Positions 1 to 64,000 of a DNA stretch of 64,000 bases are shown piece by piece. The notes under the pieces were generated by a model, which worked only from the letters and a program-made list of their open reading frames with translations, was not told where the DNA came from and made no database searches. How positions within the stretch are numbered: position 1 is the first letter of the stretch; the number at the start of each line of letters is the position of its first letter. The position numbers and the translations under genes are program-made. The stretch lies in assembly GCA_030264375.1 (NCBI GenBank), contig JASCQW010000119.1, positions 7,543,711-7,607,710 of the forward strand. Reading direction: 5' to 3'. The DNA is from Carcharhinus longimanus. Taxonomy: Eukaryota.

Positions 1-90
1 AGACATATTGATTGTGCTTATCCAATTGGGAGCGCTTGTGCTTTCATAATTGTTAATTCGCATTCCAAGTGGTTAGATGTAGTCACAGTT
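1..90 (+). mobile_element. Gypsy-type integrase fragment
   Basis: Frame 1 reads RHIDCAYPIGSACAFIIVNSHSKWLDVV, matching the HID(F/Y)AGP...LI(V)VDAHSKW(L)EV motif of Ty3/Gypsy integrase cores. Confidence 0.6.
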
Positions 91-129
91 CTTGACCTTG
101 TCCGACAGGTACAAAGTATTTGCTCCCTA

Positions 130-1875
130 TGTATTCGAGGGAAGAGGACGATGGATGGAAGAGTTAAGTGCCAACTGCAACATGGTTCAGGAGTCCACTC
201 GGGGCGGGCAAGAGGGGGGGGGGCGTAGAAAGTAGAGTGGCATTGGCAGGTGAATCCATAAATATAGGGTCAGTTAGTGTCCTTTGTAAACAGGATGAAG
301 AGTTCTACATCTCATATTGCATACCCCGTGCCAGAGCTGGTGATTTCACGAAAAGACTTGAAAATATACTGCAGTGGGAGGGCAAGGATCCTGTTATTGT
401 TGTCCACATTGGGATGCATATCATAGGCAGAAATAGGCATGAAGAGCATTTTGGGAAAATGAGGAACTCAGAGCCAAAACCACGATTGAGTCCTCAAGGT
501 ATTTAATTTTTGGATTATTATTATCCGAGTCAAGTGCGAATTGGCAAAACGAGAAAGAGATTAGGGAGGTAAAGACGCAGCTAAATGAGTGGTCTGATAA
601 AGAGGCCTTCCATTCCGTGGGGCGCTGGCATCAGTCATGTAACAGGCGAGAACTGTCACAATGAAATGGGCTCAAACTGAACACAAATGGGTCAGGGCAA
701 ATGCTGAAAGGTTAAATTGCGCTGTCACAAGGTGTTAAATTAATTAATTTGAGCAGTGCTCAGTCGAAGTTAGTTAAGTTTCACAAAAATCATAGAGTAG
801 AGAGTACGAAAGTTGGCAGGAATAAACCTTCTGGTAAATCAGACTGAGCAAAGAGGGATATTAAATACAAAACTGAAAGTGCTGTACCTAAATGCATACA
901 GTAGACAGAACAACATAAATGAGCTTGAAGCACACATTATAAATTGATTGTACGGTGGTGTGGGGATCACAGCACGCCTGTTTGAGAGTGGAAGGAGGCA
1001 GGGGGGAAATTATATGCCAGGGAGCCTTAGCCCGGTTGTGTGTAAGACCATGGACTCCATCATTATGCATTAAATTGCCCAGTACTTAGAAATGCATGGT
1101 ATAATAGGGCTGAGACAGCAAGCTTTATCAAAGGGAAGTCGTGTCTGAAAAGACTCATAGAATTATTTGAGGAGGTAACTTAGACAAAGGAGAACAGGCA
1201 GATTTTATTTATTTGGATTTACAGAAAGCCTTTGACAAGTTGCATTACAGGAAATTGCTAAACATGCTAACAGCCAATGGTGTTCATTGTAATGGACTGT
1301 CACAGATAGAAGATTGGCTGACATGCAAAAGGCAGCGAGTGAGGGTAAGGGGGGTTCATTTTCAAGATGGCAACCCGTGACTTGTGATGTTCCACGAGAT
1401 CAGTGTTAGGACCAAAAAGTTCGCTATAAATATTAATGAAATCAAATATGGAATTGAGGACACGTTTGCTAAATAGGCAGATAATACAACGATATGCAGA
1501 GGGACAGGTATTGCGGAGGAAGAAGGGAAGCTTCAGAATGACTTGGGCAGAGCGGGCGATTGGCCAAAGAATTACCAAATGGGAAAAAATGTGCTAAAGC
1601 CTGAATGTATGCACATTGATAACAAGAATAGATGCATAAAAAGTTTTCTAAACGGCGGATAGCTTCGGAAATCTGAAGCACAAAGGGACATTCGTGTCCT
1701 TGTTTAGAACTCTCTTAAGTTTAACATGCACAGTCAGTTGACAATTAGGAAGGCAAATGCAAAGCAAACATTTAATTCTGGGCTCGAATGCATCAGCAGA
1801 AATGCAGTGCTGAGACAGTATACGCTGTTGTCAGACAACAATTGGGATATTGTGACATGTTTGGGCCCTTATCAA
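130..1875 (+). mobile_element. Degraded, internally deleted CR1 LINE (ORF1 SGNH-esterase region, endonuclease start, RT)
   Basis: ORF 168-506 has CIPRARAGDFTKRLENILQWEGKDPVIVVHIG (CR1 ORF1 esterase, CLPGA..VVVHIGTND-like). LKVLYLNAYS at ~872 is the APE endonuclease start. The RT motifs SCLKRLIELFEEVT and YLDLQKAFDK lie at 1140-1240. Many stops and frameshifts. Confidence 0.8.
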
Positions 1876-1909
1876 ACGGTGGATGTGCTGGCCTTGGGGT
1901 AGAGTTGAG

Positions 1910-2775
1910 GGTATGAAAATTGGAAGGAAACCAACTTCAGGTACTTCAGACAGAGGGACAACAACGGGAAGTGAAACGGTCGCCAATGAACTGACTGTCC
2001 TGTGCAGAAATGCGCACAGTATACCGAGCAGGGTAAATGAGTTGGACGTGCACATTGCACTTTGAGTGTACGATGATCTGGTCATCACAGCACCACTGTT
2101 TAAGAAGGAAGGGATGTATACGATGGGAAATTACACGCCAATTAGCCTGACCTCGGTGGTGTGCAAGATCATGGATTCATTCTTCAGGATTAAATGCCCA
2201 ATAATTTGGGGGAAAAAAAACGACATGCTAAATTCGAGCTGAATCAGCATAGCCTCGTCAACGGGAAGTCATGTCTGAAAAATGACCTGCGTGCACAGAG
2301 CAGGTTCAGGACAATTATCCCAGGAATAAAGGGTTTGTCGTGTGAAGAGCGGTTGAGGAGTCATGTTTCTTGCTTGATGGAATTAAGAAGGATGAGGGGA
2401 AATCTAACTGAAACGCAGAAAATACTGAGAGGCAAAGCTGGAGTCTAGTGCAGACGATGTTTCCATTATTGGGTCGGAAGAAAACTGGAGTGTACAACCC
2501 CAAATTGAAAGGATGCTCCTTTAACATTGAGATGAAGGAGGTTGTCATCAGCCAGAGGGTACTGTATCTGTGGAAGTCGCTTCCTAAAATTGTTGGGGAG
2601 AAAAGCCATTTAGTATCTTTTAAACGGAAATAGATATGTTCTTGATCAACAAGGGATTCAAGGGTTATGGAAGAAGGCAGAAAAACGAGGATGCAAATCT
2701 TTTCAGCCATGATTGATTGGCGGATAAGACACGTTGGGCCGAATGCCTTAATTCTTTTCCGAAATGTATGGTCTT
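1910..2775 (+). mobile_element. Second deleted CR1 LINE with 3' end
   Basis: LTVLCRNAHSIPSRVNEL (endonuclease N-terminus), PLFKK..GNYTPISLTSVVCK (pre-RT), ELRRMRGNLTET (CR1 ORF2 C-terminus) and 3' UTR. Confidence 0.75.
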
Positions 2776-3129
2776 TTGTCTTACCCACATTCGCATGCAC
2801 TTTAAATTTGCATCGCAGTCTGCCATGTCAAACTTTTTCAAAAACGTACTGAAAAGTTAAATGAACCAAACCTAACCTTTCCTCGTGGTCATGTCTAGGG
2901 GTTCATCCTAAGGAAATTCCAAAGGATTCTTCAAACATTTTTTTCCATGCTGATTGTTTCCGCAAATATGACTATTTTCCACCTACTGGTTATGAAACCT
3001 TGATCATGGACTGGAGCAAGCTCCTGAATGTGAGGTTAGGTTCATTGGTCTGAAGTTGTCTGTTTTCTCTCCATGTCAGTTTATTGCGAGCTTTCATTCA
3101 TCACCTCCCATTCTTCAGATCAACTGCGG

Positions 3130-3470
3130 ACTCTGACGAATTTTGGGACGTGAACAGCAAATCAATACATGTTTTTTTTTAACGTAACTTCATTACGTAC
3201 TCGAGAATGAAGATGATCAAACCCCGGGGATTTATCCACCTTCAATGCCATAAATTTTGTGAAAAGACATTCCGTGATTAACAGCGATTTTCTAATTTCT
3301 GCACTGAAGCAAGCTTCTCTGAGTACTTCTGAGAAATTACTCATGTCCTCCTTTGTGCAGGCAAAATTAAAATGCAAATTTTGTTCCCCAACTATGGTTT
3401 GTTCCCTATTAGTAATTCTCTCGTTTCTGACGTTCAATTTTGTCTTATTTTTTCCATCTAACCTGTAATA
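3130..3470 (-). mobile_element. CR1 ORF2 fragment
   Basis: ORF 3162-3437 contains LKVDKSPGFDHLHSRV (CR1 KSPGPDG.HPRVL motif). Confidence 0.7.
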
Positions 3471-4081
3471 GGGAATACATTTCCAGACAGATATGAACGG
3501 ATTTGGTGAACAGATTTACCGTCAGACAACGATATCAGTATGGATGAGGGGGTTGAAAACTGAAGGATACACTGTGTGCATTCAAGATGTTAATTTTAAT
3601 TAGGAAACTTCGTTTATTAACCATTACTGTGTACAGATCAATATGTGCAATATTAAATTGTATTTATTTTAGAGTGACAACGAACTCTAGTACCAGTTGT
3701 TCACATATTGTAATAGTAATGATCGCGCTTAAAATATCAAACTAATGTATGCTTAGCAAGGAAATGTGAACCAATTGGCAAATGCATATTTATATATTTG
3801 CTACTTGCAGAATATAGTATCGAAAAAAAAAGATGGCACAATTAGAACGTATTGAAAGCAAAGACGCGCTGCGATAATATTGGCTAATTCCCTGATCCGG
3901 AGTGGAAAACAAAAATGATATCATTTTCGGTAATGCCAGATTGGCTGTATCAGCTAACCAATACGCTGACTGTTCTGGAGGTTGTATGAACACATTTCAA
4001 AGATAATCAGATTTTGGAATGAAATAGGATTGAAGTGGCGACCTCTTCTGTCCCAGTTGAAGCGGAAGCAGTCTTCACATC

Positions 4082-4726
4082 TGTTAGCGCGAGTGGGCGA
4101 AACGACCACGATGGACTCAGGGTGAAGTTCAATAACGGCACAGCTTTATTTTCTTTTACGTCGATGGAGAAGCGCAGTCAGGACATACATTCGGACTGTC
4201 CCGAAAGCGTTCTAATGATCCCTTGCAGCGGGTTATACCGGAACTTCGGTGTAGTCTGCGATTCAAATGCTAATACCTTGTTTACAGTATTCGACCTGAG
4301 CCATCCTGTCTCGATGTTTTCAAGTGTTGGGGAAATTGTTTTAAGTGTGTTTTAATCGTTTTGACTGATTGGTTGTTAATAGTCTAGAATCTCTGGGGTT
4401 TGAACCATTGGTGTGTCATTGATTTCAAAAGTGGTTTGAAGGGCCAGGGACGTTTCCTTAGCTTTGTTAATTTTAGTATCTCCATGGGTTGTTGACTGTT
4501 TTAGAAGTGATGTTTTTGATGGGGTGAGGATGTGTTTTTTTTTAATTTAGTTCTTGAAGGTGTCATCTTGTCCAGTTTCCCTTGTGCGCGAGCCCTCATT
4601 TGCATTCTAAAAGCATGCTCGTTTGTGTCTGTGACTTTGTGATTTTAAGTGGAGAGGTTCTGAGTGTAACTTTAGTCTACTTCCATATTGCATGCCCAAT
4701 TTCATAAAATGTGTTGTCCGATAACA
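4082..4726 (-). mobile_element. Solo LTR (645 bp) with 4-bp target-site duplication
   Basis: Termini TGTTA(4082)...TAACA(4726); CATC directly flanks both sides (4078-4081, 4727-4730); AATAAA on the minus strand at 4145-4150, ~65 nt from the 3' end. Confidence 0.8.
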
Positions 4727-4739
4727 CATCCAAAGACAA

Positions 4740-5330
4740 AAAGGGAGGTAAAAGGCCCATGTCAGCCATGTTGTTCATATAGTATACTCCAGCGGTAAAT
4801 AGGATCACGGTAGGTCTAATGTGATAATCCATTTATCCTTTGAGTCTCTTGTTGACTAATATGTTGTCTGTCTCAGCCATGACCACAATGAACGAATACA
4901 CTCCGAACTTTTCTGTGGTAACAAACTCTGCTGATTAATTTCCATGTGATAGTAGAAGTTTCACCTCAAGATTGCCTGAATCAGGTGAACTCTTCCTGAA
5001 AAATAAAGCCCTCAAGATATACAATCTCCTAACAAGGAAACGACACCTCACTATCAAACATACCAATTCCATGATAATTCTACAAGTCTCAGTGAAGTCG
5101 CGGATCTATCTTCCATACTCCAAAGATTACAATTAAACCTAATCAATCGTTGAGCATTAGATAATGTCACCATGTTTAGGATCACCAAGCGAAGCTTCTC
5201 TGAACTGTCTCCGATATCTGGAAATGTTTCATTACATAAGGGGAGCAAAATTGGTTTACAAATGCTATCTAACTTGTTCACAGCCTCGTTTTAGAAATGC
5301 TGTCTTGTATTTGTATTCGCTTCCTTTTGA
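4740..5330 (-). mobile_element. Highly eroded CR1 3' fragment
   Basis: Residual similarity to the intact CR1 3' ends at 18972-19520 and 32800-33044. Confidence 0.5.
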
Positions 5331-6059
5331 TATGACAGACAACTTTCAATTTGCCTTCCCTGTTGTCTGTGGAAAATGAAGGCTGTTTTGTGTCTTTTTT
5401 CTGACCATTGCACGATAATTTCCACATCCATCCGTGTTGTTACATCCGCTGGTCTAACTCCATACACACAATGTTTACTTACATCATTGACATGACAACA
5501 GAGAATGTGTTGGCTCGTGAACTTGGGTTCACATGTCCGAAGACGGATGGAAGGAAGAATACATTTTGTCTGTGCTTTGTTCCGAGACACACACCATGTT
5601 GAGCCGCAGTGCTGCATTCAGACAGATGTGATGGTTGATTTTCTATATGCTGGGTAACCATGTGTCATTATGGTGGAAGATTTTCAAGTATTTCTTTAAA
5701 AAAAAACAATTAGTAAGTCGGAAGTATCACAGATAGTACCTGAGCTACTGACACGTTCAATATTTGGAATTATCCCCAGCTGTGTCAAACAGCGTTAACG
5801 AATTTATCATTTATCAAATACCACATAGAAAGAGAGAAAATGTAATCTAAATGAGTCATACAATGTACAATTGTTGCTTGCATTGCCTTAACTTCCATTT
5901 CAATGAATTGAAGATGCAATCCTATACCACCGAATGGATAACACATTTTCACAATGCCGTAAAAGCCGTATAATCCCGACAATGCACTGTAAAATCGTAC
6001 CCAGTCCCACGTCGGTACTATCTCCATCAGCAAGCTCATTTAACATTGTTTAAACATTT

Positions 6060-6270
6060 ATCTTACATATCGTAGGCCCAAATGGGCAATTAATCATGAC
6101 CAATCCGCATAACATTTACATCATTGAGCTGTGGGAGAAAACTGAATGTCACTGAGGAATTTTACGCAGACAGGGCTCGAAGGTGCAAACCCCAACAGTC
6201 AGCTGGAGATGAACTGGTGGTCCTGCCGCTCTGAGACAACAATGACACCATTTGTGTCACTATGCCTCCC
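6060..6270 (-). mobile_element. Eroded tRNA-derived SINE (HE1/V-SINE-like)
   Basis: gggcaatt..atgaccaatcc...ctgtgggagaaaact core shared with SINE copies at 8900-9312 and 18057-18406. Confidence 0.65.
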
Positions 6271-6435
6271 ATCATTTACTTTTTAAAATGTGTTCTTCAC
6301 TTATCCACATAGAATTGCCCAAACTCACACGAATTGTATATTGGACATTTGAATGGCTGCTTTGGACTCACTTTTTTTTTCAGGACGAAGTGAAATTTAT
6401 GCAAACTATTCACAATATTTTCCTATGTCCCATAG

Positions 6436-6456
6436 CTGTTACCAAGTGCAAGGAAG
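6436..6456 (+). CDS. 21-nt heptad micro-exon A1, (A)VTKCKE
   Basis: cctatgtcccatAG|CTGTTACCAAGTGCAAGGAAG|GTaaga; flanks resemble those of the exons at 38911, 41800 and 44317. Confidence 0.7.
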
Positions 6457-8613
6457 GTAAGAGAGCAGCAGATTGCTCCAATCTGACAATGGAGTTGCAG
6501 ACGCATAACTATGATGGACAGATTTTGCTGCAATGCACTCAAGCAACCTGAGGACACAGATGAAGGAATGGAGAATAATATTAGAAATGTTAGATGAAGA
6601 CATTGCGACAGTGTTGTGCAGCAGGATGTGCAATCATGCATGCACTGCACATAGATGCTTAGACAGCGAAACAACATTATTTGGAAGAGAGATGCGAACG
6701 AACACTCACTAATTGAGCCTCTTAAATATTTATGTAGTGAAACGTTATGGAAGATAATGGGTAGATATTTTCAAGGATCGAGCACTTCATAATTATAATC
6801 GATTAATTTAATAATAGGCGAAAATCGTTCGTGAACAGAGAAAGTTTTTTGAAACAATTTTTTCAAACCTTTGCGCACCTAATGTTTAAGAAATAATCGG
6901 ACCATTTTCATTTTCAAAATCAAAATCAATTAATGGTTCTATTAGTCGATGGTGAATTTATGGATCTTTTCTAAAAAAAAATCATATGCGACTGAATACA
7001 ATGCATTGGCTTAGGTGCGGGATATCAAAATGCCAGTCATGTGGCTTCAGCCGCTGTTATTGGATGGACAGTTCTCTTACGCAGGGCCATTACATGATTT
7101 GGGTAAAAATAACCCTCTAGTGAGAAGGAGAGGGACACTTATTTTGAACAAAAACACCAACGCAAAGATCCGAAAAAAAAAAATGATTATAAGATCTGCG
7201 AGACAGCATATAAATCATACCATTTAATTTGACTCTTAAGAATAAGGAATTATAAATGCAAAATGCATATTGAATCCATTCTGACCATCAATTTGTCTCC
7301 ATAATTTAAGCAAATCCTTGTTGATCTGATAATAATCTCAGATGTTTATGTTGCCTCCTTGGCAAACCGAGCACCCACTTCCTGATATAAAAAAAACAAA
7401 ACCGAGATATTCATCGTTATTTGCTTCCACGGCACTTTCAGGGAGACTGTTACAACGTTCTGCAAACAATGGAGAATTAAATATTATGCTGAATGCATTT
7501 TACTTGGATGATAGGTGTTTTCAATCTTTAACTTCTACTTCCAGGTTCTGCCCCAAAGGGAATCAATCCATGAATCCAATATGTGAATACCCCTAAGGGT
7601 ATTCAATCATTTGCACATTTTTTTTTTCGGGAAAAAAAAGCACGAATGATGCGTTACCATTTGATTCACTGATTCCTCTTTAAATTTTTAAACTTCCGGA
7701 CAATGGTCTCTGTCATTCATACATGGAATCGAAGGGAGATGCATAATTAAACTGTTCTAAATTTAACTCCACAGATGTTTCGAAGAGAGAATCCGGTCAG
7801 TGCATTTCCTCATTCGTCACTTCCAAGTGATTACGGTCACCTTTTTTTTGATATTTGAAAACATGCTGTGCATGGCTGCTCTTTAGACGCCTGCAGATTG
7901 GGAAGGATTGTAGAACAGTGTGATGACGCTTAGGTGTTCTGGCCATGTGAATTTGCCACATCGTGTCAGAGTGGATTCGCAGGGAAAATGCGTAACTTTG
8001 TGGGAATGGGACGGAGATTGGATCGTTATTGGTGCAGATAAAATGGGTCAAAAGGACTCCTCATGAATTGTAGGGGTTATAGTATCTTGGGGCGAATGCA
8101 CATCTTACCGGAAAACTTCCTTTAAAAAAATGCTGTCGACGTACAATGCTGTTTGTGTTTATTTTTTGCATGTGTGGAATGTCATTGTTCACTACCATTA
8201 GCCTTGTTTTTTGTTTCTAATTCGTCATAACATTTGCATAAACCTTCCAGGCTGCCGTCCGGATTTGAGTAAATGGTCTGTGCAAAATGTTATCCAAAAA
8301 AAAAACAGATTTCTTGAATGTTGATTGATTCATCTCCTTGACTTTAAAGCAACGTTTATGTTTCCCAATTTCCAATGTTCATCTCTGTAGCAACTCACTT
8401 TCAAATAAAGCAAATATTGGCAATTCACTTACTTGGGTACATCGACGGTTACCTTCAAACTGCGTCTTTGGCAGAAACATTGAATGAAGCGCTGGCATCT
8501 GATCCCACCATCCCGTGTTCAAATGTTTGAGTTACCGGTCAATAGTTTCTCTTATTTGTACCTGAAATCGAAATAAGATGCACCGTTTGATTATTCCTAT
8601 GTTAACTCGACAG

Positions 8614-8634
8614 AACTTGACTCTACAAAGAAAA
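8614..8634 (+). CDS. 21-nt heptad micro-exon A2, (E)LDSTKK
   Basis: ctcgacAG|AACTTGACTCTACAAAGAAAA|GTaagt. Confidence 0.75.
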
Positions 8635-8899
8635 GTAAGTGTATTGTTCCATTCGTCATTTCCTGATGATGAAAAGCTATTACTTTATAATGGCCGTTAG
8701 CACATTTTTGAGTGTTGCTGCTTAAAGTTTGTGACTAAACGGTGACATCATTCAGGCTGCACAATGTTTCTTTGTACGATTTACATTCTGTGCAATTGTA
8801 AAAAAAGCTTCCCAATGTTTATATCCCATTGAGTGTACAGCCACGTAAAATGCAATTCCAAGTAAATTGATCTAGCCGGGATCTAATCGTTTTGGTTAC

Positions 8900-9312
8900 A
8901 GATCATTTAACACTACAGTGCAGAAAGAGGCCCTTCGGCCCATCGAGTCTGTACTGAACACAATCCCACCCAGGCCCTACCTCTATAACCCTACATAATA
9001 TACCCACTAATCCACTCTAACCGATGCATCCCTGGACACTAAGGAACAATTTCTTAGCATGGTCAATCAACCTAACCCGCACATCTCCAGACTGTGGGAG
9101 GAAAACGGAGTACCCGGAGGAAACCACGTAGACACGAGGAGAATGCTCAAACTCCTCACAGACACTGACCCAAGCCGGGAATCGATCCGAGGAACCTGGA
9201 GCTGTGAAGCAGCAGTGATAACCACTATGATACCGTGCCGCCGACTACTGCGCTACCGTGCCGCCCACCACTGTGCTACCGAGCCGCCCACCACTGTGCT
9301 GCCGTACCGCCC
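8900..9312 (-). mobile_element. HE1-like tRNA SINE with CR1-derived tail and four-fold repeated 5' A-box segment
   Basis: gaggcccttcggcccatcgagtctg tail, ctgtgggaggaaa..cccggaggaaaccac core, B-box-like gggaatcgatcc; 23-bp unit x4 at 9221-9312. Confidence 0.85.
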
Positions 9313-10170
9313 GGCAGAGTATGGGTACCTGGACACGGAATTACTTATGCATTTGAAAGCTCTCCGGTATTTATCAATAAAACGAATATTCTCTTGTGAA
9401 TTAATTTTACCAAAAGAGATCAATTCACTTAAAAATATAAAATGCATCTGTCATATTTTCCTTTAAATAACGCAAACACTCCAACGGACTTCTCGTGCTC
9501 TCCGCAGAACATTAATTCGCACATAATTTTGTCTCAGCAGAATATACATTTTAAAATGCAATCGATAGGTTATAAGGGTGGCAAAGGTAGATGCAATATG
9601 ACGTGGTCGAAAAGGACGTTGTACTGAATAACTAAAGGTTGACTAGTATTGCAAATTCGGAGATTATTGAATAAGATCTTTCAGATAATGTTTTCGAATG
9701 CTGTTTTGATTGAGGTTTTTCATGTTTGGACGATAATGGTGGTCGAATATTTTCTGCATCGGCTCTTATATTCTAAGTATTTTAGCAAAACACTTTCAAA
9801 ATGCCCTCCCGATTTCAGAGAACGCTCGCAGTCCAATGCTTTCCAAAAAAAAACACGACAGATTGGTGTATTGCTTACTCAATCACCTGTTTGAAATTAA
9901 CACAGCGTTTTTGTGTTTTTCATGGTCACAGTCGTCGAACCTGTAACTTCTAAAATTCATATCAAACTGTCGGTAATTCAATTACCTGAATAGTTTGATG
10001 GGTGTCTGCAAATTTATTTATATTTTTCCTGAAACATTGAATGAAAAGCTGGCACCTGATTGCCCGATGCCTCCTCAAAAAGTTTGAATTTCCAGTCACT
10101 CAACTTTCTTGTTTTTGCATGAAATCGAAATGATTTATGATATTTAATTATTGCAATTTTATCCACACAG

Positions 10171-10191
10171 GTCTTACAAATACACAAAACG
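10171..10191 (+). CDS. 21-nt heptad micro-exon A3, (S/G)LTNTQN
   Basis: atccacacAG|GTCTTACAAATACACAAAACG|GTcagt. Confidence 0.7.
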
Positions 10192-11587
10192 GTCAGTGTA
10201 TTGCTCCATTCGCAATTTCCTCTTGATTACGGGCGAGATTTTGTGATGGTGAATAACATCTTTTGAATCGCTGCCGCTTATTGACCGTGACAAACCTGTG
10301 ACATTATCCCGCCTGCTCAACTTTTTCTTTTAAAAGAATGGACTATCTGTGCAACTCAAAGAAATGCTTTCCAAGTTGTATATCCCAACCCGCTTGCAAT
10401 CAAATTAAAAAAAAAAATGATTTCCCGGCACATTGATTTACTTCTGTATTAATATGTTTGGGTATAAATACCTAGTTACCCGGATTCTTATGAACCACAG
10501 CGCTCTGCATATTTCTCAATTCAAATAATATTTTGTTTGTTAATTCGTTACACCAAAAGCGGCGAAAATCAGATTTTCCCGCATCTTAACCACCTCATTT
10601 GTTTGCCAGCACGTTGACATATATAATTCGACTTGTGTTCTCGTCGGAACAATATTTTGCATCTAATTTTTTCTCAGCAAAAAAAATCTTCAAAAGACCC
10701 GTTTTAAGTTTCGGAATGGTAGATACAATATTATGTGTTTGAGAAGTATTTTGTATTGAATAACTGTGTTGACGAGTATTGTAGAGCAATGCGATTCAGA
10801 ACAAGTGCAGAGCTTATTGGATAACATATTTCAAACGATGTTGTCGGCATGTAGTGTTGATTGAGTTTTTTCTCGTATTTTTTGGACTGCAATGTTTGTC
10901 GATTCTCTTCACTATCCAGAATGATATAATCATAAACTCATAAGCACACTGACAAGTTACCGTCCCGAATTCGCCAAACACCGGCAGCCCAGTTCTTTTC
11001 AAAAATGTCAGAAAAGCAAAGAAGCATGCAATATTACTTCGTTGATGATAATTTGGATACTGCAACTTAAAATTAACAAGTATTTTAGAACAAAAACACA
11101 GAACGAACACAGAGCTTGTTGAACACCATCAAAAAACTGTGTCGACGTACAATGCTGAGCGATACATTTCGATTTCAGTGATTCATCTTACAATTCGATG
11201 TTGAACTTATCATGCATTTAACAAAATTCTTGCACTCGAATTCAGCAAACGTCCACTGCACATTGCATTCCAAAATGACAGCTCTCATTGATGTTTTCTG
11301 ATTGTGCTCCTTGATTTTAATTAACTTGCTCTGTATTTTTTTTTCTTCTTGATCTCAATGAGGGAATCTGCACAGTCTGAATTTTACATCAAAATTCGCA
11401 AATACAGTTGCGTAGACATTTGAGTGGTTATGCCGAAATTGCAGTTATTTTTCTGGAAACATTTCATGAAACGTTGCCCGATTTCTCGTCAAAATTGTTT
11501 TGATTCACCGACAGTCTTATTATTGGTACATTAAATCGCAGTGAGATTAAAAAAAAACTTTAGCGATTTCACTTGTAATCCCACAAG

Positions 11588-11609
11588 ACTTCACGATAAA
11601 AAAAACAAC
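11588..11609 (+). pseudogene. Decayed micro-exon at the equivalent position of unit 3
   Basis: cccacaAG|ACTTCACGATAAAAAAAACAAC|GTaacg: positional homolog, but 22 nt with a weak acceptor. Confidence 0.5.
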
Positions 11610-12705
11610 GTAACGTGTATTCACGTACAACCATTTGCATTTGATTTTGGCTTTTTTTTTGTGAATGACGGCTGCTGAAAGGTCGGACTAAACCTATTAT
11701 GTTAGGTAGCTTGACAAAGGTCATGCTGTCAGACTGTACAGCCTGTGCAACCGAAATAAAGAAAACAACATTTCCCAAATGTATATCCCATTTTGCTTGC
11801 AATTAAATAAATTACACCCTTTGAATTCCTGCAACTTGATCTTCAACAGGACCAACATCTTTGGAATTATGTAGTTGGGCACTGAGGCAAATATGAACCT
11901 CCGTCCTCTGCAGTATTTCTCAATTGAAATAATACTTTGTTTGTTAATTCGTTTCAATTGAGGGGGATACATTATCATTTGCCCACATTATATTAAATCT
12001 GTCATGTGTCTGCCGTTAACTTGTCACAATAATTGAAATTGTTTCTTGTCTTCCTGTCAGAAAATTAATTTGCACGTAATTTTCCTTCGACAAAAAAAGG
12101 CCAAATTGCAACTGATATTCTGTGAGCGCGTGAAACATCAATTCTATATTAATTGGTCGAGAGGTACTTTGAATACGATAACTTCAGATTGACAAAAGTC
12201 GCAATAGATTCAGATCAGTAATGAATGCAGAGCTAACTGATACCTCCCTTTCACAGGACGGTAAATGTATGCAGTGCAGACTGCGTGTTTGGACTGCAAT
12301 CATTGTCGACTGCCTTCAGTTTTGCTATCAGAATTATGATAAATTGAGTCATACCCTTCCAAGATTCCCATCGGTTTCAGGAAAAGCCCGCTTATAAAAA
12401 TATTGCACGATGACAAATTGTTATATTCTTTACATATTCACTACCGTATATTTAACGCACCATTTGTTTTCGTCATGCTGCCGCTGTTGTATCTGTAAGA
12501 GCTGAAGCATCGCTAAAAAAAAACTTACTTTAGCGTTTGATTGTCTTCAAATGCTGATTTTGGCAGAAACGCTGATGGGAGCGCTGGCATCTGATTGCCA
12601 GATTCATAGTCCAATTGTTTGAATTGACGGTCACTCTTCTCTCTTATTTATGCATGAAATCGAAGTTTGATGCAAAGTTTAACATATGCAATTTGAACCT
12701 CACAG

Positions 12706-12726
12706 AACTTAAGAAAACACAAAACG
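12706..12726 (+). CDS. 21-nt heptad micro-exon A4, (E)LKKTQN
   Basis: aacctcacAG|AACTTAAGAAAACACAAAACG|GTaggt. Confidence 0.75.
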
Positions 12727-13115
12727 GTAGGTGAATTGTACTATTCGTCATTTCACGTGATTATGAACTTTTTTTGTGATAGTGAAAAACATGTTTTAAG
12801 TGGAAGTTGCTTAAAGATCGCAACAAATCTATCGCTGGTAGGTAGCATATAGCCAATGAATAACAACACTTTGTTTGAAGTGGAAAAAAAACTCAAATAT
12901 TTATACAGTTGCGCACTTGAAACTTAATGTTGGTCTATTCCTTGGATTGCACAAGATGAATAGACATGCGGAAAAACGTAATTATGTGACCGAAACATGA
13001 GTAGAACAGATAAGAGCAGAAATGGGAAAGAGGGCGGCTTTATGGACGAATTTTATGATGAAACAATCGTTATGCATATAATCAGTACGGAACGCATGCA
13101 TTTCATTTTCATCAG

Positions 13116-13294
13116 GCGGAGAAATAATATCTGTGAAAGTAGCTGAAATTAAAATCGTAACGCCATTGAATAATGATCTGGTTTGCGCATCGCTGTCAAT
13201 GCTTTTGCAACTTCTCTTCCGTAAATCGACCGCCATTCACTCCCGTCCAAGCTGGCGAGGGGACGGATATTTTGAAATCCTTGCATTGCACTGA
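13116..13294 (+). CDS. Candidate terminal coding exon of micro-exon array A (59 aa, unknown function)
   Basis: tttcattttcatcAG acceptor; the phase-1 frame is open to TGA: GGEIISVKVAEIKIVTPLNNDLVCASLSMLLQLLFRKSTAIHSRPSWRGDGYFEILALH*; no homology recognised. Confidence 0.3.
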
Positions 13295-13929
13295 CTCTCT
13301 CACGTATTAATTGAGCGACTCTCTGGAATCGTGTCGGAACACACAAAACAAGAACAAATGCAAATTTTAATAATGATAGCTAGCAAGTGAAGCAACTATC
13401 AAATATACAGCATTTCCAGAGTCATGTACTGCCTCATAAAGTGCTGGCTATTAGGGTTGCTTAAACCAACTCGTTAAATGAACAATAATGGTCTGCAATG
13501 CAAACCATACAACGAATGAGTATTTCTATTCATGGGATGTGGCCATCGTTGATCATACCAATGTATATTGCTAAACTGAAATTGTCCTTTGTCGAACTGG
13601 CATTCTGGGTCACAGAAAATGGTTTTCAGGAGTTATGCATACGACTGGGCATGCAATCACATATAGCTCTGACGAGATAAGGAAGGCAGAATTTCTTCCC
13701 CAAAGGGCAAACGCAGATTTAATGATAAACAATAGTGTTTGAATGATCACCGTTAAACGTTTTGTCATTTCTTTTATTGAATATAGATTTGATAACTGTT
13801 ATTGGTGTGATTCGACGTTTGCCCGCCGAGCTTAACGTGAGGTCTCCTCCTTATTTGTTTGTTGCCTTCCTTGAACGATTATCAGAAGTATATAAACGTG
13901 AAAATAAATCATCGAACTTTTTTTTTGCA

Positions 13930-14200
13930 TTAATAGCTATTGGGCGTTATGGTTATTCCCACAATTTGCTTGCTATCGATCAACAAGTTCTCCAACCACG
14001 TCAAAACAGTGCCCCAAATACTATGAGCTTTAAATGCGCCCATACATCGCCTGTGTGGGAACTTGACAAAAAAAAACTTTCGCAAGTCCAAATTCATGGC
14101 ATCAACTTGTTGGTCCTTGTCCCTGGTCACATCCTCAAAGAGAACCGAAGTTTTGCCAAGATCGATTGTCTTTTAGGGATCTCTGCTGACTATTCTAATG
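13930..14200 (-). mobile_element. CR1 RT fragment
   Basis: ORF 13930-14130 VDAMNLDLRKFFFVKFPHRR..GTVLTWLENLLIDSKQIV. Confidence 0.7.
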
Positions 14201-14251
14201 GCTGCGGTCTTATCATGAGAAAGATGTTCTCTTACGAGTAAAAATAGATAA

Positions 14252-14340
14252 TCCACTCATGAAGGAGCAGCCCTCCGAAAGATTGTGATTAATATAACGT
14301 GGTTTGACCTTAAACTGGAATTTCGAGCCCCATTACTACT
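14252..14340 (+). mobile_element. Penelope pseudo-LTR remnant with decayed hammerhead core
   Basis: CTCATGA-a-GGAG-cagcc-CTCC-GAAA (CUGAUGA...GAAA with one substitution), followed by a taaactgg-like tail as in the other Penelope pieces here. Confidence 0.55.
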
Positions 14341-14499
14341 CAAAAATAAAGAAATAACATATGTGGCAGCCATTTGCAGTGCAGGAGGAAGAGGAAATTG
14401 AAATGCATTTATTGTTTTGCTGGAGTCACATTGTCAAGCAATTCGTGATTGTTTAAAAGTGATTCCATGGAACTAGCTGAATCGAGATTTGCAGCATTT

Positions 14500-14591
14500 A
14501 AGAACATAAGAACATAAGAAGTAGGAGCAGGAGTAGGCCATCTAGCCCTTCGAGCTTGCCCCGCCATTCAATAAGATCATAGCTGATCTGA
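14500..14591 (-). mobile_element. Short young CR1 3' tail
   Basis: (agaacata)2 tail plus gagcaggagtaggccat..ccattcaataagatcat, nearly the same as 32800-32890. Confidence 0.85.
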
Positions 14592-15495
14592 TACTTTTAT
14601 TAGCTTGTCCAGGCTTTTTTCAACCATTGAAGAATGATCAAAGAGTTAGAATTTTTTCAAAGATTTCTTTAACACATTATAACTTCACACTATGGAGTTC
14701 ATTTGTTTGAGAAAGTGTATGGTGGATCAATGTATGTGGAAGTGCCAGAATTTGGCACAGGGGACACAAGAGGCCATGGGACATGTGGAAAATATGAGGT
14801 GGCATGGGTGCATTTGGAAGGGTAAGGGGGTTTGAGGGGTATGGGCTCCAGGACCTTTGTGTTTCTTTCTCTCTGGGAAAAAGTCCGTTGGCAGCAAGGC
14901 AGGCCTTTTAAACAGCCCGCCTCCATACCTGGCAGCCCCTATAGCTGCCTTCACACTCTGTCCCTGGTCGGTTGGCCAAATCCCAGCTAATGCCATCCAT
15001 AATTTAATCCACTGATGGAAAAGATCCATATGGACCAAAGTGCAGAAATGGATCACATGAGAAATCATGTTGAATAATGTAGCCAGCAGTGGCCAATTAC
15101 AGGGATAGAGATCTACTCAGGTGCATGATTCCAACAGCAGACCCAACACATGGATAAAGTGTGAATTAATGTTCAACTGAAACACTGAGTCAGGACTATT
15201 TACTGGAACTAAATTACAAATAGAATCAATGTACTTACATTTATGTAGGGCCGTGTTCACCTTCACAGTATGGGTGGTATTATACTCATTATAGAACCTG
15301 CCTGACTTTTATTCCAAGCTTTTCAGGGTCCTGTAACAGGCAGGTAATCTGCTCCAGATTTCCACTCATGTCCTGCAAACTTCAATTTATTCTGTAAAGT
15401 TTTATCACATTGTCAAATAATTACATAATATTTTGCAAAATGAGTGAATATTTCTAATTCTTCCAGTAATCTTCCTTTCACTTGAACATTTTCAG

Positions 15496-15792
15496 ATGGC
15501 CCCTATGATTTGATGGTGAAGTCTGAACCACGATTCAAAGTTAGTGAAGGAGTGTTCGCTGCTGGCAAAGGAGAACCCGTCTGGTTTAAATGTTCAGCAA
15601 ATTCCAACCCACCAAATGTCTATTCGTGGTTCCAGAAAGCTGACAACAAGACAACACCCATCCAGTGGGGGCCAGTGTTAAACATCAGGTCTGAGAAAGT
15701 ACCCGAGAAAGCCGACTACATGTGCTGTGTCTACAACAATATCACTGGCAAACGGGATGAGACTCAATTCACTTTCATACTCTCTGCTACAG
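15496..15792 (+). CDS. HEPACAM2: Internal Ig-domain exon (297 nt, phase 1-1), third Ig domain of HEPACAM family member 2
   Basis: ttttcAG|...|GTatgt; reads (Y)GPYDLMVKSEPRFKVSEGVFAAGKGEPVWFKCSANSNPPNVYSWFQKADNKTTPIQWGPVLNIRSEKVPEKADYMCCVYNNITGKRDETQFTFILSAT(G). Recognised against HEPACAM2 motifs YGPY, CSADSHPPNTYSW, SEKV and DYVCCAYNNITGRQDETHFT. Confidence 0.88.
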
Positions 15793-17299
15793 GTATGTAC
15801 AAGCTTGTTGATATTAACTTATTAATTGCAATGGTTTACAGATTATGTGATAATGGGTGTTCTTAAAAACAATTTGAATAGTCAAAAATAGAACATAACT
15901 TAAATTGCAGATTAATTAAAACTTAAGGTGATTTCAATTGATTCTATTGCTAATTATACATTGAATATGCTATCATTCTCAAATACACAATGGATTTATT
16001 TCATTGTGTGAATGAGGAATCTCCTGAGAATCATTATAGTTTTGCCTCAAGAAATGTTAACTCAAGACTTATTGGCAAATGAATGAATGATTGTGTGGCG
16101 AGGGTTATTGATCTTGCAGCCCAGGTACAAACAGTAAATCACTCTCTCTTACTGAGTGGGTCATTTTAGTTTTTTTAAATTTCAGTTGAGAAAGGGCAGA
16201 AGAGTAGGATGAGCTCCTACAGAGAACCAACAAGAACACAGCCATCTGAATGACCTCTTCCTGTGTGTAACAATCTATGATGCCATGATTAAACATATAA
16301 GGAACAAGAACCACATTTCTGTTTATGAATTTGCATTGTATTATGCTAAGATATCTTTTCTACATTATGAGCAGGATCCTGAGCCCACTCTTGCCATCTG
16401 CACGATTACCAACAGGGCTCGAAAGATGTCGTGGATCTCGCCAAGGAGATCACAACTTCTGATCTTCGCTGCCCCTCGCAACATAATCAGGCTCACATCA
16501 ACAATGGCTGTGAACCTGATTTAAATACATTTCCATAGATTTCAATATAATTAAACTGCTCCCTCGCCTTATATTGACACACTGCTGTAACATCATGTTG
16601 GCACCACTTATAAAAGATTCAGCCAGACATGGGTGGGCGCTGGCATTGACTGTGTGGGGGAGGATGGGGGAAGCAGAAGGGAGGTTTATTCATGTTCTGA
16701 TTGGGGTATCCTTTAAACATGGCATTACCACTATCAGTGCAGTCGGGCTTTGCTGGTGTGTTTCGGCCCCATCACTCTGCATGGCGGCGTGAAACTTGCC
16801 CACCTGTTTTTTTTTTTGACAGAGTGCAGTAAGACCTCAAGAGAAAATCGACCTATTTCGCTAGACAAAAACACACTATTTTTCTCACAAGAATCAATAC
16901 TCTGCCAACTTCTGGTAAGATTGCCTCCAATCTGTGAATTGCAGTACTGTTATATTTACAAATCTTCCCAGTAGGCCCAATTATTCTCCTGCATTCAATT
17001 TCCAAGAATCTAATTCCAACCTTGCAACGACTTACATGAAAAATTACATCACAGGAACAAGTCTCCTTTTGCCGACTGGCCCATGTTAATGTTTATGCTC
17101 CAAAAGCTTTTCCTCCCACCTTCATTCATCTCGCTCTCTATCAACATAGCCTTTTATTCCTGTCTCCCTCATATACTTACCCAGTTTCCCCTGGATTCCA
17201 GCACCGCTGATCACTTCAAACACTCCACGCAGCAGCGAGTCAGTGTTTGCATCATTCTCCTAAATTTCTTGCTGGATTTATTATTGGTTATTCTGACTG

Positions 17300-18050
17300 A
17301 GTGTGTGATCAAGGAACCCTGCAAAATAGCAGTCAATGAGAATCAATGGTAAAACCTTTCACAAGCTGGAGTCATACGCAGCACAAAGAAAGATAGGCAG
17401 TGCCCTCGGCCTGAACATCTTCAGCTACTTCATTGATGACCTTCCCTCCATCACAAGGTCAGAATTAAGACTGTTCACAGATTGCAGTCTGCAGTGCTAT
17501 TAACATTTCCTCAGACAATGAAGCAGTCCGTGTCCATATCCAGTGTGGTCTGCACTTTTGTGTTGGGCTGACAAGTGGTAAGTGACATGTGCATCACACA
17601 AATGCCAGGCAGTGACTATCTCCATCAAGAAAGAATTTAACCATCTCCTCGTGATGTTCAGTGGCATTGCCATTGTTGGTTTAAAAGTTAGTTAAAGTTT
17701 ATTTATTAGTCACAAGTAGGCTCACATTAACACTGTAATGAATTTACTGTAAAATTCTCCTAGTCACCACACTCTGGCACCTGTTCAGGTACATTGAAGG
17801 AGAACTTAGCATGGCCAATGCACCTAACCGGCATGTTTTTTGGGCTGTGGGAGGAAACCAAAGCACCCGGAGGAAACCCGTCAAAAGCCTGGGAGTTGCC
17901 ATTGACCAGAAACTTAACTGGACAAGTACAATTGACTATGGTTAGAAGAGCAGCTCAGAGGGTGGAAATTCTGCAGTGGAGAATTCTGCACCTTTTGATT
18001 CCCCGAATCCTTTCCATTATCTAGAAGGCACAAGACAGGAGTGTAATAGA
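17300..18050 (+). mobile_element. CR1/L2-group RT fragment with a nested SINE piece (~17683-17880)
   Basis: ggcagtgccctcggcctgaacatcttcagctacttcattgatgaccttccctcc (QGSVLGP.IFS.FI.DLPS); the nested piece has the ctgtgggaggaaacc..cccggaggaaaccc SINE core. Confidence 0.7.
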
Positions 18051-18056
18051 ATTGAA

Positions 18057-18406
18057 CCATAGATAATCATAGAATCCCTGTATTACAGAAGGAGGCCTTT
18101 ATGCCCATTGAGTCTGCACTGACTCAGCATCTTACCCTCTGCCCTATCCCCATAATCCCATGTATTTATACTGGCTAATACAACTAACCCACACATCCTG
18201 AGACACTAAGGGGCAATTTAGGATGGTCAATCCACTAACCTGCACATTTTTGGACTGTGGAAGGAATTGGGAGCACCCGGAGGAAATCCACCCAAACAGA
18301 GGGAGAATGTGCAAACACCACACAGACAGTCACCCAGGGTCAGAATCGAACCTGGGTCCTGATATTGTGAGGTTGCAGTGCTAACCACAATACCGCTGTG
18401 CCACCC
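18057..18406 (-). mobile_element. HE1-like SINE
   Basis: Same tail, core and B-box (aatcgaacctgg) layout as 8900-9312. Confidence 0.85.
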
Positions 18407-18871
18407 CTTTTGTCTTTTTTGTCGTACCAGACACTTGCCCCCATCTAAATGGTGATCATTGACATGCCCACTGCTCCAATGTCCACTCCCCCGCCCCACC
18501 AAAAATAAATGAGTCCTCTCCATGAGGCTCTCATTAGGGTCCTCCCCAACACTGCCCCGGAACAGGTTGGCACTGCCAGGTCGGATGCCAGCCTGGCAGT
18601 GCCAACTTGTGCTAATGGCAGTGCTGAGGCAGTGTCAGGGCCCTGCCTGGTCCTGTCCCTCTCCCCCAGGGACTATTTGTCCCTCTCCCTGGGGGTTAGG
18701 TCATACCTTGAGGAGAATACTCTCCATTTGCTTGGATAAATGCAGCTCCAACAACAGGCAAAAGGACTACATATTCTCAGACAAAACTCGAGGGATTGAG
18801 TTTAGGAGTCGGGAGATAATGCTGCAGCTGTATAAGACCCTGGTCAGACCCCACTTGGAGTACTGTGCTCA

Positions 18872-18971
18872 NNNNNNNNNNNNNNNNNNNNNNNNNNNNN
18901 NNNNNNNNNNNNNNNNNNNNNNNNNNNNNNNNNNNNNNNNNNNNNNNNNNNNNNNNNNNNNNNNNNNNNNN
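18872..18971. other. Assembly gap (others at 27957-28056, 33045-33143, 51832-51931)
   Basis: Runs of ~100 N, each adjoining CR1 sequence. Confidence 0.99.
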
Positions 18972-19520
18972 GGCAGAGAATTCCAGAGATTCACCACCCT
19001 TTGAGTGAAGAAGTTCCTCCTCAACTCCATTCTAAACTGCCCCCCCTTATCTTGAGGCTGTGCCCTCTAGTCCTACTGTCCTTTCTGAGCGGGAAGAACC
19101 TCTCAACCTCTACCCTATCCATCCCCTTCATCATCTTATATGTCTCGATAAGATCCCCCCTCATCCTTCTAAACTCCAACGAGTACAAGCCCAATCTATT
19201 CAGCCTCTCTTCATAGTTCAACCCCCTCGACTCTGGTATCAGCCTAGTGAACCTCCTCTGCACTCCCTCCAAGGCCAAAATATCCTTGCGCAAGTGCGGT
19301 GACCAGAACTGCACACAGTACTCCAGCTGAGGCCTCACCAGTGCCCTGTACAGTTGCAGCAAGGCCTCCCTTTTATATTCTATCCCCCTCGCTATAAATG
19401 CCAGCATCCCATTTGCCTTCTCGGTCACTTGCTGCACCTGCAGACTGAGTTTTTGTGACTCATGCACAAGGACCACCGGGTCCCTCTGCACTGTAGCATG
19501 CTGCAGCTTTTCCCCCTTTA
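18972..19520 (-). mobile_element. Young CR1 ORF2 C-terminal fragment
   Basis: ORF 19021-19563 KANGMLAFIARGIEYK..LYRALVRPQLEYCVQFWSPHLRKDILALEGVQRRFTRLIP; a + strand CR1 piece lies across the gap at 18789-18871. Confidence 0.95.
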
Positions 19521-20329
19521 TTTGGCTTGGTAATCTGCACGAGTTTGCCGGATGTCTCGTCAACTTACGAATTTTAAATGCAGTGTTGTTATGTTGGCCT
19601 CAGTTGGTTGATCGTAACAAGTGGGAATGTGCAGATTGTTGCCTGGAATGTCTCTTTGCTCAAAGAAAAGGCTGCCTGTAGGCAAGGTAATTATGCAATA
19701 ATAGAGTTGGTGTACGCCGTGTGAAACGAAGAGGTATCCCCCCAAAGAAGCGTGACGTGTTCTATTTTTTCAGAAAAAAAAATAATCTGTGCCTCGTTTC
19801 AGTTACTGCACTGACAGCCATATCCACATGCGTGTCCATATACTGAAGAAGCCTTGCATATGCCCACACATTCAAATGGCTAAGTACCATGAGACAACTC
19901 TGCATTCTCTTCACAACTCATCCTCACACCCAACTGAGTATCATGTGAAATTATGGAGGTAATTTATTCAGTTAGCACTTCGAAATCATTAGTATATTAC
20001 GTGCAGCGTTGGAGTCCTGCGAATATAATTATGGTGGCGCACAAGTCACTGCATACCATTCAGAAAGAGGCTCAATTATGTCAGCTGTTTTGCTAGCCAG
20101 CTTCTTACCCATCTCAAGGCACTGCCTGCAATCCAATGCATGTTAAATTTGCATCATACTTTGTCAGGTGAGAACTTTTTGAAAGGTCAACAGTCAAAAT
20201 AAACTGCAACCAAAATATGTTTTAAGTTGTCGTCACCTTTGTAGCCAAATATGAAATCTCTCGATTGCAGCTGTTAGGGGTCTGTATTGTTTTTTTGGTC
20301 AATTCTTTTTTTTTTACATAGCAACATAA

Positions 20330-21480
20330 ACATTTAAAGCCAGTTTTTATGTTCCGCTAGCTTACATTCATAGTGTATTACCCTTTCTTAATTAATCCCT
20401 TGGTCGTCTTTTGCCGAATTTTAAACTGCCCCCAATAAATAGGGCGATTGCGTTTTCTTGACATTTTGAATGCTGATTCCGTGAATCTGAAATTATCTAT
20501 ATTTTCCCTTGCAAACCCTGTGATTGAGCACAGTTACGGTTCCTTTGTCATTCTTACGCAGAACAGGAAGAAACAACTTCCGGATTTCACTATTTTCTTT
20601 AAATGCCTGCAATTGTCTATCCATTGTTTTTCCTTTGACTAATGTTTCCTAATATATCATGACCAAATCATATGCCATGCCATCATATTTAGCTTTCTTA
20701 TTATGTAGTATGCAGGTCTCCGAATCAACTGAATCATTGTCCAACTAGGCAATACTTCTGCCATTTTATGCTCACTCGTCCCAATAGTTCTGTCAAAACT
20801 AGTTTGCCAATTCATCCGTTTTCATTGCACAATACCCTGTCCATGATGACCTTTCCCCTTGCATGTTCTTCGACGTATTGTTCAAGAAATGCACTTTATC
20901 AATCCCTCCCCTATTTTGCTTGTATTATTTCGACTCGCCCAATCTATACGTCGATCAAATCGTTCATAATTATACATTTTACTTGAATGCATGCATCTGT
21001 GACTTCTTATACAAAGATATTTTTTTCCCAACGTTATGGCAACAGTTTTGTATTCTGTATACCACCTCCTGAGGCGTTTTATTTTGCCCCCTGTTGTTTC
21101 TTAAATCGACATATTAGGATTCCACATCACCTATACTAATATATTCCTCAAAACCTCATCAATATATGTTTTATTCAATATTGCCACTCCGCCATTTTTT
21201 TCTCTCTCCCTTTTTCTAAACACTTAATAGACCTCAGTGTTAACTTTACTTCTTTGGTCAACTTGGAGAAGCCACTTCAACGCTTTCATACTTCATTTTA
21301 TCTACGTGGACAACTAATTCATCGTTTTTGCTTCGAATGCTGTAAGCATTTGGATGCAAAATATTAAGGTGTGCCACTTTAACGGTTCATGTCCCTTGCA
21401 TTCGAATTTTTATTCTATCCTTAGATGACTCCGGCCATAACTTTTTTTCTGCCTATTACTTTTCTTCTTCAGTTACCCTA
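20330..21480 (-). mobile_element. Eroded CR1 ORF2 5' region (endonuclease/linker)
   Basis: Antisense CR1 signatures (attgcacaataccctgtcc, ttttttctctctccctttttctaaa, tttttgcttcgaatgctgtaagcattt). Confidence 0.55.
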
Positions 21481-21614
21481 TTTAAGTTTTCCTGTTCAGA
21501 ACGCTTGGAAAGTTTCCCATAGCTATGCCATATTTCGGAAAACCTCCACAAAAAAAAAACATGCAGACACTCCTTCTCTCCGGAAAGGACATCAGCCCTG
21601 ATCCAAAAGATCTC

Positions 21615-21648
<34 letters not shown>

Positions 21649-22499
21649 GCTATGCCTGCCTACAGGTATAACCATCTATCAATCTATGTTTGCATGGACC
21701 GTTTTGTGTATATCTCTGTGGTATTGTGTCATTCCGCAGAAAGAACAAAGAACGAGAGAATGGGTATTACTTGATATTAGAATGAAGTGGAATGAATATT
21801 TCCCAAAGTCGAGGCATGAACACACAGAAAGACATTTTTTTTAAAAAAAAGTTCAGTCTAGTGTTGCCGCTGACATGATCCATTTGTGTTCGACCTCCGT
21901 TTCCATATGAGCAATTGTCTTCAATCATAATTACTAACCATTTGCTTCACGCGATAAGGATATTAAAGGAACAAGATCGTCAGGGATCACCATCTTTGAA
22001 ATAAAACAACAACCTAACAGTTACTTGATTGCTCAACATCAATCAGGCATGGCAACTGATCGGGAATGAATGGAATTGTTGATACAAAAAAAAATCTGGA
22101 CCTTCCCTTCAAAACGGCAGATGTCTCAAATATCGAAATTGGAGAGGAGTACCTGGCCGTAGACACATGTGAATAACAGAACACATCTGATCAGCAGCAC
22201 GGTCAACAAGTGACATACATAAAGATTGCTATAAACGATTTGGCATTTTGTTCGTTCCAGCCCCAGAGTCAGAAATAGTGATTTCAGAACTCAATTGAAA
22301 ATAGCACACTTGGGGATGTTGTATATTCATACTAGAGCAGCGTTGGGAGTGTCGTTGTTTCTGTGGCTTATTGGGAGTTTCGCTTGCAGAACTTCAAAGA
22401 GCCACCAGCCTGTTACGCAATTTAATGAGATAATTAATAAACTGGAAATACCCTGCTTTGTATTTCCGCCTCTGTTTCAAAACGAAACATATCCTCATG

Positions 22500-23200
22500 A
22501 GCATTAAAAATATTGATACATTCATTCTCACTCGCCTTCATAGGTAACGAGTTCCAAAACCATATGACCGTCTTAGCAAAAAAAAAATCCACATTTTAAA
22601 TATGCAACATCTGAAATTGACATTGCGATCGCTCGTTGCATTGTCATGAAACAAAAACTGATGTTTTCTCTGCAACCCGTAAACGGTCATGTTGAAGTTT
22701 ACGATTTCCGTCACATAACATCTATGGTGTTATCCTAAGAGTTGATATGAAACTCCTCAATCCAAAATTCCCTCATGAAGCACACCGCTCATTGTTGATA
22801 ATATACAGACACAACTCATCAGAGTATAATTATTGGCATGTTTCTTCAATTAAGGAAACAAATATTTTGCACCAGTGCGGGATTTCGAATCGGCCTCAAC
22901 AGCGTCTTCTAAACTGAAAAAAAAATCTTGTTGCATTGATATCAACTTTCCGGCCCAAAGGCAACACTCTTTCTGTTTTGCCTTTCATACGCGTGGATAC
23001 CCAGATATCCAGTTCCAGTGAATCTGTCTGAACGATTTCACCAGTTAGATAAGATTATTTCAGTCCTTTTTTTTGCACAAATTGGCAACTCCTCAAGTTT
23101 GCAATCCAATCTTTTATACGTGAGACATATATTAATTGTCTGATCTGTCCAGATCATCAATGTTTGGTGATAAACGATCAGTCCGATCACCAGGGCACAC
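22500..23200 (-). mobile_element. Very eroded CR1 3' fragment
   Basis: Weak similarity to antisense CR1 3' ends elsewhere in the window. Confidence 0.4.
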
Positions 23201-24908
23201 AATCGAGAACTCACCATTATCAGTTAGTATTCTGTTTTCATTTCCAATGCTTTGATAACTCCATAATGAAATAATACATTTCCAATGTGTTGCACTCATC
23301 ACAGTTGTAGCTCAGTGTTTCGTGTCAGAGATCCCCACAATGTCAGGGTTGTCGCCAAGGTTGAGTATTTAATTTCAGTTTGTGGCCATTTACTTCCAAA
23401 TGTTTTTCATTTCAAAACAAAATAAAAAACATATTCAGCATATTTCTCTTGCTCCATACAGAGGTGACAGCGTGCAAAAATGGAAAGGCATCTATATCCA
23501 GAATCTATTTTCATTTTGAGTGTGGAATGGGAGATTCTGAACGCTTGTAACAAAGGATCTATCTGAAATGTCCAACGTAGTTGTTGCATGTAAATTCATC
23601 TAATTCAGGTTATGCATTAGCCGTGACAAAAGAATTGAAATTCGCAGGCGTTATTAATAATCGGTGCAACGCTGCTCATTTTACAAATCAGTCACATGTT
23701 TAATGGACGAGAAGCAAAGAGTGCAAGCTTTGTTCAAAAACACACAGACGTGTCTGTTACGTTGCCTATTATCGAGTAAGATGAGTAAATTAGTCCACAG
23801 ATGTGCAACAAGGGATACAATGTGAACGCGAGAGACAAAGACCTAAGTGGATTCAATCGAACGTAGAAGAAACGGTAGCGAAACATATTGCAAAATCAAC
23901 AGATGAATGAGATCGAACAGACAATTTATATTGGTTAGAGAGGCAGAAAAGTAGCTGAATTCTGGGACAGAAATGTTTTCCGTCATCCCATACACGGGAG
24001 AGAGAGAGAGAAAGAGACGAAAGGAGTGAGTGAGGGAAATAATTACCAGAAAATGTCCGCCCGAATAATTCGAACGGTCAGCAGAAATATAATATTTTTT
24101 TTCTTGTGCTGTGTCTCGAGGTGATGCCAGTATTACGCTCAAACTCTATGTCGGCTTTCAAAGTATGCCCCGAGTAAAATTTCCGCACAGTTCTTTTTCA
24201 CGTGTCGTTGTTATTCAAGGGCGTAAATCCCTGAGTGTTTTCTTGGATTGGCATTACTGGCGTTGAAGGAACTTCCCTTATTTTAGTGCAACCTGTAAGG
24301 GATGGTCGAGACGCTTGGCCTCACGAAGTAACATGTATTGCTGTCATTTTGTCATGTGGGTTGAAATCATTTTTGCAACGAGCACGAAGACATCCCGGGC
24401 GAAACAGTGTCTTTTCATTTGTTTAATTTGTTTTTTATTTGGCATGTGGTTCGTGCAGGTTTTTGTGCGTTTATGCAAGAATCCAGCAATCATCAGGCCA
24501 AATCTTGCTTAACTCAATTCTGGCAAATTCTGTCTATTTATATGTGTATTCTTAAGAGTGCCTCTTCCGTAATAAATAGGTATTACTGCTATTCTGTGGA
24601 CAACATTTTATGAAATATATTCGCTGGCCAGGCCAGCCTGTCCATTCCACCTTGTCCATGAAAAGTTGTTGGTGATCTGCAATTTTGTACTGTTGAAGAC
24701 CCTGAGGTGCACACGCACAGAGATAGAAACGCGCGCGCGCACACGCACACACACACACACACATTTAAGGAATAAAACACGCACATTAAAATAATTTAGG
24801 GAATAGTAAAAAAAAAGCTCTTCCACCGTGAAAAACAGAAAACTGCTGACTAGCCACAATGTCCACGCTCGTCATAATCTTGCATACTTCTATCAGTACG
24901 CTCCCCCG

Positions 24909-24960
<52 letters not shown>
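24909..24960. repeat. Poly-C tract (~52 nt)
   Basis: Direct reading. Confidence 0.9.
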
Positions 24961-24961
<1 letters not shown>

Positions 24962-25771
24962 CCGTTTCACTGTGAGCGAACCAACCTCAGCTCATAACTA
25001 ATTTCTTGTGTACCAGAAAACATTTTTTTTTCTGTACCATCTCCAAATGATTCTCATTCTTTCTGGCATTGTGGTGAAAACAATTGAACATGACATTCAA
25101 AGTGCACCTTAACTAAAGGTCTACAAAGCCACAAAATGACTTACGATTTCTAATCTCAATTCTGTGACATGCCGGATGCCTTATCGATTATATTCTCTAC
25201 ATGTCTTGTCAATTTCAGTGACCTGTGGATCTGTGCACCCAAGTCACTCTGCCTATTAATCATATGAAGGGTTCTGCCATTCACTGTACATTTCCCACCT
25301 GTATTAGACATTCCAAAGTGCATTACCCCATTTTTTTTTCTGGATTAAACTCCGTCTGCCATCTCTTTGCCCAATCACCAAACGATTATTGATCCACTGA
25401 TGGTTGTCAACTGACGGTTGGCATCTCTATCAGCACTCGAAGCAACCTTTGCATCGTCCGCAATTGTCCGAAACAAACCAGTTATATTTTCCTCCAAATA
25501 TTTTTTATACGTGTGTGTGTGTGTGTGTGTGTGTAGCCCAGCACAGATTGCTGAAGAGCATAACGTTTCAACGTTTTCCATTCAGAAACCCACACTTTTA
25601 CTATTACCTTATGCTACTCCATGACCAATCTAGTTATGTATCAATCTTGTCAACAGTTTCCGTGCAACTTCACCTTCTGTAGTAGTCTGCCCTGAGGGAT
25701 TGTGTCAAAAGCTTTACTCAGGTCAATTAGACAACATCCACTGCGCAAACCTCATCAGTCATCTTTGTCAC

Positions 25772-26902
25772 TTCCTCAAAAAACTCGATCAAGTCAGGGA
25801 GGCACAAAATTCCCTTCAAATATCAGTGTTACCTCTCGGAAATGTGTCCACTTATTTCGAAGAGACAGTAAATCTAATCTCCATGAACCATCTCCATTAA
25901 TTCCCCTAGCATAAACATTAGGCTCACCAAAATGTAATTAGTTGGATTTCCCTTGCTACTTTCTTAAACATTGGAACAACATTGGTTATTCTCCCATCTT
26001 CTGGTTTCTCCTCATTTCTCACAAGGCCCTGGCAACATCCTGCCTTGCCTCTTTAGCATTCTGAGATATATCTCGTCAGACCCTGGGCTCTTGTCTACCT
26101 TAACGTCTCTCAAGAACCGCAACACCTTCTCCATTTTGATCGCAACGTGACACACAAAATATCTACACATCCTTCGTCAAATTCATTATTCACTTTTTTT
26201 TTCTTTTTGGTAAAAACTGAGGCAAATTACTCATTCAATACATATCCCTTTTATTTTGGCCCCATGCATTCATTCCCCCTCCTATCCTTTAGTGGGCCCA
26301 GCCCTCTCCCCGGCTATCTTCGTGCTCTTTCTATATGTATTCACAACCTTGTTTTTTTTCCCTTAGTCCTGCTGGCCAATAACTTTTCCCATTTCTCCGC
26401 CAAGATTCCTTCTCTAACTTTTTTTCTGTTACTTTCCATGATTGAGTAATTTGCGTCAGTTTTTACCTAAAAAAAGAAGGTGAATAATGAATTTGACGAA
26501 GGATGTGTAGATATTTTGTGTGTCACGTTGAGATCAAAATGGAGAAGGTGCTGCGGTTCTTGAGAGACATTAAAGTAGACAAGAGCCCAGGGTCTGACGC
26601 GATATATCTCAGAATGCTAAAGAGGCAAGACAGGATGTTGCCAGGGCCTTGTGAGAAATGGGGAGAAACCAGAAGATGGGAGAATAACCAATGTTGCTCC
26701 ATTGTTTAAGAAAGGTAGCAAGGGAAATCCAACTAATTACATTTTGGTGAGCCTAATGTTTATGCTAGGGGAATTAATGGAGATGGTTCTTGGAGAATGG
26801 ATTTACTGTCTCTTCGAAATAAGTGGACATATTTCGGAAAGGTAACACTGATATTTGAAGGGAATTTTGTCCCTCCCTGTCTTGATCGAGTTTTTTGAGG
26901 AA
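25772..26902. repeat. Inverted repeat, ~465-bp arms (25772-26237 and 26439-26902), ~200-bp spacer
   Basis: e.g. ttcctcaaaaaactcgatcaag versus cttgatcgagttttttgaggaa; atatctacacatccttcgtcaaattcattattcac versus gtgaataatgaatttgacgaaggatgtgtagatat. Confidence 0.95.
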
Positions 26903-28444
26903 ATTATCCGCCAAGATTCCTTGTCTAACTTTTTTTTTGTTATTTCCCTTCAATTGCACATTTGCTTCCTTTATTCCCATCCTCCTGAGTTTGACAAATG
27001 TTTGTCTATTTTTCTTCTCTTTGACCAGGTCTAAAACATCAGTCGTTAGCGAAGATTTCTGAAAATTGCCATACATAACTTTTACCTCTACCGGAATGTG
27101 CGAGTTCTGAATTCATATCAACTTACACTTGAAAGCCTCGCACATTTGAGCTGCCAATTTGCCCACAAACATCTTCCCAGAATGTACGGTTTTTCAGTTC
27201 CTGCTTGATATTGTTGTAATTAGCCTTCCCTCAATTTAGCAACTTCATCTGAGGACTACTCATCAGTGCCTTAAAGCTTTCTGAATTGTGTTCACTCGCC
27301 TACTGAGACGTTGACCACCTGGGTAGGGCCATTCCCCAATATCAGGTCAAGTATGGTCCCTTCTCGAGTCGAACAGCCTAAGTACTATTCCAAGAAGCCA
27401 TCCTTTATTCTACTTATAAACTTGGTCCAACCATGACCTTAGTACTAAGTGAGTTCCGGACAGTACAGGAAAAGTTAAATTCTCTCACAACAACAACCCA
27501 TCACTTTTGTAACTAGCAAAAATCTGCCCACGTATGTACTACTCTATCTCCCAATTGTTGGTGGGATACCGACAGTAAAACCTCAAAATTGTGACTGCAC
27601 ACTTACCATCCCGGAGTTCTCACCATATTGCTTCACTCTTCGAGCCATCTGAGGTGTCACTCGCAGTACAGTTATGTTACTCCCCTAAACCAGTAGCGAC
27701 CCATCCCCCCCTCCACCCACCATGCCTTTACATCCGCTACTATTCCAAAGCTTTCGCAGATTGAAAACCGACAATAATTAAAGAATGCTGACATGCTTCC
27801 GCGCACTTCGGCACATTTCTTTTTTCTAACCTACGTAGAATGCCCACGTGCTGTGCTCATTCGTATCTGTGTCCTCGTCCTTGCACTTGTATGTGAGCTT
27901 GGATAGGAATTTGTTACTCAAAACCATGTCAATTTCCTGCAGTACATCTTAAAGACNNNNNNNNNNNNNNNNNNNNNNNNNNNNNNNNNNNNNNNNNNNN
28001 NNNNNNNNNNNNNNNNNNNNNNNNNNNNNNNNNNNNNNNNNNNNNNNNNNNNNNNNTGGTCAGTGGATAGGCATATGGATAACATTGGAATAGTTTAGGT
28101 TAGAGGGTCATTAGATTGGTTCCACTGTTCCGCGCAACACCGAGGGCCGAAGGGCCTGTACTGCGCTGTAATGTTCTATGTTCTATTAGTCTATTTTGGT
28201 GCAGTGCACTGTTCTGAGGGGCCCCTGTAATGATGTGCTGGATAAGTATTGTTTGAACTAGAAATGATGCAGCGTCTTCAGTTTTGCCGAATGGAAGTGC
28301 AACCACTAAATGTTATTTCATCCAGATTTTGATTAAATTTCACTTTGTAAGGGCTATCCCATTGCATATTCGGACAAATGTTGCATGAGTGTCAAGGATA
28401 GCCAATCTCATCTCACCTTCATGGTTCAGATCTTCTGTTTTTGT

Positions 28445-28725
28445 AGATTCATAAAAATTCCATAGTGCAGAAGTACATCGATGTATCGAGTTTGCACCGC
28501 GTCTCCATCACCTCATCGCACTCAGAAACTATCCCTGTTAGCTCAGGTAACATCATCATCTACCTGCACATGTTTGAAATGTTGGTGAAAAATTCGGCAC
28601 CGCAGGAAATCTAGATAGTCATCGGAAAGCATAGACAGACTCCTCACAGCTTGTTGCCCAAGACGGGAATTGAACCCCGGCCCTTAGCATTGTGAGGCAG
28701 CATAGCTGAGCACTGTGCTACGGCC
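28445..28725 (-). mobile_element. Eroded HE1-like SINE
   Basis: gggaattgaaccccgg..tgtgaggcagc..cactgtgcta head and catagtgcagaag tail. Confidence 0.65.
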
Positions 28726-29464
28726 TGCGGGTATCTACATTTTTCCATGTTTGAAGCCATGCAGTAACAATTGATGATCTTCGTTGGCTTGGCAGAGCTG
28801 CAGTAGAGTGTGAGCTAGCGTATAACGTCTGATAAAGTGTCATGTGATTCCACGTTGCATTAACCAAGGAATTTACTGATGTTGAGATGGACACTGGATA
28901 AGGCCAGTGTTTCCAAATGTCCTGTTTCTTGTGTACCGCCGACTCTTGAGTTATTTCTCACTTTGCTTTGAGAATGTCAGTGCTGTAGCCATACTGGGGC
29001 AGTGAAGGTGTGACAAGTTATATTGCCCAGTACTTAAGTATAATTTCCAAATAACATCAGATCTCATCGCCCTGCCATTATTTAGCATCGTTGGCCATTT
29101 ATTGTAATCAGTTGGAGTGAATTGAACAGATGTAAGGCTTAAGACCGCCATTTACGATTTCAGGGGCCTACATAGAAGGCTGAAAATATTATTTTCTCTG
29201 CACATTTTGTTGAGCATGCATGCAACTTCTCAGCATTAAATTTTGCAATGTAGCAAAACAAAACGTAAATTAATTTCTTTATCTCTGGAATTGTTTTGCT
29301 CTCTTTATCTCATATTATTTAGGGAGCTTGAAATTGAATCATCCAGTTGCTGCAGCTTCAAAAGCATGACATCTCAGTTTATTTGATATTCGTTGGCCAA
29401 CCTAGTATGCGGTCCTGCCCTCTTGCTTCAACAGTCGTTGGTTCCGTGGTTTGATAGTAAGGAA

Positions 29465-32300
29465 TGTGATAATCTAATCAGGGCCTTGTTTTATGACCGA
29501 TTAAATTGGATACCCTAAATTAAATAACTCGCCATATTCAAATCAACGACGTTCAAGCCTCGGGCAAACTTGGTGAACTTCAAATATACAAAGACACAGA
29601 AACATGTCTGGACCTGTCCCATCAATCACCCATCCAGAAAAAAAAATGCATTGAGACATAACATGAGATCATCACACCGCATTGTTATGCACCAGCCTAT
29701 CGTATGTACCCAGATAGGACAACACTTTCTTTCACCTGGAGACCCGACCATTACCTTACTTGGCAACAGGTTATATTTAAGTAACTCCACGGAGATGGAA
29801 ACATGAGGTTAGGCCCCTGTGTCCTATCCGGCAGGCGTCAAGAAACCCAATGGTATTGGAACCCCCTCTCGGGAACTCATTCATCAGAAGCCAGAGAAGT
29901 TTCTGGAAAGGAAGGGAGGAAGGGACGGGGCAGCGGATAAATGTGCACTCTCCGAATTGCCAGTAGCGAAGACTTGACGAGGGAAATGCCCTTGCCCATC
30001 CGGAAGACAGATGAGAGAAGGAAAGAAACAATAAGGTGCCACTGGAACTCACCTTCGTCATGACCGGCTAAATGGACTCAGAGAACCGGACCTACAGTTT
30101 AGCCAAAACATCTGTACGGGTAGAACACACACGTTTGGAATATCTTGTTATTTTCTTTGTGTAACGGAGGGGTTAATGATATTATGAATAAACGTATTGA
30201 ATATTTACTTGTGCTTGTCCATTGTCCATCTTGCAAATAAGGGCACCAGGGTAAACCTTTGAGAAAGTAAAGTGATCATACGTATCTGAGGCGGAATAGG
30301 CATAGCATTTTGCACCCCAAACGATCCTTCAATAAGGACTGACACTTTGCACCAAGCTGGAACTTTCAACCCAATATTTTCCACGACCCCATCAAGCCTG
30401 AATTCAGAGGGCAAAATCTTCACCTGAAGGGCAGTCTTAAGAGAGCGAAGTGCGAATGCTGATTCGACCTTAAAATCGAGCTTGAAACTCGTGTCAGAAG
30501 CACCATGTGGACAAACTGTGGAATTAGAATTAAGATAGTCAAGTGAGTTTGGGTGAAAGTTACGGGAGGGAATTTGGTGTAAACCGGACCCCTGCCCTGA
30601 TCCTTTCCTCATAACAACGTAACGAACCCAAAAAAAGAAATGATTACATTTAGTCATGGTGAATGGGACAAAATTCTCAGTATATATTTCACCCATAAAT
30701 GGCCCAAAAGTGTACAGTGCAGTGACGCCCTGAAAAAGGACCTGGGAGCCACGAGAAAAAAAAATGTTCGAGTCAAGCACATAAGGGACCGGGTAAGAGG
30801 ACTCCCAAGCTTAGATAGATGATTGCTATCTCCAGTTCTCTGGAAGGGCTCCCTTGTAGAGAAGCGGAGATTACCCCTTTTTACTGAGACAGTGAGGTCC
30901 AGGTGATCCAAATAAATCAGTATTGAATGAACAGTACCACGTGCATACTACAATTGAAAACAGGGGTAGGCACATGAGAGGAACGGAACTAGATTAACAT
31001 AATCCAAGTGAGAGACTTTGGGGCTCAATGTGACAAAGCCTACCAAAAGGCACAGAAATGCTATCAGATGGAGGCCACGCTGCAACAGGCAGAGAACGTT
31101 AAACGTAAATTCAGCGACCTGAAGTCTGCAGTAAAAGTTTTGCACCAAGCAGGAAAAGAAAGTACTGACCACGCAAAAGACCACATCAAACGCTCACGCA
31201 AGATTGAAAACTTAAAATCACAAATAACCATTAGAAGGGATCTTCCGTCTGCATACGTCGACAAAACAGGGGATAGTGATCCAGGGGCAGTGGGGGGAGG
31301 GGGGGGGTGAATTCAGAAGAGGATGTCTGTTATAATGTAACAGTTCGCGTAACTGCGGAGGCCGTCTTTTCCCGCTTATGGAAGCAACGGCAACATCCAC
31401 ACGAGCCCCCATCCCACAAAACCCAGTCTGGGCCCTTTTCCGTCCCCCTGCCCTGATTCCCATCCCGATGACTCCAGTCACTAAACTAGTTCCCGTATCA
31501 ATGAATCCAGTCACCACCCGATGACAGGGTGGATACAGCCAGAATGTGACTGAGGTGGCTCCAAACATCATGGCACAATTCACTAGCATACCTAAAACGA
31601 TTGGAGTTTTGCAACCATCTCGGAACCCAACTGATCCCTTCGACCAGATCACCCAATTTAGTGTTTTGAACCGCCTAGACGAGGCAGAAGAGGTTACATT
31701 TGTTCTCTCACATTGAAGTCCTGTTACCCATTCCTTCCTACCTGAATGCTGGTTGTGGTAGTGCATCCTGTGGCAGGGAGGCACTGCCCGTCACGAAGGC
31801 AGCCTTTCTGGCCGCCGTGGGCTACAATAGGATAACACGCACAAAAAAAGGATTGAACACTTGGCAGCAAAAGTGGAAGAAGCCCCCTCAGACCTATGCT
31901 AATTGAATATGGAACCGATTTGTTGCGATTGTGGCCAATTCAATCAAGCCCAATTAAAACGCAAACCGCCGATCCACATGGATCCAAACCCTGACACCAT
32001 ATGCCACCAAGAGGAATCGCAAAGCCTGTGGGAATTTTGAAACCCATGATACCACAAATATCATCAGAGGCCTGGGCCCTCTGCAAATTAACTGACCTGT
32101 GGGACTGGGAAGACAGACAAACGGAGACCTGCAAGTCCATAGAACGCAGAGAAATTAAACTGATCTAACCAGACAGTGCCCTGGTTTAGCGCAAACGAAG
32201 GGGGAGGTGGAATCAGGGAATTAGAAAACTCAGGAATCCCGCCACTATAAATCCCTGCCAATTATCGATGTAGAGAACCACAGCTCCGCACCGACCCGCG
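29465..32300 (+). mobile_element. Degraded LTR retroelement: probable 5' LTR (~29465-30308) and gag relic
   Basis: AATAAA at ~30187; coiled-coil gag-like ORF 31008-31310 (DKAYQKAQKC..FSDLKSAVKVLH); Pro-rich MNPVTT and AAVGYNR..GLNTWQQK segments resembling fish/shark LTR-element gag. Confidence 0.6.
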
Positions 32301-32799
32301 ATGCATATGCCAAATGGATAACATGAGCAATGCATCACTTGTTACGACACCGTTGCTATCCTGTGCTGCAGGAAGTAACATTTTCGTTAGAAGTTAGACT
32401 AGATGCATGAACAGGCCTTTGACCAATTTCAAGTTGTGGAATACAGATAGTCATAAGATTTATAACCTCCTTCAACGTCATAACTAATTAATGTATAGAG
32501 AATGAAACACTTTCGCTAAATTGTTAGAGGCAAACGATCCGCAGACAATTGCTACTGAAAAAGACAGAGCGAGTTCGAAGAGTTATGCAGTTATGTTAAG
32601 TGGACGGGGAAAATAGGGCAACTGGTGTTTATTGTGGTAAATTGAAAGTCTGCTGGCCTTTTTTTTTTGATCAATGTCTGCAGAATTCTGCTGTGATTGA
32701 CAGAGATGGCCTTCTTTTTTATAATTCAAGTAAAATGTGTCATCCATTCATTTCGTGCAATTAATACAACAAAAGGAATGATCAAGTAAGGAACTGTTT

Positions 32800-33044
32800 T
32801 AAGAACATAAGAACATAAGAAATAGGAGCAGGAGGAGGCCATCCAGCCCTTCGAGCCTGCCCTGCCATTCAATAAGATCATGGTTGATCTGTCGTGGCTC
32901 AGTTCCACGTTCCCGCCCTGTCCAATAACCCTTAATCCCCTCGCTAATCAAAAACCCATCAACCCGCGACTTAAAAATATTTAGCGAGGCAGCCTCCACC
33001 ACTTCAACGGGCAGAGAATTCCAGAGATTCACCACCCTTTGAGT
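32800..33044 (-). mobile_element. Young CR1 3' end
   Basis: VNLWNSLPVEVVEAASLNIFKSRVDGFLISEGIKGY plus (agaacata)n tail. Confidence 0.95.
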
Positions 33045-36000
33045 NNNNNNNNNNNNNNNNNNNNNNNNNNNNNNNNNNNNNNNNNNNNNNNNNNNNNNNN
33101 NNNNNNNNNNNNNNNNNNNNNNNNNNNNNNNNNNNNNNNNNNNNCGAGATTTAATGTTTTACAGAAATACGTTGTCTTTGGATTTGTATTGTTTGTTTTC
33201 CTTTCTTTCTCCTGCTCTGAGCTGGTAGCTAAATTTTCACGATGACAAATAAGCACGGCAGGAATATGTCTCAAATACTACAGTCAGCAAATGGATCCTG
33301 GTAGCGAATCCTGGAGTAAAAGAAAAACTGTCCTTTGAAATCATGAAGATTGCGAATCACGTGCAAATCAATATGTTGCTCTATTATTTCAAGCTGAGCG
33401 TGATACAGTTTTAAGTTGCTATGTTGTATCTTCACGAGTTAAAACTGCGCGAGATCTCGACAGAATTGATTTTGTTTGTTTCTGATTAGGTCGCTTGTGC
33501 ATAATTTGTGCACACATAGAAAGATAATTTCAAGGAAATCCTAATATGTCCATCTTAATTCACAAAAGAGCAAGACGTTCAGTTGACCGAACAATGAGTA
33601 ATGCAAAATTCTACAGGTGTTTGGAATGGGACGTTTTCCGTAAGATATTTTCGGGACCACATCAAAAACTCTAACGTAGATCAGAAAGTTTTCTTATTTC
33701 CCCCTTTTTTAATTTGACATTACATTAACAAAGAACATTTCCACTGAACCACTCGGTAGTTATTATGGAAGCAAAATCAATTTAACAACAGGTAACATAA
33801 CATGAACAGAACAGCGCAAAGTTCCCAGTTGAAAATACTTAAAGATGACACAATGTAATTCTTAGTAACTATTTATGTCTGCACTTCCAATGCCAGCAAC
33901 AACAACAAAGACATGCATTGTTCTTCAGCGGAAGGTAACTTAAAACAACAACAACACCAAAAGCAGACACGATTGCTAGAGTTCCAGCCACAAAAACCCA
34001 CATGACAGATAAAGACATGCGTGCCTCTTCTGACTCTCATGCAGCAACTTCGAGGGGAAAGAAATGGTATGCCACATATCCCAATATCCAAATGGAGCAA
34101 AAAAGAAACAGTAAAAGATATCTCGCTCTAAGTAGCCCTAGCATCTTCATGTAAATGAAATTCCAGTTCCGTCTTTCTTTTTTTTCTCTCTGACAATCAA
34201 CATGATCAAATTTACTATCAAAAACAACAACGAAGGGGAGACTAAAGTAACTGTGTAGAATCATTCCTAATATTGCCAATCGAAAAGAACAATTTACCAA
34301 TTAGGATGAATAATGTTGTGTCAAGGCCTGCCCGTTAGCGATGAAATGACACACGGAAATGGAACAAGCTGCTGAAACAATACTTGAACATGAAATATGG
34401 CACGAACGTATTTTAGTTCACTGTATCGTCAAAGATATTGGTTTGCAGATATGATCATAAACGTTCTAAATATATACATTTCTCTAAAGCATGAAAGCCA
34501 GAAAACAGACATAACCAGTTTCAAAATTTAAGGAAGTTGAGAAGCAGCCTTGTAATAAGACCAAGTATATTGTGCCTTTTAACATTCTCATCTCCCTCTC
34601 GTTCTGTATGATGGAGTTTATCCATCCATCCATCCATATATACATGCATACATACATATATCTACATCCAAAAATGTATCCATGCATCCATGACCTCACC
34701 TTTGTTTTTTTGGATGAAAGTAAGTCACATCTTGAAACTAAATTATTTGTCTTCATTCGTCCATCAATAATGACTAACAACTCCAGCGATTCTTGATCAA
34801 AAGTGGATTTTGCTCTTTCGAGCAAATCTCTCTCCGAGAACAGTATTTTCACATCAGAAAGTCAGCATCGTTTAACCACCTCCAATTCCACCGCGAGATA
34901 GATTAATCTATCCATCCCTCGATTGGATGAGAGACTGACAGAACGCTACATGCATACAATTCGTTCCGATTAAGCAAACGCACAGAGACCTATGTTTCTA
35001 CGAAAGGTTTACGAATGATACGGCATGACTTACTGGCAAATGTCCTTGTTATGTTAGGAATACTTGTTTGAAATCACTTGTGACTACTATTGCCTGACCC
35101 AACCAATTACTCTGTCATGCGGATTTGAAAATATCCTTATTTTTTGGTCGAATTCAATGAGCAATGTGATTAATTGTAATGAAATACTTTGCGCTCGCAT
35201 TAAAATTTCAAATTTGACTTAGCCACGACATTACATAATGTATGAAATGTTACATGAGACCTTCCAAGCAAAGGCTTTCAGAAATATATCAACCCGCTGT
35301 TCTGTCCGCATAATCTTTACAACCATAACGAGATGCATCATCTAATGTGTGACATGATAAACATTAACCACATTCAAAACTAAATGTTCAGTTAAATCAG
35401 AGAAAATAAATGTGCATGTCATTTCCAAGTCGTGTACTTTTTCAACATTTGAAGAGTAGGTCGGCACATCACAGATCAGGACTTTTTTTTTAAATGATGC
35501 CACCCATATCTCAGATCTATTTTCTCTGACCCTGCGTTTGTAAAATGCTATAATCCGCATTCTGCGAGAAATCTGAAAATATTTTTACTTTGCTGTGTTT
35601 CATCAGAACAAATTGGTTGTCGAAATTTCCGCAGGTGATACAGGCTCCAATGGTTAATTCTGGTTCACTCGCCACGGCGTCTGCTTGGCATGCTGAAAGT
35701 GTTTTACATTTGCTGCTTCTTGAATCTGCCGTCTAGGGTTCGATACGAAGCGGAGCAGCAGTTTGGAGTACCCTACAACGCATTCTCATTTGCATACTTC
35801 TTTTTTTCAAATTGGAAAATTACCAATACAAATTTGACCAACAATCTAGTTCTTTCATTTATCAAGGATTTTTTTGGGTGACGATTTCAAAACTAGTTCA
35901 AAATTAATGCCAGAAACCGTTTCATTTATTGATGAAAGCCATGGTACGAAGTCATGGACGCTGCTAATCTAAAAACAAACGACGCGAATGGCATTTGTTG

Positions 36001-36224
36001 TTTTAAAGGCAAATATTGCTAAGAGCCTCACACAAAATGCATAACATTATGCAAAATAACATTGAAATCTGATACTTTTGCCTGAAAAAAAAATCAGAGT
36101 AATCACTTTGACGATGTGTCATTTGAGTTTTAAATTCGTATTGTATTATCTGGGTTCTGCTGATGTTTTTTACGAAAATAGAATATGATCAAAGTCTTTA
36201 CTACATGTTTTTTATGCTCCACAG

Positions 36225-36245
36225 ACTTGACAAAGTGCCAATCTG
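36225..36245 (+). CDS. 21-nt heptad micro-exon B1, (D)LTKCQS
   Basis: tttatgctccacAG|ACTTGACAAAGTGCCAATCTG|GTaggg. Confidence 0.8.
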
Positions 36246-37289
36246 GTAGGGATGACGTCGATTCATTTTGACTGTCGTATTGGTTTGGTCTGTTTTATTT
36301 TGGCACGTGTATTAATTGATTGCACCAAGCTCTTTTTTTCATCCTATGTGCCAATCAAAAGATGAAATGTACGTTATCAAACTGATGACTCACTCGAAAT
36401 TGATATTTTCAGTGGAAGGGTGAAAGATTAATGACATGTTTGCATTCAGACGTACAATCGGCCTCAGTTATAGCGCGTCGGCAGCGTGGCATACATACAC
36501 TTTATTAGAATTCCGTACTGCAAGTGATGCGAAAGGGATTCCAAAATAAAACATATGATCAGCAAATTGGGCTAAGGAAAACGGAAAGACGATACGATCT
36601 GAAATGGCATGAAAACAGCACATCAAAGCTTGTTAGTACACGAGGACAGGAGAGGCAATGTTATCGGGGCGTCTTGGTAGTGATAGTTTCTGTGCATGTG
36701 TTTGTTTGCCGGGGCACACAGACGGGAGCGGTGCATTTCAGGTGGAAGCAGAAGAGAGATCCTTTATTTTTGTAGTGGAGACATTTCTATAAACAAAAAA
36801 GGAGATACTAAAAGACAAACGTGGAGACATTCATAAGGAGACGACGAGATTTTTTTTTGTTACAAATCAAATATCACATACAACAAATGAATTACGAAAG
36901 GTAAAGACGTCAATGCCAATACCCATCGATATACAAGGGCGAGCAAATCGGAATCCAAACTACATTCATAGTGCTCATTTGAAATTGTATTAATATATAT
37001 CGATTTATCGAAAATCTGAACATGTGATGAAATTCAACTCCACATAAATTTGAGAATAGTAGCCGATCTATTTAAGCCACACTTCGCTCTGCACCTCTTA
37101 GTTCCCCTGAATCAACGAGACTTACGCAAATACCGAACTTGTTTAGTTTGTTTATGACTATCATAATTAACCTTAAAGAAACACTGCTAAGAATTGACTG
37201 TGGAACTTCAGGAGCCGCCTTGCTGCGGCGACTGTTCAGATATAATAGATAGAATAGAAATAGAATACAGCACGGCTGATTGCATTAAG

Positions 37290-38220
37290 AGCCCTGCCTC
37301 TTATGGCTGTTGACACAGAGATGAGTGGGAAAGCAAATTGGGTGGAGGACGCAGACTTGGATAGGCTGAGTGACTGGGCGAGGATCTGGCAGATGGAGTA
37401 TAATGTTGGCAAGTGTGACGTTATCCACTTTGGAATAAATAATAGTAAAATTGACTATTATTTAAGTGGTGATAAATTACAACATGCTACTGCGCAGAGG
37501 GACCTGGCGGTCTTTGTGCATGAATCACAAAAAAAAAAATCTCGGTTTGCAGGTGCAGCATGTGGTCAAGAAGGCAAACGGAATGTTGGCCTTTATCGCG
37601 ATGGGGATGGAGGATAAAAACAGGGAGGTCTTGCTGCAATTGTACAAGGTACTGGTGATGCCGCAACTAGAGTACTGTGTGCAATTTTGGTTCCCTTAAG
37701 GATATATTGGCCTTGGAGGGAGTGCAGAGAAAGTTCACCAGATTGATACCAGGGATGAGGGGATTAGCTTATGAGAAGACATTGAGTAGCTTGGCCCTGT
37801 ACTCGTTGGAGTTTCGAATGCTGAGGGGAGATCATATAGAGACATATAAGATAATGATGGGGCTAGACAGGGTAGAGGCAGAGATATTATTTCCACTTAG
37901 AAGGGAAACAATAACTAGAGCGCACAACCTCAAAACAAGGATGAATCAATTTAGACCAGATTTGAGGAGGAACTTCTTCTCTCAGAGGATAGTGAATCTT
38001 TGGAATTCTCTGCCCATAGAAGCAGTGGAGGCTACCACGTTATATGTGTTTAAGTCACAGGTATATAGATATCTGATCAAAAAGGGAATTAAGGGTTATG
38101 GGGGACAGGCGGGTATGTGGAACTGAAACACTATCAGATCAGCCATGATCTTATTGAATGGCGGGGCAGGTTCGAGCGCTGGATAGCCTACTGCTGCTCC
38201 TATTTCTGATGTTCTTATGT
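37290..38220 (+). mobile_element. 5'-truncated CR1 inserted in unit 1 of the array, splitting the old SINE
   Basis: ORFs 37303-38126 (DLDRLSDWARIWQMEYNVGKC, LEYCVQFW, RRNFFSQRIVNLWNSLP); absent from the paralogous site at ~41090. Confidence 0.93.
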
Positions 38221-38910
38221 TTTCAGATTGTGGGAGGAAACCAGTGTAGTCGGAGAGAACCCACGCAAACACAGGGAAGACTTGTAGGCTCCACAGGGAC
38301 AGTGAGCCAAGTCGGGAACTGAACGCTGTTACATTATATTTTGAGGATTTCACAGGAACTACTGTGCCAATGCGTGCCATGACCACATGTCTGAATGAAA
38401 ACAAAATCCAAACAGGTAATATACTTGTATCAGGTATCTTCTGCTTGTGCACTTATTGGTAATGCACAAGTACTCGAAAACTAGATCTCACTTTTGAACA
38501 TTGGAGAAGAATGCAATTACATTAACAAATTTACACCTGACTATTCAGTTGACCCGGAAAATACAATTGACATGATTACTCAATAATTGCAAAGTTGTGT
38601 TTTTCAATTTATAGATCTAAAAAGAGCATTTACAAGAACATATTGATCTAAAAAAAGCTCTTCAAAATGCAGTCTCTGAAATTGGAACACTACGTCCATT
38701 TTTCTATGACATTGTTTCCAATGAAGTCACTATAAATTATTCAATATAATAGTGACAAATTGGAGGCACAATAAACCAATTCTCCTTTATTTTTCAGTCG
38801 TTGTGTTAATGCTCAACCTTGGATTTACGTTTTATATTGTTGGGTATTGTTTGACAATAACAAAATGAAAAATATGTCGATGCTCACACGAGTGTTTCTA
38901 TGCTCCATAG

Positions 38911-38931
38911 AACTTGCAACACGCAATTCTG
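38911..38931 (+). CDS. 21-nt heptad micro-exon B2, (E)LATRNS
   Basis: tatgctccatAG|AACTTGCAACACGCAATTCTG|GTaagg. Confidence 0.8.
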
Positions 38932-39416
38932 GTAAGGAAGCAAACACAAAAATCCGACAACTGGATCTTGGGAGATATCAGTAGAGTTCATCGGACGTAT
39001 CAAGTGTTCTAATTGCCTGACAAGAAGGCACAAAGTGTTCGAACATCAGGCTGTTTGCAATGGACACTTCATTGTTGGCCCAGACGAATAGATTCTATTC
39101 CTGTATGTTTGTCGCAATTTGGCGCCTATGGGTTTCTCCAGAGATACAGAATAGGAACCTTTATTTTGACGTCTGAAAACCAAGCAAAATCCATCGAGAG
39201 ACTATATTAAAAAAGTAAATATGAGTACTTAATAATGTTCTGTTATCTAAATCGCTGACCTAATGGATGCTCAAAGAAGTTATACACCTTTTGACTATTT
39301 AACATGAAATTTGAGCTGTGTATTTCGTTTTAATGTATTTGTGCTGTTACTAATATTCCAAAAAAAAACCCAAAATCTGTTCTCTACCTTATACATATAT
39401 ATCTTATGCATCACAG

Positions 39417-39437
39417 ACCTGTCAAAGTGCAGAAACG
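39417..39437 (+). CDS. 21-nt heptad micro-exon B3, (D)LSKCRN
   Basis: gcatcacAG|ACCTGTCAAAGTGCAGAAACG|GTagga. Confidence 0.8.
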
Positions 39438-40212
39438 GTAGGAAATTACCAATCCATTGTGGAATATATTGATAATGACTGTGTCACTTTCGGAGAGATT
39501 GTACCTGAGTTACGAAAAATGCAATTTAATGTGTGTCTATATATATACTTAGTCTTTCAATTTCTTTACAAAGTTGTCATGCGTCATTGATGTACGTCTA
39601 AAAATTTCACTGAGAGCTGAACTGTTGAATACCGTTTTCATCGAGAATGTGAAAGGGTGAAAGAATGACTGATTGATAAGTGAGTTGTGGATCTTTAATA
39701 ATCAGAGAGACGAGTGTTTTTTATGCGTACGCAGTCTGAGATGTGAACGTGAAGTTTACGAACAAAGAACTACAAGTAAAGACACATTTTCAAGCTGGTA
39801 GAGATGACCTCGATTCATTTTGTCTGACGTATAGGTTTAGTCTTTCTTGTTATGGCATATGCGTTAATTGCACTGCGCCAAATATTTTTAATTTCCTATG
39901 TCTAAGCCGGAAGATGAAATGTACGTTCTCAAGCTGATGGCTCACTTTATTATTATTATTTTTATTGGAACGTTGAAAAACTAACAACATGTTTATATTC
40001 AGACTTCCAATGGACTTCAGTTATGGGGCGTTGGCACTGACATCCCATGTATTTTCTTAAAACTCTGCACTGCAAGTGATGCGAAAGCGAAAGTGATAAA
40101 AAATAAATATATGATCGGCAAATTGGGCTAAGGAAGACAGATAGATTACGTGATCTGAACTTGCATGTAAACAGCACATCAAAGCCGTTTAAATGCACGA
40201 GGACAAGAAAGA

Positions 40213-40547
40213 CAGTGTTACCAGGCTGTCATGATCGCGATAGTGCACGTGCATTTGTTCGTGTGGCGGGGCACACAGGCAGTTTTACCAGGATGTCTTG
40301 ATACCGATAGTGTGTGTGCATTTGTCTGTTTCGTGGGGCACACAGGCGGTGTTACCAGGATGTCTTGATAGCGATAGTGTGTGAGCATTTGCTTGGTTAG
40401 CGGGGCACATAGGCAGTGTTACCAGGATGCCTTGATAGCGATAGTGCGTGTGCATTTGTTTGTTTAGCGGGGCACACAAGCGGTGTTACCAGGATGTCTT
40501 GTTAGCGATAGTGTGTGAGCATTTGTTTGTTTAGCAGGGCACATAGG
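40213..40547. repeat. Minisatellite, 5 x 67 bp
   Basis: Units begin at 40213, 40280, 40347, 40414 and 40481 (c[a/g]gtgttaccaggatgtcttgatagcgatagtg...ggggcacacagg). Confidence 0.95.
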
Positions 40548-41799
40548 CGGTAACGGGGATTTTGGAAGAAATAGAGAGACCTCTAGTTTTTTTTTTATTT
40601 GTAGCGGGGAAATTTCTATGCACAGGCAAGAAGCCACTGACAGACAACGGTGGAGACATTCATAGTGAAATGACGAGAGTATTTATCACAAATCAAACCT
40701 CATATACGGCAAATTAATTATGAAAGTTAAAGACTTCAATGCTATTACATATTGATATTGGGAGGCTGAGAAAATAGGAATTCAACAGACATTCAAAGCC
40801 GCTCATTTGCCTTTTATTAATATTTATGCGAGCGAAAATCTGAACATGTGATGAAGTTCAACTCTACGTACATTTGAAAGTAATAACACATCCATTTAAG
40901 CCACACTTCGCTCTGCACCTCTCTGTATTCTTGAATCAACGCGACGTACTCCAATAGCGATCTAGTTTAGTTTATTTATCACTCTCACGATTAACCTTAA
41001 ATGAACACTGTTGTGAATTGACTGTGGAACTCCACGAGCCGCCTTACTGCGGCGACTGTTCAGATATAATAAATGAGAATAGAACACGGTCATTGGAATT
41101 TAGAAGCACGCCTTTCAGGTCGTAGGTGGAAACCAGTGCAGCCGAAGTGAACACATGCAAACACAGGAAGGACTTGCAGGCTCAACAAGGGCAGGTGAGC
41201 CAAGTCGGGAATTAAACACAGTTGCATAGCATTTTGAGTCTTCCACACGTAATACTGTGCCACTGTGCGGCATGAGCTTACGCCTGAATGAAAAAAAATC
41301 AAATATGTAATATATTTGTATCATTTATCTTGCACCTGTGCACTTATTGAAAATGCACAAGTTCTCGAAATCTCGACATCACTTTTGAAAATTAGATGAA
41401 AAAGCGAATAAATTAACATAGCTACTCCTAACTGTTCAGTTCACCATTAAAACATGATTGACATGATTACTAAATATTGGTTAAGTTGTGTTTTTTTTTA
41501 CCGTTATTGGATCGGAAAACAGCATTGCCAAGAACATATTGAAATAGAAAAAAAAACTTCAAAAATCAAACTCTGAAAGTTGGAACACAACGTTTTTTTT
41601 TCCTGTCGCTTTGATTGCAATGAACTCACTCTAAATTATTCAGTATAATCGTGACACATTGGAGGCATAATAAAGCAATTTTCCTTTACTTTCCAGTTAT
41701 TTTCCCAATGCCGAACCTTGGATTTACATTTTATGTTGCTGGGTGCTCTTTGACTATAAAGCATGTAGATTCTCACACAAATCTTCTCATGTTCCATAG

Positions 41800-41820
41800 A
41801 ACTTACATCATGCAACAAAG
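41800..41820 (+). CDS. 21-nt heptad micro-exon B4, (E)LTSCNK
   Basis: catgttccatAG|AACTTACATCATGCAACAAAG|GTaagg. Confidence 0.8.
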
Positions 41821-42298
41821 GTAAGGAAGCAAAACAAAAATCCAATAACTGAGTCTCGGGCGAAATTAGGAGAGTACGAACGGTCGTGACAAGTTCTCTT
41901 ACTGCCTGGAAATAAGGCACAGAGTGTTGGATCAGCAGGCTGTTTGCAATGGACTCTTCAGTCTTGGCTTCGAAGGAGAGATTCTATTTATCATTGTTTG
42001 GTGCAGTTTGGCGCCTACGCGTGTCTGCACAGATACAAAATAGGTACCTTTATTTTGACGTATGAAAACCAGTAATCATCCATAGTGAGACTGTAAGAAA
42101 ACGAATACTAAATAATGTCCTGCAATCTAAATCGCGGACCGAAAGAATGGTCAAAGAAATCATACACATTTTGAATATTTAATTCGAAAATTGACTGTTT
42201 TATTATCTCTTTTTATTCTTCTGGGGCTATTGTTAATATTCCTAAGAAAACTGAATCTGTTCACGACGCTGACTATGTATATATTTTGTGCATGACAG

Positions 42299-42319
42299 AC
42301 CTGGCAAAGTGCAAAAGTG
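42299..42319 (+). CDS. 21-nt heptad micro-exon B5, (D)LAKCKS
   Basis: gtgcatgacAG|ACCTGGCAAAGTGCAAAAGTG|GTaaga. Confidence 0.8.
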
Positions 42320-44316
42320 GTAAGAAATACAGAGTCCATTATGGAAGCGACTGTGTCATTTTCGGAAAGTTTATTCCTGAGTTATGCCGAATATATATGT
42401 ATTTAATGTTATAAATTTAATAATTGGCAGGGCATCAATGGCTTTACCGAAGTTGTCATTCGTCATTGATGCAAATCTAAATGTTGCACGGAGAGTTGAA
42501 CAACGTTTTCATCCAGAATGCCAAAGATTGAAAGAATGACTGATTGCTAAGTGAGTTGTGGAACGTTGATAGTCAGAGGGACGAGTGCTTTCTTTACTGC
42601 GTGCACAGTTTGAGATACGAACGTCAAGATTACAAACAAAGAATTGCAAACAAAGACTCAGGGCCAAGCTGATAGAAATGATCCAGATTCATTTGTACTG
42701 TTTTCCCCCGTTCCATTGTGGCTTATGGACTTAGTGTATTATGCAAAAAAACCCATAATATATACTATATATATATTCTACCTGTATGTCAAACTATGAA
42801 AGGTATATTATCAAACCGATGTCTCACTCTAAATTGCAATTCGTCAAACCGTTAAATGTAGAGCTAAGTGCCGTTTTCACTCGGAGGATGGAAGATTGAT
42901 ACACATGTCTGCATTCAGATTTACAATTAACCTCAATAATGACGTGTTGGCAGATTCACTTTCTTCAGCCTCTATATTGCCACCGATGGGAAAGTGAACT
43001 TGATACACAGACACGGGCAAATGCAGAGGGAGAGACAGAGTGCTATCCGAAAAAGAGTTTTGATCAATGATGATGTGTGCACATTGGTATGTATGACAAT
43101 GTGCGTGGGTAGTGCTGAGGCTGCTAAATTGGAAACATTTTGTGGAAACATTTTGTAATGGACTCAACAAGCGATTGACACGTAATTGTGGAGAGAGAGA
43201 GACAGTGAGAAGGCGATCGCGTTCGTTACAAATCAAAAATTAGATACATCAATTGAATTACCAAAGGTAAAGAATTTTAAAGCATTACCCATCGACATAC
43301 TGAGTGTGAACAATGGGAATCCAGCAACCGTTCAAAGCTGTTCATTTGCCATCTATCGAATATTTAGAAATATAGAACAGAGAACCTGAACATGTTCTAA
43401 AATGCAATGCGTCCGAAATTTGAGACTAATTCTCTAGCCATTTAAGCCACAATTCACCCTGTACATCAAGACATTCTCCAATACTGATCCTTTTTTTTTA
43501 ACTGTCATAATTAAACATAAAATAACACAGGAGTGCAGTGACTGTGGAACTCCCCTGATCAGCTTATACCGACGCCTGATCTAACGACATGAGGGAGAAT
43601 GGAGGACGGCCAATGGATTTAACTAGCACATGTTTCCGACTGCGGGAGAAGTCAGAACAGCTGGAGGAAACCCACGCAAACACGGGGAGAACATGCAGAC
43701 TGCGGATGGACAGTAAGCAAAGTCATGAATTCAACCTGGCACCCTGGCACAGTGAGGCAGTCATCCTAACTACTATGCAACTGTGCATTCTTAGCATCTT
43801 TTTGAAAGGTAAAAGAAAGAATCCAGAGACACAATACATTTATATCCTCTTTACTGACCTTGAATATTTATTATTACAGAACACGATCCCAAAAATAACT
43901 CGACCTTTTTTTGAACTTTCGATGAGAAATATATTAATTTGATAAATTTTCTCCTGACCGTCCAGTCCATCTGTAAAAAAAAAATGGTTTAATCCCCAAT
44001 ATTGGTGCTTTTTTTCCCCGTTATTGCACCCCAGAACAACAATATCAAGAACGTATCGAAATCAAAATTGCTTCAAGTTGGCAACGCTACATGCATTATT
44101 CTGTTGCTTTATTTTCATTGAAATCGTTATACATGACGCAACATATAGGTGCTCAATTCGACGCATCATCAAACTGTGTGAATCTTTGTAATGTACTTTC
44201 CAGTTTCTTCGTCAATGTCCAACCCTGGATGCCTGATTCTCAGTGTTGGACGTGTTTTTATCTGACAAAATAGAATATATGCAGATATTCACAAGTCTTT
44301 CCTTGTACCCTCACAG

Positions 44317-44337
44317 ATCTAGCAAAGTGCAACAGTG
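44317..44337 (+). CDS. 21-nt heptad micro-exon B6, (D)LAKCNS
   Basis: gtaccctcacAG|ATCTAGCAAAGTGCAACAGTG|GTaagg. Confidence 0.82.
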
Positions 44338-44810
44338 GTAAGGAATCACTGATAGGGAAATAGATAACCGGATATTGGAAGAAATAGTAGAAGTCGATTG
44401 GGGATGACAAGTGTCCTTACCGACTGGCATCAAGGCTCATTGGCACGAGAAGCAGAGTGTTGGAGCAGCAGGTTTTTGACAATGGGCTTCTTCATTATCG
44501 GCCTGGGCGAACAAATGCAGCATCCTTGACGACTCGAGGTCACACCAAAGCTAGAGAATAGATACCTTTAGCCCGAGGCATGAAACCAAGGCACATGCAT
44601 GGAGAGGCAAAAAAAAACGAGTACTTAATAAAATCTTGCAATCTAAATCTCTTACCTAATGAAAATTCAACGAAAATGCTCGAATTTTAGCGACCTATCA
44701 TCAAATTCGAGTTTATCAATTTCTCTTCACTGCAATTGGGCTCTGATTAATGTTCCTAACAAAACAGAATGGGTTCATTGTACTGATTGGATGTATCTTA
44801 AGACTCACAG

Positions 44811-44831
44811 TGCTGGCAAAGTGCAACAATG
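44811..44831 (+). CDS. 21-nt heptad micro-exon B7, (V)LAKCNN
   Basis: agactcacAG|TGCTGGCAAAGTGCAACAATG|GTaggg. Confidence 0.78.
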
Positions 44832-46269
44832 GTAGGGAACAAGTAATTCAGTATAGATTATGTTGATAGAATTATTTCAGTAAAGATATATTGATACCTT
44901 ATATTGACAGAGAGTTTTAAAAACGTTTCTTCTTAAATTATGCAAACTATTTTTGAATGTCTGTATGTAAAAAAAAAACAGAGTATCAAATTGATGGCTC
45001 AAGCGAAGTTGACATTCCTTATTACTATAACGTTCTTCGGCGAGTTGAATGTCATTTTCATTGAAAACGCGAAAGGTTGAATGAATGCCTGATTTCAACA
45101 CTTCAATGTAGATGAGTTGTGGATCTATAATAGCTTGAGAGACGAGTATTTATTTTTTAATCCGTGCACAGCATAAGATGTTAGGTTGGTTGCAGACGAA
45201 GAAAAGAACATATTGAAGAAATGAGCTTCATAAAGGGGAAGGAGATTATCATTTCGTAATGGCAGACTCCCTAGGGTCTTAAAAAGAGATAACAATAAGG
45301 ACATTAAGGTGTAAAATGCCTCAGATAAAGATAAGCTGTATGTTTGTGTGTACTTGTTTTCAAGTGGTTGGGAAGCGTACGGTAGTGGCAAAGGTACAAT
45401 GTCAGAAATGTAGGAAATAGGTTAGAACAGGAGAGAGAACTGTACAATCTATGAATCAAAGAAATAAATAGACACGTAACCTATAGCTGCCCACAGTTGT
45501 GGAGGTCAATGCATATAGAGAGATAACTACCATGTTCATCAGATAGCAAGCCGCTGATACAATGAAATGATGCGTTAATATTTATAATTAGGCACAAAGA
45601 ATGATTGTAGGAATACTTATACAAGTTTGAACATCGCATGTTGTTAACTGTCAGATGGTGAGCAGAAAATTCATAACTGTAGGATGAAATATCTATTTGT
45701 TTTAAAATGGCAATGAATTCCTTGAACATGTACTCAACTTCAATGTCTACGCAAATGAAATGGAAATTGTTCACCCATTTAACCTACAATTCTCTGTAGC
45801 TCTTTCTACTATAAAAGGCAGGAGGCATGTTCCTTTCCAGATTACCTTCCATCAGGGGAGAAACAGAATTTTCAGATACGCAAAGTGTGTGTTCTGTTGT
45901 CACGAGATGGAACTCACCTGAGTTACCTCCAAAACATCTCAAAAATCTATTCTCACCTTTTGGCAAGCTAATTGAGAAACAATATTCCATAAATGCTGCT
46001 GCTTGTTAAGATTCATTCAAACAGCCATAACTTTGGCTTAGTTATTAAACACTGCTGCAATTTAATGAGATCTCAAAAAAAATTAGAAAAAATTAAATTT
46101 TCCTGAGGAAATCACAGCCGCCTTCATTATTTTACGCCCACTTCTTGTTTTCCCCTCTCCGTTCATTTTCTTTGCCGAAGAATTCACGACAAACAATACG
46201 ATCCCATCATTGTGAAAGCGGATGCATTTTCAACCATGAGTAATAGAAATTTACTCCTGTCTTATCCAT

Positions 46270-49200
46270 CCGCTAGGGGGAAAATTGGTCCGTCAGCCCA
46301 AGATCTGCATTCTGGCCTGCTTTTGCCACTAAGTTACTCCCAGTTCCTCGCGTTTGGGCCTTATCTCCCTCCACCAAGTTATCCATTTAACAGCTTAAAG
46401 GCTTTTTAAACTACAAAATTGTAGCCTCCTCAATGGCAACTCTCGGAACTCATTCCAGACATCCCCAACTCTCCAAGTGATACATCTGCCCTCTGTGTCC
46501 TTTTGTTTTGTTCCCCTCTCACCTTAAAAAGCATGTCCTCCATGTTTAAACTCCACTGTTTTTGGAAGAACTGTTGACTGTCGACCTCATCTGTGCCCCT
46601 CATCATTATTGAGACAACCATAAAAACTTCCCTAAGCCTGTCACGCTCCACTGAAAGAAAAGAAGCCGACCCAAATCTATCCAAACTCTACTTAGAATGC
46701 AAACCATGAGATCCGTCTAGCATCCGAATAAGTCGTATCTGCACTGTTTCTAGTTTAATAATATCCTTTCAAAAGTAGTGCGACCCGAACTCCACATGGT
46801 ATTCCAAGTGCGCTGTCGCAAGTTTTTGTAAAACTTTCAAAAATCACCCTAACTCTTGCATTCAATGTCGTGACCAATGGTACCAAGCCTGAATTCTTCA
46901 CCACCCTATCCACCTGTGACTCTGATCTCAAGGACCTGTGAAACTGTAGACCTGTATTTTTTTTTAAAATATTCTCCAACTCTGATCAACGCCTTACCAT
47001 TGACTGCGTACTTTCTGCCCTCCTCCATCAACCAAAATGCATTACCTCACATTTCTCTGCCCTCCACTCCCACTGCAACAACTGCTCAAGATCGCGTTGC
47101 AATTCTACATGACCTTCTGCGCTGTTCAGGATATTGTCAATCTTGGTATTATCTGCAAATTTAGTAACCATTCCTCCTAATATGTGACCCAACTAATTAC
47201 ATGAATAGCAAATAACAGTGGAATCAGCATCAATCTCTGAAGCAAACTACAAGTCACATGCCTCCAGTTTGAAGAAACTTTTTTTTTATAAACACTTCCT
47301 GTCTTCTGTCATTAGGCCAATTTTGTATCAAATTCGCAACATCACCTGGCTCCAGTGAGAATTAACATTGTGCAATAATCTGCCATGTGCCACCTCGTCA
47401 ATGTCCTGCTTAATTTCATGCAGGCAACGCCGACTGCAATGACCGAATATACCTTCTTCGCATGAAACTTAAATCAATTTCGTGAGACACGTTCTTCCAC
47501 TCACAAGGTCATCTTGCCTGGCCCAGTCCGTCCTTGTTCTCTAACTGTCGTTATGGTATATTTCTCTCAATCCTTCTAATAACTTATCCACGACAGACGT
47601 TAGGCTCAATGCCCGTAGTTTCCAGGATATTCGTTGCAATCTTTTTTTTTAAAGGCACAACACTTGCCACAGGACAATCGTCAGGCACCTCGCCCCTGTC
47701 TGTGGGTAAGTCAAATAACTCCGCTCGGGGAGCCGGAGTCTCCTCGTGAGAGTCCACAACTTCCTGGGATACATATCCCCTGGTCTTCTATGAGCACATT
47801 TCTAACTTGATGTGGTTTAAGACTTCGAGCACGCCCTTCTTCGTAATGTGTATACTCCTCGATCAACACATCAGTGTTTATTTTCCAAAGTTACAGAAAA
47901 TGTATGTCTTTCGGTAAGTAAATATTGATGAGAAATATGCTTTGAACATCTTAACATCTCTTGTGTATCAGCACGCAGGGATATTGATGATCAATAAAAC
48001 ACCTATTTTCTTCCAAGTTACTCATTTGTGACGTATGCATGTTCAGAAGCTTTTTCATATTCTCTTTAGCATATCTGAGAAAACAGGCACGTGTCTAGTT
48101 TTTGCCATTCTCATTTTTCCCTTAACTCTCTTCCGAGACCCTCTACACCCTTCATGGAATCCATATAATCACAGCTGTCTATGCACGGCATATCCAGTTT
48201 TCCTGTGGAAATGCCGGCATTGGACTGGGGAAGGCGCAGGAACAAGTCCAACAGGTTTATTTGGCAGCCCCAGCTTTCAGAGTTTCAGGCACATTTATCA
48301 GGTGAGTGAGGACATGTATTCACAAACAGGTCATATAAGGACACACATTCAATTTAGAAGATAATGGTTGGAATTTGTGTCTTTCCATATCATCAAGTCT
48401 TAAAGGTACAGACGATGTGCGTGGTGAAAGGGAAAAATCAGAGGTTAAAGGCATGTGTATTGTCTCCAGCCAGGACAGTTAGTGAGATTTTCCAAGCCCA
48501 GGTGAGTCGTGGTGGTTACAGATAGCGTGACATGAACCCAAGGTCCCAGTTGCGGCCGTCCTCATGCCTGTAGAACCTGGCTATCAGTTTCTTCTCAGGG
48601 ATGCTGCGTTGTTGTGTGCCATGAACGCCGCTTTGGTGACTATGTACCCGCAGATCGCTTTACCTCGAACCCTGTTTAGCACATTTATTGAAAGCGTCCC
48701 AATTATCAGGCTTAGATTTGTTTGCCAGGAGGTCCTCACAATCAACTTTTAAAAGTTACTATCTAATACCATCACAATTGGTCTTCCACCAAGTTAGAAT
48801 GATCACGTTTGTGGCAGACCTACTATTTTTCATTGCTAAAAATTAATGGCCATTGGTCCCACTGACTGCGATCTGCCCTTCATTATTTCCCAAGCGGAAG
48901 CCAAGCTCTTCACTCTCAACTTGGGTCATCCAGACACTGAACAGGAAATTCCTCATCAATATATTCAACAATGTTATCTTCCTCCCAACCTCTTATACTA
49001 TGCTGCCCCAGCTAATGTTGGGAATGTGAATGCCCCCCTACAGTTAACACCCAATGATACATGGAGCAACCTGTAATCTCCTCACATATTTACTCCCCAA
49101 TTTCCCGCTGACTATTGATGGGGCTACAACACAATCCTATCAAATTGGTATCCCCTGTCTTATTGATCGGATCTACCCACAGAGACAGAGTGCGCTAAAT

Positions 49201-49750
49201 CCTCAGAAATGTCCCCTTTCAGGACAGCTGTGATATCCTCCCGAAGCAGCAATGCAACTCATCTCCCTTTCTTACCTTTTGTTCAATATTTCCTGGAACA
49301 TCAATGGCTGGAAGTTTATTCATCCACGCCCTGAGTTGATTTGCCTTGTCCTGCAGGACTCCTGCAATGAAATGCATTTCATTTAATCAACACTTCCCTG
49401 ACTCTTCACCTACATTTTCCTAAAGTGCCTAATGTCGGATTGCTGCTCTGACCTCTAATGTTAAACCTGCACTTTTCAACTTCCATGTTGTCCTCAGCAT
49501 TTCCTTCTGTCTCCTTATTGCTTTGTCTCCTAAAACTTCACCAAGCTATGTTAAACCTTCAGATTCGCAAGTGGAAATCTCCCTACCTGGTTTTTAGCCG
49601 TCCTTGTATTTAAATGTCACCCGTCCCTCTTGAGCATGTCTCAGAAGAGGTGTCAATGATCAACACATTTATGTATCTGTCCCGAGAACCAGCTCTCAGG
49701 CTACGCATTCATCTGCATAATCGCCATACGCCTACTGTGGCAGTAATCCA
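46270..49750 (-). mobile_element. Long degraded CR1 (3' UTR back to the ORF1/ORF2 junction)
   Basis: Antisense CR1 text throughout, e.g. ORF 46755-46979 LRSESQVDRVVK; endonuclease region at 48900-49300. Confidence 0.75.
48200..48657 (-). mobile_element. Penelope-like element 3' fragment (GIY-YIG C-terminus plus pseudo-LTR) nested in CR1
   Basis: Minus strand reads DLRVHSHQSGVHGTQQRSIPEKKLIARFYRHEDGRNWDLGFMSRYL*; terminal aagtccaacaggtttatttgg and atgccggcattggactggg motifs. Confidence 0.8.
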
Positions 49751-50417
49751 GATTGAAGCCGTATTCTTAATTTAAAGTTCGTACTTCAAATTCTAGTTGT
49801 GGTTGTTGATCGTTATTGTTCATCTTTCTTTATGCCGATAACAAAACAGAAAACAAAACACAAAATTTTTACAAGTTTTCCATTATTCTCCTCAAAACGT
49901 TCGACGTGGATACTGGTGACGAACTAAAACATTGATGACTTTGTCGTGGAGCGCCTGACAGGGTGCAGCGTGTGATTTTTCCTAAATCTAACCACAAAGT
50001 GTGTTGACAATACTTTTAACACGAATTAAACATCTCTAATTCGGGTTTCAGTGAGTATCTCAGACCTATTTGGAGTGGTAGTGAATGCCGGCTAGTTTAC
50101 TAGTGCAACAAACCTCAAGATAAACTGAGGTGCACAACATTAAATGGCAGTGATTAGGTGATGATGCACAACATTACACTGGGCAACGTATGAAGCTTAC
50201 GTATGCAGAGTACAGTACTATTGTGAGAGACTCAGAAATTCTAGCGAATGACATTTCTTAAAGGTGAAAAACGCTTACTTTTAGCAAAAAAATAATTGAA
50301 ATGACAGTTGTTAGGAAATTGTTGTGGATCTCTCTTCCAGAACACTGACGATCCCCAAGATGTCGTACACGCACTTTGAGCGTTGTGTTCAGGATAATGT
50401 TGACATCTGCAAAGTGA

Positions 50418-50500
50418 CGTGTGTGTGTGTGTGTGGTGTGTGTGTGTGTGTGTGTGTATGGGGGGGGGGGTGGTGGGGGAGGCGAGTGTGTGTGTGTGTG
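50418..50500. repeat. Compound (GT)n/G-rich microsatellite
   Basis: Direct reading; other simple repeats at 21615-21645 (TCTG), 24731-24763 (CG/CA), 25511-25533 (GT), 54440-54466 (AT), 58283-58317 (ATT). Confidence 0.9.
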
Positions 50501-51599
50501 TCGGGGGTGGGAGGGTGGTGGAGGGGAAAAAGGCATCCACACAAGCTCAGTTTTCATTGCGTACTCATAATGGCCTTGGTGCCTCTAAGTGTCTTCCTTG
50601 GCCATCTCAGTAAGCAGTTGAAAGTCAACGAATTTGTATTGCTCTGCAGAACCGTAGATCCATGTAGATGACACCAGTTCAGGACAACAGACTTTGTTCT
50701 CTCATGACATGAGTGAACCAGATATGTTTTCATTCATTTGACTATAGCGAATTTACATCAGTAGGTTCTTACTTCCAAACTGATTTTTTTTAATTCAAAT
50801 GCCAAAAGCGGATGTGTCGGGATTCAATACCAAATCCCCAGAATATTCGTTGAGTTTCATGATCATCATTCTCGTGATACAGTACGTTGCCGTTACAGAA
50901 TCGTGAGGAACAGAAACTGTGAAATGAATAACGATGTACAAATGAAAAAAAAAATCTATTTAAAATGCAATTGGAAGTGGTTACACTTGTCTTTTTAGAT
51001 GTTTGCGTTGACAGTGGGTCATCCGGAAGCACGCAAAATGGAAACAAAAATTACCGAGGAGTGTGGTCAATGCGCACAGAACAGCCACCAGACCTGAAAA
51101 CCGACGAGGAGCTTCAGCATTAAGAGTGAAGTGATGAACCTTGTTAGAAATATTATTATATTTGGAATGTTACACACAAGCAGACAGGTAGATTGGATTA
51201 AATTTGAACAGTAAAAGAGAACATTATTTCTCGCACAGTTTATGTATGCTATATATGTATATATATATATATTCTATAGTTAAATAGGGAGTAAATAGTT
51301 TTGTTATACTTGTGCTGGTATTGCAGCGCGTCCTTTTTTTGTCATTGTCCATGTGCTACTCTCCGACTTTCACTCACGAAACAAAGCCACGTTTTTACTG
51401 AAGGTTTAAAACGCTGACAAGAAAGCAAACTGACCAAATTTCCATTTCGGTATATACAGTACATTCTAAACTGTACACTGGATCGTTCAATGTAAGATAT
51501 TCACGCAGAGACAACTCTCACATAAAGGGCATGATTTTGTTGCGTTGAGCAGATTGCAAACTCTTCGTTATGGCAGTTTCAATAAAGCGCTTTTCAATA

Positions 51600-51831
51600 A
51601 AGTGATCAAGAAGGCAAATGGAATGATGGCCTTTATAGCGAGGGGGGTAGAATGTAAAAGCAGGGAGGTCTTGTTGCAACTGTACAGAGTACTGGTGAGG
51701 CCGCAGCTGGAGTAGTGTGTGCTGTCTTGGTCGCCGCACTTGCGGAAGGGTATATTGGCCTTGGAGGGAGTGCAGAGAAGGTTCACTAGGTTGATACGGG
51801 AGATGAGGGGGTTAGCCTATGAAGAGAGACT
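51600..51831 (+). mobile_element. Young CR1 fragment running into the gap
   Basis: KANGMMAFIARG..LYRVLVRPQLE..SPHLRKGILALEGVQRRFTRLI. Confidence 0.93.
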
Positions 51832-53189
51832 NNNNNNNNNNNNNNNNNNNNNNNNNNNNNNNNNNNNNNNNNNNNNNNNNNNNNNNNNNNNNNNNNNNNN
51901 NNNNNNNNNNNNNNNNNNNNNNNNNNNNNNNGAAGGAAATTGAGGAGCAGAAGTATTGTATGATTGCAAATGAAAATACATGTCAAGGTCATGAAGCTGC
52001 AACATGATTTAAAATGCCATGCTGGAAGAATAAAGCTATACGGTTTGCGTAGTCATCGATATAGACCAAAGGAGTATTGTACAGTGCTGATGTTCAAGTA
52101 GATCACAATTATTTTCCTTTGCGGCATAACAGCAACGGTTATCACTAAAAACATGAATGTAAGAAATACTGACAAAAAATATTTAAAAAAAAATGATTTT
52201 GCCAAGTAATAGACAAATAAACCGAAGAAGATCTAGAATAAACAAACAAATGAATATAACGCATTGGAACAGAAATAATTCTTAGCGGATCCACTGGAAA
52301 CATGTTTGAAAGTCCCAGCAAACTAGAAGGTGTAATTAAACTGCTCGACACAGAAGCAAAGGACAGAAGACAAAAAAAAAAATCCACAAGTAAAGTGACC
52401 TGCTGGATGGTCCTAAATCACGTATGTGAACTTCAGAAAATGTGCTAATAGGGAAGCTTTCCTGGACAAAGTCCTCGAGCAGTTCAAACTTTGGACATTT
52501 TGGCACTGTGAGCACGGTTTAGACACAATGGAAGAAATAATAATGCAACTCAGATGCGTTTAGTTTCAGTTTTCTTCCAATATGTACTGTATCCTTCTGA
52601 GTCTACCGATTTCTGTGAAGAATTGCCAGTAATGAAATACAACCGTGACAAGGAAACTGGGCTTGTACTTGGGATTAAATCAGGATCAAGAGGAAACAAA
52701 GATTTTGAAACGGGAAAAGAAACAGCTGAAAAAGAGCAGCGTGTGGACAAAAGAATACATAGAAAACATGGTTGTTGATGGTCAATTTAAATGTTTATCG
52801 AGGAAGAAGAAATATTCAATTTTGGCGTGAAATGACTTCAAACGAACACACTGTTGTTTTATTAGCCGGATTTATTTTAATAAAATATGCCTATATATTG
52901 TAGAACACTAAGAATATGAAATCAGAGTTTCTGAAGAAATCTTGCAGGTTCTTTTTTTTTTGGGGGGGGGAGGGTGGCTGGTGGGGTGGGGGGGGATGTT
53001 TGTTGGATGTGCCGATACTTTGTCTTTACAAAGCATACTTAACACTGTATTTCTAGTTGAGGATGTGCACATACAGCAGCTCTATTTAACAATGGAAAAT
53101 TACTACCAGTAACAAACTTCATGATGGGCATGCAGAAGGACAATTGTTCCTATTAACGTGTGCGTTAATTTTAATCTGAACTCGTACAG

Positions 53190-53921
53190 TGTGTAATACT
53201 TAGGATACCTACTGCTTTTCAGAGTAGTATTGAATTATGGTGAGGTTCATGTGAACATCTGGATTTATGCTAATTGCCAGAGAAGAAAATAAAACAAGAG
53301 GCTGTTACAGTTTCCAACTCGGACAGAACAATAACAATTTCTATGTCGTTGTTCCTCTATGTATTTCTGGAAGTTGAAGTCTAGGACCAGCTAGCAAAAT
53401 TGAATCTCTCTGCCGAAGAGTGAAAAGTTCAAAAGTGATTGCACCTTATCCCCACCCCTCTCCTTCTGTCGTGAGTCATGCGTTGTGAGGACAGCTTAAT
53501 CTTTATCTCTGGAGTTCCTCTCTTTGTGACGACAGCTCGTTCTCTGAAGAAGACTATGTGAGAATCAGAAGGCAGATGTCCAGTTATACTTCTGCCTAGG
53601 TGCGTTAAGAGACTGGGGTAGAGGCTAATGGCATAAGTCTGTGTGTTGTCCGAATCGATTGCGTAGAAGTTTATGTCTGTAGAATATTACTTACCATATC
53701 ATATTTAAATAATTCATTTCGTTAAAAAATGTACATCTTTCTGTTCTGTTTCAATTGTGTTGTGAAATAACGATTGTTTCAACAATAACTTCCGAAATTG
53801 ACTGTTGAATTACACGTGGAAAGTAACCCGTTATGTTCTTACTAATGTCTAATTCAAGTAAATGTTTGGCATTAGTTTAACATAATTAAACATCTTAGGA
53901 CTTCTGATCCGGCGGCAAACA
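53190..53921 (+). mobile_element. Possible eroded solo LTR
   Basis: Starts tgtaatac, ends ..ggcaaaca, LTR-like composition; no TSD found. Confidence 0.3.
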
Positions 53922-55259
53922 TATTGATACACACATAATAGTGACGCGAAAATATGGGGAAATACTTAATGTTCATAACTCAACAGAGAAAGATGGAGTT
54001 AACAAGGCGGATTGCCCTTTACGCAGAGAAAAGTTTCGTTTTTTTTTTAATTTAATTTCGCTAATATGCTATCTTTTCGAATTTTTGAAAAAAAAAACAA
54101 ACCCAACGCATACATTTTACTGATTGTACGCAATTGAAGAAGGTTCCTGGGCACATATTTTTTACTGTCCATCTTTTTTTTCAGAGTTAGCATTTAAGCC
54201 TCAACATTTAATCGAAACGACTTCCGTTATGTTTCTGCAGTTTAAAGCTATTTAGAAAGCTTTCCTTGCTGCAGTTACGATCATTGCGAAATTGTATCAT
54301 ATGGGAGATATCGCAGCTATGAAAAACTGTTCTGCTACGCTGTGAAATGAAACGAACATCTGAAGTCAGGCATTAATGTTTAATGTATTTAATATTTACA
54401 CTGTTTAAATGGTGCCGGTAAGAAAAGCCCAACACAGAACATATATATATATATATATATATATATGTACCTCTGCGTCGTTCAGTGAGAAGCTGGCAAG
54501 CTGTGCCTCCATTTGACTTGAATCAACCTAACGACTCAAATCAGAAGGTCGCTGCTTGTTTCGGCATGGAGCTATCTAATTTGTTAAAAAGTAAACTATT
54601 TTTAGGAACACTAACTGAACTGGTTATACAGACATCATTATTGCTAACACGTTCCAAGAAAAAAAACATAGTATTTACCTGATGGTGATTCTGTGAAATG
54701 GTATATCTCCGGCAACAAGTTTTTTGTCAAGCATTGCCAGCAGATTTCCAATCACAGCTATCTCTACAGGGCCAAGGGCGCAATGAGTCCGAAAAAAAAA
54801 GTAAAAGCTTAATTTGCATTTTAGACTTTCAACGAGACAGGTAGTTCAAAGCAAATATGTAATTCCAGATTTGTGTTCTAGAAACAAACTTATTTGGTGT
54901 CAGTGCAGGTTTTTTTTTCTAAATAGGAGCAGAAGTCAGATTGTTCCGTTTAAATAGTCGCAGAAGTTGTGTGTCCCAAAATTGATTCGGGACATTTAAT
55001 GGATAATAAGCAGTTGAAGGATCAAACTGTACTAACTAATGGGAAGTGCTATCAGCATGAGTCTCTGCACCACATCCGAATAATGACCAGTTAAAAAGTT
55101 GCACTTTTCAACATGTGTTGAAATATACAATGTTTACAGCAAATTCGCGCCCAGAAATACATATTATAAATGCGTATCAAGCCCACGGGCTAACGTGAAC
55201 GAGCACAATTGTTGTTGGATAGAAAGGCACAATAATGAACATTGGGTTTTGAGAATGAA

Positions 55260-55990
55260 AAACTGGAAGCAGGAGGAGAATATTGGACCCTTCGCTCTGC
55301 TCTGTCATTCGTTTTGATTATTTGAAAACACGAGGTTTGGGGATGTTGCTCCTCGCTCAGTTGAGGGACTCACCTGAGGAAGTCGCAGCAACCTGAAAGC
55401 ACTTGAGTCTATATAAATCTGCTGGGCTCTAGTCTGGACCAATGAGATTCTTACTATTTCCATTTTGATCAAGGGTGATCATCGAATCCAACATCCTGAC
55501 ACTCGCATTCACTCATGACCCTTGATCACTTCAGACCGAACAGCAAATTATGTTGTTTCTTCTGAAATCAGGCAAGATTGAGGCCTCAACCTCCTTCGGT
55601 AGCAGTCAATTCCAAAAGATTTGCCACCGTCTGGATGAAGAAATGTATCATCACCTCACTTCAAATTAGGATATCCCTTATCCTCATCTATGGCCCCTAC
55701 TTCTGGACACCCCCACAATTGGCAACATTCTTTCTGAACTTAACCCGCACAACACTGTTAGATTTGTATATGTTTCGATGAGATCCGCTCTCACTATTCT
55801 AAACTCCATTGAATATAATCTTAACTGATTAAGGTTCTCCTCATGTGACAGGCCTACCATCCCAGGAATCAGCCTGGTAAAACCTTCCTTGTACGCCCTC
55901 TGGAGTCAGGACATCCTCCCTCAGATTAGGACACCAAAACTGCACAATGAATGGCCTCTAGCGGCCCTAGTTTAAAGCTAAAAATCCCTA
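55260..55990 (-). mobile_element. CR1 3' fragment containing an inverted pair of Penelope pseudo-LTR pieces (55320-55455)
   Basis: Antisense CR1 3' text; cacctgagga..gaaagc preceded by its diverged reverse complement. Confidence 0.65.
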
Positions 55991-56645
55991 TTGTCAACGG
56001 CTATCACACAGCCTAAAAAACGACATCTGAAAGATATCACTGTGTCTTCAAGCTGATGTACAAAATTGCATTTTAACGTTGTTGCGGAATGTATATGATT
56101 TCAAAAAAAAAAATGAAATGGTCTCTCTTCACAGATACTGACAGGACTGATGGATTTATCCCATATTTTCGATCGTCTTTAAAAAAAAAATCAATTCTCA
56201 GTCTTCCAGTTGCTGAGACACAGAACAACTGATTACCCCGCAAAACAATCTAATTTCCATTTTCAATTCTTCGTAGTGGAGGATTTTTTTTTTTTTGAAA
56301 CTTTTGGGGATATCTCATTTCCATCACTTCGTGGATGGATTTTCAGATGATTGCACAAATCATTGTGGATATTTACTTTTCTTCGTGATAGTTTTAAAGA
56401 CATTAAATTTATACTTTGGATTTTATTGTACGCACCCTCAATGGCGTTATGTCCACCAAAGTCGTATGTTACTGTACTTTCTCGGAAGTCGAAAAACAAA
56501 GAGATAATGAAAACATCTTAACCTCACAAAATATTCTGATGAAAAATGCAATGCATTCTCAGCAACATTTCAATCAATCGACAAAATTGAATTTTCTAAT
56601 TTGCTTTTCTATCGTTTGTTTGTTTGTGATGTTTCCACCACCTAG

Positions 56646-56666
56646 ACCTGAAGAAGCGCACCGATG
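56646..56666 (+). CDS. 21-nt heptad micro-exon C1, (D)LKKRTD
   Basis: tttccaccacctAG|ACCTGAAGAAGCGCACCGATG|GTaagg. Confidence 0.75.
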
Positions 56667-56774
56667 GTAAGGCTGATTTAAACTCAACATTTATTTGCCT
56701 CAAATTAATATTGCCTTTTTATTGGCAACAAAGATTTCTGCCATGTCAATTTATATTGCTATCTACTGTGTCGT

Positions 56775-57010
56775 CTGTGGCAAGGTGGCACAGCTGGTAG
56801 AACTGCTACATCACTGCACAAGGGACACACATTCGTTTCTGACTTCGGGTGAAGGCCTGTGTGAAGTTACACACTCTTCCAGTGACCGTGTAGAATTTCT
56901 CCGGGTGCTCCGGTTTGTACTCAATGTTCCGGTGAGGTAGATTGGCAATAGTATTTTGTCCCTTAGTGTCAGAGGAATTGACATGGCAAATCCTTGGGGC
57001 TACGGTGATA
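56775..57010 (+). mobile_element. Eroded tRNA-derived SINE
   Basis: gtggcaaggtggcacagctggtagaactgct head; ttctccgggtgctccggttt core. Confidence 0.7.
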
Positions 57011-58238
57011 CCTAGATTTATCTGTGCATGGCCTTGTACTAATTCAATGATACTACATGTCATAAAGTTGGAAGTCTCTAACTATACAGCAGAATTAAAT
57101 TGTCAATCAGTTATTCCTACAGAGACCAGAGAATAAAGCCAATTAAGGCAGAGGATAAGGCTATCCGGCCCTTCCAGGCCTGCAACTACTTTGCCACCCG
57201 ACAGATCTAAAACCATTTACCCTTCCAGGAACGATGTAGCTCTATTCCCATCATATTCATTGATCTGACTGCGAATTCCAGGCACCCACTACCCGCTCTT
57301 AAAAAAAATCTCGAACTTCCAATGTTGGGGTAAAAAAAAACGCTGACAAAAATAATTACACAGAAACTGCGGCAGCTTTGTCAAACTGACCAATTCGCAA
57401 ATGCATCAACACAAAAGTTTAAAAGGTGTAAATAACAAAGAATTGTGGAACTGACGAATGGATACTAAAAAAAAACTTTCACCTCGGAGTGGATGGACTG
57501 TAATTGGAAAAAGAGTCAACATTCTTCATTAATTTTCTTCAAACACGACCTTAAATGTTCTCAGCACAGATCAATTGCAGAGGGATTAATATGCCGCAGT
57601 TTAACGAGGGGACCACGTTACACACTGAAATCACAATCTGGAAATTCTGATTGCTTGTCTTCCTTTCAGAGAGTCGACATTCTGCAGTTCCCTCGAATTA
57701 GAGTTTATCTCTGAACTGATGTTGTCACTTCTGATTATTTATAATGCACGATTAATTGTGCTGCTCTTGATTCAACACTCTCGCAAACATGGTGTTCCCG
57801 ACAGAAGTGAAAGATTACACTGCCTCTCAGATGCAACACAGCATACTTAATAAGTGATTGCAATGCAATTCACCAGGGTGATGTAAATGCCAGAAAATCT
57901 GAAATGTTATACTGACATCGGTCATATTATCCCTGTTGAAATTGTGTTGATCATATCATGATAGCACCAAGGACGCTATGACGTAAGATTGAACGGGGAA
58001 CAACACCTTGTGACGTGTTAATAAAAAATCCCTTATCAATTTGTTGCAAACGCATTGTGCTGGATAAAAAAAAAAAATACTGTTATGAACCATGCCGCTT
58101 GAGCCCTGCCATTTAGCTTTTCCTTCCTTCTTCAAAATTCAGTCGAGGACTAAGATTTTACGTCAATGGATTCAGTTTGATTCGCTTAGAAATGTAATAT
58201 CTTCAAAATGTTCTCCTTAATTCTCTTCTTCCTCACAG

Positions 58239-58259
58239 AACTGACGAAGTGCCAAAGTG
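58239..58259 (+). CDS. 21-nt heptad micro-exon C2, (E)LTKCQS
   Basis: ttctcttcttcctcacAG|AACTGACGAAGTGCCAAAGTG|GTaagg. Confidence 0.85.
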
Positions 58260-58572
58260 GTAAGGAAATTCTAAAATGTACTATTATTGTTATTATTGTT
58301 ATTATTATTATTATTGTAATATGAAATCGGGGCGACAGAACGGTGGAACGTTCTCCCATCATAAAGAATGACATGATATTTGTTCTGCACACAACTATTG
58401 ACAATGTGTTTTTTTATTGCATTAATACCAATATCGTTATGATTTTGGCAGAATATTGACTTAATACATGAGTGGAACAAAACTGAATGGAGGCCTGTAC
58501 ATAATATATTTACATCATTTGGAGAATGCAAATATATTGAATTGTATGCAGTGATCTGATTTATTATCATAG

Positions 58573-58778
58573 AGAACTACAACAGACAGCAGCAAGATTC
58601 GTATATTGACAGGCAAATTCACAAATTGTCGTGCAAACTGAAGGACATAGATGAAAAACTCATTGGGTCAGCTCAAAAGTCTGTTAAGGACAGAGCGACA
58701 GAAACATATTCATCATTGAGCAAGAGAACACAAAATGTGCTAGCACAGTTTGATAGAACGCGGGCCAGGGAGTCCTAA
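58573..58778 (+). CDS. Candidate terminal exon after the last micro-exon (68 aa, helical/charged)
   Basis: tttattatcatAG acceptor; the phase-1 frame is open to TAA: ENYNRQQQDSYIDRQIHKLSCKLKDIDEKLIGSAQKSVKDRATETYSSLSKRTQNVLAQFDRTRARES*. Confidence 0.45.
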
Positions 58779-59412
58779 GCTGCTGCAGAACAACATGTGT
58801 GGCACAGTCGAGATTCATGCGGACAGCTTCCTAAGTTGGCGAACAATTATTCTTGTCAGGGATAACACAACACGAAATTATCTAGGGTGATAATAGAAAT
58901 TAATGGGCAACATTAATACATTGAAGAAATCTGGGCAGAATATTGGCTAGAATTTTACATAAATGCTCCTCATACTGATCAAGTAAACTCATGTGTTGTC
59001 CATCATTGTGCTCAGGTAACAGAACATTTTAATTAACACATAGAACACATAATAACTTCATTGGCACTTTTAAGAAAAAGTTTGCTTTCTATGCAAATGA
59101 ATATCCATGTAATACTCGGTAAGATATTAAATAGCATCACTGATGGTTCATATATTCCAAGTTCTCAGGGTGAGCATATATTTTGTTTTTTTTTTCTGAC
59201 CAGCGTAAATCAGCCCCCTTAAAGTCATTTTCCAGCCACGTTAAAACAGAACATTCTAGGCTTAAGGCAGTTCTGACAATTTCTCGACGCAGGTTGAGGA
59301 AGTAGATCCTCACGAGTGGTGCACAGTCGTGAGCACATCTGCTGCGAAGTCTTCATGCTTCAATAGCCTGTGATTGTTTCAAACTTTTTGGCTTCAATAG
59401 GCCGTGATTGTC

Positions 59413-59548
59413 TCAAACTCCACAGTAAAAAGTCTGACAACACCAAGTTTAAGTCCAACCGATTTATTGGACTTAAACCTGGTGTTGTCAGACTTTTTGC
59501 TGTGTTTACCCCAATCCAACGCCGGCATATCCATTTCAAACTCCACAG
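59413..59548. mobile_element. Minimal palindromic Penelope-terminus insertion with 13-bp direct repeats
   Basis: 38-bp arms at 59421-59458 and 59467-59504 (2 mismatches); tcaaactccacag at 59413-59425 and 59536-59548; ccaacgccggcat motif shared with 48205-48220. Confidence 0.75.
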
Positions 59549-59649
59549 CCAGTTTACCGCTAGAAATGTCACGACATCCAAAAATCAGCGTGACATCCAT
59601 TGACTGTCATCCTTCGGATCCGCCATAAATGACATATTTTGCACTGGAC

Positions 59650-60040
59650 TTCGCTTGATTCCTTCTCTCAGACCTTAACATCTTGAGTCACAGTGGCAAA
59701 AGTTTAAGATCCCGTAAGCATCACTCTGAGGATCAACAGAACACTAGAGAGCCTCCAAAAGTCTCAGTTCTCAGTCTACGGATAGGATTAAGAAACACTG
59801 AAAAACACATTTACTTCAAACTATTAAAAGAACACACCTTATCTGGTAACAATTAAGACACTAACACCGACCACTCAGCAAAACTAACTTTCTCCTAATA
59901 CAATATGCACATGGATTGTATTACGTCCTTTTATATCTTCAACCTCTTCGGAAGTGATATTCAAAGATTCATGCAGCGTTGCCACAATCGAAAATCCATA
60001 TTTTCTGTTTCAGCTGCTTCGATTTGATTGGAAACATGCC
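59650..60040 (+). repeat. Diverged direct repeat, partner at ~63060-63470
   Basis: gatcccgta.gcatca..gatcaa.agaa, attaagaaa, acttcaaa, atattcaaagattcat and ttcagctgctt are colinear in both copies. Confidence 0.8.
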
Positions 60041-62200
60041 AGGAATGTGACTTCCGTACGCATAATATGTTTTGCGTCAAACACTATATGCACAAATCCA
60101 CATGATCATAGTTATTAAGACAATGATTGAGAAAATGATGGCAGTTTTTTTGTTGTTTACTTTGTTGCAATTTTGGAACCTCCTCTGTCCGTGATACCTG
60201 ATTTGTGTAAACATTGCAAAAGATCTTCATGGATTGGTTAGGATGCCTGCCTGTAATGAAGATTGGAAATCATTATCTGGTGACAAATTGGTTGTGTACA
60301 TTGCATTTCCAGAGATTATTCCAATAGATAACATTTTGCAACAAATCGGACTGTACAGCAATTGCGTATTTTTATTCGACGAGAGATCGACTACCGAAAG
60401 AAATACAGTTAGCTGAAGGCTCATTCATACATCGATGTTGCACAAGAAATTGTTCGAGTGCTTAGATTTGAAACGATTTAAAATAACTGCGTACCATCCA
60501 CAATTATCGAATGCGTTTGAAACGGTGGCATGCACTTTGAAATGCATGTTGAGGGCATATAGTCAAGATTATCCCCAAGCATTGCAAGGATGAATGCGCC
60601 AAATGTATCTACACATTTTTTTTTTCAGTTGAATAATTGTTTTCTCATGACGTATAAGAACTACTTAATTTGATTAAGCCGGTTTTGCTGAGTTAGCGTT
60701 CAGACACTGCATTAATGGACGAAGTGTCAAACTTTAACGGGGGAAAGCCTGGAACGGCTGTGTTGCCGAGATGGTATTTAAAAATAATGAAATAAATACG
60801 CCGACACAAATTCAGAAATTCTTAGGTTTCCTCGTGTGGAGAAATTAATAGTTTGATTAAAATTCGCCATTGAACGTTTACCAAACAAGACAATAGGTGA
60901 ACGTAGGCTTAGCTAAGTGGCCGGTTTTAGTGCCTTAATTGAGGTGCGTTATGATTATTACCTGTAGTATGGAATCAAATAAAAAAAAAGATGAGCAAGG
61001 AACATTATTTGATAATCAGCCTGTCTTCGAAGAGCACTGTTGGTTCAAGCCAAAATGATGAAACAATATTTTGACTGGGAAGGAAAGTAGAAATAACGTG
61101 ATAAGTGTTGCAATTCAGAAGTAAAAAACGACAAAAAAAGAAAATACGGAAGTTGATGCTTTTCATATTAGGTCGAATTACCAGAAAGTTATCCGAAGTA
61201 ATGCAACATTAGTGAGTTGCCATCCACAGGAAAAGACAACGTGGCCTGAATTTATTTTTCTTTTTTTTGCAATTATCTGCAGTTATATCCCAGAATTAAC
61301 TGGAAAATATGGCACATGTGGCTGATACACATTCAGACAATCCTTCAAAAATTGGACAGGCGTAATCAATTTACTTTGGCAACGGTTAAAAAGAAAGCAA
61401 CAAATAAAAGTCTGTTCCCTCTGTCTCTGGGGCCGCAGCCGAAATGTTCAATCAAACACATCCTGGCACTGGTAGATAGATTAAAAAAAACTGTGACAAT
61501 GCAGAGATGAATCGAGAAAAGTAAGTGCGATTATTGCTCGTGACGGCTGAAAAGGAGGAACGGCTTCCGTACACTGATGAAAGGAAAGAGTGGAGTTGGG
61601 GTGAAGAGGTAACTGCTACAGAACCTGTATCTGAGCAGAGCAAAGATACCGATTTGCCATCAACAACTCGTCATATTCGTGAAGAAAATATGAAGGAAAC
61701 AACAGTGCAATGTGAATAAGCGATTGACAAAGCAAGTGACGTTTACGATTCTGAAGAACACCTCACTGGCAATCAAAGCATTACTAACAATTGGGAAATA
61801 CACTTTGCCCTGTGTCATTGTATCACAGAATAATATTCAGTACATTAATCGCACGTTTCGATACGTGTTGAAATATATACTGCATAGGACAAATTTAGGG
61901 AGATAAATGCACTTCAAGCCGATTCTCGAATTTCCCAGGGCTGATATGAACAAGAACAATTTTTTGATAGAAAAAATATTTATCTCGCGCTGCGATAATT
62001 AAAATTTGATGTTCAAAATGTTGCCCTCGTCGTAACTTCGAAACATAGAAACTGGAAACATCAACTTTGTTGGGGGGTTCTTCGAGATTCTCAGGCATTC
62101 ATCTTGAATGAGTGTGATCATTAAGTCAACCATCCCGTTACGTCGTCCAGCCATAAGCCTTGATAACTTCAGCGCAAAGAGCGAAAACTGATTTCTTCTT
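60030..62200 (+). mobile_element. Heavily degraded Gypsy pol with integrase upstream of RT (Gmr1-like)
   Basis: Integrase: IFMDWLGCLPVMKIGNHYLVT, AFPEIIPIDNI, FKITAYHPQ, TLKCMLRAYSQDYP (60220-60580). RT: RRNQFTLATVKK, RKVSAII, EPVSEQSKD, KRLTKQV, KPILEFP (61350-61940). Confidence 0.7.
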
Positions 62201-63050
62201 GAAAGCAAAGTTTTGGTATCTTATACATTTTCTGGCAATGACTTGCAGAACATTCACCGTCATTTGGGTGAAGAGATTTCTCCTCACCCCACTGAGATAA
62301 AGTACACATTTTCCCTCATTTATCACCTTTATTTCTGGAGTCACCGCTATTGGCAATACCTTTGCTGAATGTACTGCGTATAACAGTGTAAGGGTGTCAT
62401 AAGTTTCGATCAAATCTTCTCTCATTCTTCTAAATTCCAACGAATTAATCCAAGCCAAATTATACTCTCCTCATATGACAGCCCTGCCATTCCAGGAATC
62501 GACGCGGTCCACCATCTAATACAAAAACATCCTCTGCAGAGAAGGACTCAAACACTGCACGTAAAATACCAAGGGTTGCCTCTAATGACCCATATTGTCC
62601 CTGAAAATCTTTGTAGTATCCAACTATCACACCATCTCAAGAATATCTAAAATATGTTACTGTGCCAACATCATTCTGTGTAGGTTTTTTGTTTTACGCT
62701 TTTCTAGAACAGATATGATGCCGACACATGAACTGTCACCCCAGATCCCTGCCGAAGAGATGTTATTTTTTATCCCACATTGCTATGTTTCCCCACACTC
62801 TTTTTTTGATTGTTTGTTTCAATTTCCAGTTTTCAATTGCTGAGACCCAAAACATTGAAGTACACCGCAAGGCATGCCGAAATCTTCGTCTCCACCTTGC
62901 CAAATTGGAGAATGGAAATTATGTTTTGATGGAACTTTTGGAGATGTTCCGTGTTGACTACGGCATTCCCGCAACTGTTGCAACCTTCATCTACCATGTC
63001 GTATGTTCAAGTCAATTGGCTAACATCCACCACATCGACCGTTAAAGCTA
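62200..63050 (-). mobile_element. Degraded CR1 3' part
   Basis: ORF 62138-62458 SLEFRRMREDLIETY..RRNLFTQMTVN. Confidence 0.8.
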
Positions 63051-63479
63051 TATTTCTTATTTGTCTGGTTCCTTATCTCCGACAATAACTTGATGGGTGA
63101 AATTGTCCGATGTTTGAGATCCCGTAGGCATCATTCGAGGGATCAATAGAAAACGAGAGAGTCTCGAAATTGCAAGGTTTAAGGTTACAGATAATATTAA
63201 GAAATATGAAAAAACAAATCACTTCAAATTAACAACAAAACATATCTTACTTAAGATACTAAAAATGACCACTTAAAACGAGACTTACGGGTGCCTATCC
63301 AATGCGCACATAGATTATATCTCATTGTTTTGTATGCCTAACCTTTCTGGGAACAATATTCAAAGATTCATTAAGCAGTGGTACCATCAGCCCTCCAATG
63401 CCTCTTTTTTCAGCTGCTTATTGCTAATTCGAAACATGCTTTGAGAGTGAGTTTTGATTTATATAATGAGGTGTACATC

Positions 63480-64000
63480 AAACACAAAATGCAGAAGTCT
63501 ACATTATTGGAGCCACGAGCTGTTTTGCTATTCGGAATGCAAGTAGTCCTGCTTCGTAGCGTCACCAGGTTGACACCTGATATTAAAATATGCCTCTTGC
63601 CGCTCCTGGCATGAAATCCTGCACTCTCCATTGAACCAGGATTGATCTGTTGGCTTGGTGCTAATGGGGATATGACGGTCCCTGAGTTGCAGATTGAGAT
63701 GAGATACAATTCTGCTGCTGTTGATGACCCACCTTGTCTCCTGAGTTCCTTGAACAATTCTAATATTGTCCCATTCGGCAACCTGATGGACGTCATTCTC
63801 AATGTGAACGCGGGACTTCGTCTCCACATGGACTGCGCTGTAATACCCTGACCGAAACTATCATGGACAGAGGCATATGCAACCTTCAAACTGGTCAGGA
63901 TGATGTTAGATATGTTATTTCATCTTGTTGGTTCCTTCACCACCCTCTGCAATCCCAGTCCAGCAGTTATGTAGTTTAGGACCCCACCAGGTCCATCAGT
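63480..64000 (-). mobile_element. CR1/L2-group ORF2 linker fragment
   Basis: ORF 63528-63827 KPTDQSWFNGECRISCQERQEAYFNIRCQPGDATKQDY. Confidence 0.8.

Follow-up and report, generated by a model that had tools for sequence, protein, structure and literature searches.

The window analysed here comprises 64,000 nucleotides of the Carcharhinus longimanus genome, on the contig referred to below as C119. Between 6.4 and 12.7 kb its plus strand carries a block of very small predicted exons. The four proposed in an earlier note, at 6436..6456, 8614..8634, 10171..10191 and 12706..12726, all lie at the coordinates given there: each is 21 nt long, bounded by AG and GT, in phase 1-1 and open. Their leave-one-out matrix scores are 27.4, 8.0 (the weakest), 23.6 and 37.1 bits, respectively, against 3.0 bits for the best minus-strand site; beyond the array, no plus-strand site exceeds 0.5 bits. 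A fifth intact 21-nt phase-1 exon, absent from the earlier note, lies at 7775..7795 (VSKRES) and scores 20.6 bits without belonging to the training set. A further copy at 11588..11609 has decayed: it is 22 nt long, has an AAG acceptor and has lost about 18 nt of its native donor region, and its unit is still recognised with E 8.2e-17.

Apart from the exon at 6436, all of these belong to units of one type, here called A. They are spaced 839, 1557, 1417 and 1118 bp apart, and the 1557 falls to about 1140 bp once an interspersed repeat with a 23-bp tandem array, inserted at 8900..9330 in the 8614 unit, is subtracted. The one-exon unit of 1.1–1.5 kb described previously thus holds if the decayed copy is included. 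Codon 2 is Leu in three of the four intact local A units and Val in the fourth. As had been noted, codon 5, the heptad position d, is ACA (Thr) in the last three exons (8614, LDSTKK; 10171, LTNTQN; 12706, LKKTQN); it is Arg at 7775 and TGC at 6436 (VTKCKE). To say that Thr replaced Cys would be too strong: a change from TGC to ACA would touch every base of the codon, and a distant A-type exon has Thr as well. We read Thr as the native state of the A cassette.

Cassette order and a probably misassembled HEPACAM2 segment

Two cassette lineages are interleaved along this locus. In a tree of the flanks, the A-type Thr exons stand apart from the cassette of array B (support 100/99), which upholds the earlier suggestion that they derive from a different cassette; the "tail" of that same suggestion, meaning exons behind a transmembrane segment, finds no counterpart, as no such exon was found. 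Array B consists of nine 21-nt phase-1 exons on the plus strand at 36225..58259 (starting at 36225, 38911, 39417, 41800, 42299, 44317, 44811, 56646 and 58239) and is read here as a continuation of the same gene. The flanks of exon 6436 do resemble the 38911/41800/44317 class: an exon-masked profile finds them with E 1.7e-6 over 464 kb; single pairwise comparisons are not convincing alone (best p 0.007 among 94 tests). The order along the run is A (-15508, upstream of the window), B (6436), five A units, a B-like remnant on the plus strand at 23462..23482 with a dead donor (GA for GT), and then B. Exon 6436 and the A units stand on the same contig without a gap between them, and the A-type exon at -15508 lies 22 kb farther upstream on another contig, joined through sized gaps. 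Our data do not support the "independent array" once proposed here, for this interleaving speaks against it, as do the same-strand, same-phase exons on both sides for hundreds of kb with no terminal B30.2 exon between them.

Part of the apparent distance between A and B is most likely an assembly artefact. The 4.4 kb at 14499..18871 (plus strand) appear to be wrongly assembled DNA from an unrelated gene, fitting a gap of 4910 N at 65,744,678–65,749,587 in HEPACAM2 on another chromosome, C132, so that array A would only appear separate. The segment includes an exon for the third Ig domain of HEPACAM2 (15496..15792, plus strand), which is 90–97% identical to elasmobranch HEPACAM2 proteins and is the one exon absent from HEPACAM2 on C132. 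We considered this exon as an ectodomain of the micro-exon gene and rejected it for the same reason: it is HEPACAM2, and it lies outside the micro-exon gene. The idea that scaffolding had displaced something therefore stands in so far as the assembly is faulty, but the displaced piece is a HEPACAM2 fragment downstream of array A and not array A itself. In practical terms this is a caution: by shifting repeat-bounded fragments between chromosomes, the assembly seems to deprive HEPACAM2 of an exon and to give an unrelated gene a false Ig domain. The contigs ending at 33044 and 18972 overlap by 35 bp, but these 35 bp are found in another LINE copy too, and the overlap says nothing about order.

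A long run of heptad exons and the B30.2 family

The block is embedded in a single run of about 55 small exons, alike in strand and phase, that extends over at least 540 kb; most have 21 nt, with sizes of 18, 27 and 36 nt at both ends. Over 464 kb, about 11% of which is N, high-scoring symmetric phase-1 exons had 21 nt in 32 of 42 cases on the plus strand and in 0 of 9 on the minus strand, a count that used splice models whose training set was these same exons. Small exons of coiled-coil type numbered 34 on the plus strand and 1 on the minus strand over 664 kb. In a set of 34 intact exons from the run, Leu occupies codon 2 in 25 and Val in 4, Lys stands at codon 4 in 23, and codon 5 varies, with Cys in 14 and Thr in 6. 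Joined together, the exons of this set hold no stops, against 14.5 in shuffles, a partly circular figure that we do not count as evidence, stop-containing exons having been filtered out beforehand. A generic 21-nt pattern was uninformative (11 matches, 15 for the control).

Between -350 and +314 kb we found no B30.2, Ig or further Pfam domain other than those of retroelements. Nor did Ig domains match in 208 plus-strand ORFs of at least 88 aa or, for the outer 200 kb, in a filtered set of 117 ORFs (gaps remain); the sole Ig exon is the one of HEPACAM2, and the scanned ORFs of the run held neither RING nor B-box. Scans for a transmembrane exon ahead of the heptads (gaps remain) and, in the run and its surroundings, for a start exon gave no convincing candidate. 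As for other possible heads, C-type lectin matches on C119 were 0 of 48, and scoring 150 of 928 V-set candidates placed none within the region, a weak test.

A candidate partner came from protein comparisons. The six best genome matches of Callorhinchus XP_042192744, annotated as "nuclear-pore anchor-like", are the six B30.2 exons of C119, which lie along the same chromosome arm as the window. Their domains group with shark, ray and chimaera models (100/99) and apart from the BTN/TRIM rows, in a tree with a midpoint root only. The same combination of a coiled coil and this divergent B30.2 occurs in Scyliorhinus (XP_038672308, XP_038668997), Narcine (XP_069775385), Leucoraja (XP_055510696) and Hemiscyllium (XP_060706632); all are automatic annotations whose names are similarity labels, and we compare them as proteins and not as established orthologs. 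XP_042192744 has the top heptad-profile score among 285 proteins and contains 11 [ED]LxxC motifs, common to the rod, against 0.42 in shuffles (maximum 3, 200 shuffles). Pfam scans of six family models gave no Ig or RING/B-box family, and in nine of the models no 19-residue segment exceeds a mean hydropathy of 1.6; short hydrophobic N termini are present in 3 of 9, against 0 of 92 RING-type controls. N-glycosylation sequons show no excess (17 of 116 Asn vs 273 of 1995). A phmmer comparison of the read-through of 34 exons with XP_042192744 or any family model was not significant. Residues 330–850 of XP_042192744 had no relatives among the 7998 shorter proteins scored, and residues 380–680 met only generic coiled coils in the ESM Atlas (best 0.87). 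When the B30.2 exon was used in a word-based search, 118 distant proteins of TRIM/BTN type came back but the close group did not.

Exon sizes offer a further link: exons of 27, 36 and 18 nt flank the 21-nt block and also precede the B30.2 exons at 8.53, 6.33 and 9.09 Mb. The nearest B30.2 exon on the same strand is at C119:8.53 Mb, which is window +985 kb and about 680 kb beyond the last exon of the run. Three small exons, of 27, 24 and 36 nt, precede it by 5–11 kb, and one of them agrees with a catshark model in 8 of 9 residues. The interval from the run to this exon, sampled in ten 8-kb pieces, did not rise above background: it gave 7 weak candidates on the plus strand and 5 on the minus strand, with 5 in 50 kb of control DNA; toward the B30.2 exon, only one 36-nt exon has a strong score (18.5).

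Nature and evolution of the gene

On present evidence, the 6.4–12.7 kb block is probably an internal, locally duplicated segment of one giant cartilaginous-fish gene. That A and B share a transcript seems likely to us, and we are somewhat more confident still that the gene belongs to the cartilaginous-fish family with a coiled coil and B30.2 (PRY-SPRY) and without Ig or RING; whether it joins the B30.2 exon at 8.53 Mb we regard as evenly balanced. A less likely reading is that the contig of array A comes from a paralogous gene of the same family mis-scaffolded here, or that A and B are tandem paralogs with their boundary in a gap. Paralogous B-type pieces of 65–81% identity do exist on C160 and on unplaced contigs, as do two more arrays on C119 (7.14 Mb, minus strand; 9.80 Mb, plus strand), and A and B are joined only across three unsized gaps and one demonstrable misjoin at 14499. 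However, A and B agree in strand and phase, the A-type exon on the other upstream contig is linked by sized gaps, the A-unit sequence at 8400–8900 matches only three places in the genome, all inside the window, and the LINE end at 14499 is plausibly continued by the LINE at 18972.

It is also conceivable, though improbable, that most of the A units are pseudo-exons, skipped or dead, left by neutral tandem duplication within an intron. Among A duplicates, exon identity is 0.29–0.76 vs 0.60–0.72 for introns, so exons are as diverged or more; positions 1 and 2 change as often as 3, with no excess of third-position changes, and purifying selection on residues is not evident. One of the five local units has died, and so have the exons at 23462, 76976, 126447 and -85899 elsewhere in the run. 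Against this, 5 of 6 A-type units keep AG, GT, an exact 21 nt and an open frame although their flanks are 30–40% diverged, and the Leu or Val at codon 2 persists in the intact local units; retention of AG and GT in 5 of 6 has a rough neutral expectation of 0.008, the five local units alone giving 0.052. No RNA run was among the 22 listed as carrying the sequence, which bears on expression neither way. Equally improbable, in our judgement, is that the heptad run encodes a cytoplasmic tail belonging to a membrane protein of BG or butyrophilin type. Passages of PMC4046983 and PMC5938342 describe chicken BG genes with many 21-nt exons, a split first codon, heptads and, via duplication, 13 to 36 exons per gene; this design recurs in the run, and Ig and transmembrane exons could lie in its N stretches or beyond -350 kb, the upstream limit of the sequence read. 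Yet BG genes have IgV and transmembrane exons and a cytoplasmic tail without B30.2, whereas the scans of the run found neither Ig nor transmembrane exon. The BG core is placed at codons 4 and 7 in the relevant part of PMC5938342; in the run, core residues occupy codons 2 and 5 and are often Cys, and the exons are spread over hundreds of kb. In construction the gene recalls the tail of chicken BG, but as the scanned sequence yielded no exon for Ig, transmembrane or RING, it is probably not itself a BG gene.

For butyrophilins, PMC4046983 reports heptad repeats followed by a B30.2 domain, the layout we propose here. They combine Ig, a transmembrane segment and few heptads, whereas the run has at least 34 intact heptad exons and the family models lack Ig; the nearby B30.2 exons of C119 form their own cartilaginous-fish group. 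The bovine "enterocytin-like" model has heptads and B30.2 in the same order without Ig, but its B30.2 groups with mammalian butyrophilins (100/99), which points to a separate origin of this layout. Enterophilin likewise has heptads and B30.2 without Ig. In schistosomes, symmetric micro-exons allow frame-preserving skipping; those genes are unrelated in sequence and lineage.

We propose that symmetric phase-1 exons, mostly of 21 nt, would build a long parallel coiled-coil rod, each adding exactly one heptad; because of this symmetry, exon gain, loss or skipping would keep the frame. Unequal crossing-over may have copied a 0.8–1.4 kb cassette of exon plus intron five times, one copy dying later. 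The core would have Leu at a (codon 2) and Cys at d (codon 5), and with Thr or Arg at d the A cassette would add a stretch of four heptads in which no cysteine could link the chains. The product may be a dimeric rod of variable length presenting a fast-evolving B30.2 binding domain. When a fragment of XP_042192744 was modelled as a homodimer, it came out in register with Cys opposite Cys and scored 0.46 (best of three controls 0.00), a test in which 17 of 29 eukaryotic pairs but none of 30 single chains attained the dimer mark; contacts agree to 98% or more and pLDDT is 84 or higher, possibly through the model's memory of solved coiled coils.

A bolder conjecture, to which we give little weight, is a single gene of about 1.2 Mb with about a hundred frame-symmetric micro-exons, encoding a secreted rod with interchain disulfides at d and a cartilaginous-fish-specific B30.2 binding head. 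Cassette birth, death and skipping under diversifying selection would set rod length and cross-link spacing, and the Thr block would be a recently expanded, unlinked and flexible segment. The short hydrophobic N termini, the Cys–Cys pairing in the dimer model and the fast divergence of the exons support a secreted disulfide rod; the sequon counts and the missing start exon weaken it.

If our main reading is right, the genomes of cartilaginous fishes contain a cluster of B30.2 genes that are very large and poorly annotated and that assemble their rods from exons of one heptad each. The tails of chicken BG are the other known case of this layout, which here would occur in another register and without the membrane receptor part. 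In a literature search that covered few subscription journals, we found no description of this gene or of its B30.2 group; the 21-nt cassette expansion is described only here. With two old interleaved lineages and both living and dead copies, the locus is a detailed record of cassette birth and death, which makes the evolution of rod length directly testable.

The run of 21-nt exons

Each of the four exons predicted in the earlier note (6436, 8614, 10171 and 12706) proved to be 21 nt long, in phase 1, open and bordered by AG and GT, with leave-one-out position-matrix scores of 27.4, 8.0, 23.6 and 37.1 bits, respectively; the top minus-strand site of the window in the same scan scored 3.0 bits. 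The scan also recovered an intact exon at 7775, absent from that note, and an exon remnant at 23462 whose donor is dead. A profile of A-type flanks (those of the 1.1–1.5 kb Thr/Arg cassette units), with the exon masked, detected an extra A-type unit at 11401–11791 (E 8.2e-17); the exon in this unit measures 22 nt and has lost its native donor region. Since these two join the three A units noticed before, the local A array has five units, with spacings of 839, 1557, 1417 and 1118 bp, the second of which takes in an inserted repeat of ~0.4 kb. An inverted repeat of 467 bp (94% identity) lies at 25772–26902.

We read the window with 350 kb of upstream and 250 kb of downstream flank, out of a genome of 2.68 Gb; negative positions and those above 64,000 are flanking DNA. 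With an iterated matrix, 34 intact 21-nt exons were located between −137493 and +201502, and 38 sites on the plus strand outscore the top minus-strand site. Among high-scoring symmetric phase-1 exons, 21 nt is the length of 32/42 on the plus strand and 0/9 on the minus strand (42/69 and 0/22 over 664 kb); the same exons served to train the splice models, which makes the scores partly circular, but the contrast in strand and length is nonetheless large. Exons of 27, 36 and 18 nt prolong the run past both ends, to a span of −232750 to +308415; they lie at +218 to +308 kb (pieces L033–L035 and L062) and at −233 to −212 kb (L058–L060), and include three near-identical copies of a Lys/Glu-rich 18-nt exon (+265922, +268891, +269819). 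The 36-nt exons at 218395 and 254887 open with a start resembling the 21-nt Cys heptad, which suggests a common origin of the size classes. Short near-identical contigs with 77-base overlaps make up +209844 to +213630, suggesting a collapsed tandem repeat inside the gene.

A probable single gene with interleaved cassettes

The Thr exons had been taken for a second, independent micro-exon array, derived from a cassette other than that of array B (36225–58259). The separate cassette is borne out: when 19 exon-plus-flank sequences were placed in a tree, one side of a branch with support 100/99 consisted of the six A-type rows. The flanks of 6436 do resemble the array B class, being matched by the B-type profile (E 1.7e-6), and this exon groups with the B-type rows. 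Independence is not supported, as the cassette types interleave: a unit at −15508 is matched by the A-type profile (E 5.7e-9), the order along the run is A, B, five A, B-like, B, and B-type 6436 shares one gap-free contig with the A units. No local-type B30.2 exon was found from −350 to +314 kb, and a Pfam scan of 325 ORFs returned nothing beyond retroelement domains and a single borderline match to a viral family. This combination of order, shared contig and absence of an intervening B30.2 exon or other domain favours a single gene with interleaved cassettes. A fragment of the retroviral envelope family PF00429 lies at L053:115–486 (minus strand, E 2.3e-9).

Replacement of Cys by Thr had also been proposed. 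Among the 34 exons, codon 5 encodes Cys 14 times, Thr 6 times and Arg 5 times. Because −15508 also has ACA, Thr is native to the A cassette rather than recently exchanged in a B copy.

Gain, loss or skipping of a symmetric phase-1 exon leaves the frame intact, and a length of 21 nt preserves the heptad register, an established principle that PMC5938342 sets out for BG genes. Both splice sites are kept in 5/6 A units (rough neutral expectation 0.008, or 0.052 for the five local units alone), yet the coding bases of these units diverge as fast as their introns, a pattern that fits either diversifying selection or residues that are only weakly constrained.

Related arrays and a B30.2 group in cartilaginous fishes

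Most likely, the window block arose when a cassette expanded locally within one giant coiled-coil gene, a member of a so far undescribed B30.2 group of cartilaginous fishes. The same chromosome, C119, carries six divergent B30.2 exons, at 6.33 (−), 8.53 (+), 9.02 (+), 9.09 (−), 10.68 (+) and 11.29 (+) Mb. Used as the query of a full HMMER search, the 8.53 Mb exon retrieved cartilaginous-fish models combining a coiled coil with the same B30.2 domain; these models, the six exons and a Hemiscyllium model not pre-labelled as a member form one group (100/99) in a midpoint-rooted tree of 38 hand-selected domains. The Callorhinchus model XP_042192744 has these six exons as its best six genome matches, carries 11 [ED]LxxC motifs, against a mean of 0.42 in shuffles, and has the top heptad-profile score of 285 proteins; its direct alignment with the joined exons of the run was not significant. 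A short hydrophobic N-terminal stretch occurs in 3/9 group models vs 0/92 RING-type controls, a full transmembrane segment in 0/9, and N-glycosylation sequons are not enriched in the group. Our literature search found no published description of the gene or its B30.2 group, nor is the group described in the accessible parts of PMC13749957 and PMC11788884.

A two-copy model of residues 392–500 of the Callorhinchus protein yielded a dimer in register, in which Leu occupies a and Cys faces Cys at d. Its score of 0.46 (best control 0.00; contact agreement at least 98%, pLDDT at least 84), against a mark attained by 17/29 eukaryotic pairs and 0/30 single chains, concerns a relative and not the window's protein, and may echo already solved coiled coils. 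Given Cys opposite Cys at d in this model, the A block would be four heptads with no possible cysteine link.

The same exon type turned up in pattern searches at C119:7.14 Mb (−; L079) and 9.80 Mb (+), on C160 and on several unplaced contigs. The two C119 sites are additional arrays of Leu/Cys heptad exons of 21 nt and share the chromosome arm with the window, the second covering 9.79–9.83 Mb (L078, L088, L089). Unplaced contigs C9584, C15192, C68428, C4366, C5497, C11505, C68460 and C68701 (L067–L074) hold 15 further 21-nt exon-like sites of the family, of which some have broken splice sites; several of these contigs are 63–81% identical to the window locus and thus paralogs, not alleles. All three C119 arrays have a B30.2 exon on the same strand 0.7–0.85 Mb downstream, and small phase-1 exons precede those at 8.53, 6.33 and 9.09 Mb. 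Candidate counts in 80 kb sampled from the run to the 8.53 Mb exon (7 plus and 5 minus, all weak, vs 5 in a 50-kb control) speak against a direct link between the two; one 36-nt exon was strong. Between the array and this B30.2 exon, an ORF at C119:8.27 Mb (L097:147–539, +) has repeats resembling IQ motifs, and is possibly a processed pseudogene. On another chromosome, at C137:48.14 Mb (L076:6223, −), a 21-nt Cys heptad-like exon is followed 58 kb downstream by a SPRY match on the same strand.

The enterophilin layout (heptads and B30.2, no Ig) and schistosome micro-exon genes offer points of comparison. Chicken BG genes, according to PMC4046983 and PMC5938342, have 13–36 exons of 21 nt after IgV and transmembrane exons, with core residues at codons 4 and 7. 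The exon build of the shark gene resembles this BG tail; however, its register differed from BG in the register test, and no receptor exons were found in it. The gene is not classed as BG, BTN or TRIM.

A probably misplaced HEPACAM2 fragment

The third Ig domain exon of HEPACAM2 lies at 15496–15792 (identity 96–97% to two shark proteins, 93–94% to rays, 74% to chimaera), values that mark the source as an elasmobranch and probably a shark. The remaining gene is on C132 (65.71–65.79 Mb), missing that one exon only, and the corresponding intron holds a 4910-N gap (65,744,678–65,749,587). Window 14499–14575 exactly copies the 77 bases preceding that gap, while the sequence to its left is unrelated, and the foreign fragment at 14499–18871 fits the gap. 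CpG observed/expected is 0.06–0.41 over 14.5–19 kb and 0.06–0.38 on C132, with mostly 0.6–1.2 in both flanks. The fragment is very probably misassembled in the window. Three further contig pairs of the region are joined by exact 77-base overlaps, consistent with the assembler's overlap length. At C160:17.44 Mb (L080:3600–7858), a CpG-rich piece with two 21-nt exons, ~70% identical to window 33–43 kb, sits in CpG-poor surroundings near an unrelated coding exon and ends at a 100-N gap; this piece, too, is probably misplaced and derives from a paralog.

Follow-up and report, generated by a model that had tools for sequence, protein, structure and literature searches.

Old tandem duplications of two-exon cassettes and selection on splicing in a putative coiled-coil gene of the shark Carcharhinus longimanus

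The window analyzed here is a 64,000-nucleotide stretch of Carcharhinus longimanus DNA (contig JASCQW010000119.1). We consider it likely that this region represents the middle of a shark gene with a coiled-coil segment, in which old duplications were followed by selection on splicing, frame and core residues, and in which copy number is now frozen. The host gene that we somewhat favor would be a receptor of the butyrophilin/BG type, with its tail encoded here and its anchor exons outside the window. The mechanism has already been published for chicken BG genes and the main claim is not new; the lineage, a shark, is new.

Seven exons of 21 nt flanked by AG and GT were identified (Table 1); they belong to a longer array, which numbers about 16–18 such exons over the window. 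All seven are phase 1-1; when they are spliced in order, the phase-1 frame contains no stop codon and the other two frames contain two and three. Like exons are spaced 2512–3192 nt apart, donor scores are 7.0–11.5 bits in all seven, and the Leu codons in exon order are TTG, CTT, CTG, CTT, CTG, CTA and CTG. With cut-offs of at least 2.5 bits for the acceptor and at least 7 bits for the donor, 16 candidates of 21 nt were detected on the forward strand, compared with an average of 0.84 (maximum 3) for other lengths between 10 and 120 nt and with one on the reverse strand. At the loosest cut-off, phase 1 was open in 17 of 17 candidates, the figure for a random six-codon stretch being 73%. A profile trained only on seven exons outside the seven-exon region placed the seven at the top (26–33 bits), with the next match at 3.5 bits and the best reverse-strand match at 8.1 bits. 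Thus, the seven exons with AG/GT borders and an open frame that an earlier note on this DNA had described are real, as judged from their excess over chance and from the profile ranking.

Table 1. Array exons, repeat units and associated elements in the window
Feature	Position	Strand	Remarks
Upstream array cluster	6436..12726	+	exons at 6436, 7775, 8614, 10171, 12706
Decayed 22-nt exon copy	11588..11609	+	within upstream cluster
A-type 21-nt exon	23462..23482	+	probably dead; donor GA, not GT
B0, 21-nt heptad exon	36225..36245	+	lone; duplicated block starts about 4 nt inside
Repeat unit U1	36229..39780	+	intron p, SINE-like piece, exons A1 and B1, head of C1
LINE 3' fragment	37300..38220	+	in U1 only
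A1, 21-nt heptad exon	38911..38931	+	Arg at usual Cys position
B1, 21-nt heptad exon	39417..39437	+	
C1, junction piece, 63 nt	39735..39797	+	weak acceptor (3.4 bits); first full codon is a stop
Repeat unit U2	39781..42655	+	exons A2 and B2
Minisatellite, 67 bp	40215..40551	+	5 copies, 85% matches, in U2; U1 has one copy only
A2, 21-nt heptad exon	41800..41820	+	
B2, 21-nt heptad exon	42299..42319	+	acceptor 4.2 bits
C2, junction piece, 63 nt	42609..42671	+	stop at first full codon; donor dead (AT)
Repeat unit U3	42656..45183	+	older copy; 61–64% identical to U1/U2
A3, 21-nt heptad exon	44317..44337	+	
B3, 21-nt heptad exon	44811..44831	+	weakest acceptor, 2.7 bits
C3 head	45172..45183	+	weak acceptor and stop; homology limited to about 12 nt
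Remnant of further p-type intron copy	45723..45808	+	trace of fourth unit start; E 1.4e-6
Two downstream 21-nt array exons	56646..58259	+	at 56646 and 58239

The proposal that the array grew by tandem duplication is supported by three units, which derive from two old duplication events. The same note had described two-exon cassettes: three of these are present, but the seventh exon (B0) stands alone and the repeat begins inside it, the unit junctions lying within this exon and not in introns. U1 and U2 are 77% identical, and both unit halves agree (0.762 for p0/p1 and 0.776 for q1/q2, with 0.61–0.64 for the third copy). The divergence and many intronic indels noticed earlier were likewise recovered, introns being 64–78% identical and each pair showing 18–30 gap openings in about 1.45 kb. 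A block that starts inside B0 and reaches the C segment underwent two ancient duplications, U3 having split first and U1 and U2 later. Two A+B pairs were gained in this way, that is, four heptads or 28 residues, corresponding to about 4 nm of coil at the established rise per residue. The first junction may stem from crossing-over between B0 and the degenerate exon-like C segment, and extra exon copies would be tolerated because the exons are frame-symmetric. The LINE fragment in U1, which we take to be CR1-like, is a true insertion with flanks collinear with U2. We rejected the idea that the units stem from a duplicated haplotype or an assembly error of this kind, given their 61–78% identity within a gap-free contig (33145–51831) and the collinear LINE flanks. 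Dating at the epaulette-shark pedigree mutation rate, given as 7e-10 per generation in a section of PMC10587355, was also rejected: 0.137 substitutions per site would need about 2e8 generations, which is impossible, and the duplications are therefore datable only as 'old'.

Selection on the splice signals and frame of the exons is supported. In a neutral simulation, based on three units only and thus of low power, the probability that all six duplicated exons would retain both AG and GT, their length and an open frame was 5.5e-4; retention of the splice dinucleotides had a P value of 0.005 and donor matches (38 of 42) one of 0.008, whereas the absence of indels (P 0.23) and of stops (P 0.49) was unremarkable in each case on its own. 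Selection at the Leu/Cys core is weakly supported by two core-codon changes compared with 8.6 expected (P 0.035), the core codons having been picked after the family was seen. The array also carries an internal control: both orphan copies of the B0 donor have decayed, from 8.2 bits to 3.7 and -5.8 bits, and the exon donors have not. The comparison of exon plus splice sites with 30-nt windows of the unit alignment, as proposed in the earlier note, was passed modestly, with identities of 0.72 and 0.80 against a background mean of 0.62 (16% and 2.6% of background windows were as high; joint P 0.013). In the unit alignment the exon bodies were not clearly conserved, A lying at the background median and B in the top 9%, and those of the upstream cluster were less conserved than their own flanks (0.54 vs 0.63). 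The pN/pS ratio was 0.84, with 27.5 amino-acid-changing differences compared with 29.1 expected. Hence, the earlier claim of purifying selection stands for splice signals and frame but not for protein sequence in general, and its argument from synonymous Leu codons is weak: Leu in all six copies has a P value of 0.13, and only two synonymous Leu changes fall inside the true duplicate series. On this statistical evidence, splice signals, frame and hydrophobic core appear to have been maintained by selection since the duplications, and the five outer heptad positions to have been changing at neutral speed or faster.

The pN/pS value would also suit a gene that is dead, as a whole or in this part, in which the exons have persisted as relics by chance and the duplications had no effect on a protein. 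The two decayed copies elsewhere (11588 and 23462) and the lack of an anchor exon in 64 kb point the same way, and a function lost only towards the end of the branch (length 0.137) would escape detection. However, the improbability of the kept structure under neutrality, the decay of orphan but not of exon donors and the open frame of all 17 candidates make this reading very unlikely. The cassettes might, on the other hand, still operate as a length switch, units being gained and lost between alleles and exons regularly skipped, as in chicken BG1/BG0; this is the earlier note's proposal in its full form. Skipping would preserve the frame, all exons being phase 1-1, and some acceptors, such as those of B3 and B2, are weak; passages of PMC5043582 describe skipping in a three-exon repeat of BG0 and a four-exon repeat of BG1 that changes between alleles. 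Nevertheless, in the single haplotype of the window, U1/U2 identity stays flat at 72–83% across 200-nt bins and shows no sign of a converted patch, and the longest exact matches between units are 29, 15 and 15 nt, far below the 134–232 bp and 300–500 bp segments reviewed for efficient recombination, events on fragments of <50 bp between close repeats also being on record (PMC2583991). We regard a live switch as unlikely, and ongoing allelic copy-number change, as far as the sequence indicates, is also unlikely; allelic variation like that of BG1 is disfavored by the 77% identity and the 29-nt longest match. Frequent unequal crossing-over appears unlikely between units so diverged, and therefore copy number is probably fixed. 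Loss may now proceed by decay of single exons, as the two decayed copies would suggest.

Each exon encodes one heptad with the pattern [D/E]-L-x-K-C-x-x, in which Leu and Cys would occupy the a and d core positions of a predicted coil. Hydrophobic residues are found at codon 2 in 16 of 18 exons and at codon 5 in 11 of 18, compared with 2 of 72 at codons 3, 4, 6 and 7; Cys occupies codon 5 in 10 of 18. Binomial P values for this stripe were set aside, the exons being related. Many 21-nt heptad exons whose first codon is split (1+2), a hydrophobic stripe, variation concentrated at the five positions outside the core and the presence of Cys, which forms occasional clusters in BG, are shared with chicken BG genes as described in PMC5938342 and PMC4046983. 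According to the same sources, BG tails have their core at codons 4 and 7, whereas the shark core lies at codons 2 and 5, with 0 of 18 exons hydrophobic at codon 4 and 0 of 18 at codon 7, so that the BG a/d register is absent; the shark array also differs in that Cys is its usual core residue and in counting 16 or more intact exons in 52 kb. BG genes have a single IgV exon and a transmembrane exon upstream of the tail and no B30.2 domain after it. As in the chicken BG1/BG0 tails covered in passages of PMC5043582, many small exons encode the coil and multi-exon repeats change its length; the BG1 four-exon repeat is thought to result from unequal crossing-over within an exon, and the shark junction also lies within an exon. 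However, the BG1 repeat varies between alleles (13–21 exons), whereas the shark units look frozen, contain two exons each and are accompanied by no visible anchor exons in the window. Few heptad repeats characterize mammalian butyrophilins (PMC5938342, PMC8813856), in contrast with 16–17 intact candidates here, seven of them in one gap-free contig. Butyrophilins have IgV, IgC and a transmembrane segment before the heptads and B30.2 after them. PMC12841164 and PMC8813856 report that the heptad stretch of mammals is short and precedes B30.2 and that the heptad number after the transmembrane segment differs between species (squamates), whereas the shark has a long run and no B30.2, IgV or IgC exon of this gene in the window. 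Butyrophilins have been reported in cartilaginous fish (part of PMC12841164).

The coil could instead lie outside the cell, as the disulfide-linked stalk of a type II lectin or of a tetherin-like or secreted protein, and not form a cytoplasmic tail; the duplication story would be unchanged. Type II lectins and tetherin-like proteins have an N-terminal transmembrane segment, an extracellular coil with interchain Cys and a C-terminal lectin domain or anchor, and Cys at coil core positions fits interchain disulfides. The frequent Cys at codon 5 and the register unlike BG favor such a stalk, but long runs of 21-nt split-codon exons are a hallmark of BG tails, some of which also contain Cys clusters (both from passages of PMC5938342), and no lectin or other domain exon was seen in the window either; we consider it a possible, not a probable, alternative. 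The C pieces raise another question. The last 17 nt of C1 copy the end of B0 (12 of 17) and its donor has decayed to 3.7 bits, and the tail of C2 is also B0-like (13 of 17). If these pieces functioned as alternative last exons, or as poison exons, and were duplicated together with each cassette, the coil could end after unit 1, 2 or 3. An acceptor AG (3.4–3.6 bits) is preserved in all three and their first full codon is a stop (TGA, TGA and TAA), and a passage of PMC5938342 indicates that the stop may sit at the start of the last exon in BG genes. Yet chance alone preserves an intronic AG in all three units in 26 of 76 cases, the density of poly(A) signals around C is that of the background, further exons lie downstream and searches with the C frames gave nothing real, which leaves this reading quite doubtful. 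As coding exons the C pieces were rejected: a word-index search gave 0 of 28 candidates at E ≤ 10, and the two matches of a full HMMER search (one TPR-CHAT protein), made through many short repeated stretches, were attributed to chance. We are similarly skeptical of a shark BG-like receptor whose long Leu/Cys tail, with its shifted exon register, arose independently of the bird BG tail, and in which the stop-bearing acceptors of the cassettes would set length in two-heptad steps without allelic copy-number change.

The window adds an old record, datable in order, of coil growth in a cartilaginous fish, and in this record selection on splicing and frame outweighs selection on sequence. Should the exons on either side encode IgV and a transmembrane segment without B30.2, long BG-type tails would also occur in a lineage remote from birds; more than one origin would then be suggested by the shifted register, which bears on the open question of the role of BG tails. 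No paper joining butyrophilin, shark, heptad and exons was found in the literature searched, which lay mostly outside subscription journals.

Pfam scans of all 61 ORFs of at least 90 aa (three trimmed at N gaps), 140 forward-strand ORFs of 58–89 aa and 110 reverse-strand ORFs of 60–89 aa returned only a HEPACAM2 Ig exon, a single weak match to reverse transcriptase and two matches below threshold that were put down to chance. Thus, no IgV, IgC, B30.2 or lectin domain exon of the array gene was detected among these ORFs. B30.2 had no match in the 61 longer ORFs, and just 5.7 kb lies after the last exon; no IgV and transmembrane exons were seen upstream in the window, and the gene may start before base 1. 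A transmembrane scan of the window gave two unconvincing segments, Atlas searches of the ORFs at 4023–4352 and 30993–31307 gave no match at 0.9 or more, and Rfam gave 0 matches. The window is interrupted by four N gaps and by one foreign insert, which makes a single uninterrupted gene over the 52 kb putative. HEPACAM2 was rejected as the host gene, since a single exon is present and lies in a foreign CpG-poor block. No other neighboring genes that might speak to linkage with the MHC chromosome, a feature of butyrophilin and BG genes, were seen, and this HEPACAM2 exon, the only Ig exon of the window, is misplaced.

All seven 21-nt exons described in the earlier note (starts 36225, 38911, 39417, 41800, 42299, 44317 and 44811) were present with their flanking AG and GT inside one gap-free contig (33145-51831), and splicing them in order gave no stops in the phase-1 frame and 2 and 3 stops in the other frames. 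Using generic splice-site scores, we identified 16 candidates of 21 nt on the plus strand (other lengths, mean 0.84) and 1 on the minus strand; at the loosest cut-off, 17 candidates of 21 nt were obtained, all of them open. When a profile was built from seven other exons lying outside this set, the seven noted exons took the top ranks by a wide margin. On the basis of this candidate excess and the profile ranking, the array exceeds the seven exons first noted (see table). About one of the three less certain candidates could be due to chance, and the A run in the 22-nt copy may reflect decay or a base-call error. Of 18 exons, 15 had a charged codon 1 and 16 a hydrophobic codon 2; codon 5 was hydrophobic in 11 (Cys in 10), and the remaining four codons were hydrophobic in 2 of 72 cases. 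This pattern is that of a heptad with Leu at position a and Cys at position d. At 51000-51120, an acceptor-like site is followed by about 40 open codons, with a 42-nt stretch whose end resembles those of two upstream exons but lies at a GA; this is probably a chance occurrence.

Self-alignment of the window delimited three tandem repeat units (U1-U3). In each, an intron of 473-485 nt separates exons A and B, and a junction piece (C1-C3) lies about 300 nt past exon B. U1 and U2 were the younger pair in both unit halves (identity 0.762 and 0.776), and U3 was 0.61-0.64 identical to either. Two ordered duplications added four frame-symmetric heptad exons, which would lengthen a dimeric coil by about 4 nm. 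The duplicated block begins about 4 nt inside exon 36225, and the ends of C1 and C2 copy the last 17 nt of this exon (12/17 and 13/17 identical) plus its donor. In all three C pieces the acceptor is weak and the first full codon is a stop; the first junction might have arisen between exon 36225 and such a degenerate exon-like segment. Since the last duplication, a LINE fragment has entered U1, and a 67-bp minisatellite of five copies has arisen in U2. The upstream cluster of the same array (7637-12830) grew separately from a one-exon unit and comprises five units, four with an intact 21-nt exon. Flank homology to exon A (6436, 23462 and 58239) and to exon B (36225) indicated that duplication has been recurrent over a long time.

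Array exons and repeat units in the window
Feature	Position	Strand	Basis or remark
Further array exons	6436, 7775, 8614, 10171, 12706, 56646, 58239	+	splice scores, profile
Less certain array exons	19666, 28526, 48281	+	strong 21-nt phase 1-1; without flank homology to others
Broken array copy	11588-11609	+	22 nt, with A run
Broken array copy	23462	+	donor GA
Repeat unit U1	36229-39780	+	self-alignment
Repeat unit U2	39781-42655	+	self-alignment
Repeat unit U3	42656-45183	+	self-alignment
Trace of fourth unit start	45723, 86 nt	+	self-alignment

With regard to purifying selection, as previously proposed, identity of exon plus splice sites was indeed higher (0.72 for A and 0.80 for B) than that of random 30-nt windows (mean 0.62), with 16% and 2.6% of 1377 windows, respectively, scoring as high (three aligners concordant; P=0.013 jointly). 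Both end dinucleotides and length were retained across the three units in 63 of 1392 random 2+21+2 windows. Under a neutral model simulated 20000 times along the intron tree (branch lengths 0.137, 0.137 and 0.388; 41 indel events), the probability of six exons all being intact was 5.5e-4, and retention had P values of 0.005 for splice dinucleotides considered alone, 0.008 for donor motifs and 0.035 for core codons. Splice signals of the added exons were retained (donors of the seven exons, 7.0-11.5 bits) and orphan signals decayed, the two orphan copies of the exon 36225 donor (8.2 bits) falling to 3.7 and -5.8. Exon bodies without splice sites lay at the background median for A and in the top 9% for B. 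Pooled pN/pS was 0.84 (27.5 amino-acid-changing differences vs 29.1 expected), and non-core codons changed at a rate at least neutral (25.5 vs 20.5). Leu in six of six exons had a neutral P value of 0.13, and the absence of indels and of stops had values of 0.23 and 0.49. In the upstream cluster, identity was 0.64 for exon plus splice sites vs 0.63 for flanks, and lower (0.54) for exon bodies. Thus, constraint acts on in-frame splicing of the exons and, weakly, on the core stripe, with little power at n=3 units; a recent loss of function would leave no visible trace in these tests.

Allelic copy-number variation had also been suggested. The longest exact inter-unit matches were 29, 15 and 15 nt, and the U1/U2 identity profile was flat (72-83%), whereas efficient recombination segments are, according to a review, 134-232 bp in cultured cells and 300-500 bp in human meiosis, with exceptions below 50 bp known for close repeats (PMC2583991). 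Thus, ongoing allelic change is unlikely, and copy number would now be fixed at this locus. Overall, the exons of the earlier note were confirmed, and the interpretation given to them was supported in part. Chicken BG tails are built from 21-nt exons whose first codon is split, with a core at codons 4 and 7 and variation mostly outside the core (PMC5938342). The shark locus works in the manner of such a tail but differs in register from that core. Another report describes butyrophilins in cartilaginous fish and variable heptad number in squamates (PMC12841164). The mechanism is already known from chicken BG genes; the lineage is new, and the units here look frozen and use another register. No IgV, transmembrane or B30.2 exons were found within the 64-kb window, and we withhold assignment as a BG gene; the host gene may well be of butyrophilin/BG type.

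The DNA source is, by its sequence, a shark: the third Ig exon of HEPACAM2 (15495-15791), the sole recognisable domain exon of the window, was 97% identical to Scyliorhinus torazame and 96% to Stegostoma. No other HEPACAM2 exons were found across the 64 kb. Its CpG-poor block (14594-18871; CpG o/e 0.18-0.37 vs about 0.5-1.05 over most of the remaining window) is flanked by the halves of a single reverse LINE copy and by an N gap, and is probably a misplaced or misassembled insert unrelated to the heptad exons. Introns surrounding the latter (2800-14000 and 33000-47000) had a CpG o/e of about 0.6-1.05, unusually high for vertebrate non-coding DNA. An open frame of 110 codons (4023-4352; strong acceptor at 4057) had no Pfam or atlas match and could be a degenerate coding sequence read on its opposite strand. 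The GC-richer region 29500-32300 contains several ORFs of 90-200 aa without Pfam or atlas support and presumably resembles a decayed LTR-type element. An old direct duplication (59596-60106 and 63012-63507; 65% identity, 3.4 kb apart) carries no 21-nt exon candidate. Finally, an inverted repeat occupies 25772-26902 (about 465 nt, 94% identity, about 200 nt between arms); it is either a fold-back of recent origin or an artefact of assembly.

Follow-up and report, generated by a model that had tools for sequence, protein, structure and literature searches.

The question raised by this locus, a 64-kb stretch of the Carcharhinus longimanus genome on scaffold C119 (hereafter the window), is whether a handful of 21-nt plus strand segments are exons and, if so, of what kind of gene. 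A sequence-only reading had proposed nine such segments, and all of them (9/9) were recovered by us as 21-nt stretches in an AG-[21 nt]-GT arrangement in phase 1-1, with the expected GTA[A/G]G donors and terminal G in every case (9/9). Their peptide translations agree with those given earlier, and the joined segments contain no stop in phase 1 versus 4 and 5 stops in the remaining frames. The acceptors are CAG in six segments and TAG in three, but the description of all of them as pyrimidine-rich fails at 44811 (score -0.4) and 42299 (0.7). A gap at 51832, said to separate the last two exons, actually lies upstream of both 56646 and 58239. While all nine segments look real, the list was incomplete, since five extra 21-nt exons are present in the window. 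The micro-exons and one related copy are as follows.

36225..36245, plus strand: 21-nt phase 1-1 micro-exon, first of the original nine
38911..38931, plus strand: second 21-nt micro-exon; opens a two-exon unit of 2.5-2.9 kb that is found three times
39417..39437, plus strand: third 21-nt micro-exon; second exon of the 2.5-2.9-kb unit
41800..41820, plus strand: fourth 21-nt micro-exon; duplicate of 38911, intron identity 79%
42299..42319, plus strand: fifth 21-nt micro-exon; duplicate of 39417, acceptor score 0.7
44317..44337, plus strand: sixth 21-nt micro-exon
44811..44831, plus strand: seventh 21-nt micro-exon; weak acceptor (-0.4)
56646..56666, plus strand: eighth 21-nt micro-exon; flanks repeated 16.8 kb downstream, beyond the window, copy intact
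58239..58259, plus strand: ninth 21-nt micro-exon; duplicated further downstream at window-relative 76976, where the copy carries AA instead of the acceptor AG
6436..6456, plus strand: extra 21-nt phase 1-1 micro-exon, absent from the earlier list
7775..7795, plus strand: extra 21-nt micro-exon
8614..8634, plus strand: extra 21-nt micro-exon, last base A, still phase 1; flanks akin to 10171 and 12706
10171..10191, plus strand: extra 21-nt micro-exon
12706..12726, plus strand: extra 21-nt micro-exon
23462..23482, plus strand: 21-nt copy of the array type with donor GA instead of GT; probably a dead exon (or a non-canonical site)

Overall, the plus strand of the window holds 17 AG-21-GT candidates, while 100 dinucleotide shuffles averaged 1.32 and never gave more than 5. 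These counts were obtained with a simple splice score whose thresholds were chosen after the exons were known and whose matrices are approximate vertebrate frequencies. At a stricter cut, 11 plus strand candidates were found at 21 nt versus 0-3 at each other length between 9 and 45 nt, and the minus strand yielded 1 candidate at 21 nt. Three of the 17 (19666, 28526 and 48281) did not match the pattern and were taken as background. The nine segments look like real exons, drawn from the central part of a shark gene of enormous size with some hundred or more tiny exons.

The array to which they belong spans at least 830 kb of the plus strand of C119 (7.277-8.107 Mb) and is divided into zones of 36/27-nt, 21-nt and again 36/27-nt exons, in that order. 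Over 834 kb we counted 36, 33 and 22 plus strand candidates at 21, 27 and 36 nt, respectively, against a background mean of 5.4 and maximum of 14 per class in 65 other length/strand classes; 27- and 36-nt exons are about as frequent as 21-nt exons, and 18-nt exons also occur. Phase 1 was open in 36/36 (21 nt), 32/33 (27 nt) and 20/22 (36 nt) candidates, 88/91 in total, compared to 24 and 24, 20 and 13, and 5 and 11 for the other two phases. Among 127 score-selected candidates, stops amounted to 1.0% versus 6.8-7.0% and Glu plus Lys to 25% versus 8-9% (minus strand control). Stop-free array candidates number 120, approximately 85-95 above background; the minus strand control gave 43 candidates, and about a quarter of the 120 may be background. 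These 120 fall into 103 flank families, so most of them did not arise by recent copying of a single unit. A collagen reading of the 27- and 36-nt exons was ruled out, given that they are open in phase 1 and not in phase 0 and are poor in Gly and Pro. The proposal of a hidden coiled-coil gene with one heptad per exon is supported by the array, but the gene would be far larger than nine exons.

The predicted peptide carries a heptad signature. The heptad lag statistic was 0.32 versus -0.001 +/- 0.046, a value reached in 0/1000 shuffles, and the controls gave -0.006 and 0.055 in the other frames and -0.03 to 0.01 on the minus strand. In 21-nt exons the hydrophobic fraction is 0.72 at codon 2, 0.50 at codon 5 and 0.19 at codons 4 and 7, and in 36-nt exons codons 2, 5 and 9 are hydrophobic. 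Leu occupies codon 2 in 18/36 of the 21-nt candidates, with all six Leu codons in use, and Cys is found at codon 5 in 8/36 of them and in 7/9 of the first-noted segments. The hydrophobic period is 3.50 for the nine first-noted exons (0/300 shuffles) and 3.55 for ten 36/27-nt exons (3/300 shuffles; 32/300 exon-order shuffles).

Comparison of the copies demonstrates that the putative array grew by tandem duplication of exon-intron units, with losses via single splice-site mutations. Nine non-independent duplicate pairs showed exon identities of 62-81% versus 46-79% for introns, and 24 non-synonymous versus 10 synonymous codon changes; exons roughly as diverged as introns, together with this excess, indicate weak constraint beyond length, frame and Leu. 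At least four look-alike copies lack one splice site. Such dead copies, and recent duplicates whose exons have diverged nearly as much as their introns, would fit a decaying pseudogene, or a single AG-21-GT unit multiplied by chance through tandem duplication. Neither accounts readily for one phase being open in 88/91 candidates, for three independent exon lengths, for strand specificity, for the 103 flank families or for the synonymous spread of Leu codons, and we assign this explanation a very small probability.

A single Ig exon lies among the micro-exons of the window and was considered as part of the same gene.

15497..15792, plus strand: third Ig exon of HEPACAM2, within a low-CpG segment at ~14.5-19.5 kb, not part of the array gene

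CpG o/e is 0.29 around this exon versus 0.76-0.87 around the micro-exons, and the segment seems misplaced from scaffold C132, where the remaining exons of the gene are located at 65.7-65.8 Mb. HEPACAM2 as the Ig part of the array gene was ruled out: all matches (7/7) were to HEPACAM2 without heptad tails, and only 1 exon is in the window. Besides the gap at 51832, 100-N gaps occur in the window at 18872, 27957 and 33045. The array as a whole has 125 gaps with 80,472 N, a further 12,886 N separate it from a head-to-head array on the opposite strand, and array-type sequence is also found on the unplaced contigs C9584, C68428, C68460 and C11505. Array order and linkage hence depend on scaffolding, given the 125 gaps and the apparently foreign HEPACAM2 segment.

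The head-to-head array is a mirror image on the minus strand, running leftwards from 7.183 Mb with 27-nt types at 6.817-6.840 Mb, and a third array is on the plus strand at 10.737 and 10.883 Mb of C119. SPRY exons on the scaffold, known by coordinates alone from a search in which 150 of 182 candidates were scored, are at 6.328 (-), 8.529 (+), 9.018 (+), 9.086 (-), 10.681 (+) and 11.288 (+) Mb; C81, not C119, holds the main cluster of SPRY and B-box matches. In 3/3 arrays the next downstream SPRY exon shares the strand of the array and lies 406-488 kb beyond the last exon observed; such agreement in strand has a 1-in-8 chance expectation. The same-strand SPRY exon is probably the 3' end of the array gene, to judge from this arrangement. 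For the main plus strand array, 422 kb lie between the last micro-exon (8.107 Mb) and the SPRY exon (8.529 Mb), and three pattern searches found no micro-exons in this interval. The 36-nt pattern search returned 4 C119 matches, all inside the 1.06 Mb examined (the window plus up to 500 kb on each side), and 14 elsewhere, mostly LINE-like; the 27-nt Cys pattern gave 13 matches versus 12 with the reversed control, 8/13 being on C119, of which 4 had been used for its design. A DNA search with 6.1 kb of distal-zone sequence recovered that sequence alone. Single-exon profiles run against their own model gave no match (21 and 27 nt) or -42.8 bits (36 nt), showing that short-profile searches are powerless.

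The exons could be real yet belong to several shorter tandem genes, or to a coiled-coil gene without a SPRY exon, the megabase layout being a product of scaffolding. Three zones differing in exon length, the 125 gaps and the array-type sequence on unplaced contigs would fit such an arrangement, and the 422-kb interval lies outside the DNA examined. However, the minus strand paralogue repeats the order of 21-nt zone, Cys-bearing 27-nt types and SPRY, and within the examined array we found neither a SPRY, Ig or lectin exon nor a terminal exon bearing a stop. We consider this arrangement quite improbable. The best reading is a cluster of giant coiled-coil-B30.2 genes without a detected Ig, transmembrane or B-box exon.

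The front end of these genes was also sought. The 1.06 Mb examined yielded neither an IgV, IgC or transmembrane exon of the array gene nor a RING or B-box motif. Its first exon, start codon and promoter were likewise not found. Pfam scans of ORF sets (7; 135; 147, comprising 106 upstream and 41/83 from the window; and 117/153) revealed the HEPACAM2 Ig as the sole relevant domain. Upstream of -255 kb, 117/153 unmasked ORFs of at least 95 aa (those containing both Cys and Trp) gave no Ig family match, and there was none in 282 plus strand ORFs from the window and within 100 kb of it. V-set matches on C119 were restricted to 1.15-3.63 Mb (150 scored of 928 candidates), and B-box was absent from C119 at 2.55-43.4 Mb among 114 matches (150 of 277 candidates scored), leaving the SPRY exons there without a detected TRIM front end. 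Signal-peptide and transmembrane scans gave nothing beyond background-like hydrophobic exon candidates (14/513), none convincingly placed.

These results bear on a true butyrophilin/BG-type membrane protein with transmembrane signalling, whose signal peptide, Ig and transmembrane exons would sit in gaps or misplaced contigs ahead of a giant tail and B30.2. Heptad exons followed by B30.2 are the butyrophilin tail layout, with heptad number differing among vertebrates (PMC8813856, PMC12841164), the 12,886 N between the head-to-head arrays could hide front exons, and the assembly did misplace one Ig exon elsewhere (HEPACAM2). On the other hand, front exons would have to be missing in both head-to-head genes, the two ORF sets contain no Ig match, the V-set matches are confined as above and the hydrophobic candidates resemble background; we consider a membrane protein unlikely. 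An extracellular rod, secreted or of type II membrane topology, with disulfides at heptad core cysteines and B30.2 or another head outside the cell, would be suggested by the codon 5 cysteines and by one 81-nt phase 1-1 hydrophobic exon candidate with strong sites 221 kb upstream of the array. This candidate is, however, 1 of the 14 among 513 and falls inside the minus strand paralogue, N-glycosylation sequons number 5 versus 4.5 expected, and overall Cys is only 3.5%. Cytoplasmic BG tails contain cysteine too (PMC5938342). Type II C-type lectin receptors with heptad necks have their lectin exons downstream of the neck, but Lectin_C gave 0/48 matches on C119 (119/119 candidates scored) and lectin motif scans were negative, although split lectin exons can be missed. 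This topology is quite improbable.

We favor, with somewhat better than even confidence, the reading in which the nine segments represent internal coding exons in the central zone of a single ~1.25-Mb gene (C119 7.277-8.529 Mb) made almost entirely of symmetric phase 1-1 micro-exons and ending in B30.2 (PRY-SPRY), with at least 2 adjacent paralogues of like layout. Its micro-exons would be spliced into one mRNA for a coiled-coil rod that dimerizes and measures at least 700-800 residues (>100 nm; perhaps 1,100-1,500 residues), possibly cross-linked via core cysteines and carrying two B30.2 heads. Such a protein may serve in the cytoplasm to sense or tether a ligand, in the manner of butyrophilin/TRIM B30.2 domains. 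With all exons frame-neutral, rod length could be changed by duplication, loss or skipping while the B30.2 head stays intact.

The suggestion of a BG/butyrophilin-like gene holds as the nearest design, with a same-strand B30.2/SPRY exon downstream, but membership is not supported: the 1.06 Mb examined gave no IgV, IgC or transmembrane exon, codons 2 and 5 are the hydrophobic ones, and the gene is far larger than nine exons, with 27- and 36-nt exons as common as 21-nt ones. Chicken BG genes encode a long presumed coiled coil from many 21-nt exons with the first codon split (phase 1), and have 27-38 repeats, IgV and transmembrane regions and no B30.2 as described (PMC5938342, PMC4046983, PMC8813856). 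They resemble the shark array in 21-nt phase-1 heptad exons, a few exons of other lengths, a multigene cluster and exon number varying by duplication, and differ in having hydrophobic codons 4 and 7. The shark array further differs in its ~85-95+ exons (21, 27, 36 and 18 nt) over >800 kb, with no Ig or transmembrane exon found and a predicted B30.2. Butyrophilins (BTN/BTNL) occur in cartilaginous fishes and have a heptad region of variable number followed by B30.2 (PMC12841164). This layout would be shared by the putative shark gene; BTN has IgV-IgC-TM and few heptads, in contrast to the predicted shark rod, which would exceed it in length by one to two orders of magnitude and for which no front exons were found.

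Guinea pig enterophilins have an extended leucine zipper of ~30 heptads and a C-terminal B30.2; their combination of a soluble long heptad rod with B30.2, lacking RING, B-box and Ig, is the layout predicted for the shark gene. Enterophilin-1 has been linked with SNX1 (PMC13749957). No RING or B-box was found near the C119 SPRY exons, in contrast to TRIM proteins, where both precede the coiled coil. The coil of TRIM proteins is short and comes from a few ordinary exons. In TRIM-B30.2 proteins the coiled-coil dimer displays two B30.2 heads for avid binding (PMC4455283). The predicted shark product would share this presentation of two heads on a dimeric coil. Schistosome micro-exon genes, mostly built of tiny symmetric exons with frame-neutral skipping, encode small secreted flatworm proteins; tiny symmetric exons are the shared feature, but these genes are not known to encode a long coiled coil or B30.2, and no homology is implied. 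A literature search covering few subscription journals listed no paper on such a shark gene, and a passage of PMC10665462 contains no statement on cysteines or exons. Added here are the 21-nt Cys zone and the gene cluster.

More tentatively, and with less than even confidence, cartilaginous fishes may possess a cluster of as many as six megabase-scale genes with well over 100 frame-neutral micro-exons apiece, encoding soluble B30.2 receptors on 150-200 nm rods without Ig, RING or B-box. These would form a third B30.2 receptor class in which the birth, death and skipping of exons diversify rod length, possibly a relic of the butyrophilin/BG tail module. If the favored reading is right, almost no exon exceeds 36 nt and the cluster, ~5 Mb of shark chromosome, is therefore invisible to ORF- or homology-based annotation. 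The BG one-heptad-per-exon design would then extend to a far larger scale, joined to B30.2, in the oldest jawed-vertebrate lineage, providing a natural test of the birth, duplication and death of butyrophilin-type heptad exons. The design principle is already known from BG, which limits the surprise. For the splicing machinery, around a hundred consecutive 21-nt-type exons amid multi-kilobase introns would be a demanding case.

The nine micro-exons of the sequence-only reading, at 36225, 38911, 39417, 41800, 42299, 44317, 44811, 56646 and 58239 (positions counted from the window start), were recovered as described. All nine are 21 nt long, preceded by YAG, followed by GTA[A/G]G and end in G, and joined they are stop-free in phase 1, with 4 and 5 stops in the remaining two frames. 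Scanning the + strand of the window for AG-21-GT candidates above a simple splice score returned 17, whereas 100 dinucleotide shuffles averaged 1.32 and never exceeded 5; other lengths and the - strand gave background levels only. Fourteen of the 17 share an x-Leu(Val)-x-Lys-Cys/x-x-x pattern. The original list was therefore correct but incomplete, as five of the 14 patterned exons (6436 to 12706) had been overlooked. The splice scoring used approximate vertebrate frequencies, and its cut-offs were chosen with the exons already in view, so the argument rests on the length, strand and frame controls. We are highly confident that the micro-exons are real exons.

The window, which covers 7,543,711–7,607,710 of its contig, proved to be part of a much longer run of phase 1-1 micro-exons. 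We scanned the window plus 500 kb on each side in an assembly of 2.68 Gb and 68,774 contigs, and on the + strand the array starts at -266.6 kb and reaches at least +563 kb, where the scanned DNA ends. Over this interval we counted 36 candidates of 21 nt, 33 of 27 nt and 22 of 36 nt (background across 65 other length/strand classes: mean 5.4, maximum 14). Phase 1 was open in 36 of 36, 32 of 33 and 20 of 22 of them, respectively; for the two remaining phases the open counts were 24 and 24 at 21 nt, 20 and 13 at 27 nt, and 5 and 11 at 36 nt. The array divides into three successive zones. Exons of 36/27 nt come first; the 21-nt zone (-140 to +205 kb, 39/43 candidates) encloses the window; the last zone returns to 36/27 nt, includes some 18-nt exons and near its far end frequently shows a grouping of 36+27+27+27 nt (39 codons). 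The score-only set held 127 candidates on the + and 43 on the - strand, and 120 stop-free + candidates make up 1,028 codons with no junction stops; hence about 85–95 candidates lie above background. Since these 120 fall into 103 flank families, the excess does not represent copies of one unit. Further exons were probably lost to the 125 gaps in the array (80,472 N) or fell under the score cut. A 21-nt pattern search of the assembly matched only 7.41–7.64 Mb of contig JASCQW010000119.1 (C119; 6 matches) and three small unplaced contigs. Small unplaced contigs bearing array-type exons or introns (C9584, C68428, C68460 and C11505) probably belong in the gaps.

Composition carries a coding signal. 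Phase 1 of the + candidates contains 1.0% stops, 25% Glu+Lys and 2% Pro, versus 5.9%, 8% and 6.5% on the control - strand. The proposed heptad pattern held across the 21-nt exons, with hydrophobic fractions of 0.72 at codon 2 and 0.50 at codon 5 (0.14–0.19 elsewhere), and the 36-nt exons reach 0.73–0.77 at codons 2, 5 and 9 and 0.41 at codon 12 (0–0.18 elsewhere). The heptad lag statistic was 0.32 versus -0.001 ± 0.046, a value reached by 0/1000 shuffles, and was about 0 in the other frames and on the opposite strand. All six Leu codons are in use at codon 2. The hydrophobic period was 3.50 in the nine exons and 3.55 in ten consecutive distal exons, as expected of a 39-residue repeat with one stutter, although exon-order shuffles matched the distal peak in 32/300 cases. 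In nine overlapping duplicate pairs, exon identity was 62–81% and intron identity 46–79%, and non-synonymous codon changes numbered 24 against 10 synonymous ones; both the near-equal identities and these changes count against strong constraint. So does the loss of a splice site in at least four copies: a 15th patterned copy at 23462 (donor GA), 76976 (AA for AG) and two on the - strand. Such divergence and dead copies are consistent with fast turnover of frame-neutral exons.

Conventional exons and related arrays in the window and on C119
Window 15497-15792: HEPACAM2 third Ig exon, 96-97% identity to shark proteins
C119 7.04-7.18 Mb (left-flank pieces L081-L100), - strand: second micro-exon array, eight or more 21-nt candidates plus two dead-donor copies
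C119 6.817-6.840 Mb, - strand: 27-nt Cys types
C119 10.737 and 10.883 Mb, + strand: 27-nt Cys types
C119 6.328 (-), 8.529 (+), 9.018 (+), 9.086 (-), 10.681 (+) and 11.288 (+) Mb: SPRY exons, among 150 of 182 candidates scored

The HEPACAM2 exon, the sole conventional exon in the window, was considered as a candidate for the micro-exon gene's Ig domain. The remaining HEPACAM2 exons lie on contig C132 (65.7–65.8 Mb), the 14.5–19.5-kb stretch has a CpG o/e of 0.18–0.42 versus 0.67–1.05 in adjoining micro-exon DNA, and repeat sequence borders it on both sides. Window 14500–19500 is thus probably a misassembled insert, splitting HEPACAM2 in this assembly, and the exon was ruled out.

The second 21-nt-type array starts at about -361 kb and heads away from the first, head-to-head. 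The 27-nt Cys pattern gave 13 matches versus 12 in the control, 8 of them on C119, of which 4 were training sequences. Each of the three arrays shares its strand with the nearest downstream SPRY exon (PRY-SPRY, or B30.2, domain), which lies 422, 488 or 406 kb beyond the last exon seen; three pattern searches found no micro-exons between 8.107 and 8.529 Mb. Position thus suggests an array-B30.2 link, the SPRY exons being known here solely as coordinates, and it is quite likely that the micro-exons belong to a giant coiled-coil gene with a terminal B30.2, whatever its anchor. The SPRY exons at 9.018 (+), 9.086 (-) and 10.681 (+) are tied to no array so far. On C119 there were no B-box matches between 2.55 and 43.4 Mb (150/277 candidates scored), no V-set matches from 3.7 Mb to the end among 150 scored of 928, and no Lectin_C matches. 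V-set exons and exons for other Ig domains cluster at C119 1.1–5.1 Mb, 1–5 Mb from the arrays.

Splice-type sites, reading frame, heptad pattern and unit duplication and loss are directly observable in this DNA. The exons would be spliced into a single message spanning 1.25 Mb. Its predicted product is a coiled coil formed by two chains, no shorter than 700–800 residues and perhaps 1,100–1,500; in the middle zone of the rod Leu would occupy position a and Cys frequently position d, and two B30.2 heads would sit at its end. A soluble cytoplasmic coiled-coil-B30.2 form is somewhat favored. Because no first exon was found, the product may instead be membrane-anchored and butyrophilin-like, or extracellular; hydrophobic exon candidates were at background (14/513) and sequons at chance level (5 vs 4.5). 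One 81-nt phase 1-1 candidate at -487716 (+, L100) combines strong sites with a hydrophobic stretch and is indistinguishable from background. For the cytoplasmic form, the likeliest role would be a binding module on a long spacer, acting as an innate sensor or tether, by analogy with TRIM20, whose coiled scaffold dimerises the B30.2 domains as required for binding (PMC4455283), and with BG tails, which include one isolated as a tropomyosin-displacing protein (PMC5938342).

The suggested BG/butyrophilin-like identity survives only in its tail-like working; register, exon number and exon lengths differ from those families. BG genes, a chicken MHC family, encode an IgV domain, a transmembrane exon and 27–38 heptad repeats; the 21-nt exons behind these repeats split their first codon and place hydrophobic residues at codons 4 and 7 (PMC5938342), in contrast to codons 2 and 5 in the shark. 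Butyrophilins are IgV-IgC-TM proteins with few heptads and B30.2 (PMC8813856) and occur in cartilaginous fishes (PMC12841164). The shark locus has far more exons than either, in three lengths, and no front exons were found. It also falls outside the TRIM family on RING/B-box, with no such motif in the 1.06 Mb scanned and no B-box near the arrays among 150/277 candidates scored. Enterophilins combine a long zipper with B30.2 and would come closest in layout. The literature searched contained no description of such shark genes.

The region has several other features. CpG o/e is about 0.67–0.71 across the whole array and up to 1.05 locally (window 6000–14400 and 35000–45000), which is high for vertebrate introns. 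A fold-back element at window 25772–26902, with inverted arms of about 430 nt that are 95% complementary, is probably a non-autonomous DNA transposon. LINE reverse-transcriptase fragments lie at window 18800–19600, 32800–33160, 37260–38230 and 51500–51830, three adjoining assembly gaps, and a retroviral env-like fragment (Pfam TLV_coat, E 2.3e-9) lies just upstream of the + array in the left flank (L059:115–486, -). Finally, an intron of the duplicated two-exon unit starting at 38911 contains five copies of a 67-nt tandem repeat (window 40215–40551), with one related copy at 36639.

Follow-up and report, generated by a model that had tools for sequence, protein, structure and literature searches.

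Within a window of 64,000 nucleotides from Carcharhinus longimanus (the whole stretch of DNA that was analysed), nine 21-nt exons encode heptads with a leucine at coiled-coil position a and, in seven of them, a cysteine at position d. This cysteine stripe is real in the DNA, as are its exons, their reading frame, register and duplication. We propose, at a probability of about 0.55, that the stripe Cys is a small, uncharged core residue that was multiplied by exon duplication in a probably cytoplasmic coiled-coil rod ending in a B30.2 domain. The nine exons, listed here by window position (C119 denotes scaffold positions), would form one stretch of a very long rod of phase-1 micro-exons, most likely with a divergent B30.2 end.

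36225..36245, + strand: 21-nt heptad exon, phase 1, Leu at a, Cys (TGC) at d.
38911..38931, + strand: heptad exon of 21 nt with Leu at a and Arg (CGC) at d; a duplicate of the exon at 41800 by intron homology.
39417..39437, + strand: 21-nt heptad exon, Leu at a, Cys at d; a duplicate of the exons at 42299 and 44811.
41800..41820, + strand: 21-nt heptad exon, Leu at a, Cys at d.
42299..42319, + strand: 21-nt heptad exon, Leu at a, Cys at d.
44317..44337, + strand: 21-nt heptad exon, Leu at a, Cys at d.
44811..44831, + strand: 21-nt heptad exon, Leu at a, Cys at d.
56646..56666, + strand: 21-nt heptad exon, Leu at a, Arg (CGC) at d; its duplicate outside the window (C119:7617148) has Ser.
58239..58259, + strand: 21-nt heptad exon, Leu at a, Cys at d; its duplicate outside the window (C119:7620686) has no AG acceptor.

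All nine exons, which span 36225..58259, are bounded as AG|21 nt|GT. The counts of the initial annotation hold: codon 2 is Leu in 9/9, specified by four different codons (TTG, CTT, CTG, CTA), and codon 5 is TGC in 7/9 and CGC in the remaining two (38911 and 56646). Its reading frame is likewise borne out at the DNA level, as phase-1 splicing gives no stops in 62 codons, versus four in phase 0 and five in phase 2. Spliced in this manner, as we presume they are, each exon would add a single heptad, in which a is Leu, d is Cys and the split g codon mostly specifies Asp or Glu; Lys at c directly precedes the Cys position in 7/9. In the 924 kb around the window, well-flanked 21-nt candidates number 56 on the + strand, of which 53 are open in phase 1, versus 10 on the − strand and about 13 for a control length. 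The abundance of 21-nt exons on the + strand is not due to chance. A Leu-x-Lys-Cys exon pattern has ten matches in the 2.68-Gb genome, six in this array and four on unplaced contigs, and the reversed-pattern control has none.

The stripe could exist mainly on paper, that is, as recent duplicates that are skipped, dead or mis-ordered by the assembly and never translated as a run. Two copies do have broken splice sites, an in-frame stop interrupts a 63-nt candidate exon at 39735, the scaffold contains exons of HEPACAM2 and nebulin that are foreign to it, and read-through and truncation are described as frequent in chicken BG tails (PMC5938342). Nevertheless, all nine exons have canonical AG/GT boundaries and an open phase-1 frame despite a flank divergence of about 29%, and their Leu codons vary synonymously. 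In addition, 36150-44900 is covered piecewise by contigs from four public runs, which carry the labels of three organisms. We regard this reading as highly improbable. The four runs cover introns as DNA would. Among the 40 of 730 differences that were listed, none falls within an exon; since only about 0.7 would be expected there, the comparison gives no test of selection. The foreign exon that lies in the window is as follows.

15496..15792, + strand: third Ig exon of HEPACAM2, outside the array gene and probably misplaced by the assembly.

As a candidate ectodomain of the array gene this exon was rejected, as it is HEPACAM2, 97% identical to a catshark protein. It sits in a CpG-poor island, and other HEPACAM2 exons are on C132 and C190.

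The placement of the cysteines in the core, with Leu at a and Cys at d as first annotated, is supported by the 36-nt exons of the same gene (n = 32). Codon 5 of these exons is aliphatic in 16, Cys in seven and charged in none, and aliphatic residues occupy codon 2 in 24/32 and codon 9 in 26/32. By this composition, codon 5 of the 21-nt exons is a core position, d, and codon 2 is a. Since the 36-nt exons have no charged residue at codon 5 and mostly aliphatic ones, the stripe Cys would be buried in the oligomer, packing the core at a position where, in those exons, it exchanges with Leu, Ile, Met or Val. In a curated set of 45 21-nt exons, all 15 Cys are at d (11/16 in the unfiltered list). The curated set consists of 41 strict candidates, less five dropped as chance or repeat-derived (-71463, -10657, 19666, 28526 and 48281), plus nine added by profile or a looser score. 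Across the array catalogue, Cys makes up 41 of 1135 residues and is biased to core positions.

A buried position bears on palmitoylation, an option of the initial annotation; modified in this way, the stripe Cys would tack the rod to the inner membrane leaflet. Such a modification has been proposed for the tail Cys of chicken BG (PMC5938342), and the Lys preceding Cys in 7/9 exons would suit it. The BG cysteines are, however, described as lying outside the hydrophobic stripe (PMC5938342), whereas those of the shark stripe are predicted to be buried. Palmitoylation fits a d position poorly for that reason, and we give it the least credence of the readings considered.

The stripe appears to be the product of tandem duplication, most likely by repeated copying of one Cys-bearing exon. 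The relevant features are the following.

36300..44900, + strand: tandem segmental duplication units carrying exon pairs, with a spacing of about 2.5-3.8 kb and pieces 68-88% identical.
23462..23482, + strand: copy of a Cys-at-d exon with donor GA in place of GT, probably dead.
C119 7.614-7.642 Mb: six further stripe copies, outside the window.

Flank homology groups the Cys exons into a few families (flank divergence 0.29). Being tandem duplicates, the nine exons are not independent of one another. Within the 21-nt block, Cys at d is found in 11/15 exons located between 36 and 100 kb, versus 2/14, 2/6 and 0/10 in its other parts (4/30 in all). The stripe extends about 34 kb past the end of the window and is rare in the rest of the gene. 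Non-Cys codons at d are one step from TGY in 11/30 cases, versus 17/180 at b, c, e and f (p 0.0003), as if Cys were ancestral at d and often lost. We also considered CpG decay of Arg (CGC) to Cys as the source; its direction is not fixable. Cys loss is the simpler reading because most of the exons carry Cys and CpG is abundant in the window (observed/expected 0.66). We propose that tandem duplication, in units of one or two exons, repeatedly multiplied an ancient Cys-at-d exon, and that this copying would account for the periodicity of the stripe and have lengthened the rod as in chicken BG tails.

A different proposal is that the thiols themselves were selected, as a ladder of stacked d-layer Cys in a cytosolic rod that serves as a reversible redox zipper of Cys pairs (in a dimer) or as a stack of three-Cys metal sites (in a trimer), and that stiffens, shifts or clusters the rod and tunes the B30.2 head. 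The confinement of Cys to d in the curated exons would agree with this, as would the TGT that replaces TGC in three copies. Across duplicate pairs, Cys is retained in 7/9, versus 5/27 at the surface positions b, e and f (p 0.002), and C119 and C81 paralogues again show Cys at codon 5 among their 36-nt exons. These last two observations also count against our reading of the Cys as a packing residue alone; since Cys is kept above b, e and f and recurs at codon 5 both here and in paralogues, some selection for Cys itself is possible. Studies of engineered coils add chemical plausibility: d-position Cys are described as cross-linking readily, while a-position Cys do not (PMC6006169), and Cys layers in designed three-stranded coils, the TRI peptides, bind Hg, As and Cd (PMC11212059).

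Against a ladder, the 7/9 retention is not significantly above the neutral expectation of 46-62% (p 0.056-0.27). Within the stripe, the d residue swaps Cys with Arg, Ser and Gly, any of which would break the ladder, and two Cys-at-d exon copies have lost splice sites and look dead. A paralogue at C119 9.80-9.94 Mb, in which four 21-nt exons were found, has Ser, Ser, Trp and Gln at d. Furthermore, HgS3 at d is reported as the least favoured site (PMC11212059). A selected ladder is rather unlikely in our estimation. Because of the swaps, the lost splice sites and a retention not significantly above neutral, the specific thiol function put forward earlier is not required. One point of chemistry tells against packing as well: in the PAN coil, changing successive d residues to Cys appeared to be disruptive (PMC6006169). 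A run of five Cys-at-d heptads may likewise make a dimer less stable, and some function would then be needed to compensate. If the Cys is a packing residue, as we prefer, its thiols would stay mostly free in the reducing cytosol, and a parallel dimer could cross-link under oxidative stress as a by-product.

The stripe exons are one patch of a much larger array of about 128 or more exons of 21, 27 and 36 nt over more than 850 kb, which we take to be joined in one transcript.

1..64000, + strand: the window, wholly internal to the micro-exon array gene.
6436..12726, + strand: five upstream 21-nt exons of the array, at 6436 (Val at a, Cys at d) and at 7775, 8614, 10171 and 12706 (Arg or Thr at d).
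C119, from about 7.28 Mb to beyond 8.12 Mb: blocks of 27- and 36-nt exons.
C119:8528663-8529183: putative terminal B30.2 exon of the array gene.

The B30.2 exon matches SPRY at E 1.2e-13, is in phase 1 and is preceded by micro-exons of the same kind. The array most likely ends in this divergent exon, to which the stripe would then be linked. Five related B30.2 exons are nearby, making a cluster of six in all, with a second array beside a butyrophilin/TRIM region. Three of the C119 B30.2 domains form a long-branched clade of their own (100/100), outside the sampled BTN and TRIM sets, in a tree without shark BTN. A protein search with the B30.2, restricted to lengths of 302-2000 residues, gave just distant TRIM and BTN matches at 24-43% identity, and within that limit sharks yielded no close homologue; an ESM Atlas search gave generic SPRY clusters. 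A 111-nt exon at L074:3999, which has a possible, unproven start Met, was set aside as a part of the array, having no paralogue or Pfam match.

The compartment of the rod determines what its cysteines could do. No match to a BTN Ig profile was found in the 924 kb, and among 55 scored candidates there was no BTN-type Ig hit on C119 6.3-11.3 Mb, although a divergent V is possible in gaps or in the 5′ region. Most Ig exons of the BTN type lie on C81, C99 and C105 (57/57 candidates scored). RING and B-box exons were not found in the fetched region around the window, nor on C119 6.3-11.3 Mb among the 150 of 312 and 150 of 277 candidates scored. Since neither Ig, TM, RING nor B-box exons were found, membership in the BG/butyrophilin tails is not supported. 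The context is butyrophilin-like in that micro-exon heptads lead up to a B30.2 exon in phase 1. The likeliest arrangement is a cytosolic rod.

A permanent inter-chain disulfide ladder outside the cell or in the lumen, the other earlier suggestion, would need a signal or TM exon upstream of those found, or a TM at the hydrophobic exon P0159 (C119 7.894 Mb), between an outer coil and an inner coil with the B30.2. Tetherin, which has an N-terminal TM and a PLVAP-linked locus, and PLVAP itself carry such extracellular ladders. The core-biased Cys of the array catalogue would suit a ladder of this kind, P0159, which lies within the array, combines a strong donor with an extended run of uncharged residues, the 5′ end of the array is missing, and the region contains gaps. 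However, no signal, TM or Ig exons rise above chance in a scan of the array region: TM-like candidates are nearly as frequent on the non-coding − strand (two) as on the + strand (three), and P0159, which has no Pfam match or clear paralogue, was retained as a TM only within this minor reading. Sequons are not enriched (3 versus 4.2 in shuffles). The tetherin/PLVAP locus does not fit, as PLVAP maps to C150, and a C-type lectin neck of the CD23/CD209 kind does not either: among 119/119 scored candidates there was no C-type lectin hit on C119, although split exons can be missed, and the array leads to B30.2 instead. B30.2 domains after heptad exons are described as cytoplasmic in butyrophilins (PMC4046983, PMC8813856). 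The extracellular ladder is without positive support, and we consider it quite unlikely.

Among known systems, the tails of chicken BG, a member of the butyrophilin family related to zipper protein, are the closest in exon design. They are described as a long coiled coil encoded by numerous 21-nt exons whose first codon is split; in the B12 haplotype, each gene has 13-36 of these exons (PMC4046983, PMC5938342). The shark array shares the many phase-1 heptad exons, the varying exon number, the variation outside a and d, and the tail Cys. It differs in its core codons, 2 and 5 in place of 4 and 7 in BG (PMC5938342), in its far greater exon number, and in its B30.2 exon, the link to which is putative, with no Ig or TM found, whereas BG has IgV and TM and lacks B30.2. 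BG tails have a conserved Cys, with clusters of Cys in some genes, described outside the hydrophobic stripe (PMC5938342), whereas the shark Cys are periodic and in the core. The earlier remark that no BG tail has such a periodic Cys should be softened in view of these BG cysteines. Butyrophilins and ERMAP have in common with the array heptad exons in phase 1 and a terminal B30.2 exon in the same phase, as well as a 27-nt exon that begins with Trp, which was seen in the 6.33-Mb paralogue; butyrophilins differ in having IgV-IgC2-TM and few heptads. The passages of PMC11982570 that were consulted make no mention of BTN tail cysteines.

With regard to the protein as a whole, a comparable architecture is that of guinea pig enterophilin-1, a cytosolic extended leucine zipper of many heptads with a B30.2 end and no Ig or TM; it is far shorter than the shark rod and is not known to have a Cys stripe. 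A role of enterophilin-1 with SNX1 and EGFR has been described (PMC13749957). Natural d-position Cys occur in the coils of CEP135 and KIF21A (PMC6146289). These coils, like engineered PAN, TRI and the tetherin/PLVAP type, share with the stripe a d-layer Cys capable of disulfide or metal bonding. The CEP135 and KIF21A fragments described contain a single Cys, whereas the shark stripe has Cys in up to five consecutive heptads (11/15), one exon each.

The stripe would be a natural counterpart of the d-layer Cys of protein designers, made by exon duplication, and a test case for structural versus sensory core Cys. If the Cys is a packing residue alone, the stripe is a real yet modest detail of its host gene. 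A broader conjecture, which we hold to be doubtful, is that cartilaginous fish have a family of megabase-scale, Ig-less micro-exon genes that place B30.2 on giant rods, with, in this member, a core-Cys ladder amplified one exon at a time and acting as a natural redox or metal zipper of tunable length, and with the outward positions b and f diversifying under selection. The larger point is the host gene itself, an exon-per-heptad rod several times longer than the chicken BG tails, apparently capped by B30.2 and without Ig. In cartilaginous fish, such an array may bridge the BG design, a long heptad tail without B30.2, and the butyrophilin design, a short tail with B30.2.

The stripe, a Cys at core position d (codon 5) of 21-nt phase-1 heptad exons with Leu at a (codon 2), lies in a window (contig C119, 7543711–7607710) drawn from a 2.68-Gb genome. 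All nine of the exons in the initial annotation were retrieved by a scan for AG-21 nt-GT and a profile built from the nine copies.

Window, starts at 36225, 38911, 39417, 41800, 42299, 44317, 44811, 56646 and 58239: nine 21-nt heptad exons

Leu occupies codon 2 in 9/9 exons, spelled by four different codons, and codon 5 is TGC in 7/9 and CGC in 2/9. The codon split at the junction encodes Asp or Glu in seven of eight cases. Of the three phases, phase 1 alone is without stops over the 62 spliced codons (the others have four and five), and this upholds the reading frame first assigned. Leu precedes Cys by three residues and Cys precedes the following Leu by four, a spacing that matches a and d; a register with Leu at d was rejected, as polar residues would then fall at a. 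Of the array's 32 candidate 36-nt exons, 24 have an aliphatic residue (L, I, V, M, F) at codon 2 and 26 have one at codon 9; at codon 5, 16 have an aliphatic residue, 7 have Cys and none has a charged residue. Since codon 5 of these exons is mostly aliphatic or Cys and never charged, Cys is, on the sequence evidence, at a true core position, exchanging there with Leu, Ile, Met or Val. The initial annotation had Leu at a and Cys at d, where Cys would line the oligomer interface, and nothing in the sequence points to Cys on the exposed face.

The window is internal to a long array of 21-, 27- and 36-nt phase-1 micro-exons. In the 924 kb read around it, including 101,643 N, the + strand carries 56, 53 and 34 candidates of these lengths and the − strand 10, 11 and 20, with a control of about 13 per length. 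Joined, 128 non-overlapping phase-1 exons yield 1135 Lys/Glu/Leu-rich residues with no stop, a set that includes some chance exons and misses some real ones. The 21-nt block spans −137 to +201 kb relative to the window start, with 27/36-nt blocks on either side that extend from about −266 kb to past +580 kb. A probable terminal domain follows.

C119 (contig JASCQW010000119.1):8528663, downstream of the array: phase-1 B30.2 exon (SPRY E 1.2e-13)

Exons of 27, 36 and 21 nt precede it. It is one of six related, divergent B30.2 exons at C119 6.33–11.29 Mb, a cluster with micro-exon arrays on matching strands. The 6.33-Mb member has matching 36-nt, 21-nt and Trp-starting 27-nt exons ahead of it; at the 10.68-Mb member no micro-exon was found on its strand in the 7.7 kb read there. 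Among the 100 matches listed of 109 to the 36-nt pattern (control 90), 16 fall in C119 6.33–11.25 Mb, on strands that agree with the B30.2 exons, and six at 92.1–94.2 Mb of contig C81, adjoining a BTN/TRIM cluster. A similar micro-exon array adjoins this butyrophilin/TRIM cluster at C81 92.0–94.3 Mb. The paralogue ending at 10.68 Mb runs from 21-nt exons (9.80–9.94 Mb) through 36-nt exons with Cys at codon 5 (10.2 Mb) to B30.2. Because micro-exons precede the 8.53-Mb B30.2 exon and the paralogue repeats the exon order, stripe and B30.2 are likely on one transcript. The last 400 kb before this exon were sampled at four 8-kb points, with few exons in them, and several genes may instead be present.

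About 300–520 kb downstream of the window (L062–L093), a 36+27+27+27-nt unit recurs (117 nt, 39 residues), with a non-heptad period and several Cys in its 27-nt exons. A hinge may be encoded by three 30-nt exons in L064 that are rich in Pro, Ser and Thr. At what looks like the 5′ edge of the dense array, a 111-nt phase-1 exon (L074:3999–4109) has a possible start Met and neither a paralogue nor a Pfam match.

No BTN-type Ig, RING or B-box was found in the DNA read around the window, or among scored candidates on C119 6.3–11.3 Mb (V-set: 150 of 928 scored). TM-like exons do not exceed chance level, and sequons number 3 against 4.2 expected. An extracellular disulfide ladder, which would use the same core Cys, is a doubtful reading. 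In a tree, three C119 B30.2 domains fall together in a long-branched clade of their own, outside 14 BTN-labelled rows, none from a shark, and 19 TRIM-labelled rows. A protein search (302–2000 residues) returned no close shark homologue.

Two exons within the array region are probably foreign to it.

Window 15496–15792: third Ig exon of HEPACAM2 (96–97% identical to shark proteins)
L099:4851–5297 (C119 ~8.465 Mb), + strand: isolated nebulin-repeat exon (Pfam E 2.8e-17)

The Ig exon was rejected as part of the host, as the remaining HEPACAM2 exons map elsewhere, the two preceding Ig exons to C132 and the first exon to C190. Its identity to shark proteins sets the genome among the sharks. It lies in a CpG-poor island (window 14000–20000; o/e 0.18–0.42 vs 0.7–1.05 either side) and is probably an assembly insert; the nebulin exon is probably misplaced too. 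With both stranded away from their own genes, the scaffold probably contains foreign inserts. The array as assembled is probably incomplete as well, since unplaced contigs C1021, C9584, C68428 and C68460 (L100–L103) hold additional Cys-at-d 21-nt exons, two of them in segments 77–81% identical to the array. The interval 36150–44900 is covered piecewise by contigs of four public runs that carry the labels of three organisms; in the two other organisms roughly 4–7% of sites differ. CpG o/e is 0.66 for window 1–64000 and 0.5–0.9 over 800 kb, values that are high among vertebrates. The window also has a five-copy 67-bp minisatellite (40215–40551) and an inverted duplication, 95% complementary (25772–26902).

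Intron homology joins the Cys exons into a few duplicate families, so the nine copies do not count as independent choices. In 45 curated 21-nt exons 15/15 Cys lie at d (11/16 in the unfiltered list), but in a cluster, with Cys at d in 11/15 exons between 36 and 100 kb and in 4/30 elsewhere. One-step neighbours of TGY are over-represented among the d codons that do not encode Cys (11/30 vs 17/180, p 0.0003), which suggests that Cys was ancestral at d and frequently lost. The run is broken by Arg, Ser and Gly, and the paralogue has Cys in 0/4 of the 21-nt exons found. Cys at codon 5 of 36-nt exons occurs in the host gene and in paralogues on C119 and C81 (6/10 genome-wide matches; control 0). 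A stripe that is mostly untranslated, to be weighed between the splice site lost in two Cys exons and the stop-free frame, is improbable. In nine duplicate pairs involving Cys, it is retained in 7/9 vs 5/27 at b, e and f (p 0.002), with no significant excess over neutral drift at 18–28% divergence (p 0.27–0.056; measured flank divergence 0.29). A selected redox or metal ladder seems unlikely.

We propose, at a probability of roughly 55%, that Cys serves as a small core residue in a rod located in the cytosol and that the stripe is the trace left by exon duplication, which would multiply a Cys-bearing heptad into a periodic series. Oxidation could cross-link the core Cys, since Cys at d readily pair when the dimer is parallel (PMC6006169, PMC6146289); single natural d-Cys are known in CEP135 and KIF21A (PMC6146289).

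Positions b and f outpace introns, with 15/28 first/second-base changes each (p ~0.006, uncorrected, pairs not fully independent), among 21-nt exon duplicates in the window, L004–L007 and L101–L103. Diversifying selection on the rod surface at b and f is possible, and the fast change echoes the selected variation outside a/d reported in BG tails. A 63-nt candidate exon at window 39735–39797 contains a TGA in frame in phase 1, and its twin at 42609–42671 has a dead donor, both positioned where duplicates of exon 36225 would fall; by analogy with BG genes, the candidate could truncate the protein.

Chicken BG tails comprise 13–36 exons of 21 nt (PMC4046983) with codons 4 and 7 as core, whereas the shark array uses 2 and 5. 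They have one conserved Cys, plus Cys clusters in some genes, outside the core, and palmitoylation has been suggested for them (PMC5938342). Palmitoylation of the shark Cys is very improbable. Butyrophilins combine Ig and TM with a small number of heptads and B30.2 (PMC8813856, PMC12841164). The shark gene resembles a BG tail joined to a butyrophilin-type head, although no Ig domain of either family was found within the range tested. The literature searched, largely through listings and with most subscription papers outside it, showed no account of such shark genes and, BG figures and supplements aside, no periodic core Cys stripe in the BG/butyrophilin family. The stripe is a real feature, rightly placed in the core, and is best read as a structural residue multiplied by duplication; its host is best seen as an unusual giant BG/butyrophilin-like gene.
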